From IMG/VR virus record IMGVR_UViG_3300028591_000104, positions 64,001 through 128,000 of that record: a stretch of 64,000 bases of DNA. The stretch is one strand, 5' to 3'. Made by a program: the position numbers and the translations under genes. Numbering within the stretch: position 1 is the stretch's first letter; each line of letters starts with the position of its first letter. Below the pieces are notes generated by a model. It saw only the letters and a list, made by a program, of their open reading frames with translations. It ran no database searches and was not told where the DNA came from. This document shows, in pieces, positions 1 through 64,000 of this stretch. The stretch comes from a virus. Taxonomy: Duplodnaviria; Caudoviricetes.

Positions 1-2
1 AA

Positions 3-512
3 TATTATTATCCTATTCATCAAGCAATAAGAAAATATGGAATTGAAAACTTTTCTGTTGAAATTATAGAAGAATGCTCTCAAGAACTTTTAAATCAACG
101 AGAAATTTATTGGATAAAATTTTATGACTCTTACCACAATGGTTATAATGCCACTTTAGGTGGAGATGGCAATTCAAAATACAATTATGATGAAATAGTA
201 AATTTTTTCTTACAAAATAATTTTTCTATTTTATTAACTTGTCAACATTTTAAAATTTATGACCAAGTTGTATATAGTGCTTTAAAAAGTAAAAATATAG
301 ATTATAAAAGTTTAACTGATAAAAAGATAAAAAATCAACAAGACAAAAAAAAGAAAAAAATAAAAATGGTAGAAACTGGGCAGTTATTTAATTCTATGTC
401 ACAAATAGATAGTTATTTTGGAAAAGTAGTACATCCTAACATTCGTAGATGTTTAAATGGAATAACTGAAAAAGCATATGGATACCATTGGGAAGAGGTA
501 GAAGATGAGTAA
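3..512 (+). CDS. GIY-YIG homing endonuclease, 5'-truncated by window edge
   Basis: Frame 3 reads AIRKYGIENFSVEIIEEC..LNQREIYWIKFYDSYHNGYNATLGGDG (GIY-YIG C-terminal core) and ends KAYGYHWEE..TAA at 510-512; absent from ORF track. Confidence 0.85.
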   Translation, partial: YYYPIHQAIRKYGIENFSVEIIEECSQELLNQREIYWIKFYDSYHNGYNATLGGDGNSKYNYDEIVNFFLQNNFSILLTCQHFKIYDQVVYSALKSKNIDYKSLTDKKIKNQQDKKKKKIKMVETGQLFNSMSQIDSYFGKVVHPNIRRCLNGITEKAYGYHWEEVEDE

Positions 513-1071
513 TATATGGTTTACTTCAGATTGGCATTTCAATCATAACAAATCTTTTGTTTATGAACCAAGAGGTTTTAAAAATGTTTATGATATGAAT
601 AAAATGATAATAAAAAATTTTAATAGTGTTGTAAAATATGAAGATACAGTTTATTGCTTAGGTGATTGTATGTTAGGAGACAATGCTATTGGAATTTCTT
701 GCTTAAAACAGCTAAATTGCGGAAATATAAAAATTATTTTGGGTAACCATTGCACCAAAGTGAGAGAAGAATTATATAAAACAATGTATAATGTAGAAGT
801 ATTAGGCTATGCTAATATACTTAAGTATCATCACTATACTTTTTACTTATCTCACTATCCAACAATAGTTTCAAACTATGACGCGGACAAGCCCTTAAAG
901 GCGCGCGTCATCAACCTCTGCGGCCATTCTCACACACAAGATAAGTTTCATGATTTTGATAAGGGGTTAATATATCATTGTGAACTAGACGCCCATAATA
1001 ATACCCTAGTATCAATAGACCAAATAATTTTAGATATAAAAGAAAGGATAAATAATAATGGAAAATATTAA
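505..1071 (+). CDS. calcineurin-like metallophosphoesterase
   Basis: Motifs SDWHFNH, LGD, GNH, HYP, GHSH. Confidence 0.9.
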   Translation: MSNIWFTSDWHFNHNKSFVYEPRGFKNVYDMNKMIIKNFNSVVKYEDTVYCLGDCMLGDNAIGISCLKQLNCGNIKIILGNHCTKVREELYKTMYNVEVLGYANILKYHHYTFYLSHYPTIVSNYDADKPLKARVINLCGHSHTQDKFHDFDKGLIYHCELDAHNNTLVSIDQIILDIKERINNNGKY

Positions 1072-1444
1072 TTTTTATTACACCAACGACAATACTACAA
1101 TCTGTGTTCTCACCCACCCCGATAGTGGTCAGAAATTTGTAGGCATAGCTAAATGTAATCCAGAAGATAGTTATAATCAGCGTATAGGCGAGCAAATTGC
1201 TGAAATGCGAGCAGAAACTGAGATTTATAGATATCTTAGGGAGAGTTATCGAGAAGAAGAGAATAGGCTTAAAATTCTTATCACTGACATGGAACAGAGT
1301 AAGAAGTATAATCCTAAATCTTATGAAGCAAAAAGTATTAAAAGGCAATATTGGAACGCTAAATCGTCTAGAATAGACTTTGATATTATGATTAAGCATA
1401 TGAAAGATACTATTAATAGTTATATTGCGGTCAGATGTAAATAA
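1058..1444 (+). CDS. hypothetical phage protein
   Basis: ORF with AAGGA RBS, overlaps upstream gene, TAA stop. Confidence 0.7.
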   Translation: MENINFYYTNDNTTICVLTHPDSGQKFVGIAKCNPEDSYNQRIGEQIAEMRAETEIYRYLRESYREEENRLKILITDMEQSKKYNPKSYEAKSIKRQYWNAKSSRIDFDIMIKHMKDTINSYIAVRCK

Positions 1445-1470
1445 TTTCTTATAAATAATTTTCAATTATA
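1429..1470 (+). promoter_or_regulatory. class II motif, putative phage-specific (late) promoter
   Basis: GGTCAG-N6-ATAATT-N12-TTTTCAATTATA; same spacing as copies at 38760 and 56829(-). Confidence 0.55.
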
Positions 1471-1481
1471 ATGAAAGGAAG

Positions 1482-1718
1482 GTGATTTTTATCGAATACT
1501 TACTTTTTTTCATTATAGGAATTATAGCCTAGGAATGGGTATTCCCTTTAATAGATTCCTTTATCCAGCTACTTGGCGTTCATCTTGAAGAAAAGAAAAA
1601 TATAGTAGCTGTTAGAATAAAAAAATTACAATCCCAACTCGAAGAACCTGAGGAGAAGCCATACTATATCGGGTTTCAAGTCGAACCAGAGGATGATGAA
1701 GAGGAGGATGAAGAATAA
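1482..1718 (+). CDS. small membrane protein, 78 aa, one in-frame TAG (1530)
   Basis: Hydrophobic N-terminus GIIA*EWVFPLID, acidic tail; TAA overlaps phoH ATG (TAATG); start GTG 1482 or in-frame ATC 1491 after AGGAAGGTGA. Confidence 0.7.
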
Positions 1719-2962
1719 TGGCAATTAAATTTTTAGATACCAGTTCTTTATTATTGCAAATTCCTATTGAGTTTTTTTATATTAGTGATTTAACTTTAAT
1801 AGAACTTGAAGGAATTAAAAATTCTTCTAATAAAGATTATGAAATAAAACAAAAAGCTAGAACTGTATCTAGATTTATTATGGAAAATTATGATAACAAC
1901 AAATTTAAAGTTGTTAATTATAATATTAATCAATTAAACTATATTTTAGAGCCAGACGACGATAAGACTAAAGCTAATAATGATTTAAAGATTTTAGCTA
2001 CTGCGTGTTGGCTAAAACACTTTCATGAGGATGAAGGTTTGGAATTTTATACCAATGATATAAATTTATTTAACCTAGCTCGTTGTCATGGATTAAATGC
2101 TAAGCAAGTAGAGCCTATACAAGAAGATTACAACGGATATGTTGAAGTCACACTTAGTGACGAAGAAATGGCTGATTATTATAGTCATTTAGGGTGTAAT
2201 TATTTTAATCTTTATATCGGTGAGTATGTAATTATATATAATACTGACCAAGAGGTAGTAGATATAGCTTGTTGGGAAGGCAATAAAATGCGGTCAATTA
2301 CTTATCCAAACCTTTATTCTGATTATTTTGGAAAGCTAAAAGCTAAGAATGATGACCCTTATCAGAAAATAGCTTGTGATAGTTTAATGAATAATCAGTT
2401 AACCGTTTTGCGCGGACCCGCCGGTTCTGGAAAGTCATATCTCGGATTAGGTTATCTTTTTAGTCTATTGGATAATGGTAAAATAGATAAGATAGTTATG
2501 TTTGTTAATCCAATGGCAGAAAGAAATAGTTGTAAATTTGGTTTTCTACCGGGTACTTTATTAGAAAAAATACTTGGTAGCCAAATTGGAAATTTTTTAT
2601 CCTCTAAATTGGGAGGAATTGAAAATGTATATTCTTTAGTAGATGAAGGAAAACTGGAGTTTATAGCCACTGCAGATGCCAGAGGTTATGATACATCTAA
2701 TATGAAATGTGGTATTTTTATGACCGAGGCGCAAAATACTACAATAGATATGATGAAACTTCTACTTGAGAGATTCGGAGAAGATACAATAGGTGTATTT
2801 GAGGGTGATACTGAATGTCAAGTAGACCATGCAAGTTATGAAAATGGGAATAATGGATTAAGAAGAGTGTGTGAAGTATTTAAAGGGCAACCTTATTTCG
2901 GAACTGTTATACTTAAAAATTGCTATCGAAGTAAAATAGCTAAACAAGCACTTAAAATGTAA
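1718..2962 (+). CDS. phoH: PIN-domain PhoH-family ATPase
   Basis: N-terminal PIN-like (LDTSSL, NNDLKIL, TNDINL), Walker A GPAGSGKS, FGFLPG, RG, EAQN, GD..QVD, NGL, RS. Confidence 0.9.
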   Translation: MAIKFLDTSSLLLQIPIEFFYISDLTLIELEGIKNSSNKDYEIKQKARTVSRFIMENYDNNKFKVVNYNINQLNYILEPDDDKTKANNDLKILATACWLKHFHEDEGLEFYTNDINLFNLARCHGLNAKQVEPIQEDYNGYVEVTLSDEEMADYYSHLGCNYFNLYIGEYVIIYNTDQEVVDIACWEGNKMRSITYPNLYSDYFGKLKAKNDDPYQKIACDSLMNNQLTVLRGPAGSGKSYLGLGYLFSLLDNGKIDKIVMFVNPMAERNSCKFGFLPGTLLEKILGSQIGNFLSSKLGGIENVYSLVDEGKLEFIATADARGYDTSNMKCGIFMTEAQNTTIDMMKLLLERFGEDTIGVFEGDTECQVDHASYENGNNGLRRVCEVFKGQPYFGTVILKNCYRSKIAKQALKM

Positions 2963-2972
2963 GATAAAAATG

Positions 2973-2998
2973 GGTAGAGCGAAAGCTCTACCTTTTTT
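2973..2998 (+). terminator. intrinsic terminator
   Basis: GGTAGAGC-GAAA-GCTCTACC followed by T-run. Confidence 0.85.
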
Positions 2999-3029
2999 AT
3001 TATAAAAAGAAACAAAGGAGGAAAAAATA

Positions 3030-3989
3030 ATGGGTAACTATGCTAGTACTATTATAAAACAAGCAATAGAAGAAATTGGATATTTAGAAAAAAAGTCCAA
3101 TAGCCAATTAGATAGTAAAACTGCTAATGCTGGTTCTAATAATTTTACAAAGTATGCTCGTGATGTTTGGGAAAAAGCTAGAAATATTCTGAACGGTAAT
3201 AAGCAAGGCGTTGACTGGTGTGCTGTATTCTGCATTTGGTTATTTGTAATAAGTTTTGGCGCTGCTATCGCACAAAAAATATTATTCTTACCAAATAAGA
3301 GTAGCGCGGCCGGGGCACATTACTTTATGAATTATTTTAAAGCTAAGAAAAGATTTTATTCATCTCCTAAACCTGGAGACTTGATTTTCTTCGGAACTAG
3401 TAGGGCAAGACACGTAGGTGTAGTAGAGTATGTTACAAGTACGGAAGTACATACTATTGAAGGTAATTCTTCCAATAGAGTAAGAAGAAAGAAATATAAA
3501 TTATCTAATAAAGATATTTTAGGCTATGGTCGTCCAGATTATGATGCGGAGCCAGGTCCCACTCCACCACCCACCCCGCCGCAGCCAGATACTTTTGAAG
3601 TTGGCGATAAGGTTAAAATCGTAGAGGGAGCTACTTGGGCAAGTGGATCTAAAATTCCTAAATGGGTAATGGATTCTGTACTGTACGTAAGACAGATCCG
3701 CAAAGATGGCAATATTGCTATTTCTATTTATGAAACAGGAGCTATTACTGGGGTTATAAATCCTAAATACCTTATTAAAATTGAAGATACTTATACTGCT
3801 ATAGTAATAGATGTGGCAGGCACTTATCTTAATGTACGTTCTGGTCCTGGTAAATCATATCCTGATATTGGTAGATTATATGATGGAAACCTTATTAAGA
3901 TTGACCAAGAGGATGGCAGATGGGTACACATGACTCATGGTGACCTTGTTGGTTGGTGTTCTATGGACTATATTAAGAAAGTAGGATAA
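3030..3989 (+). CDS. endolysin: CHAP amidase + Pro linker + SH3b-like cell-wall binding domains
   Basis: WCAVF, PGDLIFF, HVGVV, TIEGN; PGPTPPPTPPQP linker; LNVRSGPGKSY. Confidence 0.9.
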   Translation: MGNYASTIIKQAIEEIGYLEKKSNSQLDSKTANAGSNNFTKYARDVWEKARNILNGNKQGVDWCAVFCIWLFVISFGAAIAQKILFLPNKSSAAGAHYFMNYFKAKKRFYSSPKPGDLIFFGTSRARHVGVVEYVTSTEVHTIEGNSSNRVRRKKYKLSNKDILGYGRPDYDAEPGPTPPPTPPQPDTFEVGDKVKIVEGATWASGSKIPKWVMDSVLYVRQIRKDGNIAISIYETGAITGVINPKYLIKIEDTYTAIVIDVAGTYLNVRSGPGKSYPDIGRLYDGNLIKIDQEDGRWVHMTHGDLVGWCSMDYIKKVG

Positions 3990-3993
3990 GCCT

Positions 3994-4308
3994 ATGAAAA
4001 AAACAGGACTTAAACATTTGCCAGTGCCAAAAAATAAAAAGAAATTAGAATTTTCTAAGATACTATTAATTCAAGAATCAATTTTAATCTGGGTTATGAC
4101 TATTTCTTTTATTGTTCTTGCTTTTGTTTGTATTTATAAAGAATATCTTGGTGAACTTCCTTGGTTGAGCGCGATGGTAGCACTTCCATGGACAGCCTAT
4201 GGCGCGAGCCAGGGTTTCTATTATAATAAAGCGAAAGCAGAAAATACTAAAGATGGGATAGTTTATGAAACTGCTTTAGCTGATAAGGAAGAAGAACCTA
4301 AAGGCTAA
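3994..4308 (+). CDS. holin-like two-TM protein
   Basis: EFSKILL, two hydrophobic helices, FYYNKAKAEN; directly after endolysin. Confidence 0.65.
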   Translation: MKKTGLKHLPVPKNKKKLEFSKILLIQESILIWVMTISFIVLAFVCIYKEYLGELPWLSAMVALPWTAYGASQGFYYNKAKAENTKDGIVYETALADKEEEPKG

Positions 4309-4343
4309 CTATATTGTATCAAAAAAAATCTAAAATTTCAAGA

Positions 4344-4375
4344 TGGGGTATCCTCTAAGGGATGCCCCACTTTTT
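4344..4375 (+). terminator. intrinsic terminator
   Basis: TGGGGTATCC...GGATGCCCCA + TTTTT. Confidence 0.8.
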
Positions 4376-4377
4376 AT

Positions 4378-4406
4378 TTGCAAATTTGAAAATTTTTTGT
4401 TATAAT
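4378..4406 (+). promoter_or_regulatory. sigmaA-type promoter
   Basis: TTGCAA-17-TATAAT with TG extended -10. Confidence 0.7.
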
Positions 4407-4447
4407 TAGTTTGGACGAAACGATTAATGGATTTGAGAAGAGAAAAT

Positions 4448-4476
4448 TTGACAAATATAAAAATATATGTTATAAT
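4448..4476 (+). promoter_or_regulatory. sigmaA-type promoter for gyrB operon
   Basis: Perfect TTGACA-17-TATAAT with TG extended -10. Confidence 0.85.
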
Positions 4477-4510
4477 ATTATTGTATAAGAAATGAAAGGA
4501 GTTTGTTATA

Positions 4511-6424
4511 GTGGCAGATAAAAAATTATATACTAAAGATAGTATTGAGTCTTTAACCCCACTAGAATTTACTCGTCTTAGACCACAAGTTTATTGTGGA
4601 GATACTTCTTATTCTACTCAGCTTTTGGTAGAAATAATAAGTAATTCTATAGATGAATATAGATTAGGTCATGGTAATAAGATAGAAGTAAAGGTCGAAG
4701 AAGATGATACTATAACTGTTAGAGATTATGGTCAAGGTTTTTTGGTTAATGAAAAGCGCTCTGAAGATGGTAAAACAATTTTGGAGGCTGCTTTTAGTGT
4801 TTTAAATACTTCCGGTAAATATAGCGAAGATGGCGTTTATTCGGGGACTTCCCTTGGTTCTTTTGGTATCGGAAGTAAAATTACCACTTATCTTTCTCAT
4901 AAACTTATAGTAACAACTTATAGAGATAAAAAATTTGAAACTGTTACTTTTAAAGAGGGTGAATTTGCTGATAGAAAAGTTGGTAAATCTGCAGAACCTA
5001 CAGGAACTCAAGTAACTTATTCTCCTTCAGAAGAATTTTTTACTGATAAGGGAATAGAAATTAAGAAAATAAAAGATTTGTTTAAGACTATTAGTTGTCT
5101 TTGTCCTGGTTTAACTATAGAATTAACATATAAGTCTGAACCTAAAGAAATCTTTTATTCTGATAAAGGTCTTGATGACTTTGTAACTAATGCTGTTGGA
5201 GAAAAAGAAATTATAAGAAATCGTTTTCATAGTACTTTTAATGCTGATGAAAAAAATAAGATGGATTTTATCCTCACTTATACTACAGATTATAGCTCTA
5301 ACATGATAGCATATGTTAATACAGGTCTTACAGAGCGTGGACCACACATTACTTTAATCAAAACTTTTATTACAAGAGAATTTAATAAGTTTTTTAGGGA
5401 AAAAGGTTGGTTAAAAGAAAAAGAAGATAACCTTGAGGGTAGTGATATCCAAGAGGGAATGTATATAGTTTTCAATATAACGGCGCCCAATGTCGCCTAC
5501 AATGCGCAAGTAAAAAGTGATATTACGAAGATTGATATGAAGCCATTCACACCTAATCTTACAGAAGAACTTCATACATGGCTTCTAGCAAATGAAAAAG
5601 AAATTAAAATAATAGCTGATAAAGCCATTAATGCCCGTAAGGCTAGAGAAGCTGCCAAGAAAGCTAGAGATGCTGCCAGAGGCGTAGAAAAGAAAAAGGA
5701 AAAGAAATTATTAAATCTTCCTAGCAAATTAATTGATGCCTATGGAAAAAAGAGAGAAAAATGTGAATTATTAATTGTAGAAGGAGACTCCGCGGCAGGA
5801 GGGTTGGTGGAAGCACGTGATCCAGAGATTATGGCAATTTTCCCAATCCGTGGTAAAATTATTTCTGCATATAAAAACAGTAATGAAAAAATATTTGCTA
5901 ATCAAGAAGTTGTAAATATTATTAAGGCTCTTGGGCTTGATGTAGATGCAAAGACAGGTAAAATAATTTATGATAAATCTAAATTACGTTATGGTAAAAT
6001 AGTGCTTTGCGCTGATGCAGATCCAGATGGCCAGGCAATTAAAAATTTGTTACTTGAATTATTTTGGTGGTTATGTCCAGAACTTGTTAAAAATGGTCAT
6101 ATTTACGCTGCCGTACCGCCTCTTTTTAGAATAACTACAAAGAAAAATAAATATATTTTCCTTAAAGACCAAAAGGCTTTAGAAGAATATAAAAATACTC
6201 ACACTGGAGAGTCTTATTTAGTTAATCGAAATAAGGGATTGGGAGAACAAGATGCTTCTGAGCTTCGTGAAGCTATTATCGATGAAAAAACAAGAAATAT
6301 AGTTCAGATAGTGGTAGAAGATGAAAAAGAAGCTTCTAAATTAATGGAATGCTTAATGGGTTCTTCAGTGCCTCCTCGTAGAGAATATTTATTAAAACAT
6401 AGTGAGGAGGCGAATTTAGAGTGA
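4511..6424 (+). CDS. gyrB: type IIA topoisomerase (gyrase) subunit B
   Basis: EIISNSIDE, DYGQG, GSFGIG ATPase motifs; VEGDSA, PIRGK, DADPDG TOPRIM; NKGLGE. Confidence 0.92.
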   Translation: MADKKLYTKDSIESLTPLEFTRLRPQVYCGDTSYSTQLLVEIISNSIDEYRLGHGNKIEVKVEEDDTITVRDYGQGFLVNEKRSEDGKTILEAAFSVLNTSGKYSEDGVYSGTSLGSFGIGSKITTYLSHKLIVTTYRDKKFETVTFKEGEFADRKVGKSAEPTGTQVTYSPSEEFFTDKGIEIKKIKDLFKTISCLCPGLTIELTYKSEPKEIFYSDKGLDDFVTNAVGEKEIIRNRFHSTFNADEKNKMDFILTYTTDYSSNMIAYVNTGLTERGPHITLIKTFITREFNKFFREKGWLKEKEDNLEGSDIQEGMYIVFNITAPNVAYNAQVKSDITKIDMKPFTPNLTEELHTWLLANEKEIKIIADKAINARKAREAAKKARDAARGVEKKKEKKLLNLPSKLIDAYGKKREKCELLIVEGDSAAGGLVEARDPEIMAIFPIRGKIISAYKNSNEKIFANQEVVNIIKALGLDVDAKTGKIIYDKSKLRYGKIVLCADADPDGQAIKNLLLELFWWLCPELVKNGHIYAAVPPLFRITTKKNKYIFLKDQKALEEYKNTHTGESYLVNRNKGLGEQDASELREAIIDEKTRNIVQIVVEDEKEASKLMECLMGSSVPPRREYLLKHSEEANLE

Positions 6425-7164
6425 ATAAATATGGAATAATTTATAAAGTAACTAATTCTGTTAATAATAAAATTTATATTGGTCAAACGGTAAAAAATTT
6501 AAATGAAAGACGAAATGCTCATTATTATAAGGCAAGACATGAAAATTTAAACACACATTTTTTAAATGCTTTAAATAAATATCCTGAAGAAGTTTTTATT
6601 TGGGAAGAAATTGATGAAGCTAAAAATAGAGAAGAATTAGATAATAAAGAAATTTATTGGATAAATTATTATAATTCTATTGAAAATGGTTATAATACTA
6701 GGGCTGGCGGAGAAACGAGAAAAGAAGATGATAAATTTGCAGAAGCTTGTGGCTCTTCTCCATTTTTACTATATACCGCAAAAGGAGAATATGTTGGAGA
6801 ATTTGTCAATAAGCGTGATGTAGAGAGAAAATATGGCGTAAATCATAGCGACATTACTCAGATGATTAAAAACAATAAAGGTTCTTCTGGTGGTTATATA
6901 GCAATAGATAAAAAGAATTTTACACAAGAGATTTTAAAAGAAAGAATACAAATTGCTAATAAGAAAAAAGAGCAATTGTCACAAAAATATATTGCTATAG
7001 ATGTAAAGACTTTGCAAGAATACGGCCCCTTTAATACAATTAAAGAAATGGGAGAAGCATTAAATGTTAATCCTGCAAGTTTAAAAGTAAGTGATGTAAT
7101 TAAAGGAAAACGAAAAATAAGTTGTGGCTATACTTTTAAATTAAAAAAAGAAGGTGAAACATGA
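6421..7164 (+). CDS. free-standing GIY-YIG homing endonuclease with NUMOD-like C-terminus
   Basis: GIIYKVTNSVNNKIYIGQT..EIYWINYYNS..GYN; 4-nt overlaps with gyrB and gyrA. Confidence 0.88.
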   Translation: MNKYGIIYKVTNSVNNKIYIGQTVKNLNERRNAHYYKARHENLNTHFLNALNKYPEEVFIWEEIDEAKNREELDNKEIYWINYYNSIENGYNTRAGGETRKEDDKFAEACGSSPFLLYTAKGEYVGEFVNKRDVERKYGVNHSDITQMIKNNKGSSGGYIAIDKKNFTQEILKERIQIANKKKEQLSQKYIAIDVKTLQEYGPFNTIKEMGEALNVNPASLKVSDVIKGKRKISCGYTFKLKKEGET

Positions 7165-9500
7165 GTATTGATATAACACAAGAATTGCATCAAAATTTTA
7201 TAGACTTTTCTTATGAAGCCAATAGTCAAAGGGCATTTCCAGATGCTAGAGACGGATTAAAGCCTGGACAAAGAGCTTGTCTTTGGGAAATGTATGAAAA
7301 AGGATATATTCATTCTAAGCCTCATGTAAAAAGTGCAAAAATATCTGGCGGCGTTGCTGCTACATGGTGGCCGCATGGAACTACTGCCATTTATGATACC
7401 TTTACTCGTATGTCTCAAAATTGGATAAATAATATTCCAGAAGTAGAGTGGCATGGTGCAAATGGTTCAATAATTATAAGTAATGAGGCTGCCGCAGATC
7501 GTTATACAGAAGCTAGATTAAGTGCGGCCGCCCAGGCAGGAATGTTTGAGGGAATTAAGCAAAACAATGTCCCGATGATTAATAACTTTACAGAAGATGC
7601 ACAATGGCCAGAGGTATTACCAGCCGTAATGCCAAGGTTATTAATTAATGGTAGTATGGGTATTGGAGTAACAATAGCTAATACCTGGTTACCGATGAAT
7701 CTTAATGAATGCGCTGATGTAATTAAATCTTTTGTAAAAGATGAAGAAATAGATTATAATTCTTTAAAACTTATTGATTTTCCTTCTGGTGGAATAATTA
7801 TAAATTCTAAAGAATTGGGTAAAATTCATTCTACAGGAAAAGGAAAAGTTGTACTAAGAGGTATTACTAATATTAAAAATAATATTATAGAGATTACATC
7901 TTTTCCGTATCAGGTTTATATAGAACCTTGGATTGAGTCAGTTAAGAAATTAGTTAATGATGGAACTATAACTGGAATTGAAGATATTTATAATAAAAGC
8001 AGTAATGGAAAAATATTGGTAGAAGTTGAATGCTCCGGCAGTCCATCAACTATACTTCAGCAACTTTTTAAATTAACAGACCTTCAAAATTCTTATAATG
8101 CCAATCAGTTTGCTCTTATAGGAAATAAAACTCCTACTCTTTTAACACTTAAAGATTATTTAAAAGTTTATACAGAGCATAATTATGAATGTATAAAAAG
8201 AGAGTATAAATTTAATCTTGAAAAAGCTACTAGTCGTTTAGAGATAGTTGAAGGGTTATTAAAGGCAATAGTTAATATTGATGATATTATAGCTCTTATT
8301 AAGGCTTCTGATAGTTCTGCTCATGCAAGAGAAAATTTAATAAAAAAATATGGTTTTTCTGAAGCTCAGGCTAAGGCTATTACAAATATGAAACTTGGTA
8401 CTTTGGCTAGACTAGAAGGAGTAGAACTGGAGAAAGAAAAGAAAGAACTAACAGAAACAATAGAAGAATGTAATAAGATTTTATCCAACAGATCAGAACA
8501 AATAAATTTATTTATTACAAGATTAAATAAATTTGTTTCTGCTTATGGATATACCCGCCACACTCAGCTTACAGATATTGCGGAAGAAAAAGTTGCTAAA
8601 GAAATTGTAAATGTAGAACCTGAAAAGTGCGTTGTAATTATGACAGAAAGTGGCTTAATTAAGCGTATCCCCACTTCTTCCTTTAGGGAACAGAAGAAAG
8701 GTGGTAAGGGAATTAAGACTAAAGATGATATAGTATCTTCTATTATTAGGACTAACACTATTGATTCATTAATGGTATTTACAAATACTGGTACAATGTA
8801 TCGTCTGTTGGTTAATGATATCCCAGCCGGCACAAATACGACAAAGGGTACACCTATTAGAAGTTTGATTAATCTCCAGGCAAATGAACAGCCTATTATT
8901 ATCTATTCTATTTATAGAGATACAAAGGCTAAATATGTATTATTTGTTACAAAGAATGGTACAATTAAAAAGACTTCTCTTGAGGAATATACAAAGACAA
9001 TTAGAAAGACAGGAATATCTTGCTTGAAGTTGCGCGAAGGCGATGTGTTGGCGGACGCAACCTTAATTGATAACGAAGATATTGTTATCGTTACAAAGAA
9101 TGGTATGGGTATTAGATTTAAGTCTTCAGAAGTAGCAGCTTCTGGTAGAGCAACGATTGGTATTAAGGGTATTAGCCTTAAAGAAGGTGATAGTGTAATT
9201 AAGTTAGTACCAATAAGAGATGTTACAGATGATATTGCAATATTCACTGTTACTGGCCTTGGTAAGAGAATGTCCATAAGCGAACTCCCCGAGCAGAAAA
9301 GAAGTGGAAAGGGAGTAGCAATAGTCAAAGATGCTGAATTGGCAGATGCAATTATGGTAAATGATAGTGACATGGTTTTGGCTGTTGGAGTTTCTAACTC
9401 AATTTGTATTTCAGCATCAGAAATCACTAAGGCAACAAAGAACGCAGTTGGAACACAAATTATAAAAGGAACAAGATTACAAGGAGTAAGTAAAATATGA
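7161..9500 (+). CDS. gyrA: type IIA topoisomerase (gyrase) subunit A
   Basis: RAFPDARDGLKPGQR, PHG, AAADRYTEARL catalytic Tyr; beta-pinwheel CTD with GyrA-box-like QKKGGKG. Confidence 0.92.
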   Translation: MSIDITQELHQNFIDFSYEANSQRAFPDARDGLKPGQRACLWEMYEKGYIHSKPHVKSAKISGGVAATWWPHGTTAIYDTFTRMSQNWINNIPEVEWHGANGSIIISNEAAADRYTEARLSAAAQAGMFEGIKQNNVPMINNFTEDAQWPEVLPAVMPRLLINGSMGIGVTIANTWLPMNLNECADVIKSFVKDEEIDYNSLKLIDFPSGGIIINSKELGKIHSTGKGKVVLRGITNIKNNIIEITSFPYQVYIEPWIESVKKLVNDGTITGIEDIYNKSSNGKILVEVECSGSPSTILQQLFKLTDLQNSYNANQFALIGNKTPTLLTLKDYLKVYTEHNYECIKREYKFNLEKATSRLEIVEGLLKAIVNIDDIIALIKASDSSAHARENLIKKYGFSEAQAKAITNMKLGTLARLEGVELEKEKKELTETIEECNKILSNRSEQINLFITRLNKFVSAYGYTRHTQLTDIAEEKVAKEIVNVEPEKCVVIMTESGLIKRIPTSSFREQKKGGKGIKTKDDIVSSIIRTNTIDSLMVFTNTGTMYRLLVNDIPAGTNTTKGTPIRSLINLQANEQPIIIYSIYRDTKAKYVLFVTKNGTIKKTSLEEYTKTIRKTGISCLKLREGDVLADATLIDNEDIVIVTKNGMGIRFKSSEVAASGRATIGIKGISLKEGDSVIKLVPIRDVTDDIAIFTVTGLGKRMSISELPEQKRSGKGVAIVKDAELADAIMVNDSDMVLAVGVSNSICISASEITKATKNAVGTQIIKGTRLQGVSKI

Positions 9501-9940
9501 AACAACTTATTATTGCTAGAAAAGATTTAAATATGTCTGCTGGTAAACTCGCCGCACAGGTGAGCCATGCCAGCATGGCTTTTATCTCTACTATGATAAG
9601 AAATAATACTAAATATGATAATAGTATGAATTTTTTACCTTGTCACTTTTTAATAGAAAAAGAAATATATGAAGAATGGTTTCAAGGAAGTTTTACTAAA
9701 GTAGTGTGTGAAGCAAAAAATAAAAATCATTTGATGAAAGTAGTAGAAGTAGCTAAGACCATGGGATTAGTCGAAGGTAAAGATTTCTTTTTAATTAAAG
9801 ATAATTGTTATACTGAATTGGAACCCGAAGAAGTCGATGAGAATGGCATCGGCAGAACTCTTACCTGTATTGGTTTTAAACCTTTACCTGATGAGATGGC
9901 AGAAAAGTTAAGCAAAAAGTATCAGTTATATAAAGGATAA
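9497..9940 (+). CDS. pth2: peptidyl-tRNA hydrolase, Pth2 family
   Basis: KQLIIARKDLNMSAGKLAAQVSHAS, KVV, IKD..TEL, TCIG..P. Confidence 0.85.
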   Translation: MKQLIIARKDLNMSAGKLAAQVSHASMAFISTMIRNNTKYDNSMNFLPCHFLIEKEIYEEWFQGSFTKVVCEAKNKNHLMKVVEVAKTMGLVEGKDFFLIKDNCYTELEPEEVDENGIGRTLTCIGFKPLPDEMAEKLSKKYQLYKG

Positions 9941-9944
9941 ACTT

Positions 9945-10148
9945 ATGAAAAGAATAAATAAAAATAAAAAAGGTTTTACTCTTGTAGAAATGATGTTGGT
10001 CATAGCTATTATTGTAATCTTAGCTGGTGTACTGACCCTGGGCATTGGTAATTACATTGTCAGGGCCCAGGCCGCCGCATCTTCGGTTTCAGAACATAAT
10101 GGAGAAATTAGCTCTGCTGTATCTGAAGTAGATGCGCATATGGGATAA
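9945..10148 (+). CDS. type IV prepilin-like peptide
   Basis: Class III signal KKG|FTLVEMMLVIAIIVILAGVL. Confidence 0.85.
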   Translation: MKRINKNKKGFTLVEMMLVIAIIVILAGVLTLGIGNYIVRAQAAASSVSEHNGEISSAVSEVDAHMG

Positions 10149-10158
10149 GGAGGAAAAT

Positions 10159-10524
10159 ATGGATAGAACTATTGGTTGTGATGGAAATTATGATAAAGAA
10201 ATTGAAAAATTAAAATATCAATATGAACAAGATCACCATTATACTTTAGAAGAAGTAATAAAAGAATGTTCAGATAAGATTGAAGAATATGACAAAGATT
10301 TAAAAGAAATGATTTTAAATAACAAAAGAGAATCACCGCATCATTTTGATCTTTATCATTATGGTTATGAAACATACGTTAAACAACAAAGACTAGTTCA
10401 ATTAAGAACTTGGCTGGAAAGTTTACAGTCTTCTGTAGAAAGACAGCAAGACCCAGAGAAACTCAAACAACAAAAATTTTTATTTGAATTGTGGGAAACT
10501 GATTATGAAAAGCTAAAGAGGTAA
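10159..10524 (+). CDS. hypothetical protein
   Basis: AGGAGG RBS before ATG 10159 favours this start over 10132. Confidence 0.65.
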   Translation: MDRTIGCDGNYDKEIEKLKYQYEQDHHYTLEEVIKECSDKIEEYDKDLKEMILNNKRESPHHFDLYHYGYETYVKQQRLVQLRTWLESLQSSVERQQDPEKLKQQKFLFELWETDYEKLKR

Positions 10525-10527
10525 TTA

Positions 10528-11235
10528 ATGAAAATATTAGTAGCATGCGAAGAGTCACAAGAAGTGTGTAAGGCTTTTCGAGAGAAGGGACATGAGGCTT
10601 AGAGTTGCGATATAATCGATTGCTCAGGTGGACACCTAGAATGGCATATTAAACAAGATGTATTACCTTTAATTAATGGTAATTGTACTTTTGAAACTTG
10701 CGATGGAATATCTCATGCGGTCGAAGGTAAGTGGGATATGATTATAGCGTTCCCTCCATGTACTGACCTTACAACAACGGGTGCGCGAGTTTTTGAACGC
10801 AAGCGCGCCGATGGTTCCCAAGTAAGGTCTATAGAGTTCTTTGCAAAGTTTCTTGAGGCTGATTGTGATAAGATAGCTATAGAGAATCCAGTGGGTATAA
10901 TATCAGGAAATTATATTAAACAGTGGTTTCCAGACCTTTGTGAAAAATATAATCTACCACGCGCTTATACTCAGATTGTTCACCCTTGGATGTTTGGCGC
11001 CAATTATACAAAGAGAACCTGTTTATGGCTAAAAGGATTACCGAATCTTATTCCAGAAGTAGAAGAGGAACCAGAAATTGAGTAGGTAGAATGGGTAGAT
11101 AAGAAAAGTGGTAGAACCAAAAGACAAAATAAATGGTATTATGAATTATCTTGTTTACCTACTGCGCAAAGAGCTAAGGCGAGATCAAAAACATACCCAG
11201 GCTTTGCACAAGCCATGGCTGAACAATGGGGGTAA
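10528..11235 (+). CDS. DNA cytosine methyltransferase-like protein, 235 aa, in-frame TAG at 10600 and 11083
   Basis: MKILVACEESQEVCKAFREKGHEA*SCD, AFPPCT, IENPVG, KRTCLWLKGLP, RSKTYPGFAQAMAEQWG-TAA; continuous only if TAG is read. Confidence 0.8.
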
Positions 11236-11238
11236 AAT

Positions 11239-11451
11239 ATGATAGATAAAGACGGTAAAGAATTTGATGGATATATTAAAGAAATAATAATGCCTAATGG
11301 AAAGGTTTATAAACTTCAATGTGAGGTAGTTGAAGTTTATCCTATGCAATGCCCAAGGTGTGGTGGACGAGTAGAATTAAAATATGGCTCTGGTGATTGT
11401 CAATCTTGCGGAACGGCTTTTACTACACAATTTAAAATAACGGAAGTTTAA
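11239..11451 (+). CDS. small zinc-ribbon protein
   Basis: CPRCGG...CQSCG. Confidence 0.7.
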   Translation: MIDKDGKEFDGYIKEIIMPNGKVYKLQCEVVEVYPMQCPRCGGRVELKYGSGDCQSCGTAFTTQFKITEV

Positions 11452-11489
11452 TAATATTCTATACAAAAAAGTTCTTTTATAGGACTTTT

Positions 11490-11518
11490 TTGTTTTTTAT
11501 TAAAAATTTTGATATAAT
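11490..11518 (+). promoter_or_regulatory. sigmaA-type promoter, preceded by weak terminator-like hairpin 11465-11491
   Basis: TTGTTT-17-TATAAT with TG. Confidence 0.65.
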
Positions 11519-11548
11519 ATATATAGTAAAAAGAAAGAGAGCGAAAAA

Positions 11549-11977
11549 ATGAACGAAGATAAAGATAAAGATAATGAGCTTACACCAGAAGAGTTGGAAG
11601 AAATCAATGACATTCTTGGATTGGAAGGTGATGAGGCTCTTACTAATGATGATATAAAAGAAGTAACAGATGCTTTTAATAGTCTTTTTACTGCTATTGC
11701 AGGCGCTTTTATGGCTGAATCTATTAAGCATACACAAGCAGAAGATTTTAAAGTAGATACAGCTAAAGTTTATGATAAACCATTCCCTTATGAAATAGCA
11801 GTTTGTCATAAGAATTTTAATAACGGAGCTTGGATTATAGTTGGTACGGCTAAAACAAAAGAAGAAGCTATTAAAAAGCATGATATGTTTGTTAGTAAAA
11901 TGATGGATAAAAAAGTAACTTATTTAAGAGATATTTGGGAGAATGTTATTTATCTTGAAGATAAAAATAGCAAGTAA
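11549..11977 (+). CDS. acidic hypothetical protein
   Basis: ORF downstream of promoter, TAA stop. Confidence 0.7.
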   Translation: MNEDKDKDNELTPEELEEINDILGLEGDEALTNDDIKEVTDAFNSLFTAIAGAFMAESIKHTQAEDFKVDTAKVYDKPFPYEIAVCHKNFNNGAWIIVGTAKTKEEAIKKHDMFVSKMMDKKVTYLRDIWENVIYLEDKNSK

Positions 11978-11978
11978 T

Positions 11979-12007
11979 TTGATTTTAAATAAAATAAATA
12001 GTATAAT
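11979..12007 (+). promoter_or_regulatory. sigmaA-type promoter
   Basis: TTGATT-17-TATAAT. Confidence 0.65.
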
Positions 12008-12042
12008 ATATATAGAAAAAATAAAGAAAGGAAATTAGAGTT

Positions 12043-13137
12043 ATGTCTTATTTGATAGATTTTATCAAAGAAAATCCTGATTGGAGAGAGCTTTTGGCTA
12101 AGGAGCCTTATTGCTTGAAGATTAAGGATGAGGATAATTATACTCTTTTTATGTATAATCAGTTATGCTCTGATTTCTATAATCCAATAGTAAAGGAAGC
12201 TAGAGGTATAATTTTAGACCTCACGGGCAAGGAGCCTCGTGTAGTGTGCAGAGCCTTTGATAAGTTTGGTAACTATGGCGAAGGTTATGTTGATTCCATA
12301 GACTGGTCTTCCGCTGTAGTACAGGAGAAGGTAGATGGTTCTATTATGAAGCTTTGGTTTGATAAGGGCTCTTGGCATGTATCTACTAATTCTTGTATCA
12401 ATGCATTTAATGCACAGTTGTCTAACTCTAAAATAACTTTTGGTAAGTTGTTCACGCAGGCTTTTCCTTCTGACAAGATAAATCAGTTGGATACGGATTA
12501 TACTTATATCTTTGAGCTTGTGTCTCCTTACAACCGGGTTGTAATCAACTATGGCTCTGATACTAAGTTGTATCTGTTGGGTAAGAGAAATAATAAGACA
12601 GGCTTTGAGGAAATACCTGAAGATTTGGGTATAGCTAAGCCGGATACTTATCCTCTCTCTTCCCTTGAGGAGTGTATTGAAGCAGCTAATGCTTTGAATG
12701 ATAATGAAGAAGATATTCAGTATGAAGGTTTTGTAGTAGTAGATGAGGCTTTTCATCGAGTAAAGATTAAGTCCCCCTACTATGTAGCTAGACATCATAT
12801 ACTTACTAAGACACCTTCTCTTGAAGACTTGGTATTAGTATATTTGCGTCATGAGCAGGAAGAGTTTTTAACTTACTTCCCAGCTTATACTCATCCTTTG
12901 AATCTTATCTATTTCTTCTTCTCTGACTTGGACTATTATATGTTTAAGGCTAGACTTGATTGGAATAATATGAACAAAGATAGAAAGGCTTTTGCCATCA
13001 AGTATAAGAATCATCCTTTTACTCATTTTTATTTCGATGCTATAAAGAATGAAGATTGGTCTATTGAAAGAGTAAAGAATTTGTCTACTGCTGAACTTGC
13101 GAGATTTATAAAGAATTATTATGGAGGAAATATATGA
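12043..13137 (+). CDS. RNA ligase, T4 Rnl1-like
   Basis: EARGII, FDKFGN, motif I EKVDGS, FELVSP.NRVVINY, EGFVV, RVKIK. Confidence 0.85.
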   Translation: MSYLIDFIKENPDWRELLAKEPYCLKIKDEDNYTLFMYNQLCSDFYNPIVKEARGIILDLTGKEPRVVCRAFDKFGNYGEGYVDSIDWSSAVVQEKVDGSIMKLWFDKGSWHVSTNSCINAFNAQLSNSKITFGKLFTQAFPSDKINQLDTDYTYIFELVSPYNRVVINYGSDTKLYLLGKRNNKTGFEEIPEDLGIAKPDTYPLSSLEECIEAANALNDNEEDIQYEGFVVVDEAFHRVKIKSPYYVARHHILTKTPSLEDLVLVYLRHEQEEFLTYFPAYTHPLNLIYFFFSDLDYYMFKARLDWNNMNKDRKAFAIKYKNHPFTHFYFDAIKNEDWSIERVKNLSTAELARFIKNYYGGNI

Positions 13138-14057
13138 TTAATATAAAGCATTTTATGGATATACAAAATTTAATAGAGAATGAGACAGCAATTAAGGCTT
13201 CTAATGCTAAGGCATTTGAGGTTGGTGATATTATACAAATAACAGAGAAGTGGGACGGTTCAAATGCTTCTGTCGGTTATGATGCTGATTCTGATAGTCT
13301 TGTTGCTTTTTCTAGAAAGCAGACTCTGTCTTTGGGAAATACTCTTAATGGCTTTTGGGATTATGTTCAGGGATTGGACAAGACTGGTTTTAAGGCTAAT
13401 CCCACATATAGAGTATTCGGTGAGTGGGGAAATAAGAATAAGATAATTTATAATGCTGACAATTACAAGAAGTGGTATGTTTATGATATTTTTGATATGG
13501 GTACAGAGAAGTGGCTACCACAGGATATTGTAAAGAAGTTTTGTAATGACTATGGATTTATTTATATCCATGTTCTTTATGAGGGTCCGTTCATTTCATG
13601 GGACCACTGCAGAAGCTTTATGAATAGCCCTGCTTATGGAGATAGACAGGAGGGTGTGGTTGTTAAGAATCAGACAAAGCTTAATGACCCTAATACAAGA
13701 CAGCCTTTTTACCTTAAGATTGTCAATGAGGATTTTAAGGAGACAAAGGCTCCTAAGGTTGTTGACCCCGAGCAGGAGGCTAAGAAGGTTTATGCTTATT
13801 CTCTTGCCGAGAGTATTGTAACCAAGAATAGAATTGAAAAGATGATATATAAGCTCAGAGATGAGCAGCTTATTCCTGATACACTTACTCCTGGAGATAT
13901 GGGTAAGCTGGCTAAGGTACTTCCTAAGAGAATCTATGAGGATTGCGTTAAGGAGGAGCCTGAGACCATTGCAAAGGTTAATGACACTGGAATAAACTTT
14001 AGTAAGGTTTGTGGAACTCTGACTATGAAGATTGCAAGAGACATTATTTGCAATTAA
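13134..14057 (+). CDS. RNA ligase, Rnl2-like
   Basis: TEKWDGSN, SRK, FGEW, YDI, EGVVVK, KIVNEDFKE. Confidence 0.82.
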   Translation: MINIKHFMDIQNLIENETAIKASNAKAFEVGDIIQITEKWDGSNASVGYDADSDSLVAFSRKQTLSLGNTLNGFWDYVQGLDKTGFKANPTYRVFGEWGNKNKIIYNADNYKKWYVYDIFDMGTEKWLPQDIVKKFCNDYGFIYIHVLYEGPFISWDHCRSFMNSPAYGDRQEGVVVKNQTKLNDPNTRQPFYLKIVNEDFKETKAPKVVDPEQEAKKVYAYSLAESIVTKNRIEKMIYKLRDEQLIPDTLTPGDMGKLAKVLPKRIYEDCVKEEPETIAKVNDTGINFSKVCGTLTMKIARDIICN

Positions 14058-14076
14058 ATAAAATTTTTGTTATAAT
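14048..14076 (+). promoter_or_regulatory. sigmaA-type promoter overlapping upstream stop
   Basis: TTGCAA-17-TATAAT with TG. Confidence 0.7.
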
Positions 14077-14110
14077 ATATTTATAATAAATTAAAGGAAA
14101 TAGAGGATAA

Positions 14111-16087
14111 ATGAAAGAACAGATTAGGCAAATTATTAATCAGCTTAATGAGGCTACAAAGGCCTACGATGAAGGGCATCCCATGATGAGTGATAAGGCA
14201 TGGGATGACCTCTATTTCTATCTTCAGCAATTAGAGCATCAGTCTGGAATTTATTTTCCAGATAGTCCTACTCAAAAGATTAACTTTGAAATAACTACTC
14301 CATTAAGGAAGGTAGAGCATACTCATTTAATGCTTAGTTTGGATAAAACTAAAGATTTAAATGAAATTAAGACTTTTGTTAAAAAGCATCCATCTATTTG
14401 TATGGGAAAGATGGATGGTTTGACTTGCGCACTGAGGTATAAGGATGGGGAATTAATCGCTGCTGAAACGCGTGGAAATGGTGTAATTGGTGAAGATGTT
14501 TTTTATAATATTATAAATATTAATAATATTCCCAAAAAGATAAAAATAAAAGATGAAGTTGAAGTAGATGGTGAAATTATCTGTAAGTATGATGATTTTG
14601 AGCCATTTGCAGAAGAATATAAGAATCCAAGAAACTTCGCAGCTGGAAGCATTAGATTATTAGACAGCGAAGAATGTGCAAAAAGAAATTTATCTTTTAT
14701 TGCATGGGATTGGATTAATAATCCTTATCCTAGACTTGGTGATGCTTTAGTTGAGTTAAAAGGATTAGGATTTACTACTGTTCCTTATTGGGATGGAATT
14801 ATAACAGAGTTTGAGATTGATAATTTAAATGAAATTGTTGATTTTGTTAAAAATTCTTGTGCCAATGAAAAGCTCCCAATAGATGGATTAGTATTTAAGT
14901 ATGATTATGTGACAGATTATAAAGCTGAAGGTAGAACAACTCATCACTTTAGAGGTGGTTTAGCTTTTAAGTTTTATGATGAATGTGTTGAGACCGAAAT
15001 TGAAGATATAGAGTGGTCTATGGGCAGAGAAGGCAGATTAACTCCTGTAGCGATTTTTAAGCCTATAGAGCTTGAAGGAACTGAGGTATCAAGAGCAAGT
15101 CTTCATAATTTAAGTGTTCTTGATGAACTTTGCGGCGGCCAGGCGCCTATGCGTGGTGACATAGTCAGCGTGTACAAGGCGAATCAAATTATACCTCAGA
15201 TTGATATATGGACAACGACCATTGAGCCTCCTGACTATTTTTCAGTTGACCAGGGTTTAGGTGATATGTTAGCACCGCCTGAGGTATGTCCAATATGCGG
15301 CGGCCGCACCGAAATAATAGAAGAAGATTCTGGTACAAAGAATCTCTAGTGTACAAATGACGCTTGCCCCGGTAAGCTAATAAATAGATTAGTTCACTAT
15401 TGCGATATGAAAAAGGGCATGGCAATTAAAGGACTTTCTGAGAAATTAATTTCTCGTTTTATGAACAAAGGTTGGCTTAATAGTTTTTTTGATTTATACA
15501 ATTTACACCAGTTCCGTACAGATATGGAAAAAATGGAAGGACTGGGACCGAAATCCGTAGATAATATATTAACCGCAATAGAAGAAAGTAAAAATTGTGA
15601 ATTATGGCAATTTATCTCTGCTCTTGGTATTCCTCTTATCGGAACCACCGCGAGCAAAGACCTTGCGAACCATTTCAGTACTTGGGCAAACTTTTATAAA
15701 TCAATTAAGGAAAATTTCATATATAGTACACTTCCAAATTTTGGTTTTGAAATGAATAAGGCGCTTCATGACTATGATTATAGCGAAGCCGAAAAGATAG
15801 CGGCTATCCTTAATTTTAAAGAACCAAAAGCAGAAGAAATTATAAGCGAAATTTTACAAGGCAAGAAAATTTGCATAACAGGTAAATTGGTTCAGTTTAA
15901 GAACCGGAGTTTGTTCCAGGAGGCTGTTGAAGCTAGAGGCGGCAAGGTGGTGTCTGGTGTGACAGGAGCTACAGACTTCTTGGTAACTAATGACACAGAA
16001 AGCGGTACTGCTAAAAATCAAGCAGCTAAAAAATTAAACATACCTATTATGTCAGAAGAAGATTTTATCAAAAATTTCTTGACTTAA
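14111..16087 (+). CDS. ligA: NAD+-dependent DNA ligase, 658 aa, in-frame TAG at 15347
   Basis: MLSLDK, KMDG, TRGNG..GEDV, NPRNFAAGS, DGLV, AFKF, zinc finger CPICG..NL*CTNDACP, HhH and BRCT; both track fragments in one frame. Confidence 0.93.
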
Positions 16088-16107
16088 TAAAAATTTTATG
16101 TTATAAT
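16079..16107 (+). promoter_or_regulatory. sigmaA-type promoter overlapping ligA end
   Basis: TTGACT-17-TATAAT with TG. Confidence 0.78.
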
Positions 16108-16133
16108 ATTAACATAATAAGAAAGGAAAGGTA

Positions 16134-16319
16134 ATGAGTAAAAAAGAGTTAAAGAAGTTAGCGAAGGAAATTGCTAACTATGAAAAGATTTGTCAAGGCA
16201 CCGCAGAGTACGCGGAAAAAGAAAAAGCAAGACAGAAGATTATAGAATTAACAGAACAGGTTTACAATCTTGAAGATTTGTTAGTTCTTGACACTCTTAT
16301 TCAAGATTATCTTTCTTGA
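16134..16319 (+). CDS. hypothetical protein
   Basis: RBS AAAGGAAAGG, after promoter. Confidence 0.7.
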   Translation: MSKKELKKLAKEIANYEKICQGTAEYAEKEKARQKIIELTEQVYNLEDLLVLDTLIQDYLS

Positions 16320-16424
16320 TTAATTAGCTTATAAATAATACTTAAATTGAAGTTATGGGCAATTTATTTATTATTTAGATTATAAAATATTAAAATTTTT
16401 TAAACACAAAGGAGAAAAACAATT

Positions 16425-16697
16425 ATGGCAATGTCAGAAAACACAGTAACAGTATTTAAGTATTTGCAGGCACACAATGAGGGACTTACAGCTCAGGAGA
16501 TTGCTGATGCTACAGGTCTTAACGCAAAGCAGGTTAATGGAGCTTTTACAATGGGTATCCAGCGTAAGGAGTACGGCTATCGTACAGAGGAGAAGGTAAA
16601 GGTTGAGCTAGAGGATGGCACAGCTATCGAGGCTAAGCAGCTTTTCCTTAACGATGCTGGTCTCGCTGTAGACGTTGATGCTCTTGCTGCTGAGTAA
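16425..16697 (+). CDS. small winged-helix DNA-binding protein
   Basis: LTAQEIADATGLNAKQVNG HTH; AAGGAG RBS. Confidence 0.7.
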   Translation: MAMSENTVTVFKYLQAHNEGLTAQEIADATGLNAKQVNGAFTMGIQRKEYGYRTEEKVKVELEDGTAIEAKQLFLNDAGLAVDVDALAAE

Positions 16698-16707
16698 TAA
16701 ATATTCT

Positions 16708-16742
16708 TGGGGGAGAGCTTAATTGTTCTCCCCCATTTTTTT
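16708..16742 (+). terminator. intrinsic terminator
   Basis: TGGGGGAGA...TCTCCCCCA + T-run. Confidence 0.85.
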
Positions 16743-16749
16743 ATTTATT

Positions 16750-17775
16750 ATGTGGTATTTTATTATAGGACTGGTTGCCCTGGCGGCCGGCTGTATCGGG
16801 ACCTACCTTATGCTTAGGTCTCGTTTGGCTGTTACGCAGGAGATCAACCAGAAGGTGAAAAAGGAGAACGAGGATAATTTAGCTCTAAAAGCTAGACTTG
16901 TTTCTGAAGTAGAAAGTCTAGAAACTCAAAAATCTAGGTGTCAGAATGATATTAATTCTATAAATTTTAATATCCAACAGGCTCAAACTAACCTTTCAGG
17001 TTTAAATAACCTTTTGAAAGAAAATACCGCAGCCATTGATGAAACTACCAAGAGGTAGGAAGAACAAGCACTAGAAAGTATGGGCGAGCGCATGGACGCG
17101 GCCGCCGAAAAAGAGAGAATTAAGTATCTCGATGCTATTACTAGTTATAGAGCTGAATATGAAAGCGTTTTAGAAGATTTAGCCGAACAATTTAAAAAGA
17201 TTACTGAGGAAGATGAAGCGACCATAACCACTTTAAAAGACTCAATAGGAAATTTAAGAAAAAAGGTTTTGGCTATAACTGAAGCTAACAAACGCCTTGA
17301 AGAAGAAAAAGATAAAATTAACTTTTATAAACTTCAAATTTCTGATTTAGATAAGGAAGAGCTTGCTAAATTAAGAGAAATAGGTAAGATTTTAAGAGAT
17401 AGTACCCCATTAAATAAACTTATTTGGACTTATTATTTTAGAAATCCTTATAATGATTTGTGCGGCCGTGTGATTGGTTCCGAGGCAAAGACCGGCATCT
17501 ATAAAATTACTAATACCTTAAATGGTAAGTGTTATATAGGTCAAGCAGTCAACATCAAGAACCGTTGGGGCGACCATATAAAGATGGGTTTGGGCGCCGA
17601 CACGCCTTCGCGCAACAAGATTTATCCAGCTATGATGAAAGATGGAGTGGAGAATTTTACTTTTGAAGTTTTAGAAGAATGTAGTGGTAATCAATTAAAT
17701 GAAAGAGAAAAATTCTATATAGAGTTTTATGACTCTGTGAATTATGGATATAACGTAACGCGAGGAGGAAGCTAA
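16750..17775 (+). CDS. N-terminal TM + coiled-coil + C-terminal GIY-YIG nuclease, 341 aa, in-frame TAG at 17056
   Basis: MWYFIIGLVALAAGCIG TM; heptad region; TGIYKITNTLNGKCYIGQA; fragments 16723-17058 and 17080-17775 share a frame. Confidence 0.8.
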
Positions 17776-18422
17776 TGAAGATAGAAAAGATCGAGTCCTA
17801 TGGCTGGGAGGCAGCCTTAAGAGGTATGCGCAATCCCATGAATAGTTGGGAGAAGTCTGATACTACCTATAATGAGAAAGGTATTCCTACTATTGGTCCT
17901 AATGATTTGAAATTAGCTACAAATCTTATTAAAGCTGGTCCAGAGCACGGTAAATGGGCAAGAATGGTAACTGTATCTATGGATATTACAGCGCCACTTT
18001 AGGTATGGAAAGAGCTCGACACCTACAAAGTGGGTACAACAGCTAATTCACAATCTACAATGCACAAACTTGCATCTGTCCCCATAACTATTGACTGTTT
18101 TGAAACAGACGATATGGCAGATGATTTGGAGATTTATACAACACCTTTGACCACTGCTGCTGATGTATTTAACCATTTAATAGGAGATTGCGAGCGTTTG
18201 CGTCAATTATATCTACAAACTAATGATGTTCGCTATTGGAAAGAACTGGTTAGATTACTCCCAGAAGGTTGGTTACAGACCAGAACATGGACAGCTAACT
18301 ATGCTGTATTAAGAACTATATATCATCAAAGAAAAAACCACAAACTCATAGAGTGGCATACCTTCCTTGATGAAATTATAAAAACTCTACCTTATAGTAA
18401 AGAGTTTATAGTTGACAATTAA
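17775..18422 (+). CDS. thyX: flavin-dependent thymidylate synthase-like protein, 215 aa, in-frame TAG at 18000
   Basis: AALRGMRNPMNSWEKSD, DITAPL*VWKELDTYKVGTTANSQSTMHK, QTRTWTANY..L..IYHQRKNHKL.EW. Confidence 0.7.
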
Positions 18423-18440
18423 TAAATTTTATGTTATAAT
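18412..18440 (+). promoter_or_regulatory. sigmaA-type promoter overlapping thyX end
   Basis: Perfect TTGACA-17-TATAAT with TG. Confidence 0.85.
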
Positions 18441-18477
18441 ATATGTATAAAAAGTTAAAAGAAAGAGAGAAAAGCTA

Positions 18478-18843
18478 ATGAAACAGGAATTTTTAGAGTT
18501 TTTGGATGCACTAATGAAAGCAGCGCCAAATGTAGTAGAGGAAAAGGGTAGTGAAACTGTTATGGCCTATATTGAGGCTTTAAGAGAGAATACTAAAAAG
18601 CAAGAAAGTTTAACAGAAAATGGGGCGCGGGTCTTATCATTTTTGCAGACGGCTGACTCTCTTACTTTTAAGGCAAAGGATATTGGGGAAGCGCTTGGTG
18701 TAGCGTCAAGAACAGTATCTGGCGCATTGAGAAAGCTGGTAAATGATGGATTTGTAGACAAGATGGGAACGAACCCGACAATTTACGCTTTAACAGAAAA
18801 AGGAAAAAATTTTAAAATTGAAGAAGGAGAAAATGACGCATGA
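18478..18843 (+). CDS. winged-helix (MarR-like) DNA-binding protein
   Basis: AKDIGEALGVASRTVSGALRKLVNDGFVDK...YALTEKG. Confidence 0.8.
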   Translation: MKQEFLEFLDALMKAAPNVVEEKGSETVMAYIEALRENTKKQESLTENGARVLSFLQTADSLTFKAKDIGEALGVASRTVSGALRKLVNDGFVDKMGTNPTIYALTEKGKNFKIEEGENDA

Positions 18844-19784
18844 AGAAGATGAATAATAAGGTACACCTTGAAGGAAGACTTTATCAGCACAGTTTGGAAA
18901 AGAAGGTAACAGGGCCTCAGTCTAAGAAGCCCGGCACAGAATATATTCAGGGTAACATTGAGATTGCTACTGATGATAATATCACAAACATTGTTTCTGT
19001 TCACTTCTCATACATTACTGAGGTTACTTCTACAGGTAAGACAGATACAAGATTTAAGGTTTTGTCTGATATTATTGATGGTAAGTATCTTACATGCATG
19101 GCTGATGGTGCAGAAGTTGCAACAAAGGTTTCTGTAGATACAGCAATCGGTATAAATGATTTTTATACAGATCGTCAGAAGGACGATAATGGAGACCCTA
19201 CACTTGTTTCTGCTAAGAGAAACGAGGGCGGTTTTGTTAGAATCGTTAACAACCTTAAGGAGTCTGACAAGGACCGTAATTACTTTAATGTTGATATTGT
19301 AATCACAAACTTCACTCGTAAGGAAGCTGACGAAGAGAGAGGACTCCCTGAGAAGGGAATTATCAAGGGCGCAATCTTTGATTTCAGAGGTTCTATGCTC
19401 CCTGTTGAGTTCTCTGTTCTTAATCCTAAGGCTATGGATTATTTTGAGGGACTTGAGCCTTCAAGTAAGACACCTGTTTTCACAGCTATTAAGGGTACTC
19501 AGATCTCTGAGGTAGTTAAGAAGACTATCACAGTTGAGGGTGCTTTTGGTGATGAAGTTCGTGAAGTGGAGAATAACCACAAGGATTGGACAATTTATTG
19601 GGCACAGTCTGAGCCTTATGAGTGGGACGATGAGTCTACAATCACAAAGGCAGAGCTTACAAAGGCTATGACAGACCGTCAGACAATGCTTGCTGAAGTT
19701 AAGCAGAGATATATGGATTATAAGGCATCAGCTGGAGAAGCTGCTTCTAAGGCTCCTACAGGTGGAGATACATTTGATTTCTAA
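18840..19784 (+). CDS. putative single-stranded DNA-binding protein
   Basis: NKVHLEGRL OB-like start, acidic/aromatic tail GGDTFDF, adjacent to Sak4-like ATPase. Confidence 0.6.
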   Translation: MKKMNNKVHLEGRLYQHSLEKKVTGPQSKKPGTEYIQGNIEIATDDNITNIVSVHFSYITEVTSTGKTDTRFKVLSDIIDGKYLTCMADGAEVATKVSVDTAIGINDFYTDRQKDDNGDPTLVSAKRNEGGFVRIVNNLKESDKDRNYFNVDIVITNFTRKEADEERGLPEKGIIKGAIFDFRGSMLPVEFSVLNPKAMDYFEGLEPSSKTPVFTAIKGTQISEVVKKTITVEGAFGDEVREVENNHKDWTIYWAQSEPYEWDDESTITKAELTKAMTDRQTMLAEVKQRYMDYKASAGEAASKAPTGGDTFDF

Positions 19785-19803
19785 TTAAAAGGGGGAAAAG
19801 ATT

Positions 19804-20796
19804 ATGGCAATAAATTTGCTTGCACTGGAACCCCATAAGGTTAGTAGAGATTTAAGTGGATACATTTCATATATCTATGGAACTCCGAAGGTTGGGAAGA
19901 CGACACTCGTCTCCCAATTCCCCGGTGTTTTGCTTCTCGCTACCGAAAAAGGATATAATGCTTTACCTGGTATCTTGGTACAAGACATTACTCGTTGGGG
20001 CGATATTAAAGAAGTAGTTAGAGAATTAAAGAAGCCAGAAGTTAAGGAAAAGTTCAAAACCATTGCTATTGATACTATCGACGTAGCAGCTAGCTATTGT
20101 GATAAGTATATTTGTAATCAGCTTGGTATTGAAACATTAGGCGAAGGCGGATGGACAGTTAATGGCTGGTCAAAATACAAGAAGGAATTGGAGGATACAT
20201 TCCGTACTATCACTAATTTGGGATATGCTCTTGTATTTATCAGTCATGATAAAGATAAGGAATTTACTCGTAAGGATGGTACAAAGTACAATCAGACAAT
20301 ACCAACAGTACAGAGTTCAGCGAATGAAATCATCAAGGCTATGGCAGACCTTTATATGTATGCTGTAATTGATGAAACAACTAAGGAGCGTAAGTTAATT
20401 CTTCGTTCTCTTGATGGTACAGTAGATGCTGGTTGTAGATTTAAGTATATTGCTCCTGAAATTCCTCTTTCATATGATGCCCTTATCAAAGCAATGGGCG
20501 AAGCTATTGACAAGGAAGCTAGCGAAAGCGAAGGTAAGTTTGTAACAGATGAAAGAGAAAAGGCACCAACAACTGCTATTGAGTATGATTATGATGCTTT
20601 GATGAAGGAATTTGCAGAAATCACTGGTAAGTTAATGGGTAAAGATTCTACATATTATGGTCCTCGTATTACTCAAGTCGTTGAGAAGATACTTGGTAAA
20701 GGTAAGAAAGTATCAGAAACCAAGAGAGACCAAGCAGAATTCATTTATTTAATTGTCGGAGATTTAAAAGACGAGTTTGGTAAAGAGTTGAAGTAA
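19804..20796 (+). CDS. AAA_24 / Sak4-like ATPase (recombinase)
   Basis: YGTPKVGKTT, TEKG, IAIDT, FISH. Confidence 0.8.
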   Translation: MAINLLALEPHKVSRDLSGYISYIYGTPKVGKTTLVSQFPGVLLLATEKGYNALPGILVQDITRWGDIKEVVRELKKPEVKEKFKTIAIDTIDVAASYCDKYICNQLGIETLGEGGWTVNGWSKYKKELEDTFRTITNLGYALVFISHDKDKEFTRKDGTKYNQTIPTVQSSANEIIKAMADLYMYAVIDETTKERKLILRSLDGTVDAGCRFKYIAPEIPLSYDALIKAMGEAIDKEASESEGKFVTDEREKAPTTAIEYDYDALMKEFAEITGKLMGKDSTYYGPRITQVVEKILGKGKKVSETKRDQAEFIYLIVGDLKDEFGKELK

Positions 20797-20808
20797 TAGA
20801 AATAAATA

Positions 20809-20845
20809 GGGGGTAAGGTTAATACTTACCCCCCATTTGTTTTTT
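20809..20845 (+). terminator. intrinsic terminator
   Basis: GGGGGTAAG...CTTACCCCC + T-rich tail. Confidence 0.8.
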
Positions 20846-20865
20846 ATAAAAATTTATGTTATAAT
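20837..20865 (+). promoter_or_regulatory. sigmaA-type promoter for helicase-primase-RecJ operon
   Basis: TTGTTT-17-TATAAT with TG. Confidence 0.7.
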
Positions 20866-20900
20866 ATATATGTAAAATATGAAAAGAAAGGAGTAGGTTA

Positions 20901-21425
20901 ATGGCGAAAGCAATAGTAAAATGCTTGTATTGTGGTCAAAGCTTTGACCGTAATGATCCAAATATACCATTTGTTAAAGTAAATAGTAATAGGTATGCCC
21001 ATAAAGCTTGTGCGGATCAGAAGGACCAACTCCAAACAAAAGAACAAAAAGATAAAGATGCCTTTTATCAATATTGTTCAAAGATATTTGGTAAACAATT
21101 TGATTTTGTAAGAACTAAAAGAATGGCTGAGAATTATGTTAAAAAGTATAACTATACTTATACGGGTATGCTAAAGTCTTTAATATATTTCTTTGAAATT
21201 AAAAAGAACCCAATAGAGAAGGCAAATGGCGGCATAGGTATAATCCCGTACATCTACCAAGAAGCGCATGATTATTATTTTGACATTTGGCAAGCGCAAC
21301 AGTTAAATGTAAATAAAAAAATTGAAAATTATATACCGGAGGTTATAGAAATTAAAATACCTCCGCCAGAACCAAAACCTAAACGTAGAAGGTTATTTTC
21401 ATTTTTAGATAGAGAGGAAAGTTAA
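20901..21425 (+). CDS. zinc-finger protein upstream of helicase (possible loader)
   Basis: CLYC...HKAC, GGIGIIPYIY; TAATG coupling to dnaB. Confidence 0.6.
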   Translation: MAKAIVKCLYCGQSFDRNDPNIPFVKVNSNRYAHKACADQKDQLQTKEQKDKDAFYQYCSKIFGKQFDFVRTKRMAENYVKKYNYTYTGMLKSLIYFFEIKKNPIEKANGGIGIIPYIYQEAHDYYFDIWQAQQLNVNKKIENYIPEVIEIKIPPPEPKPKRRRLFSFLDREES

Positions 21426-22963
21426 TGGCATCCAAATATTACGACACAACGGCTGTAGTTCAAGTTATAGGAAGTGTTTATAATAACCCTTCTTTATTAA
21501 GTTTTACAGATAAATATAGTATAAATGATGAAGATTTTTCTAATTCATTTCATAAGTTAGTATTTGGAAGTATCTATAAACTTTATGAGTTGGGAGCTAA
21601 AAAGATAACTATAGAGAATATCTTAGACTTTTTGGCAGATAGACCTAAACTTGAAGCAGAATTTAAACAAAATAAAGGTGACGAATGGCTTATTAGAGCC
21701 TCTGAATCAGCCATTCCAGACTCTTTTGATTATTATTATAATAGAATGAAGAAGTTCTCCTTGTTGAGAGCTTATGATTATGTGGGGCTTGATGTAAGGT
21801 TCATTTATGACCCTGATAACATTTTAGATGGAAAGAAAAAGCAACTTCAAGAAGATTGGCTTGATAATAGTACATTAGACATGATAGCCAATAAGATAGA
21901 TGAAAAAATTGAAGGCATTAAAATTAAATATGTTGATGATGTTTATGATGATGCCATGTTGGTAGGAGAAGGAATTGAAGACTTAATTGAAAGTCTAAAG
22001 AAAAGACCAGAAGTCGGTATTCCTTTGTATGGACCTTTAATTAACACAGTAACAAAGGGCGCAAGGTTGGGAAAGTTTTATCTTCGTTCCGCGCCGACGG
22101 GTATAGGAAAGTCAAGAACCATGGCCGCCGACGCTTGTTACATTGGCACTGATGAATTATATGAACCATCTTTTGGTGGTTGGATAAAGACAAACGCGGC
22201 AAGGCCGGTTCTATACATATCCACCGAGTTGGACTTAAGTGAAGTACAAACTATGATGTTGTCGTTTCTCAGTGCGGTAAACGAAGATCATATCCTCACC
22301 GGTAGATACGTTGGTGATGAGGAGGAACGTGTACTCCATGCCGCCCAGTTAATTAAGAACAGTAAGATATATGTAGAATATAAACCAGATTTCTCATTAA
22401 AGGATATAGAGGATATTATTAAGAAGAATATAAGAGAACATGATATACATTATATCTTTTATGATTATATCCATACTTCAATGAAGATTTTGGAAGAAAT
22501 TAGTAGAAGAAGTGGTGGAGTAAAATTAAGGGAAGATAATGCACTATTCATGTTATCCGTAACTTTAAAAGATATTTGCACAAAGAATGATGTATTTATT
22601 ATGTCATCAACACAGCTTAATGGAGATTGGAAAGAAAGTGAAACACCTGACCAGAACTTATTAAGAGGTGCGAAGAGTATCGCGGATAAGATAGACTGGG
22701 GAGCTATTATGCTTCCTGTCACGCAGACAGATAAAGAAAAGCTTCAAAGAATACTTCAAACAACAGCATTTGATGTTCCTAATATTAAAATCTCAATTTA
22801 TAAAAATAGACGAGGTAAATATAAGGGAGTATATCTTTGGTGTAAAGCAGATTTAGGTATTTGCAGAGTAGAACCAATGTTTGTAACTGATTTTAGTTTT
22901 GAACTACAACAAGTACCAGAAATAAAGATTATAATGGAAGAAGATTTAGGCGGGGCCTGGTAA
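21425..22963 (+). CDS. dnaB: replicative DnaB-like helicase
   Basis: SAPTGIGKSR Walker A, ISTEL, FYDYIH, STQLN, LRGAKSIADKID, KNRRG. Confidence 0.9.
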   Translation: MASKYYDTTAVVQVIGSVYNNPSLLSFTDKYSINDEDFSNSFHKLVFGSIYKLYELGAKKITIENILDFLADRPKLEAEFKQNKGDEWLIRASESAIPDSFDYYYNRMKKFSLLRAYDYVGLDVRFIYDPDNILDGKKKQLQEDWLDNSTLDMIANKIDEKIEGIKIKYVDDVYDDAMLVGEGIEDLIESLKKRPEVGIPLYGPLINTVTKGARLGKFYLRSAPTGIGKSRTMAADACYIGTDELYEPSFGGWIKTNAARPVLYISTELDLSEVQTMMLSFLSAVNEDHILTGRYVGDEEERVLHAAQLIKNSKIYVEYKPDFSLKDIEDIIKKNIREHDIHYIFYDYIHTSMKILEEISRRSGGVKLREDNALFMLSVTLKDICTKNDVFIMSSTQLNGDWKESETPDQNLLRGAKSIADKIDWGAIMLPVTQTDKEKLQRILQTTAFDVPNIKISIYKNRRGKYKGVYLWCKADLGICRVEPMFVTDFSFELQQVPEIKIIMEEDLGGAW

Positions 22964-24096
22964 TGGGATATGATAAAAAGGTAGTTAAAGATTTAATAAG
23001 CACCGATCAAATATTCGAACTATTGGAAGAATATGGCGGTGAACCTGAATATGCTTTTGAGGGTAATATTATATCTCGTACCATTTGTCATAACCACCCC
23101 AATGATGATGCTTCGCGTAAGTTGTATTATTATACAAATAGCAGATTATTTCATTGTTATACTGGTTGCGCCGAGCCTTCATTTGATGTTTTTCAGTTAA
23201 TCATAAAAATAGCAGATATACAATTTCATCAAGAGTGGGATTTAGACCAAGCTGTAAGATTTTTGGTTTATAGACTTGGCATCGATGTTCCAAGAGAAGA
23301 AAATGAAGAAGATCCAGTTCTACTAAAGCAAGATTTTGATTACTTTGATAAAATTAATAGAGTAAAAGAATTGGATATAAAAAATTATACAACTTTACTT
23401 AATCCTTATGATGAAAAAATATTAAATAGATTTAACTATAATGTAAAAATAACCCCGTGGATTAATGAAGGTATGAACCAAGAGACATTAGATAAATATA
23501 AGATAGGTTTTTATCCAGGCACTGATGTAATCACTATACCACATTATGATATTAATAATAATTTTGTAGGATTGCGCGGGCGCGCTTTGGTGCGCGAAGA
23601 TGCGGAGAAGTATGGTAAGTACAGACCCGTTCGCATTGGAAAAACTTTATATAACCATCCTCTTGGATTTAATCTATACGGACTTGAAAAAAATAAAGAA
23701 AGAATAAAACTTATGCAAAAGGCCGTGGTCTTTGAGGGGGAAAAGAGCGTCTTGTTATTTGACTCTTATTTTGGTTCAGAAAATAATATCTCGGTGGCAT
23801 GTTGCGGAAGTAGCTTTACAATTTATCAGTTTTATCTATTAAAAAATCTTGGAGTTAAAGAGATAATTATTGCATTTGATAAACAGTATCAACAATTCGG
23901 AGATGCTGAACATTTGCATTTAGTAAAAAATTTTTATAAAATATTAAATAGACACATAAATGATGTAATGGTGAGCTTTATATTTGATGGTGAACAAAAC
24001 CTAGGATACAAGGATTCTCCAATTGACAGAGGAGCAGATACATTTATGAAATTATTTCAGGAAAGAAGAGTGTTTGAAGGAGGAGTGTTTAAATGA
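22963..24096 (+). CDS. dnaG: DNA primase
   Basis: TICHN..FHCYTGC zinc domain, VGLRGR, LYGL, FEGEKS, IAFD TOPRIM, KDSP.D. Confidence 0.85.
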   Translation: MGYDKKVVKDLISTDQIFELLEEYGGEPEYAFEGNIISRTICHNHPNDDASRKLYYYTNSRLFHCYTGCAEPSFDVFQLIIKIADIQFHQEWDLDQAVRFLVYRLGIDVPREENEEDPVLLKQDFDYFDKINRVKELDIKNYTTLLNPYDEKILNRFNYNVKITPWINEGMNQETLDKYKIGFYPGTDVITIPHYDINNNFVGLRGRALVREDAEKYGKYRPVRIGKTLYNHPLGFNLYGLEKNKERIKLMQKAVVFEGEKSVLLFDSYFGSENNISVACCGSSFTIYQFYLLKNLGVKEIIIAFDKQYQQFGDAEHLHLVKNFYKILNRHINDVMVSFIFDGEQNLGYKDSPIDRGADTFMKLFQERRVFEGGVFK

Positions 24097-25814
24097 ATTA
24101 GGAATTGCGGCAGCCGGTTGATAGAAACCTTTCACCGCTGCAAAATATATTTAAAAATAGAGGAATGCTTTAGGGAAAAGATGATATATTAACTTATGTT
24201 TAGCCTCCCGCTTCAGTTCAATATGATTTAACTCTCATAGAGAACTTGCGAGAGGGTGCTTCTATGTTAATGAAACATATTAAAAATAATGATAAGGTTC
24301 TTTTGGTAGTCGATGAAGACTGTGATGGATATACTTCTTCAGCTTACTTCTTGAATTACTTTAATAAACTATTTCCAGCTTTCGTACAAAATAACATAAA
24401 ATATGTTGTTCACCCAAATAAGGCGCATGGTATACCGACTAATCTAATAACAGATGAAAAATTAATTATAGTGCCCGATGCGAGTAGTAATGAATATGAT
24501 ATTCATAAAGAATTAAAGGAAAAAGGAATAGATGTATTGGTCATTGACCACCACGAAGCACCAGAGTTCTCTCAGTACGCATGTGTTATTAATAATCAAC
24601 TTGGTAACTACCCAAATAAGTCATTATCTGGTGTGGGAATGGTATATAAGTTCTGTAGTTTCTTTGATAAGCTAATGAACACTAATTATGCTAACACAAT
24701 GTTAGATATTGTTGCTCTTGGACTTGTTGGAGATATGATGGACTTACGAAATCTTGAAACAAGGTATCTCGTAAGAGAAGGTTTTACCACTATTACTAAC
24801 CCTTTTCTTAAGGCTATGGTAATAAAACAGGAGTATTCTGTTAAAGGTCATTTAAATCCCCATAAAGCAGCATTTTATATAGTTCCTGGTATTAACTCCG
24901 TTACGAGAATAGGAACGGTAGAAGAAAAATTAGTTTTATTTGAGTCAATGGTAGAATATAAAGCCTTTGAAATGATACCTTCAAATGGTAGAGGTAAAAA
25001 GGGAACTTTAGAGCCGAGAGTTGAACAGGCTGTCCGCAACTGTGTAAATATTCGCAATAGGCAAAACCGCATTAAAGACGATTTGGTAGAGAGTATAGAC
25101 GAATTAATTAACAGAAAGAATTTGCTAGAACACAAACTTCTTGTTATTAAAGTTGAAAATCCTATAAATACAGGTATTACTGGTCTTGTAGCTAACCAGA
25201 TAGCTAATAAGTATCAACGTCCAACTTTAATATTAAACTGGCGCAAAGAGCAACGCACCTGGGAAGGGTCCGGCCGCAACTACTCAAACTCCCCGCTTAA
25301 AGACTTTAGAAGTTTCCTTGAATCTACTGGACTTATTTTGTATGCACAAGGACATGCCTCAGCTTTTGGTTTTGGTATAAGCGATGAAAATTTTGAAACT
25401 TTTATCGGAAAAACCGATAAAAGTTTATCAGATGTAGAGTTTAACTATAAATATGATATAGACCTTGAATATGAAAATAATGATCTACTTAATGGAGATA
25501 TTATAGATATAGCTGAATGCGAAGACCTGTGGGGACAAAATATTGAAGAGCCACTTATCTTAATTAAAAATGTTACTGTTAATAAAGATAATATCTTTTT
25601 ATACAAGGAAAAAGTATTAAAGATAGAGAATCAAAACGGTATTAGTTTTGTGAATTTATCTTCTAACCAAGAAGAGTTTGATGCCCTTTATCCTAATGAT
25701 GGATATGTAAATTTAAATATAATAGGCACTTGTTCTATTAATGATTTTAATCAAATGGGGCAAATAAAAATTAAAGATTATGAAGTAGTTAGAAAGGGGG
25801 AATATTAGTTTTGA
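24093..25814 (+). CDS. recJ: RecJ-like DHH exonuclease, 573 aa, in-frame TAG at 24099, 24171, 24201, 25806
   Basis: ATGA overlap with primase stop and AGGAGGAG RBS; DEDCDG, HG, DHH, LSGVG, GSGR, GHASAFG; ends EY*F-TGA. Confidence 0.87.
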
Positions 25815-26572
25815 AAAAGTTTACTTTATTAATTTGTCAAGGAATAGTATTGTTATTTTCTCTTGTAGTTGGCTGTAATATTAAGGAAGAAGAAATAATA
25901 GAAACTGTTCCTACTACTACTGCTACAGAACAAAGTATTCCACCCCCTCCTATAACCCCTAAACCTTTACCAACCCCCGAGTAGAGAAGACCTTATGAAT
26001 ATGATGCCTCTTTATCATTAAAAGAAAAAGAAAAGATGGTAGAAGAGTGTAATTCTTATGTCAGTTATTTAAATTATTTTATTTGGGACGTAGATAAAGA
26101 TGATGTAATTTTAGACACTGAAGAAGTAATAGAATTGTATCTTGAGGATATAGGAATTTGGAAAGAAAAAGTAAAAGAATATCCAGTAGCAGCTACAGTA
26201 TGGCGCTGGGCAATCGAAGAAAAAGGATACTCAGAATATGTAGCTGCTGGGATTATAGGTAATATGATGGTTGAAGTGGGTGGTCATACAATGGTTTTAA
26301 AACATATGACAAGAGTAGAAAAATATTTTGGATTATGTATGTGGTATTTACCCTATAGCCCAGAAGTTGATGGAAAAAGTCTAAGAGACCAACTTAATTT
26401 TTTAGGAAAAACTATGGAAAAAAATATGGGTTCTGCTCATTATAAAGAACTTTTAAATAGTAAAAATGAAAAAGAAGCATCTATTATTTTTGCGATGTAT
26501 TATGAAAGATGTATAAGGCCGTATGGAAGACAATCTGAAGCGTCTCGTGCATACAGATATTTTACCAGTTGA
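25811..26572 (+). CDS. lipoprotein-like protein with Pro-rich linker and tail-lysozyme-like domain, 253 aa, TAG at 25982
   Basis: TTG start overlapping recJ TGA with AAAGGGGG RBS; MKK + hydrophobic core + LVVGC lipobox-like; AAGIIGNMMVE, GLCMW, QLNFL, YYER. Confidence 0.7.
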
Positions 26573-26648
26573 GCCGAGCGCAAACACACAGGTTAACCGC
26601 CTTCCAAATAAAAATGGCCCTGGGAATTTTTTAAGATGGAGTTAAAGA

Positions 26649-27833
26649 ATGGAACTAAATATAGAACAAAAAGAAGCATTAAAATTAGCGATTGAGCGTT
26701 ATAAGGCAGGATTTCCTTATACTTATATTGCAGGACCAGCTGGATCAGGAAAGAGTTTCTTGGTTCAGCATATTGTTGCTGCCCTTGGACTCGACCCGAG
26801 TCTTGACGTATGTTATGCTACGTACACAGGTAAGGCCGCTCTTAATCTTCAAAGGAAAAATTGTCCTAACGCTCATACACTTCATAAATTATTATATAAT
26901 GCGAGACAAAATAAGAACACAGGAATATATTATTTTACACCAAAGCCAATAGGTGAATTAGAATATAAATTAATTGTTATAGATGAGATATCGATGGTAA
27001 CTCAAGAGATGTGGGACTTGTTATTAGAGCATGGTATACATGTAATAGCTTTAGGAGATATTGCTCAGTTACCAGCTATTGGAGCTACCAATGATATTTT
27101 GGATAAGCCTCATGCCGTTTTAAATGAGATTATGCGCCAAGAGGCAGATAGTGAAATTATACAAATAGCTACACTTGCGAGAACACATCAAGAAATTCCT
27201 TTTATGAAAGGAAAACAAGTTCAAGTTATTCATAGTTATGAATTTCAAGATGCGATGTTGGAATGGGCAGATATGACATTATGTGCAACCAATAGGCTAA
27301 GACACCAGTTAAATAGAACAGCGCGCGAGCGCAAATGGGGCGACGCAAAGGCTTTGCCGCAGAAGGGCGATAGAATCGTTTGCCTTCATAACGAATGGGG
27401 CGAGGTAACGAAGAGTGGCGACGTATTAGTCAACGGTTTAGTCGGATACATAAACGACCCGCCGCGAATCAATCCTATGCCTTCTCTTTATAGAAAATAT
27501 TGCGACAAACAGGTAATATTAAATTTTATTCCAGACTTTAGAGAGCCGGGAGATACCGATGCTGTTTTTAAAAACATGAAAGCAGATTGGAAAATCTTTA
27601 CAGATGGAGAGCCTACTGTAAATTCAAAAAACTTTAAGTTTATTCCTAAGGTATTGCGTCCTTATCAATTTGATTATGCTTATGCGATGTCTGTGTGGAA
27701 GGCACAAGGCAGTGAGTATGGGAAGGTATTACTCTTTGAAGAATCGTTTCCTTCAGGCGATGCTCATTGGCAGTATTTATACACTGGTATCACGCGTGCG
27801 GTAGACAAGCTGGTGTTAGTTAGAAAAAATTGA
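26649..27833 (+). CDS. RecD/Dda-like SF1B helicase
   Basis: GPAGSGKS, TGKAA, DEISMV, GD..QLP, RQ, KAQGSEY, YTGITRA. Confidence 0.88.
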   Translation: MELNIEQKEALKLAIERYKAGFPYTYIAGPAGSGKSFLVQHIVAALGLDPSLDVCYATYTGKAALNLQRKNCPNAHTLHKLLYNARQNKNTGIYYFTPKPIGELEYKLIVIDEISMVTQEMWDLLLEHGIHVIALGDIAQLPAIGATNDILDKPHAVLNEIMRQEADSEIIQIATLARTHQEIPFMKGKQVQVIHSYEFQDAMLEWADMTLCATNRLRHQLNRTARERKWGDAKALPQKGDRIVCLHNEWGEVTKSGDVLVNGLVGYINDPPRINPMPSLYRKYCDKQVILNFIPDFREPGDTDAVFKNMKADWKIFTDGEPTVNSKNFKFIPKVLRPYQFDYAYAMSVWKAQGSEYGKVLLFEESFPSGDAHWQYLYTGITRAVDKLVLVRKN

Positions 27834-27858
27834 CAATATATAAAAAATATGTTATAAT
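27830..27858 (+). promoter_or_regulatory. sigmaA-type promoter for dnaE; -35 box contains the upstream TGA stop
   Basis: Perfect TTGACA-17-TATAAT with TG. Confidence 0.85.
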
Positions 27859-27895
27859 AAAGTATAAAAAGTAAAAAAGGAGGTTTTGTGAAGCG

Positions 27896-30800
27896 ATGAA
27901 GTTTCCAGGTAGCGTGCATAACCATACCGATTTTAGTAACTTTAGATTACGTGATTCTATTAATCGCGTGAATACTTTAATAGATTATGCCATTGAATTA
28001 GGGCATGATGGTATAGCATTCACAGAACACGAGACTATTGCTAACGCAATAAGAATTGAAGAGTATAGAGATAAGATTAAAGAAAAGCATCCAAACTTTA
28101 AGATAATTCGTGGAAATGAGATTTATTTGGTTAGAAATGACCTTACACCAGAGAATTATGATAGAACTAAAGATAGATACTATCATTTTATTTTATTGGC
28201 TAAAGATGCAGAAGGTCATAAGCAAATAAGAGAATTATCTACAAGAGCTTGGATGCGTTCGTATACTCAAAATAATATGGTTCGTGTACCGACACATTAT
28301 CAAGATTTAATTGATATTATTAAAGCTAACCCAGGTCATGTAATTGGTTCCACCGCTTGTATTGGTGGAGCTTTGCCAACTCAACTTTTGAGATGGAGAT
28401 TATTAGGTGATAATAGAATATATGACGCATGTGTTAAGTGGTGTCAGAATATGGTCGGAATTTTTGGAGAAAGTAATTTCTTTTTAGAATTGCAGCCTTC
28501 ATTTAATAAAGACCAGATTTTTGTAAATAAGGAATTAATTAAACTTTCAAATAAGTTAAACATTCCTTATATTATAACTAATGATGCTCATTATTTGAAA
28601 AAAGAGGATGCCCCTATTCATGCGGCATTTCTTAGAGCACAGGATGGAGAAAGAGAGGTTGAGGAGTTTTACTCATCCACTTATCTTATGTCTGATGATG
28701 AAGTAAGAAATTATTTAAAAGATTATATAACTGAAGAAGAGCTTCAGACCGCATATCAGAATATAAAAAAGATAATAGATATGTGTGAAGATTATAGTAT
28801 TAAAAAGGAATTAACTATTCCTCGTTTGACCTGGAAAGAACCAACAGAAGAAGTAACAGCAGAAGAAAAGCAATTTTGGTCAAAAAAGATTCCTTATATT
28901 GAAAAGTTCTTAAAGAGCGAATATAAGGAAGATGTTTTATTGGCTGAAAATATTATAGATAGAATTAGAAATGATAATGAATTAAAAAATGATAGGACTT
29001 GTGAAGAAATTAATGCGTGTCTTGAAGATACCTGGGTATCTAGTGAAAAGAATAATGCAAGATGGAGTGCATATTTTTTAAATCTTCAGAAGATAGTAGA
29101 TACATGTTGGGATGCTGGTTCACTTGTAGGGTGCGGCCGTGGCTCAGGCGTAGGATTTATCCTCTTGTATTTATTAGGAATAACACAGATTAACCCATTA
29201 AAAGAAAAGACCGCAACTTATAGATGGAGATTTTTGAACCCAGACCGTGTATCAGTACTTGATGTTGATGTAGATATTGAATCGACAAAACGTGAACAGG
29301 TTCTTACAAAGCTCAGAGAAGTGTATGGAGAAGATAGAGTTGCGAATGTTTTAACTTTGGGCACAGAACAGAGCAAGTCCGCCATTCAAACGGCCGCCCG
29401 TGGTTTAGGAATTGATGTAGATATTGCAAGATATTTATCTTCAATGATTGAGGCAGATCGTGGTAAGACAAGGACCTTAGCGCAAACTTTTTATGGTGAT
29501 GAAGAAAATGATATAAAGCCTAATAAGCAGTTTGTTTATGAAATGACAAACAATTATCCTGAATTATGGAAAGTAGCCCAAAAGATAGAAGGATTAATTT
29601 GCCGTACAGGTATTCATGCGGGTGGTGTAATATTTGTTGATGAACCATTCACAAACTCAACGGCTTTAATGCGCGCTCCGAGTGGTGAAATTATAACTCA
29701 ATTTGAGTTGCATGATAGTGAAAAAGCAAGTTTGATTAAGTATGACTTGTTGAGCGTAGAAGCTTTGGATAAGATACATATTTGTTTAGATTTGTTACAA
29801 GAACATGACTATATTGATGATAAGGGTAGCTTGAAAGCAACTTATGAAGATACTATTGGAATATATAAGTTAGAGCGTACCGCAGAAGATATGTGGAAGA
29901 TGTGCTGGGAACATAAAGTATTAAGTTTGTTCCAGATGGAGAAACAAAGTGGTATTAAGGGTATAGCTTTGTTAAAGCCTAACTCAGTAGATGAATTGGC
30001 GATTTTGAACTCAACGATTCGACTTATGGCGACTGAAAAGGGTGGCGAAATGCCAACAGAGAAGTTAACTAGGTTTAAGAATAATCCTAAATTGTGGGAT
30101 GCGGAATTGCGGCAGTACGGTCTAGGGCCGGCGGAAAAAGCAGTGATTGAACCAGTGGTTGGAATCTCATATGGCTTATGTATTGCGCAAGAGCAGTTTA
30201 TGCAGTTAGTACAATTGCCGGAGCTTGGTGGTTTCTCATTGACCTTTGCAGATAAACTTCGTAAATCTATTGCAAAGAAGAACCCGGCAGATTATGAAAA
30301 GATAACTAAAGAGTTTTTTAAAGAAACTAAGGAAAAAGGCTGTAACATGCAGCTTTGCCATTATGTGTGGGACGTGCTTATAGCGATGTCTCGTGGGTAT
30401 GGATTTAACCAGTCTCACACTTTGGCTTATTCATTAATTGGATTGCAAGAATTAAATTTGGCTTATAAGTTTCCTACGATATTTTGGGATACAGCTTGTT
30501 TGATTGCAAATAGCGGTGGTGAAGGAGCTTCCACAGACTATACGAAGCTTGCACAGGCAATAGGCACTGTCCGCAGAGAAGGTATTAAAGTAGGTCTTCC
30601 TAATATTAATATTTCACAGCTGGGTTTTGAACCTGATGTTGCAAGTGACCAGATTTTGTTTGGACTTAAAGCGATGTTGGGTATTGGTGATGAAGTTGTA
30701 GAGTCAATTATAGCAAACAGACCTTATACATCAATAAAAGATTTTATTAATAAAGTAAAACCGAAGAGAAGTGTAATGATTTCTTTAATAAAAGGTGGAG

Positions 30801-31756
30801 CTTTTGACTCAATGATGGATCGTAAATTTGCGATGGCATGGTATCTTTGGGAAACTTGCGATAAGAAAAAGCGTATTACCCTTCAGAATATGAATGGTTT
30901 AAAAACTTATGGTTTATTGCCAATGACGCCAGACTACATTCCATCTTTTAAGATTTATGAGTTTAATAGATATTTAAAAGCAAAATGTAAGTTAGATTCA
31001 GTTTCTTATCAATTAGATGAAAGAGGAATTGATTTTCTTGTTTCTATTGGTTATGACACCTTAATTAACCAAGACTCTACTTTAAAAATAAAAGAGTGGG
31101 ATAAAGTATATCAGAATGCGATGGACGTTTATCGTTTATGGATAAAAGAAAACCATGACCAGATATTAAAAGATTTAAATGTTAAGATATTTAAAGAAGA
31201 TTGGGACAAATATGCGACAGGTAACTTATCTTCTTGGGAAATGGACGTATTGTGTTTCTACTATCATGAGCACGAACTCGCGCACATTGATAAAGATAAA
31301 TATGGAATTGATGATTTTAATGATATTCCAGAAGAGCCTTTAGTAGAATATACTTTCCCTCGTGGTGGTATCTACATCCCGATTTATAAATTAAATAAGA
31401 TAATTGGAACAGTTATCGCAAGAGATAAAAATAAAGCTATAGTTTATCTTTTAACAACAGATGGCGTAGTTCCAGTTAAGTTCAGAAAAGAATATTTTGC
31501 ATTATTTGATAAGCAAATTTCTGAAAGGAACCCAGATGGTACAAAGACCGTTAAAGAAAAGAGTTGGTTTACTAGAGGAAATAAGATTATGGTAATGGGA
31601 ATAAGGAATAATGAAGAGTTTGTAGTTAAAAAATATGCTTCTTCTATAGGGCATCAATTATATAAGATAACTGATTATTTTGAAGATGGAACTTTAAATC
31701 TTACAAGTGATAGGTATCAAGGTGGAATAGAAGAAGAGGAAGGAGGAATGTCATGA
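27896..31756 (+). CDS. dnaE: DNA polymerase III alpha subunit (family C)
   Basis: PHP domain HNHTDFS/TEH/NDAHY, GRGSG, RFLNPDRVSVLDVDVD, HAGG, KYDLL, YGFNQSH; no TAG in 1286 codons. Confidence 0.95.
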   Translation: MKFPGSVHNHTDFSNFRLRDSINRVNTLIDYAIELGHDGIAFTEHETIANAIRIEEYRDKIKEKHPNFKIIRGNEIYLVRNDLTPENYDRTKDRYYHFILLAKDAEGHKQIRELSTRAWMRSYTQNNMVRVPTHYQDLIDIIKANPGHVIGSTACIGGALPTQLLRWRLLGDNRIYDACVKWCQNMVGIFGESNFFLELQPSFNKDQIFVNKELIKLSNKLNIPYIITNDAHYLKKEDAPIHAAFLRAQDGEREVEEFYSSTYLMSDDEVRNYLKDYITEEELQTAYQNIKKIIDMCEDYSIKKELTIPRLTWKEPTEEVTAEEKQFWSKKIPYIEKFLKSEYKEDVLLAENIIDRIRNDNELKNDRTCEEINACLEDTWVSSEKNNARWSAYFLNLQKIVDTCWDAGSLVGCGRGSGVGFILLYLLGITQINPLKEKTATYRWRFLNPDRVSVLDVDVDIESTKREQVLTKLREVYGEDRVANVLTLGTEQSKSAIQTAARGLGIDVDIARYLSSMIEADRGKTRTLAQTFYGDEENDIKPNKQFVYEMTNNYPELWKVAQKIEGLICRTGIHAGGVIFVDEPFTNSTALMRAPSGEIITQFELHDSEKASLIKYDLLSVEALDKIHICLDLLQEHDYIDDKGSLKATYEDTIGIYKLERTAEDMWKMCWEHKVLSLFQMEKQSGIKGIALLKPNSVDELAILNSTIRLMATEKGGEMPTEKLTRFKNNPKLWDAELRQYGLGPAEKAVIEPVVGISYGLCIAQEQFMQLVQLPELGGFSLTFADKLRKSIAKKNPADYEKITKEFFKETKEKGCNMQLCHYVWDVLIAMSRGYGFNQSHTLAYSLIGLQELNLAYKFPTIFWDTACLIANSGGEGASTDYTKLAQAIGTVRREGIKVGLPNINISQLGFEPDVASDQILFGLKAMLGIGDEVVESIIANRPYTSIKDFINKVKPKRSVMISLIKGGAFDSMMDRKFAMAWYLWETCDKKKRITLQNMNGLKTYGLLPMTPDYIPSFKIYEFNRYLKAKCKLDSVSYQLDERGIDFLVSIGYDTLINQDSTLKIKEWDKVYQNAMDVYRLWIKENHDQILKDLNVKIFKEDWDKYATGNLSSWEMDVLCFYYHEHELAHIDKDKYGIDDFNDIPEEPLVEYTFPRGGIYIPIYKLNKIIGTVIARDKNKAIVYLLTTDGVVPVKFRKEYFALFDKQISERNPDGTKTVKEKSWFTRGNKIMVMGIRNNEEFVVKKYASSIGHQLYKITDYFEDGTLNLTSDRYQGGIEEEEGGMS

Positions 31757-32082
31757 CCGCAACATTAATTATTATTTGGTCCATTTGTTTCTTATTTTGG
31801 CTTATTATGTGCGTCTCGGCTATTGTAGATCGTAGACCTTTAGCTGCCATAGCTTACGGTTTACTTACGATTCTTTGTTTTATGCTTACTGCCGTCTGTG
31901 CATACAAATTTGAGAATGAGACTTTAGAACCTACGACAGTTATTATTGTAAAAGATGTAAATGAAACTGAGGTATATGAAGATGCTACAATTAGCCGAAA
32001 GGCTTGTTACGTAGTAACAGATAAAGACGGAAATGAACATTTGTATTCTACAGATGTAGATTACATCAGAAAGGATAAGTAA
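31753..32082 (+). CDS. two-TM membrane protein
   Basis: Two hydrophobic segments; ATGA and TAATG overlaps. Confidence 0.65.
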   Translation: MTATLIIIWSICFLFWLIMCVSAIVDRRPLAAIAYGLLTILCFMLTAVCAYKFENETLEPTTVIIVKDVNETEVYEDATISRKACYVVTDKDGNEHLYSTDVDYIRKDK

Positions 32083-33293
32083 TGGAAAATAAATGGATAA
32101 GGGCGGCAGTCCCCGCCCTACTCATACATTGTTCTATTGGTACAGTGTATTGTTGGAGTACTTTTAAAGAGTCTATAGCTAATGCTATAGGAATGTCAAC
32201 ATTCTCGGTAGGTTGGGCTTTCTCGTTAGCAATATTCTTTTTAGGCATGTCAGCTGCATTCGCTGGTAAGATTGTGGAACTTAATATTCATAAATCTTCT
32301 TTAATTGCCGCAATTTGTTTTACTGTTGGTATGCTGGGAACTGGATTAACTATTAAGTTTTTCACTGGCCCATTAGCTTTAATTTTAATTTATTTATTTT
32401 ATGGTTGTATAATGGGAATTGGATTAGGCGTCGGATATCTAACTCCAGTTAAAACTTTAATGCTATGGTTTAAAGACCACAAAGGTTTAGCAACAGGTAT
32501 TTCTATTATGGGTTTTGGCCTTGCAAAAGCTATTGCAACACCAATTATGGAATTTCTTCAGAATAAATTTGGTATCACAGCCATGTTTGTTATTTTGGGG
32601 ATACTTTATTTTATAATGATGTTTGCTGGACACCTTCTTCTTCGTAAGCCAAAAGGATGGGTAGAAAGTAAAACAACTAATAATAGTTTTAAAGTTAGCT
32701 CAATGTTTAAAAATAAAATGTTTATTGGAATTTGGCTAATGTTTTATATAAACATTCATTGTGGTTTAATGTTAATTACTTATGAAAAACAGTTACTTAA
32801 TACTAAGTTTATGGGCGCAGCGGCCTTGCCTCTTATAATCAGCATCATACCTTCGGTTACTGCGGTATGCAATGCCCTCGGCCGCATCGGTTATTCTACA
32901 GTATCCGATAAAATGAAAGATAGAGCTACTGTTTATCAAATTATTTTTATCTCATGCGTTGCGATTTGTCTCTTGACTTTAGGAATAAATTTTGGTATAA
33001 TAATTATAGCATTGTTAATGATAGTTAATCTTGGTTATGGTGGTGGTTTTAGTACTTTACCTGCTCTGTTGGACTCAAGATTTGGAATGGAAAATATTTC
33101 TAAAATCCACGGTCTTGCGCTATCCGCCTGGGCAATAGCTGGACTCACTGGTAACAACCTTTCAGAAATTATACTGAAAAATACTAATAATAATTATAAC
33201 ATTGTAATTTCAGTAGCTATGGTACTTTATGCAGTTGCATTATTAATTTGTATAACAATGACTACTAAAAAGAGGATAAAAAATTATGAATGA
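32082..33293 (+). CDS. MFS transporter, oxalate/formate antiporter (OFA/OxlT)-like
   Basis: About 12 TM; IGTVYCWS, GIGLGVGYLTPVKTLMLWFKDHKGLATGISIMGFG, NALGRI, YGGGF. Confidence 0.85.
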   Translation: MENKWIRAAVPALLIHCSIGTVYCWSTFKESIANAIGMSTFSVGWAFSLAIFFLGMSAAFAGKIVELNIHKSSLIAAICFTVGMLGTGLTIKFFTGPLALILIYLFYGCIMGIGLGVGYLTPVKTLMLWFKDHKGLATGISIMGFGLAKAIATPIMEFLQNKFGITAMFVILGILYFIMMFAGHLLLRKPKGWVESKTTNNSFKVSSMFKNKMFIGIWLMFYINIHCGLMLITYEKQLLNTKFMGAAALPLIISIIPSVTAVCNALGRIGYSTVSDKMKDRATVYQIIFISCVAICLLTLGINFGIIIIALLMIVNLGYGGGFSTLPALLDSRFGMENISKIHGLALSAWAIAGLTGNNLSEIILKNTNNNYNIVISVAMVLYAVALLICITMTTKKRIKNYE

Positions 33294-33435
33294 AGAGCAA
33301 AGAAGAGAAGTGGAAAGGGAAGAGATTGATACATCTCTTCCCCCTTCAGAACTCCAAAGTTATGCGATAATGCGCAAACTTGGACAAATGAAAAACTTAG
33401 AACATTACTATGAAAGAGAAGACGAGTGGAATTAA
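33286..33435 (+). CDS. small hypothetical protein, 49 aa
   Basis: AGAGG RBS, ATG 33286, TAA 33433-35; below track cutoff. Confidence 0.55.
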   Translation: MNEEQRREVEREEIDTSLPPSELQSYAIMRKLGQMKNLEHYYEREDEWN

Positions 33436-33474
33436 TCCAGAACAAGTAATTATCTTAAATAATTTTTCATAATA
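33434..33474 (+). promoter_or_regulatory. degenerate class II motif upstream of nrdD
   Basis: GTAATT-N12-TTTTCATAAT matches 3' two boxes; 5' box divergent. Confidence 0.4.
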
Positions 33475-33525
33475 TTAAAGGTCAGACCTTAGAAATGACC
33501 TAAAATAGCAAAGGAGAAAAGAATT

Positions 33526-35781
33526 ATGGTAGTAATGATTCAAAAGAGAGATGGGAGAACAGTTCCCTTTAGTCGTGAAAAGATTGAGTCTGCTGTATTA
33601 AAAGCTTTTAAAGCAGTTGACTTTGAAATTAGCGACTATGCTTTAACAAAAGCAAGTAGTATAGCAGATTAGATAGAAAAGGTTGCTTATACTAAAACTT
33701 TAACGGTCGAAGAAATCCAGGACATGGTGCAAGCCGGTCTTATGAAAACTCGTAGACCAGATGTGGCGCAAGAATTTGTAACTTATCGTTATGAAAGACA
33801 GAAGGCTAGAGAGCAGCGTTCAACTCTTATGAAGAAGATTGGTGAAAAGCTTACTGCATCAGCAGTGGCTAACCAAAATGCTAATGTAGATGAACGAAGC
33901 TTTGGTGGCAGAAAAGGCGAAGCAGATAGTGTGCTTATGAAGAAATATGCTTTAGATAATATAATTTCTCCTAAAGCTAGATTCCTTCACGAAAATAATG
34001 AAGTGTATATTCACGACCTTGATGCTTAGGCTGTTGGCATGCACAATTGTCTGTCGGTACCTTTCGACGATTTACTTGCAAAAGGTTTTAACACAAGACA
34101 AACAGATGTTCGTCCTGCAAATTCTATAAATACAGCTTTTCAATTAGTAGCAGTTTTATTCCAGCTTCAGAGTCTACAACAGTTTGGCGGAGTGGCGGCT
34201 ACTCATCTTGATTGGACAATGGTTCCTTATGTGAGAAAGAGCTTTGCAAAGCACTATAAAGATGGTTGGACTTATATAGAGAATAAACCAATAGAAGAAA
34301 TAGATTATGAAATAGAAAATATGCTTACTAATTGCACCGATTATTCTATTGATGACCCAGAATATAAAGCATATAATGAAAAAATTTATAATTATGCAAT
34401 ACAGATGACTACACGGGAACTTAACCAGGCGGTCGAAGGTATGTATCACAATCTAAATACATTACAATCACGTAGCGGGAATCAATTACCCTTCACCTCT
34501 GTGAATTACGGCACCTGCACTTCTATGGAAGGACGTATGGTGATAAAAGCATTGCTTGAAGGTAGTTTAAAAGGTGTAGGTAAGTTCCACAAAACACCGA
34601 TATTCCCCTGTGGTATATTTCAATTGGGTAAGGGGATAAATAGAGAACCAGGAGATCCTAATTATGATTTATATCAATTAGCTATAAAGTCAACAGCTCA
34701 AAGACTTTATCCTAATTATGCTAATATAGATTGGTCAGGCAACGCGGGTTAGGATAAGAATGATCCCCGGACATAGTTCAGTACGATGGGGTGCAGGACA
34801 GCGAACGGTTGGGATGTGAACGGATTTGGGCAACTTAAAGATGGTCGTGGAAATATATGTCCTGTCACAATTATAATGCCTACACTTGCTATGGAAGCTA
34901 TTACACAAGAGGATGAAGATCCTGTTGAATATTTTATGAAACTATTAGATACTCGTATCCATGATGCAAAGGATATGCTTATTGAACGTTTTGAATATAT
35001 TTGTTCTCAAAGTCCAGAAAGTGCTAAATTTATGTATGAAAATGGTACTATGGCTGGATATATTCCTGAGGAGGGGATTAGATCAGCACTTAAGCATGGG
35101 ACTTTAGCTTTGGGCCAATTAGGTCTTGCTGAGACTTTACAAATATTAATTGGTAAAGACCATACAACAGATAGCGGTATGGAACTAGCCAAGAGAATAG
35201 AACAATTATTTAAAGATAGATGTGCAGAATTTAAAAAGAAATATAGTTTAAATTTTGGTGTGTATATGACCCCGGCGGAGAACCTTTGCTATACGGCTAT
35301 GCAGAAGTTCAAAGACAAGTGGGGAGAATTAGAAAACATATCAGATAAAGATTACTTTACTAATTCAATTCATGTTCCTGTTTGGAAGGAAATCAATCCT
35401 TTTGAAAAAATTGATATTGAAAGTCAATTAACAGGTTATAGTTCTGCTGGATGTATCACCTATGTAGAACTTGATGCAGGAGTTAAAAATAATCTTGAAG
35501 CCGTTGAACAGATTATAAACTATGCTATGGATAAAGATATACCTTATTTTGCTATTAATGTTCCTAATGATTTATGTTTAGGATGTGGATATACCGATGA
35601 AATTGGAGAAAAATGTCCACAGTGCGGTTGTACCAATATTCAGAGATTACGTCGTGTGACTGGATATTTGACCGGCGATTATAAAACCGCATTTAATCTT
35701 GGTAAACAACAAGAAGTTGAAATGCGTTATAAGCATAGTAAAAAGTTAAGAGGTTGGTGCAATGAGAATAGCAAGGATTGA
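33526..35781 (+). CDS. nrdD: anaerobic (class III) ribonucleotide reductase, 751 aa, TAG at 33670, 34027, 34750, 34774
   Basis: ATP cone (IQKRDGRTVPF..EKI), YIHDLDA*AVGMHNC, QFGG, LYPNY, FSTMGCRT, TPAENL, YFTNS, CxxC/CPQCG, glycyl-radical RRVTGYL. Confidence 0.95.
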
Positions 35782-36265
35782 TAGTTGTGATATAGCCAAT
35801 GGCCCAGGCGCTAGATTAAGCGTCTGGGTGAGCGGCTGCTCACATCATTGTAAAAATTGTTTTAATTCTGAATTATGGGATTTTGAAAAAGGTATAGAGT
35901 ATAATGATACCATAGAGCAAAAAATAATAGTTGATTTAGGTAGAGAATATATAACAGGATTAAGCATTCTAGGAGGAGACCCGCTAGAACCAATTCACCA
36001 AAAGGACATTTGCAAACTAGTCCAAAAGGTTAAAGAAAAATATCCTAATAAAACAATTTTTATGTGGACAGGTTATCTTTGGGAAGAAATAAAAGACTAT
36101 GAAGTTTTAAAATATATAGATGTTTTGATAGATGGACCTTTTATTGAAGAATTAAAAGATTTATCTTTGCCCCTTAGAGGATCTTCAAATCAAAGAATTA
36201 TTGACGTCCAACAGTCATTAAAAAATAACGAGGTAATGGAGGATAAAAGATGGCAGAAAACATAA
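35762..36265 (+). CDS. nrdG: class III RNR activase (radical SAM)
   Basis: DIANGPGAR, GCSHHCKNC, GGDPL, DVLIDGPF, RGSSNQR. Confidence 0.93.
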   Translation: MRIARIDSCDIANGPGARLSVWVSGCSHHCKNCFNSELWDFEKGIEYNDTIEQKIIVDLGREYITGLSILGGDPLEPIHQKDICKLVQKVKEKYPNKTIFMWTGYLWEEIKDYEVLKYIDVLIDGPFIEELKDLSLPLRGSSNQRIIDVQQSLKNNEVMEDKRWQKT

Positions 36266-36588
36266 ATCATCCATCATATTATGGAGGAGAATCAAATCCT
36301 TATGAAGCTATTAAAGTGATAGAGGCTTGGGGATTAGATTTTTGTCTTGGTAATACAATAAAATATATTTCTAGAGCTGGATATAAAAATCCTGAGACTG
36401 AAATAGAAGATTTAGAAAAAGCTGCTTGGTATTTAAACCATTATATTGAAAGTTTAAAAAAAGACCAAGAGAAGAAACAAAAAGAAAATATTAAATCTTA
36501 TCCTTATGGTTTTTGTAAAGATGAGTCATTGGCTGCCAAGTATCACGGCTTTACTAGAGAAGATGGAACGAGGTTTGAAGTAAAATGA
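36250..36588 (+). CDS. DUF3310 / T7 gp1.7-like protein
   Basis: NHPSYY, GNTIKYISRAG.K, EDLEKAAWYL. Confidence 0.8.
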   Translation: MAENINHPSYYGGESNPYEAIKVIEAWGLDFCLGNTIKYISRAGYKNPETEIEDLEKAAWYLNHYIESLKKDQEKKQKENIKSYPYGFCKDESLAAKYHGFTREDGTRFEVK

Positions 36589-37100
36589 TTACAGTAGATA
36601 GTTTATCAATTTTAAACAGTCTTAAAATTAAAGAGATTGGTGACACAGCTTATGTTAATAAAGAGCAGAAGGTGTATGAATATACAGAGGGCGGCTGGGC
36701 GCCTAAAGCACTGCCAGAGGGCAAGATTAATTTATCTGTTTATGATATGAATAAGCAGATTGTATCACAACTTGGAGTAGCAGATGACATCTCTCTCCTA
36801 ACCCCCGTCCGCAAATTTAAAAATAAGGGTGGAAAGTATTTCATGCTCATATGTCGTGATATTAACTACTATACTCTTTTCGCTACTATTGGAGATGATA
36901 AGATCCCCCTTGAACCGCCAGAAAGGATTGAAAAAGAAGTGCTGGCTTGTGTAAAGGATATCGGAGAGCTCCGTTCAGCAGAGGAAATTGAAGGTACAGA
37001 AGCTGTAGAAATTTGGGTGCAGCCTAAAGAAGAATATGGACCTGACCCATTAGTTATGTATTTCTTTAATTATGATAAGGGGGTAATCAGATGTCGGTAA
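36585..37100 (+). CDS. hypothetical protein
   Basis: ATGA overlap, TAA stop. Confidence 0.7.
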   Translation: MITVDSLSILNSLKIKEIGDTAYVNKEQKVYEYTEGGWAPKALPEGKINLSVYDMNKQIVSQLGVADDISLLTPVRKFKNKGGKYFMLICRDINYYTLFATIGDDKIPLEPPERIEKEVLACVKDIGELRSAEEIEGTEAVEIWVQPKEEYGPDPLVMYFFNYDKGVIRCR

Positions 37101-37363
37101 AACATACTTAGGTAGTTAATTTTACTAACTTTACCTTATAGGCAAGTATTTTTAATTATGTAGAAGGAAATGATGTTGTTATAGAGCATGTTCCTCACAA
37201 TCAAACAGTAGATTTTTTAAAAGAAAAAATCGCGACTAAAGATGTAGAGCAGATAAAATTAGTAGGGCCGAAATCTTACACGGAAAATATAAAAAATCAA
37301 CTATACAGTTCACTAGAGTTCAGTGAAAACCCAATAAAAATAGAGTTAACGGAGGAATTTTAA
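37091..37363 (+). CDS. hypothetical protein, 90 aa, TAG at 37109 and 37139
   Basis: AAGGGGGT RBS, MSVKHT*VVNFTNFTL*ASIF..., fills the gap between neighbours exactly; absent from track. Confidence 0.7.
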
Positions 37364-37366
37364 TTT

Positions 37367-37612
37367 ATGAAGTATTTAGTACAAACAGTAGAAACTTATA
37401 GAGTAGAATCAGAATCACAGGCAGCCGCCCTTATCGAGGAGGCTAAGCAGGACCGCAATTTTATTCTCACCAAGTATAATTGTGAACATAAGGAGAAGAA
37501 ACAGAAGGGAGAAGTCATAGATTCATGGTATCGTGTAACTTTAACTAAATTTTTTACCGACGAACGTGAGCCTGCACTTAACCACAAAATAACTTATGAG
37601 GTAGATGCGTAA
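37367..37612 (+). CDS. hypothetical phage protein
   Basis: GGAGG RBS; TAATG coupling to dUTPase. Confidence 0.75.
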   Translation: MKYLVQTVETYRVESESQAAALIEEAKQDRNFILTKYNCEHKEKKQKGEVIDSWYRVTLTKFFTDEREPALNHKITYEVDA

Positions 37613-38310
37613 TGGACGAAGAAAATAAGGTTACAAATCCAGAAGAGCCTGATGTATGGGGTGGTGTTCCAGTAGAAGAAAGAATGAATTATATTGACCC
37701 CATTACCTATGGCAAAATTGAAAGTAATGAATATGGTTTAAATTTCAGAGTATGGGATAACAACAAGAAGGCTCATACTTATTTTGAAAAAGTAAGTAGA
37801 TTTGCGGATACAGATTTAATTACACCTATGCGAAAAACTCTTTTCTCTGCTGGATATGATATGGCGGCCGCGGAGGATATTGTGATTCCATCATACCAGA
37901 AGCTAATGAATAAGTTCCAGGCTGATGAACCGGGAGCAGTATATAGCTTAAATGAAATGAGCTCTATAACTAAAGCCTATAAGATTAAACCCACTCTTAT
38001 TTCTACTGGTTACAAGTGTCGTATAAATGGAGACCAATTTATTCAACTTTCTATTCGTTCAAGTTCCCCTCTTAAATATTGGCTTGTGTTGGCTAATGGC
38101 GTGGGTATAATCGACGCAGATTATTATAACAACCCCGATAATGAAGGTGAGATTTTCTTCCAGGTTATTAATCTTTCACCTTTTAATATTCAAATTAAAA
38201 AGGGTGACATTATTGGTCAAGCTATTGTTATGAATTATAATACTTTAGATATTGATATATCAGGAGGACTGCGCAATGGGGGCTTTGGCAGTACAACTAC
38301 TCAGTCTTGA
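37612..38310 (+). CDS. dut: trimeric dUTPase
   Basis: SAGYD, RSS, GIIDADYY, GDIIGQ, RNGGFGST. Confidence 0.9.
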   Translation: MDEENKVTNPEEPDVWGGVPVEERMNYIDPITYGKIESNEYGLNFRVWDNNKKAHTYFEKVSRFADTDLITPMRKTLFSAGYDMAAAEDIVIPSYQKLMNKFQADEPGAVYSLNEMSSITKAYKIKPTLISTGYKCRINGDQFIQLSIRSSSPLKYWLVLANGVGIIDADYYNNPDNEGEIFFQVINLSPFNIQIKKGDIIGQAIVMNYNTLDIDISGGLRNGGFGSTTTQS

Positions 38311-38770
38311 CCAAAGCACACGCGTTTCCGGCTGGGCAGTGTTCGGACAAGAGGGGCTCGAAGATTGCGGAAAGTTCGAAGCCTCCGGAGAAATTGGAGA
38401 GCGATTAGTATATATTAAAGAAGAAATTATTTCTCTTATAGAAAAATAGAACATAACTAAAGTAGCATTTGAAGATATTCAGTTGCAGAATAATGTAGTT
38501 AATAACGTAGTAACTTATAAAAATTTGGCTATGGTTTTTGGAGTTATTTTAGAATATCTCGAAGAAGAAAATATTCCTTATGAAATAGTTCCTTCATCAA
38601 CCTGGAAAAGTAAATTAGGAATAAAAGGAAGAACAAGACCTGAACAGAAAAAGGCAGCTCAACAATAGGTATTAGATACTTATAAAGTTAAAGCTTCTCA
38701 AGATACTTGTGATGCAATTTGTATCGGAGCTTCAACTTTAATAGTTGAAGGACATGATTGGTCAACTTAA
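38276..38770 (+). CDS. ruvC: RuvC-like Holliday junction resolvase, 164 aa, TAG at 38447 and 38666
   Basis: LSLDQSTRVSGWAVF, IEK*NITKVAFEDIQ, PSSTWKS, AQQ*VLDTY, DTCDAICIG. Confidence 0.85.
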
Positions 38771-38800
38771 TATAATTATCAATTTTATTTTTTTAATATA
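38760..38800 (+). promoter_or_regulatory. class II motif, putative phage-specific promoter
   Basis: GGTCAA-N6-ATAATT-N12-TTTTTAATATA. Confidence 0.55.
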
Positions 38801-38832
38801 AACGGAGGAATGAGAATTCTTCCGTTTATATT
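38795..38832 (+). terminator. 17-bp stem with GAGA tetraloop (terminator or stabilising hairpin)
   Basis: AATATAAACGGAGGAAT-GAGA-ATTCTTCCGTTTATATT. Confidence 0.6.
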
Positions 38833-38855
38833 TATTTGAAAGGAAGTACAGAGTT

Positions 38856-39254
38856 ATGTTAGAATGGTTGGCCAAGTACTGGTTAGAAGTAGTTTTTGGC
38901 TTAATCCTTGCAGGCTTTGGCTGGGGCGGAAGACAACTTGTTCACTTTTATGTTAAAGAAATGAAAAACATGCTTAAAGAAACCGAAGAGCGTATTCTTA
39001 ACCAGAGAGAAGAAAGGGATAGACAATATGAAAAGAAAATTGATGAAATAAGAAATGGATTATTGTCTGTCCAAGGTCAGTCTTTTAAGGAAAAATGTCA
39101 TAAACTTTTATCTCAAGACCATCAAATTGATGTAGAGGAGTTAGAAAACATTACGAGAGATCATGATGCCTATAAAGGTTTAGGGGGTAATCATGAAGGA
39201 GACACGCTTTTTAGTTTAATAATTGAAAAGGCAAAAAAAGATATTACCCAATAA
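38856..39254 (+). CDS. membrane-anchored coiled-coil protein, lysis-accessory-like
   Basis: N-terminal TM, coiled coil, YKGLGGNH motif seen in phage lysis-region proteins. Confidence 0.55.
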   Translation: MLEWLAKYWLEVVFGLILAGFGWGGRQLVHFYVKEMKNMLKETEERILNQREERDRQYEKKIDEIRNGLLSVQGQSFKEKCHKLLSQDHQIDVEELENITRDHDAYKGLGGNHEGDTLFSLIIEKAKKDITQ

Positions 39255-39299
39255 GAAAAAGGGGCAATTAGAAATTAATCTAATTGCCCCTCTTTTTTT
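39255..39299. terminator. bidirectional terminator between convergent arms
   Basis: A-run, AGGGGCAATTAGA...TCTAATTGCCCCT, T-run. Confidence 0.88.
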
Positions 39300-39693
39300 A
39301 TGCCTGTTTATTTAAATTAACCTGAGCTTCAATTTGAGTATTAATATATTTGTTCAAATCTCCATAGGCTAATTCAAGATATTTCTTACCTTCTTCGGTA
39401 AGTGTGGCAAGTACAGCATTTTTTGTCTTATCAAAGGCTTTAAGCTGTGCTTCTTTATCAAACCTACCCTCTTTCTTAAGAGTTTCTACATAAGTTTGAT
39501 TTGTAGCAATAACACAGGTAGAAATTGTATCAGCCAACTGGTCAATATACTTTTTAATTAAGTCATTTTCTGTCTGTGTCTTAATTTTTTCTTTCTGTAC
39601 ATTGATGTACTTAACTAGATAAGCGGTTAAAACTCCAAGAAGGGGTAATATACATACCTTGAAAATTTCACTTAAAATTTCTGCCCAATTCAT
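39298..39693 (-). CDS. putative holin (LL-H-like)
   Basis: Single N-terminal TM, QTYV..LK, C-terminal IEAQV; end of structural operon. Confidence 0.65.
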   Translation of the reverse strand: MNWAEILSEIFKVCILPLLGVLTAYLVKYINVQKEKIKTQTENDLIKKYIDQLADTISTCVIATNQTYVETLKKEGRFDKEAQLKAFDKTKNAVLATLTEEGKKYLELAYGDLNKYINTQIEAQVNLNKQA

Positions 39694-39705
39694 ATAATTT
39701 CCTCC

Positions 39706-41328
39706 TTATCTTGCATAAACTTTAATATTATATTTATTATTACTAGAAGGATTTGGTTTCATAGTAAACCATCCATCTCTCCATGAAATATTATAAGTAG
39801 TTCCAGAAGTAGAACATTGTAAAGCATAATTTAACAAATAGCCTGAACTGTAATAATAGCCTCCAAATATACATTCAGTAGCAGATGGACCTGGAAGAGT
39901 ACCGCCATCTGCAATAGGAATAATATGACTACCTTTGTAACAGTCTGTTGCAGAAACATTTGTGATATAAACTATTACCATAAGTTCGCTATAGTCTGTA
40001 TAATTTGAGACAGGGACAATACCAGATGCGCCTGTTACGTCGAATCCTGTTTCATCAATGAAAGTCCATTCATTTGTTGCCTTTTTTAAAAGGTTAGAAG
40101 CAGTTACAGTATTATTATCTGTAATAGATAATAAAGTATCTACTCTTTCGCCTCCATTACCATCGTCTCCTATAGATTGAATATATCGAGTATCACCATT
40201 ACTATTTCTATGGAAATATAAATCTTTAGTCCAAGTTGTAACATCAATCCAAACATAATTATCTACATTTAAATGGTCATATAGTTTTAAATTTGTTGAT
40301 CTTAATTCTTGATTATGAGGATTAAAATATAATAATGATGATTTTTTAGTCCCACTAGTTATATTATCAGCAATAGCAGTAGTAGAGTCTGAAAATAATA
40401 TTGGATAATCTGAATTAGTAGTACTATCTGTAGTTTGTAAAACTTTATTATCCGTATACTCTATTATTTTTTCTCCATTATGATAATAAATCGGATGATT
40501 TGGTGCTATTGTACATTGATACCTAGAATACATATTACCAACATAGTAATAATAATAACCATCATTAGTAGTAGGTAAATCTACTGCCCACCAAGGTGCA
40601 TTTGCAATGTATAACAATCCATTACTCATAGTACATTTAATATAGATTGATTTACCTACTGCTGTAGTTGGTAAAGTAGTAGTATTACAATTTGTCCAAT
40701 ATCTTATACTATTAGAAGTTAACCACCATACATGGTTTTGACCTATAGCTTGTCCCGCACTTGCTGAAGTGGTCGCACAAATGATATTGCCATTTGGTAA
40801 AAATCCTAATGAAGAAGGTTGTTTTGAAGTTCCTGTCCCACCTGTTTTTGTTATTGACGACCATCTTGGTGGATTGAGTTGTGTCTGTAATACTATCGAA
40901 TTGTCAAATATAGCACCATTTTCATCAGCAACTACAGAACCCGCATATTCGCCTATTGTATTACTATCGTTTTCATAGTAAGCCAATTGCATTACCCAAT
41001 AATCATTTGCATAATCAAATACAAATAAATATTCACTATTTAATTCGTATGCTGTACTTATTCTACTATTTGTTTTACTATTATATACTGCTTTACCTCC
41101 CAAACCATTAAGATTAATAACCCAGTTAGTAGCACTTCTGATTTTTGTATTTTTCATTATAATAGTAAGTCCATCATACAATTCTGTAATATTCGGAGCC
41201 GTCGCAATAAAATTTGTTGAAGTTGAGGTCGAGTCCAATGTAGCCCTAACTATTCCTCTTGTCATTTTACTATTTATTTCATGTTGCTGACCACTAGAAT
41301 CTTCTATTTTAATAATATCTTCCGGCAC
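39706..41328 (-). CDS. tail fibre / receptor-binding-like protein
   Basis: LYDGLTI..K, INLNGLGGK, Thr/Ser-rich beta character; fibre cluster. Confidence 0.65.
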   Translation of the reverse strand: MPEDIIKIEDSSGQQHEINSKMTRGIVRATLDSTSTSTNFIATAPNITELYDGLTIIMKNTKIRSATNWVINLNGLGGKAVYNSKTNSRISTAYELNSEYLFVFDYANDYWVMQLAYYENDSNTIGEYAGSVVADENGAIFDNSIVLQTQLNPPRWSSITKTGGTGTSKQPSSLGFLPNGNIICATTSASAGQAIGQNHVWWLTSNSIRYWTNCNTTTLPTTAVGKSIYIKCTMSNGLLYIANAPWWAVDLPTTNDGYYYYYVGNMYSRYQCTIAPNHPIYYHNGEKIIEYTDNKVLQTTDSTTNSDYPILFSDSTTAIADNITSGTKKSSLLYFNPHNQELRSTNLKLYDHLNVDNYVWIDVTTWTKDLYFHRNSNGDTRYIQSIGDDGNGGERVDTLLSITDNNTVTASNLLKKATNEWTFIDETGFDVTGASGIVPVSNYTDYSELMVIVYITNVSATDCYKGSHIIPIADGGTLPGPSATECIFGGYYYSSGYLLNYALQCSTSGTTYNISWRDGWFTMKPNPSSNNKYNIKVYAR

Positions 41329-41341
41329 TTTTATCCCTCCT

Positions 41342-44023
41342 TTAACTCAATGTGTGTGTATGTCCATTATCTGTAACAGTGTGTGTTTTACCTGTCACTA
41401 CAGTCGTAGCAGAATCATTCTTAATAGGTACAGTTACATTTGCAACCGAAGTAACATTTGGAATTGAAATTTCAGTGCCAAGTGTCGGTGCAATATGAGT
41501 ATGTGTATCTGGATCGTGCGTTGCCGCAACATGTGTATGACTAAAAGATAAAACTCCATTAGTTACAGTAGCTGTAAATGAACCACTACCTCCAAAAAAT
41601 GCGCCTGAAGTAAAATCACCACTACCTGCTGAAGTCACGTTTGGTACACTAATTGCTGTTCCTAATGTAACTTTAGAAGCGGTTGTTGTAGTAGATTTTA
41701 CTCCATAAATTGAACCAGTGCTATGGTCTGATATACTTATACCTGTCGTACTAGTAGCGGCAGACGTGCCATGGGGATTGCCTGTTACCTGTGAATGGTC
41801 ATACGCAATCTTTCCCCTGTCGCCTCTATACGCCGTTGAGCTTGTTTCACCTAATGCAAGTGAAGGACTTATTTCAACATAATTAGAGCCACCCCATCTA
41901 TAAGTAAGATTGGTATCAAGTGCAACATATATTTTTCCAGTTTCACCAGTAGTAGGAAAACTAGACTTATTAGCATATTCTAACACATCATCTACATATG
42001 AAGGAAGCTGCGATGCTGGGACTAATCCATTTGCATCTAATTCAGCTACGCCATTTGCCGCGCCTTTAGCACTAGTTGCTATTGCATTAACATCAGCTGC
42101 AGTTGTAGGCACTGTAATATTTGCAGTTACATCAGATGAAGCATTTGCTGTAAAAGTTTTTACTGTAGTACCATTCTTTTGAATAGTAAGTGTGGCATTA
42201 TTTACAGTTGGATAACTAGGAACTTGCCAAGTACCATCATTCCTCAAGAACTTTGTTGTATCTGAACCTAAAGCTGGTCCATTAGTAACTGTATTTGCAC
42301 CATTAAACTTTGCCAAATATCCACTTGTACCTGAACCTGTTATATTATTTGCGATACTTGGAGTGACCGTGACAGTTTGAACAGTACCTCCTGAAGGGGT
42401 TACTGTAAATCCATTAGTTCCATTAGCAAAAGTATATGTTGTATTATTATCAGGAATAGTTACTGTTTGAGCTGTACCACTTGAAGGAGTAAGTGTAATT
42501 TTATGCCCGTCAGAACTATCTTGTGTAAGACTGTAAGTTGTGTTAGTATCTGTTGTTGCTATTGTAATTTTATCATTAGTAGCATCAGGAGTTAATGTAA
42601 CATTACTGCCTGCAACTAATTCTAAAGTGTCTGTTTTACTATCTGCAGCTATTGTAGTTGAGCCAACCTTAACATTACTAAAAGCATTTTGATTAGCTTC
42701 AGCTGTTGTGCTAATAACATGAGTAGAAGAATTAACAGAGATTGCTCCAGTTCCTGTGTAAGTAGTATCAGTAAATACAGCATCGCTAGGTACATCTTTG
42801 TCTACAGTATGACTATTAACTGTTCTTGCGTCATCAACAATTTCAATCAGATTTGTACCATTATAACGATACCATTTATTTTGTTCATACAGAGTGATAC
42901 GACAATACGATGTTGTACTGTCAAAACAAGACCCTACAAGTACATATACTTTATTTGGATCATTTGGTGTTTGTGTCCACCAAACATCATCTAAATAATA
43001 TAAATTATCTTCTGGATTGATTGTACCAACAAGATATAATAGACTCTAGGGAGTTAAAGAGTTTGCTACAAGTGAAGTATTAAATGAGTACCTTGAATCA
43101 AATATTGAAATAGAACTATATACAACAGATGCTCCTGAAATATTAGTATTAGCTGCGTAAGTGGTATTAGTATACCATATTGAGCTACCAACTTTAAATC
43201 CATTTGAATTTGGAAGTTTAGTAGCAGCAACAGTACGACTACCTAATGAAGTTTCAGTAGCATCAGACCCCATACATATATTCTGAAATCTGCCCGTTTC
43301 ATCTTCCATAAATAATGATGTTGCCCAGACACCCCTAGTACCTGTTTTACCTGCAAAATATCCAATTCTATTTTCAGTAGTAGTATTACTATCACTAGTT
43401 TCCTGTAAACCACGAGTAACAGCATCAGGGCCTGACAAATTATTATAATTAGTAGTGCCTGAACCAGTCCAATCAGCCCATTTTACTGGAGTATCAAGAA
43501 TTGTAACAGTACAGTTTTCACATTCATAATAATCAATTTCAAATGTCCTATAATAAGTAGGATTTGTATAACCGCCTCCATAAAGAATGCTAATACCTAT
43601 TGCATGTCCATACCCAGCATCATAACCTGCTTTCTTCAAGGTGTAAATAGGCATGTAATAATGAGCTGCATCTTGTCTCTCGTTCCAGTTAGATACAATA
43701 TATCCATCAGACCTACCACAAAAAGTAGACCAAGTATAAGACTGATAACTTGCATGATTAGAACAATAGGTATGAACTTTGAATTTTACCCTCCAAGGTT
43801 TATACCAATCATCAGGCCTAATTGACATAAAATACCAAGAGGATGTTTCCCATGAACCCGCTGAAGTCGCATAGTAATTTGTACTTTCATAGGTTTTATG
43901 AACTATAGGCACTATGTCTTTTTCATAGTGCCTATGATCACTTTTACTTTGTGAATTATCTTTAAAATGATAGGTATTTGTATCATTGGGAAGTTTTATT
44001 TTACTTACATCTATATCTGCCAT
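41342..44023 (-). CDS. tail fibre-like protein, 893 aa, TAG at 43046
   Basis: Frame continuous across LTP*SLLYLVGTIN..WWTQTP; modules NQNAFSNVKVG, NGVAELDANGLVPASQLPSYVDDV, TAYRGDRGK. Confidence 0.8.
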
Positions 44024-44039
44024 TGTCTCTCACCTACCT

Positions 44040-45227
44040 TTAAGCAGGATTTACAGTAGCAGCACCAAGAGCAGTAATAGCATCAGCAGTATTACCAGAA
44101 GTAGCAAAAGTAACTGGATTAGTTCCACTTGTACTTACCGCAGTAATAACCCCCGGACCATCTGTAGAAGTTGTGGTTGTACTAGCTGTAACATCTTTTA
44201 AGAAAGTATCAGAAGTAGGTGCCGCATAATCAGTTATCGCGCTCGCAGTTGTAGGCGTACCTAATCCAACCATTACCGAAGCACCACTAGAACCAGTAGC
44301 TACAGCACCAGTTGCTACAGTTGTTGCTGAAGTATTTTTAATTGGAACAGTTACATCAGCAAAGGTATAAGGAGTAATACTACCATTTGAAACCGCAGGT
44401 GTTACTGAAGTAGTAGATAATGGTTTAAAAGTAAAACTTAAAGTTTCATTTTCAACTGTAGCCCCCCACATTGGAGTATTAGCAGTTCTTGTAGCAGTTT
44501 CAGTGCCCAAAGAGCCTGAAGCTACAGTAGCGGCAGTGCCAGCTTTTGCCACGGCAACAGCCGTTCCCGCAGTTGCCTTAGAAGCAGTGGTTGTACTAGA
44601 CTGAACCCCCGTAACAGAAGTAGTAGTTAATTTAGAAGTACTACCAGGATAAGACTTTACAAAGGTATCGGTAGAAGGATCTCCCAAACCCGTAAGCGCA
44701 TTTCCTGTAGTTTTAGTAAGTTTTAAATATTTAGTAGCTCCACTTGGTTTAGGAACTGTCGCGGTTACAGAAGATTTTAATACTGTAGCTTTAGTATGAT
44801 TACCCCAGCTAACGGTACCAGTATCTGCATAAGCAAAATTGCCCGCAGTTCCACCAGAATGCCCTGATTTATTTTTAACATAATCCGTCATATCAGGAAG
44901 ATGTGTACTACCAAAAGGCTCCCAAGCATAAGTTGTTCCACTAGGATTTACAGTAATATATTCTCGATATGCTCCTTCATCACCAGAATGAGTTTCCATA
45001 TTGTCTGGCACTAACTATATTTTATACATAGTAGTAGAAGCTGCTGCTAAAGTACCAGTAATAGTTGTAGTGCCACTTTTCCATTGAATGTCTTTAGGAG
45101 TATTGCCAGCTTCAGTACAAACTATATATTCAAATTGGTGAATATTGGCTATAGCACTTCTCGCTGTAGCATCTTTTAAATCATAAGTTGTACCGGAAGG
45201 TAAAGTAATTTTTGATATATCTGCCAT
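44040..45227 (-). CDS. Thr-rich fibre-like protein, 395 aa, TAG at 45015
   Basis: MADISKITLPSGTTYDLKD...MYKI*LVPD...YREYITV; fragments share frame. Confidence 0.8.
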
Positions 45228-45242
45228 TCATTTTCTCCTTTC

Positions 45243-45620
45243 TCAATTAGTTGTGAAAATAAGCTCTTCGGCGTCAACAGTGGGGTCGGTATAACATCTT
45301 ACCTTATTATTCCAAAATGTCCTTTCAGAAGCAGTAATATGAATTATATTATCCGCAATATGTTGAGCCTCTAATTCATTAGCAAAAGGAAGATCTACTA
45401 CCTAAGCAAGGCCATCCCCTACTTTAAATCCAGGTAAATCTTCTCCTTGGCTATTCTGTTGATAATCTGTGTATATATAAATAGTTCCTTGTTTAGAAAC
45501 TAAAGAAGTCTTAGTGGCCCAATTTGCACTGGTGTCACTAATTACATTATTTTGCTCTTTTATTTTTTCCCAAAGGTGAGCTAAACCTTCTTCATCTAAC
45601 TATTTCAACGGTGTCGGCAT
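45243..45620 (-). CDS. small virion fibre-associated protein, 125 aa, TAG at 45600 and 45402
   Basis: MPTPLK*LDEEGLAHLWEKIK...FKVGDGLA*VVDLPF...HITASERTFWNNK; AGGAGG RBS; absent from track. Confidence 0.8.
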
Positions 45621-45638
45621 AGCTCTTTACCTCCTTAA

Positions 45639-46520
45639 TTAATTGGAACAAATCGTATCAATTTCTTGATTGGTAATAGGAGTTAAATCAGTAAATTGAA
45701 CATAATTGCTTAAATCTATTTGTGTTGTACCAATTTTTTCATAACGCCCTACATTAGAAACTACTATCCAAACATATTCATCATAACTGTTAGGTGCACT
45801 TCCAGAATTTGGAACTAAATAAATAACACCTTTTTCACCAGTAACAGGTAAATCCGAATAACTTGCTACTATTTGAAATTCAATTCCAGTTATATCAGCT
45901 AAAGCATCTTCAATAGCTTGAGCTACTTCCACATCAGTTTGATAATTAGCATCATTAGTTAATTCACTTACATTAGTAGGTAAATCAGCTGAAGTAATAT
46001 AACCAGCATCATTAGTTAAATCACTAACTAATGTTGGCACAGTAATATCTACAATTTTATTACCATCAGGATTCACTAAAGTTCCATTAACTTTAATACC
46101 TTCAATAGTATTTACTTCACCATTATCCGGTATAGTAATAGTAGTTGAAGATTGGTCAGAACCTGCAAAAGTAAGAATATGACCGTCACTTTGATTTTGT
46201 GTTAAAGTATAAGTGGTATCAGTGGTTACAAAACCACTATCATTAGTTAAATCAGAAACTTTAGTAGGTACTGTAACATCCACAGCTTTATTAGCATCTG
46301 GAGTCAACGCAGAACCATTAACCTTAACTGATTCAATAATATTAACCTCTGCACCAGTTTCAATCCCACTTAACTTTGTTTGTTCAGCAGTTGTATAGTC
46401 ATTAGTAGAAAGACCTTTACCAGCTTCTTTATCTACCTTATCCCCTAACTTTGCCTTTAGTAAGGTCCAAAAGTAAAGTAAGCCATTATAATCTAACTAC
46501 TTTATTGGTGTATTAGGCAT
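45639..46520 (-). CDS. fibre-like protein with internal repeats, 293 aa, TAG at 46497
   Basis: MPNTPIK*LDYNGLLYFW, KVDKEAGKGLSTNDYT, three PTxVSxLTND repeats, GEKGVIYLVP..YDEY. Confidence 0.82.
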
Positions 46521-46523
46521 TGT

Positions 46524-47147
46524 TTATTCCTCCTTCATCATATTGTATATATCAAGATTAGAAATTAAATCTAAATCAACATCTTCACTATTTAATCTAT
46601 CCCAAGTCCCGTCACCTTTTAAATATTTATTCTGCGCGCCGGCGCTTGGGGTCGGCACAAGACCATGCCTTCCAGGATTCATCTGAGTAGCTCCTATAAA
46701 GTCTGTTGCTATAAGTGCTAAAATCTCATCTAGGCCTTTATTAACCCACTATCCATTTTCATAAACTAAAAGTGAATCTGGACTAACTTCCGCACTAATA
46801 AGTACATCACTTAAATCACTAAGTTTTGTTTTCTTAGAAACTTGAGAAGCTATTAATTTATTTCCAAGATACAATACCCCTTCATCATCTTCTACCTCAG
46901 AAACAAACTACAAAGTATCAGGATGTTTTTCTGGAAGTTGTTCATAGGCCTCGGGAGTCCCACGAACAAAGATTACATAAGGGGGCAATTCCGATGGATC
47001 GCCACTTCCTTTAACCTCCGGCCGCAAATTCATAGCCTTAATTTCTTCTATAGTACTTAACACTCTTGGCTTAAGCTATTCTTCAGTAGGTTCAAAAGAA
47101 TAGCTTAAATCTTCTTTTTTCTTTTTATTAAAGCCTTTAAGTATCAT
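46524..47147 (-). CDS. virion-associated protein, 207 aa, TAG at 47076, 46908, 46749
   Basis: FVRGTPEAYEQL..HPDTL*FVSE, LYLGNKLI, GLVPTPSAGAQNKYLKGDGTW; AAGGAGG RBS; absent from track. Confidence 0.78.
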
Positions 47148-47208
47148 TTAAACCTCCTTTGCCGCACAATTCCCCCCGGCAGTGACCTCATACCGGGGGC
47201 GCGGAGCT

Positions 47209-50200
47209 TTAATATAATTTATCAACTGCCTTAATGGCGTTAATATTCATTGTACCATTATAAGTTAATGGTATTGAAATACTATTAATAATATATTCAC
47301 CACTTAATTTAATATTATCATCATGGATACTAATACGATTATTTGGTTCAAGTGTATAGATAGGGATACAATTAATACTTACAGATTCATTCGCCTATGT
47401 GAATTGATATAACCACTGGTCAAGCACGTCCTTACAGCTCTTGCCGCAATTGGCTACCTTAAAGTAGTCATACACCCACTCGCCGCACTGCATTATATTA
47501 TATCCACTTCTTGTATAATCAATTAGTTTATTATACCTCTCATCATCAGCTTTACTAGTTCTCTGGTAAACAATGTTTAAAGTATCTCTATAATATATAG
47601 CTTTTACATTAGATTCATTACTTGCTTTTGACCTATCCATAACATTATTCACCCCGTATTTGCCAATTTCACTAGTCTGTGAATCTAAAAAGTCAAACCA
47701 GAATAATAACAACTCAGGTGATTCCTTCACCAAAGTATTCCACTTACCACTATATCCTTCCAAATTATCATAATAATAAGTTTCTTGATAATAAGCTATG
47801 GTTAAATGCGTATAAGTATAATCATCATTAATATCAATTACTGGCACGTCATAATTATTAAACTTAATATATGTATAATAATTATAATAACTACTAGTAT
47901 CATATTTAAACATAGACCGAACATAAGCTGGTTGGTCTGCTAAATTAATCTAGCCGTTATCATCCTTAGATAAAAACATTGCACTATTCTCAAAATTATC
48001 TGTTCCTGTGAAATTAAAGAAAGGGTGTTCTTTAAACTCTTCCCACTTATAAGCTCCAGAAACTTCAGCATATCTTTCGATCGGAACTTTATAAAAATCT
48101 TTCCAAGTAAAAGTAGAAGGTAAGCTATTTAAAACACCAACTTTTGAATAACATTCTCCATGACGAGAAAATCTATAAACATAATCGCTAGAATTATAAT
48201 ATTGTATACCTGTAAATACAGGATACTTAACCCTAGCTAATTCAAAAATTAATTCGCCAATTACACCAGTTTTTTTCTTTTCTAACATCTAATAGAGATT
48301 ATCTCCCGTCTTATAAACTGTAAAAGTATTATAAGTTGTATAATCAACAACATTAGTGTGTAAGTTTAAATTACAAATTTCTTCTAATTCTTGTTGTGTG
48401 ATATCTTCTCTATAATTTATTAATAAATTATATTTAGTTAAACGCCCAGAAAGTTCTGTACCATTATTTATTATTTTATTGTAACGGTCATATCTTATAT
48501 CTTGTTCTGCTCCATTATCATAATAAAATCCACAATAACCATCACCAACTGATTCAAAAACAGCAGGAACATAAAGATAATCATATTCTGCGGCCGCATC
48601 CCAGTTTCCTTCTGCTCCATTAAATTCCCAAGCAGAAAGATTTTTTTCAGACCAAATTTTAGGATTTAATCTTCTTGGGTTCTCCACCAACAGACGTTCA
48701 TCATCTATATAAGTAACATAATATTCTTCACACTCTTTTTCAGCTGGTTTATCTGCTACATTATACCAATGGTCTCTAACATAAACATTTTTAGTTAAGT
48801 CTAATTCACTAACAGATTTAATAGAAAATCCTGTGCTGAGCCCTTTATCATAATCGGGTTTATACAAATATCTCCAAAAACCTTCAAGGTCAACATAATA
48901 TTGTTCATAACCTGTTATTCCTTTTGGATAAAGAACTTCAAAACCACCATCTGCTTTTGGTATTGTATTATTCTGTAATATTCTAGCGTTAAAAGTATCA
49001 AAATGATTAAATCTTCTATAATCCAAAGCCATTTGATAAATTAATTCTCGCCAGTCTTCTTCATAACATTCAATGCCAGTAGGCAATTCACCTTCATAAT
49101 CTTCGGTATAATAAACTTTAGAAGGCCAATTCCCATTACTATCCACTTCTTTAAAGCCATTTGCAAACTCTGGATATAATTTCTTATAAGCACTTAATTC
49201 TTCAGCAGTTACAGCAATAGATTTATAATAAACTGGTTTTTTATCTACTGCATATCTCATGTGAATAGGAAGTGTATTATCTCCACTTTCCCTTTCTCCC
49301 CAAATCGCATAATCATTTTTAATATTACCAATATTAGGAGAATTATCAAAACTAACTACTAATTCACTTCCTTCAAACAACCAAGAGGTAGGTAAATAAG
49401 ATAACAAAGTATAATCATTTCCCATACTTACTGTATCAAAATCATTAGCGTTCCAATTTGTATCAAGCCATTTATCTTTCTTTTGGAAAATAAAATTACC
49501 ATCTACATCAAAGAAATATTCATAGTTTCCTAAGAAATCTACTATTTTATCTAATACAGAAGTTACGCTATCACCAACAGAAGTGATTAAACCACTCTCT
49601 TCTCCATTGCGCGGGTAGGTTAGTTCCGTCACATCATATCCAGCTGTTTGTCCGGGATTTATCTTACATACATAATAAGTTTTACCACTATCTCCCACTG
49701 TAACTACAGTGTATTGAGATTTATCAACTAAATTTAATTCATTAGTAGATAAATAAACTGGAATATTATCAATGGTTGTAGCCGCTCCATCTACATAAAC
49801 TGTTGTAGATTGATTAATATATACATTAGAAGCTTCATCAGAAGCATCAGTAGGAATTAAAGCATACATAGGTTTATCACCCTGCCACTCTAAAAGATAC
49901 AAACCATATTTTGCTATGTCTTTTATAATAATTCTTTCCCAAGGTTCATGTCCATATTCATGCACAGCCTCACGAATTATATCTTCAATATTTATATCTA
50001 CTAATTCTTTACTGCCATCTGCCGCAATTTCTTCTCTAGTGCCGAAATCTACGGAAGCGTAAATAGCTCCACCTACGTCACCATTAATAAGGCACATTTT
50101 ATCTTTACCCGAAATTGAAATGCTCATACCAGAAGTAGAGTAATTATAAGAAAATGAGGTTATAACATAAGTACCTAATTTAAACCAAATAATTTCAGGA

Positions 50201-50487
50201 TAATCAGAATTAATGGTATTTTTTAAACCTAGCATTAATTTATATTTACTATTTAAAGTCCAATAGTAATCAGTAATATTAGTGTCATAATTACAAGTAA
50301 ATGTTAAGTTGCTGGTGCGGCGGAGCGATGAGGCGCCATCCAAATTCACTGATCCCTGGGTTATTCTACCCTGGACTTCTTCGAGCGGCTCCTCATCTAT
50401 ATTTAAAGAAATAACACGAGCGTAAGTTTCTCTGTATTTTTGAGAGAACAGCTCTTTTAAAAATTCATTATCTAACAATGGATCCAC
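47209..50487 (-). CDS. large tail/baseplate protein, 1092 aa, TAG at 48289, 47950, 47395
   Basis: GSVNLDGASSLRRT, DKMCLING, YFFDVDGNFIFQ, IKNDYAIWG, C-terminal PIYTLEPN..IPLTYNGTM; three track fragments in one frame to TAA 47209. Confidence 0.8.
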
Positions 50488-50503
50488 TTACACTCCACCT
50501 CCT

Positions 50504-52099
50504 TTAACTCAAATTTATAATTTTATTTCTAACCAACGCCTCATAGTCGTGGTCATCGCACTCATATGCTTGACTACTAAATGAATAAATCATACGACTA
50601 GTAGTCTGGTCGGGAGACATTGAGCATCCCATTAAACGTACCAACATATTACCTTCAGAAGACGAGCGGAACAATTTTACTTGACCGTTATTTAACCACT
50701 CCAGCACTTCTTCACGGAATTTTCTTTCATGCGTAAAGTTCTTTCCAGTGAGATCGGTAGATAGAGAGAAATCTTCTATGTCGGGCATAGGAGTATAGGT
50801 TTTCTCACGACCCGGCTGGTCCTCAACCCCATAAACACTGAACAATCTTTGCTCATCCATGTGGAATGACACAAGACCTCCTAATGTAAAATCTCTATAT
50901 TTTACATCACCATTTCTAAAGAAAAATGGATATTTACCACCAATCGTATCAGTTTTGCTTTCCAGAATGGTTTCGTGTATACCACTTACTGAAGGGTTAA
51001 AGCGCACCTTAAGCTGGCGCGCGCCATCATACAAGAAAATATCTTCAAAATCAACCTTAACAGTATCAAAAGCAGTACTAATTTTATCTTCTACCATAAT
51101 TTGATACTTATAAGTCTTTCCTTGTTCAACAGTAAAATCTCTAAATGCCTCTTCAGGATTTATATTTCCAATCTTTACACGTTCACCAGTCTCTAAATCA
51201 GTCCTTAACCAATAACCGTCATTGTCATCATAGTCTGTAATCAGGGTGACATAACCATTATCAAAATCATAACGCAATACAACAGTACCTAAATCATCGG
51301 TTGTTGTCGTGTCAACAAGCGGCTAGGCCGCACTTTCAGCATCTATTCCACTGTTGGTTTCTATCAAATATTGAATAACAATATTTTCTTCATCTGGTAA
51401 TTGATCTACATATTCCCATCGGTCATAAGATTCATACTCAGATTCGTCGGTTGATGCGTCATGAAGCATCCAACCACTATCTATTACTGGCGTAACAGTC
51501 TCTCCTTCTAAAGTTCCAATTACAAATCTATATTTATAAACTTTCTCGGTAGAGTCTGCTATTTCTCCCCCTTGAGTGGTTTGGCTCTATCTACCAAAAT
51601 ATTCGTAAGTATGGTTGTTATCACTAGTTTCATCTAATCCATCTATATATACTGTAGGATACCAAGAGAACTTAGATATACCAACTTCACTATAATAACC
51701 TACATGTTGAGCGCATTCTTCAGGTGTAGGCTCTTCTTCAGCTGGAGTAAAAGCAGCAATATAAGCTAATTGAATTTTATAAAATTGACCGATGTTTAAC
51801 ATATCTTCATAATCTTCGGGTTCAATTTTAAAAGTGACTAATCCTTCATTCCAAGCATTGGTAACCTTTTGGTCTAAGTCCTCCCCCTCTTCAATATAAG
51901 CATAACCATTAATCGCTCTAAAATCATTCGTTATAGTTTTAAGTTTTAGGGCAAACGTTTTTATGTCTGCCCTAGAAACAGAACGATTATTTTGAAAAGG
52001 AATTGTAATAAAAACTTCATTAGTTTCTACGTCCTGCTAAAAGGCAGGAATACGATTACCAATAGTTGGAGGATATAACTTACGTGTTATCGTCGGCAT
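50504..52099 (-). CDS. tail/baseplate protein, 531 aa, TAG at 52037, 51587, 51323
   Basis: KLYPPTIGNRIPAF*..., KTDTIGGKYPFFFRNG, ERKFREEVLEWLNNG..KLFRS..EGN; single frame. Confidence 0.78.
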
Positions 52100-52238
52100 C
52101 CTCCTTTACCTCCTTTGACTGTAATTCTTTAGCTAATTGGCGCAGCTGCATTAAGCACTGCGCCATAACTATTGTATCTTCACCTTTAGTGGAAATACCA
52201 CATAAAGCATTGTGTATATTAACTATTTGTTCTAACAT
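52080..52238 (-). CDS. small hypothetical protein, 52 aa
   Basis: AAGGAG RBS; MLEQIVNIHNALCGISTKGEDTIVMAQCL. Confidence 0.6.
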   Translation of the reverse strand: MLEQIVNIHNALCGISTKGEDTIVMAQCLMQLRQLAKELQSKEVKEDADDNT

Positions 52239-52269
52239 ATCCTTTGTCTCCTTTTAAAATAAAAATTAT

Positions 52270-55200
52270 TTATAATGGTTGATAACCTATATAATGAATT
52301 TCACGAGTAGATAAAGTAACTCCGGTCACCACGGTTTGTCCATCTATTTGTGTAGTAGTAACATTAAGTGCATGATCAGTAGAAGGAATGTCAGCTACAT
52401 AATAATTACAATCCTATAAACCAATTTTTAATCCTCCACTAATTTCTAAACCTCCACTAATTGTTAACTTAGTTCCATTTACGGCTAAAGAGGCTCCATT
52501 ATCAGCTTTTATTTCTCCTCCGCCATCTAAAATAATACCTTTATCTAAATGTAAATATTCGTCGGCGCCAATGCTTAATCCATTACCATTACTATTTACC
52601 ATTTTTGAATTTTTCATAATAACTTTTTCAATAACGGTATTATTATCAGCTGCTTTAATAGCGCCACTAAGTGTACCGCCGTCAATAACAATATCTTTAG
52701 CATGTACTGTACCATCCCATTCTACAGAAAGATTAGGATTATCATTAGTACCTATTTTTAAAGGCTAAATATTATTTTGAGCGTCTAAAGTAATAAAACC
52801 ATTATAAGTAGTTTCGCTCTTAGTAAATGGATGTTTCATACTAATTTTCGCGTCATCAAAGTCAATTAACATACCATTTTTAGCTGTATCATAATTAGCA
52901 CTTTGAATAATCGAACTATTACCATCTAATAACAACTGACCTTTACCAGCTTTACCTAAAAACATAGTACCATCAGCTTTTAATCCAAAAGATTGAACAT
53001 TGTTATTATAACCATAAAGTCCATAAACGCTTCTACTTACACTCTGGTCTATCTTACCTATTTCACCCATAAGTAAACCATTATACATACCACCAACTTT
53101 AGTACCGGCACCTATTACAGGAGAAAAGATAGCATCTTCACCGATTTGTACTTTTTCGCCGGTCCACTGATTAAAATCGTCTCTAAACAATTGTCTCTGC
53201 TGGAAAACTATAGGTAAATAATAATCTTCAGCATAAGGCAAATTAGAATTTGCCAGACATTCTCCCAATGTCTCTGCAGGGTAATCATTACCTTCACCAA
53301 TTTCTTTATAATTAACTGTAAAGCCTATATTATCAAATCTTAATATATAATGAGAAAAAGAATCTTCTTCATTAGCTCTAGTAACCACTGGAGCAAGAAC
53401 ATTAGCTGTAGAAAATTCATAAGGAATTAAACTAGGATTTATATGTATAAGGTCAAATAAAAAATCCTATGGAAATTCTGGATTTACTAAATCAATACGA
53501 GAAATAGGAGTAGGAGGGTAATGAATACCGACTTGAGAGAAATATGCTTCTCCCGGTCCCATATTTTTTTCTCTTATTACTCCACTTGCATCGCACTATA
53601 ATTTATTTATACCTTCAATAAGATAAATTCTAGCTTCTTCTAAAGTATGAACAAGTTCTCCTTCATCATCATAATCTGAATCCCATGTCTCTCGATAAAA
53701 ATAAATTGGAATTTCTTTAATAGAAGTAATACCATAAGTTTTAGACTGTAATGCTAAAAACTTATAATAATCACTATCTAAAGATGGACATCTTAAAGTG
53801 TACCACTTAATTTCTTTATTTTGAACAGTATCACTTTGAACAAATTCATTTGAATCATTATAATACCAATAACCTTCTTTAAAGAAGTTAGTATAACCAT
53901 CAACAATATAATTACTTAATATAGAAAGAATATTATCTTCTATGTATTCTTCTTTGTTATCTTCTGTATTAACAGTATAAGTATTTATTGGATGAGTTAC
54001 TTCTTGTTCTATAACGTAAGTTTTATAATGTTGAAATTTAATCTTTATATTATTACTATTGGTAAAAGTAAAAGTATTTTTAACATGGTAAGTTTGGTCT
54101 CGATTTTTTCTATCACTAGCCTCTTGAGCATTAGGTGCTCCTAATTTAACCCACTTTCCGCCGTCTCCAATATCTTCTACTATAGTATCTAAAGTACATT
54201 CTTCCCATTTAGTTGGGTCCCATGGATCACTTCCATCCTGAGAATCTAATGCTTTATATACCACATTTTCATATATACATCTATCTCCTGTGAGCCAATA
54301 GTCCGTTTCATAGGGATAAACATTCATATAATAAATCTCAGTAGGATCAAACTCTTCACTAATATTACCACTAGTAAGGGCAGGAAGATAAGAATGGTCT
54401 ATATTATCATCCATCGGTTTGACATTAAAGAAATAAAAATAATAACGAATTACATTATCATTTACTTTCTTCAAAATAAAATTATATTTTAATCCTTTAG
54501 ATATTTTACTTGTTTGTTTGTAATAATTTGAAAAAACATTACTACCAATCCAAACTATACAACTCTTAAAATCTTGAAAATCTGATAAAGACTCATCAAA
54601 TATATTCTGACCAGTAGCCTCACCTCCAAGAGGACGCAATAATGAAAGCAGCCCAGACTTTTTTAAAGTTCCATTATAATCATTCTGATAAAAGCAGAAA
54701 TGGAATAATTTTTCTTCTGTAGCCGTAACAGATGTATGCTCATAATCTAGAGGGACAGTATGTTTATTTATTAAATAAGGCTTTTCAAAATCTTCAGTAA
54801 GAATAAAAGTCTTATTTCCTGTCTCTGAATATCTAACATTTGCTATAGGAATTTCATATTTTCCTTCAAATATTATATTTTCTTTTTTAATAGTACAATA
54901 AATAGTATTATTAACCATTGTTGGTAAAAAATACTCTTTAGGTCTAAATGTAAGAGTTAAAGCTTGCATTGTTAACCAATTAGTTTGATCTGTATCACCA
55001 TAGTAATATTTTTTATTCCTTTGACCTAAATCATAGATAAAATCATCACTTAATGTTACATCCCAAACCATATAAGTTATACCTTCTATGGTTTCAAAAC
55101 GAACCGTATCATTGGTAGAACTATACTCATAACCAGCGCGCGGCCGCATAAATACCGTGGAAGACTCAAAATTAAATCTTAAGCTAGCTTGCTCATATAA

Positions 55201-56751
55201 GCTTTTTTGCTTTATACTTTCTGTGTATTCAAAAGCTGGAACCTTCCAAGTAACAGTTGCTCCTGCAAGATAACTAGGACTTTGGAAATTAGCGGTTATA
55301 GGACTCCAATCTAAATGAATACAATGTGGTAGTATAAATTCATATTGAGTATAAAGCTGATTTTCCATGTCATTATACCTTAATTCGGTATAAATTTTAT
55401 CCTCTCCATCTATGTTTTTATCCTAATATTCATAACTGAATTGAATAGCGTTACTTGCATCTATCTCTTCAGAAGTAATTATAGGTTGGTATCTATATAA
55501 AGTAATAGTATTACTATATAAATTAGAATATCTTAAAGCTGACTGAGAGTCAAAATTTTCTTTTTGTATTCTAACCCTAAATTTAACTTCTGGACTACCA
55601 ATCAAATCGGAGCCAATTAAATAATCTAACTCTCCCCCACCATGAGACACTTCTATTGGCTCAGGAGGAGTATAGTTATCATTATAAAAACAACTAAACC
55701 AGTCTTTATTGTTAATACAATATTCAAAATAAGCAGGGGGAAATCTATTATTATTTTCACTACTTCTTTTTAGTTGTCCTAGGCTATCTCTATACCAATA
55801 GACCCATGAAAAATGTTTTTTATTTTCTGTATCTTCCCACTTTTCAAAATATTGCGCGGGGTTGCTGAGTAAGAGCGTCACGTCACCTTCATGATACTCT
55901 TCTTTGCCATAGCCGAAATAAAGTTTTAAATCTTTAGCAAAAATATTTACTTGAACGTCACTTTCGGGCATCGGATAAACCAAAGGAGTTACTTGTCCAG
56001 TTGTAGTATTATAACAAGTAAAATCATTATTTTGAAATACAGAAACTTGAATACTTTTAACCAAAGCCATATCTTCAGGTGCTACAGGTACTAAAAGTTT
56101 CTGAATAACATAATCATTAAAATTATAAAGATTGCCAAACATTTGAGTAGAATTAAACTCATATATAATAAAAGGTACAAGAGAATTAGTATCTTTAAAT
56201 AGTTTAATTCTAATTCCATAAGTACCAGCATTAACATTCTATATACTACCTAATTCACCAGTCTTTAAAGCAATTTCTATACCCATTCTGGTATAAGGTT
56301 CATTATACAATTTGGCAAAATCATATTCATCTGTTAATGTAAAAGTACGTTCTGACCAGGGAAGAATATTAGCTTTTACGCCTATCTCTTCCACATCTAC
56401 TAAAGAAGGCTTACCTTCATTTACATCAAGAAAATCACTAAATGGATCTAATGATTTAAATTCTATTTCTTTAGAATATAGTTTATTTAATATAACTTTA
56501 GGATTATCCCAATTATTCTCTGGAATACTAACCATAACAGTATCATTTACTTTGTAAGTGTTTTCAGCACCAACAGCAGTAAAAGTTGTGCCACCATACT
56601 TACAAGAATAAGTTCCTGTATCTGCAGAATCTATTGAAATGATTTGAGCTTTTATGGTTTTATCATAGCCAGCTTTTGACACAGCGTCTTTAGCGATGGT
56701 AGCAATAGCTTCTATAATATTATTTCCTAAAGCTTCTTCCTTATTAGCCAT
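52270..56751 (-). CDS. very large tail (spike/central fibre-like) protein, 1493 aa, TAG at 56239, 55423, 53596, 53467, 52765, 52414
   Basis: All five track fragments share one frame, separated only by TAG; C-terminal GLYGY..QSFGLKADGTMFLGKAGKGQ. Confidence 0.75.
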
Positions 56752-56788
56752 ATCTTCTCTCCTTTCTCTCCAAAATATCTCTTATATT

Positions 56789-56829
56789 AAATATGAAAAA
56801 AATATGTGTTAAATTATTTTAAATTGCCC
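56789..56829 (-). promoter_or_regulatory. class II motif heading tail operon
   Basis: GGGCAA-N6-ATAATT-N12-TTTTCATATTT on minus strand. Confidence 0.55.
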
Positions 56830-56832
56830 AAT

Positions 56833-56863
56833 AAAAAAGAGGGGACTCTTAATAGAGTCCCCT
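56833..56863 (-). terminator. intrinsic terminator after tape measure
   Basis: Minus strand AGGGGACTCT...AGAGTCCCCT + CTTTTTT. Confidence 0.85.
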
Positions 56864-56868
56864 TCTTA

Positions 56869-59800
56869 TTAAAGGTTCTTTCTTCCTATATACTGTGATG
56901 CACGATTAACCAAATTGGTAAGTGCCAATTCAATTTCGTTGTGGTCAGTAGCATTAGGGAAGTTGGCTTCTATGTGAACATTCTGATTAAGGTCTTGCGG
57001 GCCGGCGGTTGCAGCACTCGCATAAGCATTGTTGATATTGACCGCCCCGGCAGCAGCCGCGCGCACATCAATGCTAGCAACAATGTCTCTAACCATCTGA
57101 ATAGTATTCAACATATTCTCAGTGTCATGAGCATTAAGTACTAATTCCTTTTGGTGAAGCATAGCCAAACGACCTTCACTTCCCCAAGAACCGGTATATC
57201 CACCAGTGTCAAAAGTAAAACCTTCTCTTTTATATAAATCATAAAAACTTTTTTTGTTATTTTTGTTTCCTATTAATTTATTTTTAATATCTTTAATATC
57301 TGTATCAGTTAAAGTGGTTCTTATCCAGGCAATTAAAGCACTTTCATTTTTACCAGATCCCACCAAGGATTTTAGAGCAGAAACATCTTTAGCAGCTTTA
57401 TTCATTTGTGATTGAGAACTACCGTCTGTACCAGTACCTATCTATCCTAAAAAGTCTGCTAAATCTTGAGTTTTTGCAGCATCTAAGCTATTTTTTTCAC
57501 TATAAGGTTTAGATCCCTTTTTTCCTCCTCCACCAGAATCATCCGTAGTATTTGTACTATAAGTGGTTTTATTAACTCCAGTATTATTTTTCTTATTATT
57601 AACTTCATCCATTTGTCTTGATAATTCTTTATATTTACTAATTAAATTATTAACTTGATTTACAGTATTACTAATATCTTTTCTAAGTTTATCTAATTTC
57701 TGATTATTAACATCATTAATTTTATTAATAACATCATCAAATGCTCTTCTCATATCTTTAGCAGCTTCTTCCACAGACCCAGCGGCATCCTTTGAACTCT
57801 GCTCTGCAGTCTTCATAGCACCACTTACTAAATCAGCATAATCTGCAAGGCTAGTACCTGCTGCGCCCAATACTTCTTCCTGTTTAAGTTTAAAATTTCC
57901 AAGAGCATTCATAATACTAGGGAAATAACCGCCTTCACCAACAGTAGCTTCAGTAAATTGTTTAAGAAGGTCAGAAGCGCTTTGTACGTTAGGCTGCAGT
58001 ACTCCAGTGTATGTATCTTCAATCTTAGTCTGATAATCTTCTAGTTTACTGATTTTATAACCAGTTGTTTTAGAATAATCTAACCAATCTTTATTATACA
58101 ATTCAGAGTTCTTATCAATAGCAATACCAAGTTGATCGCTCATTATCTCAGCCATACGCTGATAATATTCTTGTGTCTCTTGGAGTCTACGCTCTTTATC
58201 TTCTTCATTGAGACTAGAATCTTGAGCGATTTTAGTCATTTCTTCAACATACTGATTTTCAAGATTTAAAAAATTCTCTTGCTGTTCTTTAATAAAATCA
58301 CTATTTAACTTTTGATACTCATAAAGTTTATCTTCATAGTTCTGGCGTGCTTTATCAACGTTATCTTCATCAGCCGTATAAATATAACTCCAGTTACCAT
58401 CATTATCCCTTGACATGCGGACGGTCTGCTTAGCGGCCTGTGCATCTTCAAGAGCTATTTCAGCAAGTCTTAATTCATACTTTTTACGAAGAGCATCAAC
58501 CTCAAACTGACTTACTTCCTTACCAGAAGCTTCAATATCAGCTATTTCTTGAGTAATTTCTCTTAATCTTTCCTTCTGTCTTATAGTATCTGCATCATCA
58601 ATAGAATTATTAATATCACGAGTTAATTTACTAAATTCATAAATCTTCTCATAATCATCAAGATACTGTTCATCAAGTTTCTTTAATCTATCGAATTTGG
58701 TCATATCCCAATCAGAAGTATTAACCATCTCTTTGAAATTGTTAGACATATCTTCAACAGCTTTTTTGAAAATATCTTCAGCTTGCTTTAAAGCTTCTTC
58801 TGTTTTCTTAAGCATATCTGATTGAGAATTTTCTACTTCAGATTCCATCTCACGAAGGTCATTACGGAAAGCAGTTAATGTTTGCTCACTAGCTCCAGAA
58901 GCTATAAGTCTTTCATACTCAGCTTTTGCCTGTTCTAAACTTGCTCTCTGAGAAGCCAATCTAGCATAAGCTGCTTCAACTCCATTAACCATTTGCGCGT
59001 ATTGAGAACCCATTACATCAGTAATAAATTGATTAGTAACGCCAGGAGAATTGGAATAGATTAAATCAGCAATATCTTGATATTGTTTTAATAAATCGAT
59101 ATTAGAAGCAATTTTATTTTGCTGATAATCAAATTCTTCATTCCATTCTTCAAACGCATCTACCATTCCATGTATGATAGACTCTTGAAGTTCATCTATA
59201 GTCTTTTGGGTTTCAAGAAGACTACTATTATAGTCTAATAAAGTATTAACCTCATCTTCAGTAAAACCAAGATTAGCTATTGTATCATCGGAAAGATTAC
59301 CTATATCATTAATACTTGCTATACCATGATTAGCGAGAATCTGATTAACAGCTTCATCATAAGTAGTTTGACTACTAAGATTAACACCAAGCTGTTCACT
59401 CATCTTAGCAATAGATTCAGCTGTTGAAAATGCTTTTTTCTGAATGCGGTCAAGGTCATATTCCAGTTTTTCAAGCTCTGCATCATTGACCTGGATATCC
59501 ATTTCTACTTTAGTAGTAATTTTTTCAAGAGCTTTATCATATATTTCATACTCAAGCTGTTGAATCTCTTCAAGCTTTTTCTGATATAATTCATTAGTAT
59601 CGTCATACTGTTTTAACTTTTTCTTGAAATCTTCATAACGCTGGCTAGCTTTATTAAATTCAGCTTCAGACATTTTACCAGAATTATATTTTTTAACAGC
59701 ATCATTATAACGTTTAAGTTCTTTCTCAATCATCTCGTCATAATTTGTAACGACACCATTTTCATCATATTTAGCGCCAAAGAAGTTAAGATTTTCTTGG

Positions 59801-62800
59801 TCTAACTTATAATAATCTTCAATTTCTTTTAAGTATTGCTTTTGGATATCAAGTTCTTTTTCTAAGGCTTCTGTTTCTCTATCTATGTAATCAAGTTTAG
59901 CTTTACCCCAAGCACGAGATTTAGCTTTATCAAGTTTCTTGAGAATGTCAAGTTGGTCTTGAAGTTGACGACTTATAACATAGTAACGCTCTTTCTCATC
60001 TTTAAGTTCTTTCTTATCCTTTTTAGAACGAGATTTACCAGATCCAGAAGATTTAGTGGTTTTAGAAGTTGTTACTTTATCTCTTGTATAATGAACAGAA
60101 TCTAAACCTACTAATTGTTTATGGCTACCAATTTTATTACCATGGGCGTCAAAATCATCTACTTCTTCAAATCTAAGTTCTCCAGACCAGCCAGATTTTT
60201 CTAAAGCTTTATTTATTTGTTCACTGCTATATCCTGCAGCAACCATAGCGTCTAAAAGCTGTTTCATAAATTCACTATTGTCTAAAGTCATTCCAAAAGT
60301 GAATTCATTATCCAACTCATCCATTTTTGCCATAGCTTCATCGAAGTCCATACCCATTTTGTCTTTAAATGCTTGAGACTCGTTTAAAGCTTGATTTTCA
60401 AAAGCGAAATAGGCATTGCCTAAATCTCTGATAGCTTCGGCATCTCCAGTAGAAGCTTTTTTAATTAAATCTAAATTATTTAAAATAAATGAAGTATCAA
60501 TATCTTCATTTGTACTAAATACATTTTGTAAATCTTTATTAATATTTTCTAAGGCATTAGTATATTCTGTAGTACCTTTTAAAGCTGGATCTAAAGATTT
60601 TTCATAACTATCAAAATTAGAATTTAAATCTTGAATTCCTTTACTTAATCTAGCATAAGCTAATGCTACATCTAAAGAAGCTTCTTTATTACCTTTTAAA
60701 TAAGCGTTATGTTTTTTTAAATAATCAGCATTATTTTTTAATTCTTCGGTGTCTATACCAAGAGCTTTTGCACTAGCATAAACAGCGGTTTCAAGCTGTT
60801 CATTCATAGTTACATTTTCTTTTATTTCTTCCGGTAAAGAACGATAAATTTCTTCTAATTCGTCTAACGTTAATGTAGAAGTGTCTGGTACAACATTTTT
60901 TAAAGCTTCTTCTAATCCTTTTCCAGATTCTAAAGATTCAAGCATCTGTTGATATTTTAAAAGAGGTGCTAAATCACTATAATCTCCCCCACCTTCTAAG
61001 GTTTTTCTATATTTATTAATAGCTTCTTCATTTGCTGAATATACATAACGTCCAGAATCTTCTCCATAGGCATGATGTTCTATATTATAAAATTTGCTAA
61101 CTTCTTCAGCTGTTATATCTTCTACATTTTTACCAAGCATTTTTACAAGAGAAGGTTTTAATGATTCTATAAGATCATTATAAGCAGATTCTGCCGTTGT
61201 TCCCTTAGTAGTGTTATAATCTAATAAATCAGACTAATTAGATCTAAGCTCTAGTTTATTAGCCTCTTCGGCCATTTGGTTAATTTGTTCTGCTGTTTTA
61301 CCAGCTGTTAATTGTTCTACAGCTGTAATATCACTTTCACCTAATAATTTATCTAATTCTGCTTTAGATTCTGATAAATTTTTCCCTTGTCCTGCCTCAA
61401 AAACTTCTTTAATATTTTCTTTTGTAGAATCTACCATTGCACGATGCATTTCTTCTGTACTTTTTGTTATTACATAAGTACCATCAGCACATTCTTTAGT
61501 AAATTGAGATATATCTATACCTAAAGCTTCAAATTGGGCTTTTAATTTATCAAATCCTTCTTTATCTAAAACATCACCAATTTTTAAATTATTTATAGCA
61601 TTTACAAAAGAAGTAATTTTACCAGATAATTCTTCTAGTTCTAACTTTTCAATATCTGCTTGTAAAATAGTAAGAGTGCGACTTAAATTTCTTCCAGTAG
61701 CTTCGTAAGTAGCAAAAAATAACTCAGAATCATTTTTTAATGTATTTACTATTTTTTGAGTTTGTTCGCTATCTTTATCAAAACCAAGTGCACTTAATTG
61801 TTCCTAAAATACTTTTTCTCTACGCTCTGCTTCTTCTTCGCCACTTTTTGTTTTGCTTCCATTTTGAGCATAAGCATATTTATTACTAAAGGCAGAAGTA
61901 ATTGCAACACTTTGCTGCATTGTTTTTAACTGATCAGAATTTAAAAGTTGAGACATTTGATTAATAAATTCTGACTATAGTTCTTCAGCAGGAACATCAT
62001 TTCCCCAACGTTTAACCCAATTGCCATAAACTGCATTTTCAATTTCTTTAAAATCAGTTACTTTAAAACCACCATTAGCTTCAGCTGCATTAATTTTTGC
62101 TTGAATACCCGCTTTATTATTTTGGAAGCTTTCTACCGCAATTTGCTTTCCTTGATTTGCAATAATTTTATCCATTTTCTTTTGGACGTCACCAAAATCA
62201 ATTCCAACATCTTGTAAAGATTCGAGTAAATCATTATCTTCAGCGGTTCCATATCTATAAGTATTTTTTTGAGCTTCTGCAATAAATTTACTAAATTTAG
62301 CTAGAGTTTGATCGTCCATTTCACTAAGATTGTATGAGAAATCTTTTTCATTTACTTTAACTCCAGATAAATTTAAAGCTTTTAAATCTTTTAAAAAGTT
62401 ACTTTCTTTTTCATTTAAACTATAATTTTGATTGGTGAGTAAATTTGTTCCCCATTTTAATATACCATCATTATGTTTAGTACCAATTCCAGTAACTCCT
62501 TTATCATTCTGCTGTAAAGAAGCAGCTCCAGCAGAAGACATACCATATCTTACTGATTGACTTTCTTCTATATTTAATTGTTTATTTTCTTCAACTAATT
62601 CTTTTTTCTTTTTATCAATTTGATATTCTAATTGATCATAAGCGCCAGCTTGAGCCAAAATAGCAGCGTTTTCTACTTTTAAAGCTTCTGCCACTTTAAG
62701 CAATTCATCACGATAAGCTTGTTTAGATTCTGTAGCCCCATCTTGTGCTGCTTTTAATTTTTCTAAAGCATCAATTTGAGTTAATAAAGCATTATTTTGT

Positions 62801-64000
62801 TCTACAGTTTCTTCCAATTCTGTAGCATGTTCTAATGCTTGTTCAGATTCTTCTTTTATTTTATTTATTTCATTTGCTACATAAGCTACCGTTCCAACAA
62901 CAGCTGCTATAGCTACTATAGGTATTATTGCTTTTGCTGCACTAAGTGCTAAATAGCTTAAAGCTTGACCAAAAGACATAGTTGCGGCCTTAGCAGCTAC
63001 TGAAGCAGCAGTAACCTCTACTTCAGAAGCTGCTAACAATTTTGCGGCGGCTGCATTTTTTATAGTAGTAACTATATTTACCTTTTGTAAATTACTAAGA
63101 CCAGCAAATACTTTTTGTGCGCCCTTAATTCCATTAGTTAATGAAGGAATTATAAACCCTATACTAGTTATTGTCTGTAACATTGCTTGGCCTACAGTCA
63201 TATTACCTTTAGCCACTTGATCCCAAGCTCGTTGTATAGATATAGCTTGATTAACGGCAGAACCAAGTCCCGTAAAAGCTTGGGCGGTTCCAGTAATTAC
63301 ATTACCTAAAGCTTGGGCATTGGCCGTAGCTGCTGCCATATTATCTGCTGTTGCATCTATATCTTGTTGAGATAAAACTCTTCCAGCAACTGTATTTTCA
63401 GCTTGCATGCCATGCGCTTGAGCTATATTCTCACCCTGTTTAGCAGCAGATTCTTCAAGCTCTTCAGCCCTTTTTTGGGCAGCTGCTGCCATTTTATCTT
63501 CCATGTCTTGAGCTTTTTTTATTTTATCAGTTGCTTCTTTCAAAGCTTGCTTATAGTCTTCTTTAATATTTATTTCATCATTAGTGTTCTCTGGAAGCGA
63601 GTTAATAAAATCATTTATTCTTACCTTCACGGCCGCAGCCTGTGAATTATATTGTGAAAAACTACCAAAGAAACCTTTATTAATTCTTTGCTGATTACCT
63701 TCTTTATCTGTCTAAGTTAAACCTTGAAATGTACGCTTCAACTGAGTCACTGCTTCATTTCTTAAATCATCAACTTCTGCTGTTATATCATCCTCTATCT
63801 CAGTTTGTAATTTTGCAAAAGTATCACTTTGACTTTGAAATAAATTCTGCTCAGCCTGTCCTGATTGTTCATTATATGCAGTAACTAAATCTCCACGTCT
63901 CTTTTTTAAATTATTAGTTACTTCTTTAGCTTCTTCTTCTGAAATAGTAGAATCACGTATTGCTTTATCTAACAATTCAGCATCTTTGTTTAATTTATCA
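56869..64000 (-). CDS. tape measure protein, partial (>2370 aa), TAG at 63712, 61975, 61804, 61234, 57442
   Basis: Long helical/coiled-coil, Ala-rich hydrophobic segment, C-terminal FDTGGYTGSWG..AMLHQKELVLN; frame open to window end. Confidence 0.85.

Follow-up and report, generated by a model that had tools for sequence, protein, structure and literature searches.

Evidence that UAG is read as tyrosine in a sheep-gut phage that retains UAA and UGA as stops

In-frame TAG codons and stop usage

The window, by which we mean the whole 64-kb stretch of DNA analysed here, belongs to a rumen phage of about 150 kb from sheep gut and carries, among others, genes for an anaerobic ribonucleotide reductase (NrdD), an NAD-dependent DNA ligase (LigA) and a RecJ-like exonuclease, together with structural and tail modules on the opposite strand (Table 1). 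Both strands carry in-frame TAG codons, 43 in all, distributed over 19 confident genes, a confident window gene being one with homologues or of at least 200 amino acids; a previous sequence-only reading had counted 44 in 19 genes, with which our recount agrees closely. That reading had also observed that breaks in the open reading frames resume in the same frame, and when TAG is read through the broken frames do join as full-length genes.

Table 1. Genes of the window and positions of their in-frame TAG codons (window coordinates; fractions give relatives with Tyr at the site)
Gene or block	Length (aa)	Coordinates	Strand	TAG positions	Remarks
PhoH/PIN, CHAP endolysin, gyrase B, gyrase A		1718..9500	+	TAG-free	Pfam
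Two small genes	159, 235	10045..11235	+	10129, 10600, 11083	Open only with TAG read; 10600 Tyr in the sole aligned relative
LigA, NAD-dependent DNA ligase	658	14111..16087	+	15347	See text
GIY-YIG domain protein	350	16723..17775	+	17056	GIY-YIG 5.8e-10; column variable in relatives
ThyX-like protein	215	17775..18422	+	18000 (4/6)	Weak Thy1 match
RecJ-like exonuclease	573	24093..25814	+	24099, 24171, 24201, 25806	DHH, DHHA1, RecJ_OB
Phage tail lysozyme-like protein	253	25811..26572	+	25982	Phage_lysozyme2 6.8e-09; 0 relatives aligned at site
SF1 helicase, DNA polymerase III alpha, MFS transporter		26649..33293	+	TAG-free	Pfam
NrdD, anaerobic ribonucleotide reductase	751	33526..35781	+	33670, 34027, 34750, 34774	See text
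RuvC-like resolvase	172	38252..38770	+	38447, 38666	Weak RuvC match
Two structural-module genes	893, 395	41342..45227	-	43046, 45015	PHROG peptidase and head-decoration-like matches; TAG columns variable or unaligned
Small structural-module gene	125	45243..45620	-	45600 (6/6), 45402 (6/7)	
Four tail-module genes	293, 207, 1092, 531	45639..52099	-	46497; 47076, 46908 (1/1), 46749; 48289, 47950, 47395; 52037, 51587, 51323 (10 TAGs)	PHROG tail-protein matches; weakly conserved, TAG columns mixed
Large tail or fibre protein	1493	52270..56751	-	56239, 55423, 53596, 53467, 52765 (2/3), 52414 (6 TAGs)	Single frame without TAA/TGA; relatives' alignments span 3 TAGs
Tape-measure-like giant gene	3087	56869..64000 (beyond window end)	-	57442, 61234, 61804, 61975, 63712	3087 codons in one open frame with TAG read; TAG columns variable

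Pfam domains continue across the TAG codons of LigA, NrdD and the RecJ-like protein. The NRDD match (6.8e-146) covers all four NrdD TAGs, and in LigA the adenylation and OB domains lie 5' of the TAG with the HhH and BRCT domains 3' of it. The RecJ-like site at 25806 is the penultimate codon and is aligned to Tyr in four and Phe in two of eight relatives, which suggests that the codon is read and is not the stop. Tape measure proteins of related Phassvirus phages, to be compared with the tape-measure-like gene here, are 3149–3209 aa in length (PMC10607447).

Genes are interrupted by TAG only, and interruptions by TAA or TGA were never seen. Throughout the genome 86 genes have homologues in relatives, and every one of them is terminated by TAA (60) or TGA (26), as had been stated earlier for the complete genes. 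When TGA or TAA is read through in this genome as a control, 5 and 14 aligned 'sites' are obtained respectively, with no consistent residue in either case, and both codons remain stops, in line with the original claim. The standard-code relative G008, also used as a control, has one TAG site versus the 43 found here. There is a candidate for a genuine TAG stop in one early gene outside the window (genome positions 5746–6180), where TAG is situated exactly at the homologue's end, and this gene may terminate there. Some TAGs lie near 5' ends (for example at window positions 499 and 3982), where the true start may be downstream.

The genome contains approximately 90 in-frame TAGs in total, and TAG would be a minor Tyr codon that makes up 3–6% of Tyr-type codons (6.1% in the virion block, 3.1% in the plus-strand block and 4.5% in the first 64 kb). 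TAGs are present in all three genome blocks, and the excess in virion genes amounts to a tendency without a sharp division between blocks. The core replisome and the lysins are encoded without TAG, nucleotide-metabolism and DNA-processing genes contain it, and the virion genes are densest; the TAG-free block at the left of the window likewise indicates that TAG use is patchy.

The residue opposite TAG

The phage proteins were aligned to approximately 90 related phage contigs and nine whole related genomes. For the 46 TAG sites with at least four aligned relatives the log-likelihood for Tyr is +60.6 and that of the next residue, Phe, is −41.4; restricted to the 23 sites of the window, the values are +25.1 and −10.9 respectively. 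Of the approximately 960 residues found opposite TAG, 507 are Tyr and 14 are Gln, and Tyr is ahead of Gln by approximately 100 log-likelihood units. Tyr is the majority residue in 57% of TAG columns versus 62% of real Tyr codons, with mean Tyr frequencies of 0.45 and 0.52 respectively, and the roughly 40% of TAG columns that lack Tyr dominance have their counterpart among the real Tyr codons. At several TAG sites Tyr is essentially invariant, both in the portal protein (80/80) and in other virion proteins (54/54, 38/38 and 41/42). In a mixture test of the TAG columns Ser, Leu, Phe and Gln did not emerge as components, the Gln fraction being zero. Applied to sister genomes, the alignment method returns their known codes, TAG=Gln and TGA=Trp, and with a standard-code relative it returns nothing.

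The individual genes give a similar picture. The four NrdD sites have Tyr, in order, in 5/9, 7/9, 8/9 and 8/9 relatives; among 120 database homologues the first is Tyr in 65 and Phe in 44, and the others are Tyr in 119/120, 119/120 and 117/120, stray Gln residues in these homologues being TAG codons rendered as Gln by the source. Tyr is also present in 4/8 relatives at the LigA site, in 4/5 at the RecJ-like site 24099 and in 4/5 at the RuvC-like site 38447; at 38666 the RuvC-like relatives have Trp (2), Phe (2) and Tyr (1). Some of the tyrosine motifs originally listed for these families proved unreliable in distant solved structures, where the LigA residue is Arg and several NrdD sites are mixed; closer homologues do have Tyr at these sites.

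Every comparative test that was run is in accord with the proposal that TAG specifies tyrosine, and the residue tabulated opposite TAG is Tyr, not Gln. We conclude from these alignments that UAG is probably read as tyrosine in this phage while UAA and UGA remain stops, and we put the probability of this reading at roughly 0.88.

The CUA tRNA and alternative readings of TAG

A tRNA with a CUA anticodon had been predicted, encoded either by the phage beyond the window or by a recoded host, and one was found by ARAGORN and Rfam in the phage genome at positions 42607–42697, 21.3 kb before the window and directly 5' of a tRNA-Cys. It is 91 nt in length with a long variable arm, C1-G72 and A73, and scores 44.1 bits against RF00005. 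No release factor or TyrRS gene was found in the phage genome. The bacterial Tyr identity set is A73 and U35, Ser requires G73 and C72, Gln requires U1-A72 and G73, and in archaea and eukaryotes the Tyr pair is C1-G72, which is not the canonical pair of bacteria (PMC9976931). The CUA tRNA has A73, U35 and the long variable arm of the bacterial Tyr set, although the G1-C72 typical of bacterial tRNA-Tyr is replaced by C1-G72; the combination of C1-G72 and A73 also occurs in tRNA-Tyr(GUA) of three related phages (G001, G004 and G006) and of a Clostridia MAG. The D-arm resembles those of Tyr and Ser tRNAs and not those of Leu tRNAs, and bacterial long-arm tRNAs with the same anticodon stem and T-loop are Tyr (44), Leu (3) or Ser (1). 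Against phage-family references alone the scores are 18.5 for Ser and −11.8 for Tyr, and the variable arm of 19 nt is Ser-like in length, such that the sequence as a whole does not settle the identity. Two related contigs have another class II CUA tRNA at the corresponding position, and it scores as Tyr. The long variable arm and A73 fit a predicted tyrosine identity. It had been supposed that such a tRNA would be one change from GUA, and this origin is not supported, since the phage's own tRNA-Tyr(GUA) has not recently given rise to the suppressor. A plausible mechanism is that the host TyrRS charges the phage CUA tRNA with tyrosine and that the charged tRNA then outcompetes host release factor 1 at the approximately 90 in-frame TAGs; the suppressor might conceivably have a role in timing.

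Several other explanations must be weighed against tyrosine. Sister lineages in the same family read TAG as glutamine (genetic code 15), as do most of the recoded phages described so far, phAss-1 is annotated in this way (PMC10607447) and Tyr-clade proteins are rendered with TAG=Q in public catalogues, yet with Gln making up 14 of about 960 aligned residues, a zero Gln fraction in the mixture test and a sole CUA tRNA that is long-armed with A73 and not Gln-type, it is extremely unlikely that glutamine is inserted here. We also regard it as very unlikely that the long-arm suppressor inserts another residue, such as Ser or Leu, and that the Tyr signal reflects only tolerated TAGs one change away from TAT or TAC. 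This would accommodate the best tRNA score against phage-family references and the Ser-like length of the variable arm, but many TAGs are situated at invariant Tyr positions (80/80, 54/54, 38/38 and, in NrdD, 119/120) and are kept across the clade at 68–75% identity, A73 and G72 oppose a Ser identity and the D-arm opposes Leu, and six other codon families are also one step from TAG although Tyr alone appears. Assembly or sequencing errors, or decaying genes, deserve almost no weight, notwithstanding that the genome is a single metagenome-assembled record and that public contigs matched to NrdD are a mixture of relatives: TAG alone, never TAA or TGA, interrupts the genes, two NrdD TAGs lie in a stretch matched without a difference by a 589-base contig from another sample, independent assemblies from other studies have TAG at Tyr positions, and a matching CUA tRNA is encoded.

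The sequence-only reading had left room for a recoded host as the decoder of UAG, in which case the phage would simply follow a host code with TAG as tyrosine. The phage has its own CUA tRNA, however, and a search for the Tyr-like CUA tRNA pattern among 401 genomes sampled from the class to which a rumen Clostridia MAG belongs gave no sign of it, which makes this highly improbable. A dual use of TAG, as tyrosine once the suppressor is made and still as the end of some early genes, would amount to a timing switch and not a clean reassignment, and regulation of this type has been proposed by Borges et al. (10.1101/2021.08.26.457843). The TAG at the homologue's end in the gene at 5746–6180, the avoidance of TAG in replisome and lysin genes and the higher TAG share of virion genes (6.1% versus 3.1% in the plus-strand block) are consistent with such a switch; given that there is one candidate only and that it is outside the window, that TAA or TGA terminates 86/86 genes that have homologues, and that TAGs occur in all three blocks, we consider it unlikely.

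Known systems and the phage family

With tyrosine as the preferred reading of UAG, the phage is similar to the code-15 TAG-recoded phages, which include crAss-like, Lak and other phages (Borges et al. 10.1101/2021.08.26.457843; Peters et al. PMC9523058), in that there is in-frame TAG in essential genes, a phage CUA suppressor tRNA, TAA and TGA stops, patchy TAG that tends to be more frequent in virion genes, and a gut habitat. It differs from them in the amino acid, which is glutamine in those phages, in having a long-arm suppressor with A73 versus a Gln-type one, and in the rarity of TAG, with about 90 codons here, while in sister genomes 230–250 TAG sites or more could be aligned. phAss-1, of the Phassvirus group (PMC10607447), is a distant relative with 35.5% identity in the portal. 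The TGA-to-Trp (code 4) phages also combine stop-to-sense recoding with a phage suppressor, and this is practised within the same family, but the codon and the amino acid are different.

The E. coli suppressor supF, tyrT with G34 changed to C, is a laboratory amber suppressor that reads through host stops at a cost. Both it and the tRNA described here have a tRNA-Tyr-type body and a CUA anticodon for UAG, and would presumably be charged by an ordinary TyrRS; the phage genome, in contrast, is written for its suppressor, and the phage tRNA has C1-G72, a longer variable arm and no recent origin as a copy of the phage tRNA-Tyr(GUA). In NCBI table 29 (Mesodinium nuclear) TAA and TAG are Tyr and in table 14 TAA is Tyr, and these codes share with the phage the reassignment of a UAR stop to tyrosine. 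They are, however, eukaryotic nuclear or mitochondrial codes with TAA reassigned, whereas here TAA is the main stop and only TAG would be Tyr. Table 29 was rejected for this phage because TAA ends 60/86 genes and gives no consistent residue on read-through. We know of no NCBI table with TAG as Tyr and TAA and TGA as stops, and TAG as tyrosine in phages or bacteria was not found in the literature searched.

At least five other assemblies make up a TAG=Tyr clade with 68–75% protein identity to the phage, and TAG exchanges with TAT or TAC between the phage and close relatives (L005, 8/9; L006, 10/12; L287, 19/20; L288, 19/25). In other lineages of the family TAG stands for Gln, Glu or Trp, or TGA for Trp (G003, L011, L071 and L072). 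The Tyr clade is nested inside a well-supported clade whose other members have TAG=Gln, which suggests that the codon was first captured from 'stop' and later acquired a new amino acid. It is likely that in this ruminant/gut family of approximately 130–180 kb phages TAG has been assigned to Gln, Glu, Trp or Tyr and TGA to Trp, each reassignment being accompanied by a matching phage suppressor tRNA in the lineages with whole genomes, and that a captured codon has subsequently switched its amino acid.

For practical purposes a recoded stop in a phage is taken to be TAG=Gln or TGA=Trp/Gly, and these assignments are built firmly into annotation tools and catalogues; a TAG=Tyr phage would mean that the amino acid of a recoded stop cannot be assumed. 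Two database proteins from close relatives in the Tyr clade are translated with TAG=Gln and have Gln at invariant, probably functional Tyr positions, and mistranslation of this kind touches structure prediction, function calls and proteomics searches. What would be gained is a natural genetic code without an NCBI table, with TAG as Tyr and TAA and TGA as stops, together with a natural amber suppressor whose unusual mix of a bacterial-style long arm and C1-G72 is of interest for genetic-code expansion. If the tyrosine reading is true, the family would be a natural system for studying genetic-code switches, and this phage and its sister lineages would provide a direct test of how the meaning of a codon changes.

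In-frame TAG codons and the genome that carries them

The source record, a single IMG/VR virus entry of 150,486 bases and 35% G+C of which the window is bases 64001–128000, divides within the window into two halves. By Pfam, the + strand half carries DNA-metabolism genes (PhoH, CHAP lysin, gyrase B, gyrase A, RNA ligase, LigA, DnaB, RecJ, SF1 helicase, DNA polymerase III alpha, NrdD and RuvC-like), and tail and virion genes occupy the − strand half, where one tape-measure-like frame runs to 3087 codons; the genes for portal, terminase and other head proteins are found just outside the window. A full-length MFS transporter gene separates nrdD from the DNA polymerase III alpha gene, and is kept in the relative L287. 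Among published phages, those closest to this one are the phAss-1 / Phassvirus group (portal identity 35.5%; PMC10607447) and the Enterococcus phage EF1-like phages (27%). Public runs with near-identical sequence are labelled as sheep, goat and bovine gut metagenomes.

Coordinates of features in this phage and in related loci
Feature	Location	Strand	Description
MFS transporter gene	window 32082-33293	+	PF07690, 2.6e-23
Suppressor tRNA	genome 42607-42697		91 nt, anticodon CUA
Early gene	genome 5746-6180		outside window; read-through to TGA ends at 6237
tRNA-like element	genome 44356-44427 (L002:10356-10427)		outside window; 42.4 bits, Rfam tRNA model
tRNA with anticodon UUG (Gln)	genome 48135-48219		outside window; 85 nt, U1-A72, G73, long variable arm
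UUG tRNA of a related locus	L289:8498-8582		long variable arm
CUA tRNA of related loci	L290:3394-3480; L289:3417-3503		directly 5' of tRNA-Cys
Repeat of the genome's first 100 bases	genome 148290		ends not a long direct repeat

The presence of in-frame TAG codons is confirmed. Translation table 11 splits many genes of the window, and reading through TAG joins the pieces in frame without internal TAA or TGA; Pfam domains extend past the TAGs in LigA, NrdD and RecJ. The sequence-only reading had counted 44 such codons in 19 genes, of which the gene count holds and our recount in confident window genes gives 43 codons. Its proposal that TAA and TGA are retained as stops is borne out, as all 86 genes with homologues in the relatives end in TAA (60) or TGA (26). 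Read-through of TGA or of TAA as controls gave 5 and 14 aligned positions respectively, with no consistent residue in either, and a standard-code relative (G008) has one TAG position compared with 43 in this genome. One 589-base contig from the public runs matches exactly across two NrdD TAGs, the NrdD contigs of these runs being a mixture of related genes from sheep, goat and bovine gut. Contigs from RNA libraries matched TAG-free parts and have no bearing on transcription or translation.

The residue opposite TAG

Distant NrdD and LigA homologues with solved structures have mixed columns opposite TAG (H/R, Y/S/P, W/G and E/F/P; R in LigA), and are too distant to speak for or against tyrosine; closer relatives were therefore gathered. 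A search with a tail protein found none, and a portal protein search then yielded 80 IMG/VR loci (46–71% identity), to which we added nine whole related genomes (G001–G009). All proteins of the genome were aligned to these relatives with X placed at each TAG.

These alignments support the reading of TAG as tyrosine first made from the sequence, and we put its probability in this phage at roughly 0.9. Among approximately 960 residues aligned opposite TAG, 507 are Tyr, followed by Ser (78), Thr (69) and Phe (51), with Gln at only 14. A Codetta-like column score over the 46 TAG sites with at least four aligned relatives, whole genomes included, gives +60.6 for Tyr and −41.4 for Phe, the next residue; the 23 window sites alone give +25.1 and −10.9. 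The TAG columns resemble those of real Tyr codons, both in mean Tyr frequency (0.45 versus 0.52) and in the proportion of columns with a Tyr majority (57% versus 62%), and a two-component mixture assigns no share of the TAG columns to Ser, Leu, Phe or Gln. At individual sites, Tyr is found in 5/9, 7/9, 8/9 and 8/9 relatives at the four TAGs of NrdD (anaerobic ribonucleotide reductase), in 4/8 at the one in LigA, in 4/5 at the first RecJ site and 4/8 where TAG is the penultimate RecJ codon, in 4/5 at the first site of the RuvC-like gene, in 4/6 at the one in the ThyX-like gene, and in 6/6 and 6/7 at the two sites of a 125-aa gene. In relatives the same method recovers the known codes TAG=Gln and TGA=Trp, a positive control for reading TAG as Tyr here.

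An independent NrdD search in a collection of 5.8 billion proteins gave 120 homologues (70–88% identity), in which the first TAG column contains Y 65 / F 44 and the other three have Tyr in 119, 119 and 117 sequences. The eight Gln residues that interrupt these otherwise all-Tyr columns come from six of the eight closest proteins (P0001–P0004, P0007 and P0008), at positions that are Tyr in 117–119 of the 120. For P0001 and P0007 the collection states that only 'with TAG=Q' does the gene give the protein on record, and these residues are thus TAG codons rendered as Gln by a pipeline. P0001–P0003 are carried on ENA contigs of 141–146 kb.

The exchange of TAG with Tyr codons is also seen between close relatives, among them L287 and L288, the contigs of P0001 and P0007. 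In L287, part of a 145.7-kb contig with 75% protein identity to this phage, TAG lies opposite TAT, TAC or TAG of this phage at 19 of 20 sites, and in L288, part of a 43-kb contig with 68% identity, at 19 of 25. Two IMG/VR contigs (L005 and L006; 72–75% identity) show the same two-way exchange of TAG with TAT/TAC. Because it is seen in several independent assemblies, TAG=Tyr is a stable property of a clade and not an artefact of one record.

A different role for TAG may apply at one early gene, which may truly stop there: the TAG falls exactly at the end of the homologue, the G004 protein extending by a single residue past the aligned stretch, to the TAG position, and beyond the TAG there are 18 further codons before TGA. 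Of the Tyr-type codons, TAG makes up 6.1% in the virion block, against 3.1% in the window's + strand block and 4.5% over the genome's first 64 kb, and the genes for gyrase, DnaB, polymerase, helicase, RNA ligase and CHAP lysin are TAG-free. This distribution, a gradient rather than a partition, is loosely consistent with a delay of late-gene translation by recoding, as proposed by Borges et al. (10.1101/2021.08.26.457843).

The suppressor tRNA

A phage-encoded CUA tRNA outside the window had been predicted, and one is present. ARAGORN places 26 tRNAs and one tmRNA at genome 34–48 kb; exactly one tRNA, three bases before tRNA-Cys, has the anticodon CUA. This suppressor reaches 44.1 bits with the Rfam tRNA model and has a variable arm of about 19 nt, C1-G72, A73 and an encoded CCA. 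Bacterial Tyr identity consists of A73, G34 and U35 on a long-arm tRNA, while Ser identity requires G73 and C72, and Gln identity U1-A72 and G73 (Giegé and Eriani, PMC9976931). The D-arm is of the Tyr/Ser kind, unlike Leu, and together with A73 this points to Tyr. Bacterial long-arm tRNAs sharing its anticodon stem and T-loop comprise 44 Tyr, 3 Leu and 1 Ser among the 120 matches listed. C1-G72 is unusual for bacteria, yet ordinary tRNA-Tyr(GUA) genes have it in three related phages and in a Clostridia MAG. Overall similarity is ambiguous between Tyr and Ser, and sequence HMMs of the family's Tyr, Ser and Leu tRNAs give weak, indecisive scores. As the outcome of position-weight scoring varies with the reference set, we rely on the identity elements and the alignments.

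The suppressor did not arise by recent copying of the phage's tRNA-Tyr(GUA). Searches of IMG/VR and JGI metagenome contigs for the same tRNA gave only unrelated CUA tRNAs, and no Tyr-like CUA tRNA pattern was found in 401 Clostridia-class genomes. Among IMG/VR and JGI phage contigs, L275–L285 carry unrelated CUA tRNAs with inserted long variable regions and Gln- or Trp-like bodies. Two further loci (L289 and L290) have a different long-arm CUA tRNA in the slot that the suppressor occupies in this phage, with G1-C72 and A73, a variable arm of 14 nt and GTCGGCA as an odd T-loop, which ARAGORN missed and which scores as Tyr against phage-family tRNAs; a six-frame comparison was uninformative on their code, as non-coding frames aligned equally well. 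No release factor (PF00472) or TyrRS (PF00579) was found in the phage; we infer that the suppressor would be charged by the host TyrRS and would compete with host RF1.

Two other tRNA-type elements lie nearby. A long variable arm is unusual for tRNA-Gln, and the UUG tRNA has one both here and in L289. The tRNA-like element, whose 'anticodon' loop is only 5 nt, is directly 5' of a DUF2828/TROVE-like gene and recalls the tRNA-like Y-RNA partners of Ro proteins.

Codes across the family and what is new

Applied to each relative, the same alignment method gives answers that differ by lineage. TAG is read as Gln in G005, G006, G007, G009 and L007–L029 (for example, a Q majority at 60/255 sites), and as Glu in G001 (L085–L092; E majority at 115/250), G004 (L108–L114; 95/229) and about 30 loci among L033–L084, with Gln the majority at 19 sites each in G001 and G004. 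TAG=Trp is found in G002 (L093–L100), L037 and L070 (W majority at 44/97), TGA=Trp in G003 (L101–L107), L011, L071 and L072 (26/57), and the standard code in G008.

Where they could be judged, the suppressor tRNAs of relatives agree with these calls. The CUA tRNA of G006 is Gln-like; in G002 the CUA tRNA (93 nt) and the tRNA-Trp(CCA) are clearly paralogues, the former carrying about 21 extra nt in its variable region, and the UCA tRNA of G003 (96 nt), 81% identical to the CUA tRNA of G002, is likewise a tRNA-Trp derivative with an insertion of that size in the same region. G001 and G004 share an identical 74-nt CUA tRNA with a Trp-like body, C1-G72 and A73, 75% identical to the tRNA-Trp of this phage; one idea is that it might be charged by a non-discriminating GluRS via U35 and escape amidation. 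ARAGORN found no CUA tRNA in G007. That genome lacks in-frame TAG in 21 kb around the portal gene, yet its 72 aligned TAG sites elsewhere have a Gln majority, so code calls from a single locus can mislead.

In a quick tree of portal proteins, a clade with support 100 unites the three Tyr rows and lies inside another, also supported at 100, whose further members are 15 rows with TAG=Gln and one with TGA=Trp. The order of code changes is hypothetical, because the tree is rooted at the midpoint only, its 'standard' labels were assigned from about 20 kb per locus, and elsewhere in its genome G007 turned out to be TAG=Gln.

To our knowledge, TAG=Tyr with TAA and TGA as stops matches no NCBI table. 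TAG=Gln and TGA=Trp or Gly are the recodings described in phage papers, TAA=Tyr figures in Mgcod as a simulation only, and a literature search confined to papers outside subscription found no phage TAG=Tyr. Stop-codon recoding with a phage suppressor is known; what is new is the amino acid, tyrosine. On this reading, the public-catalogue proteins of Tyr-clade phages in which TAG was rendered as Gln are mistranslated.
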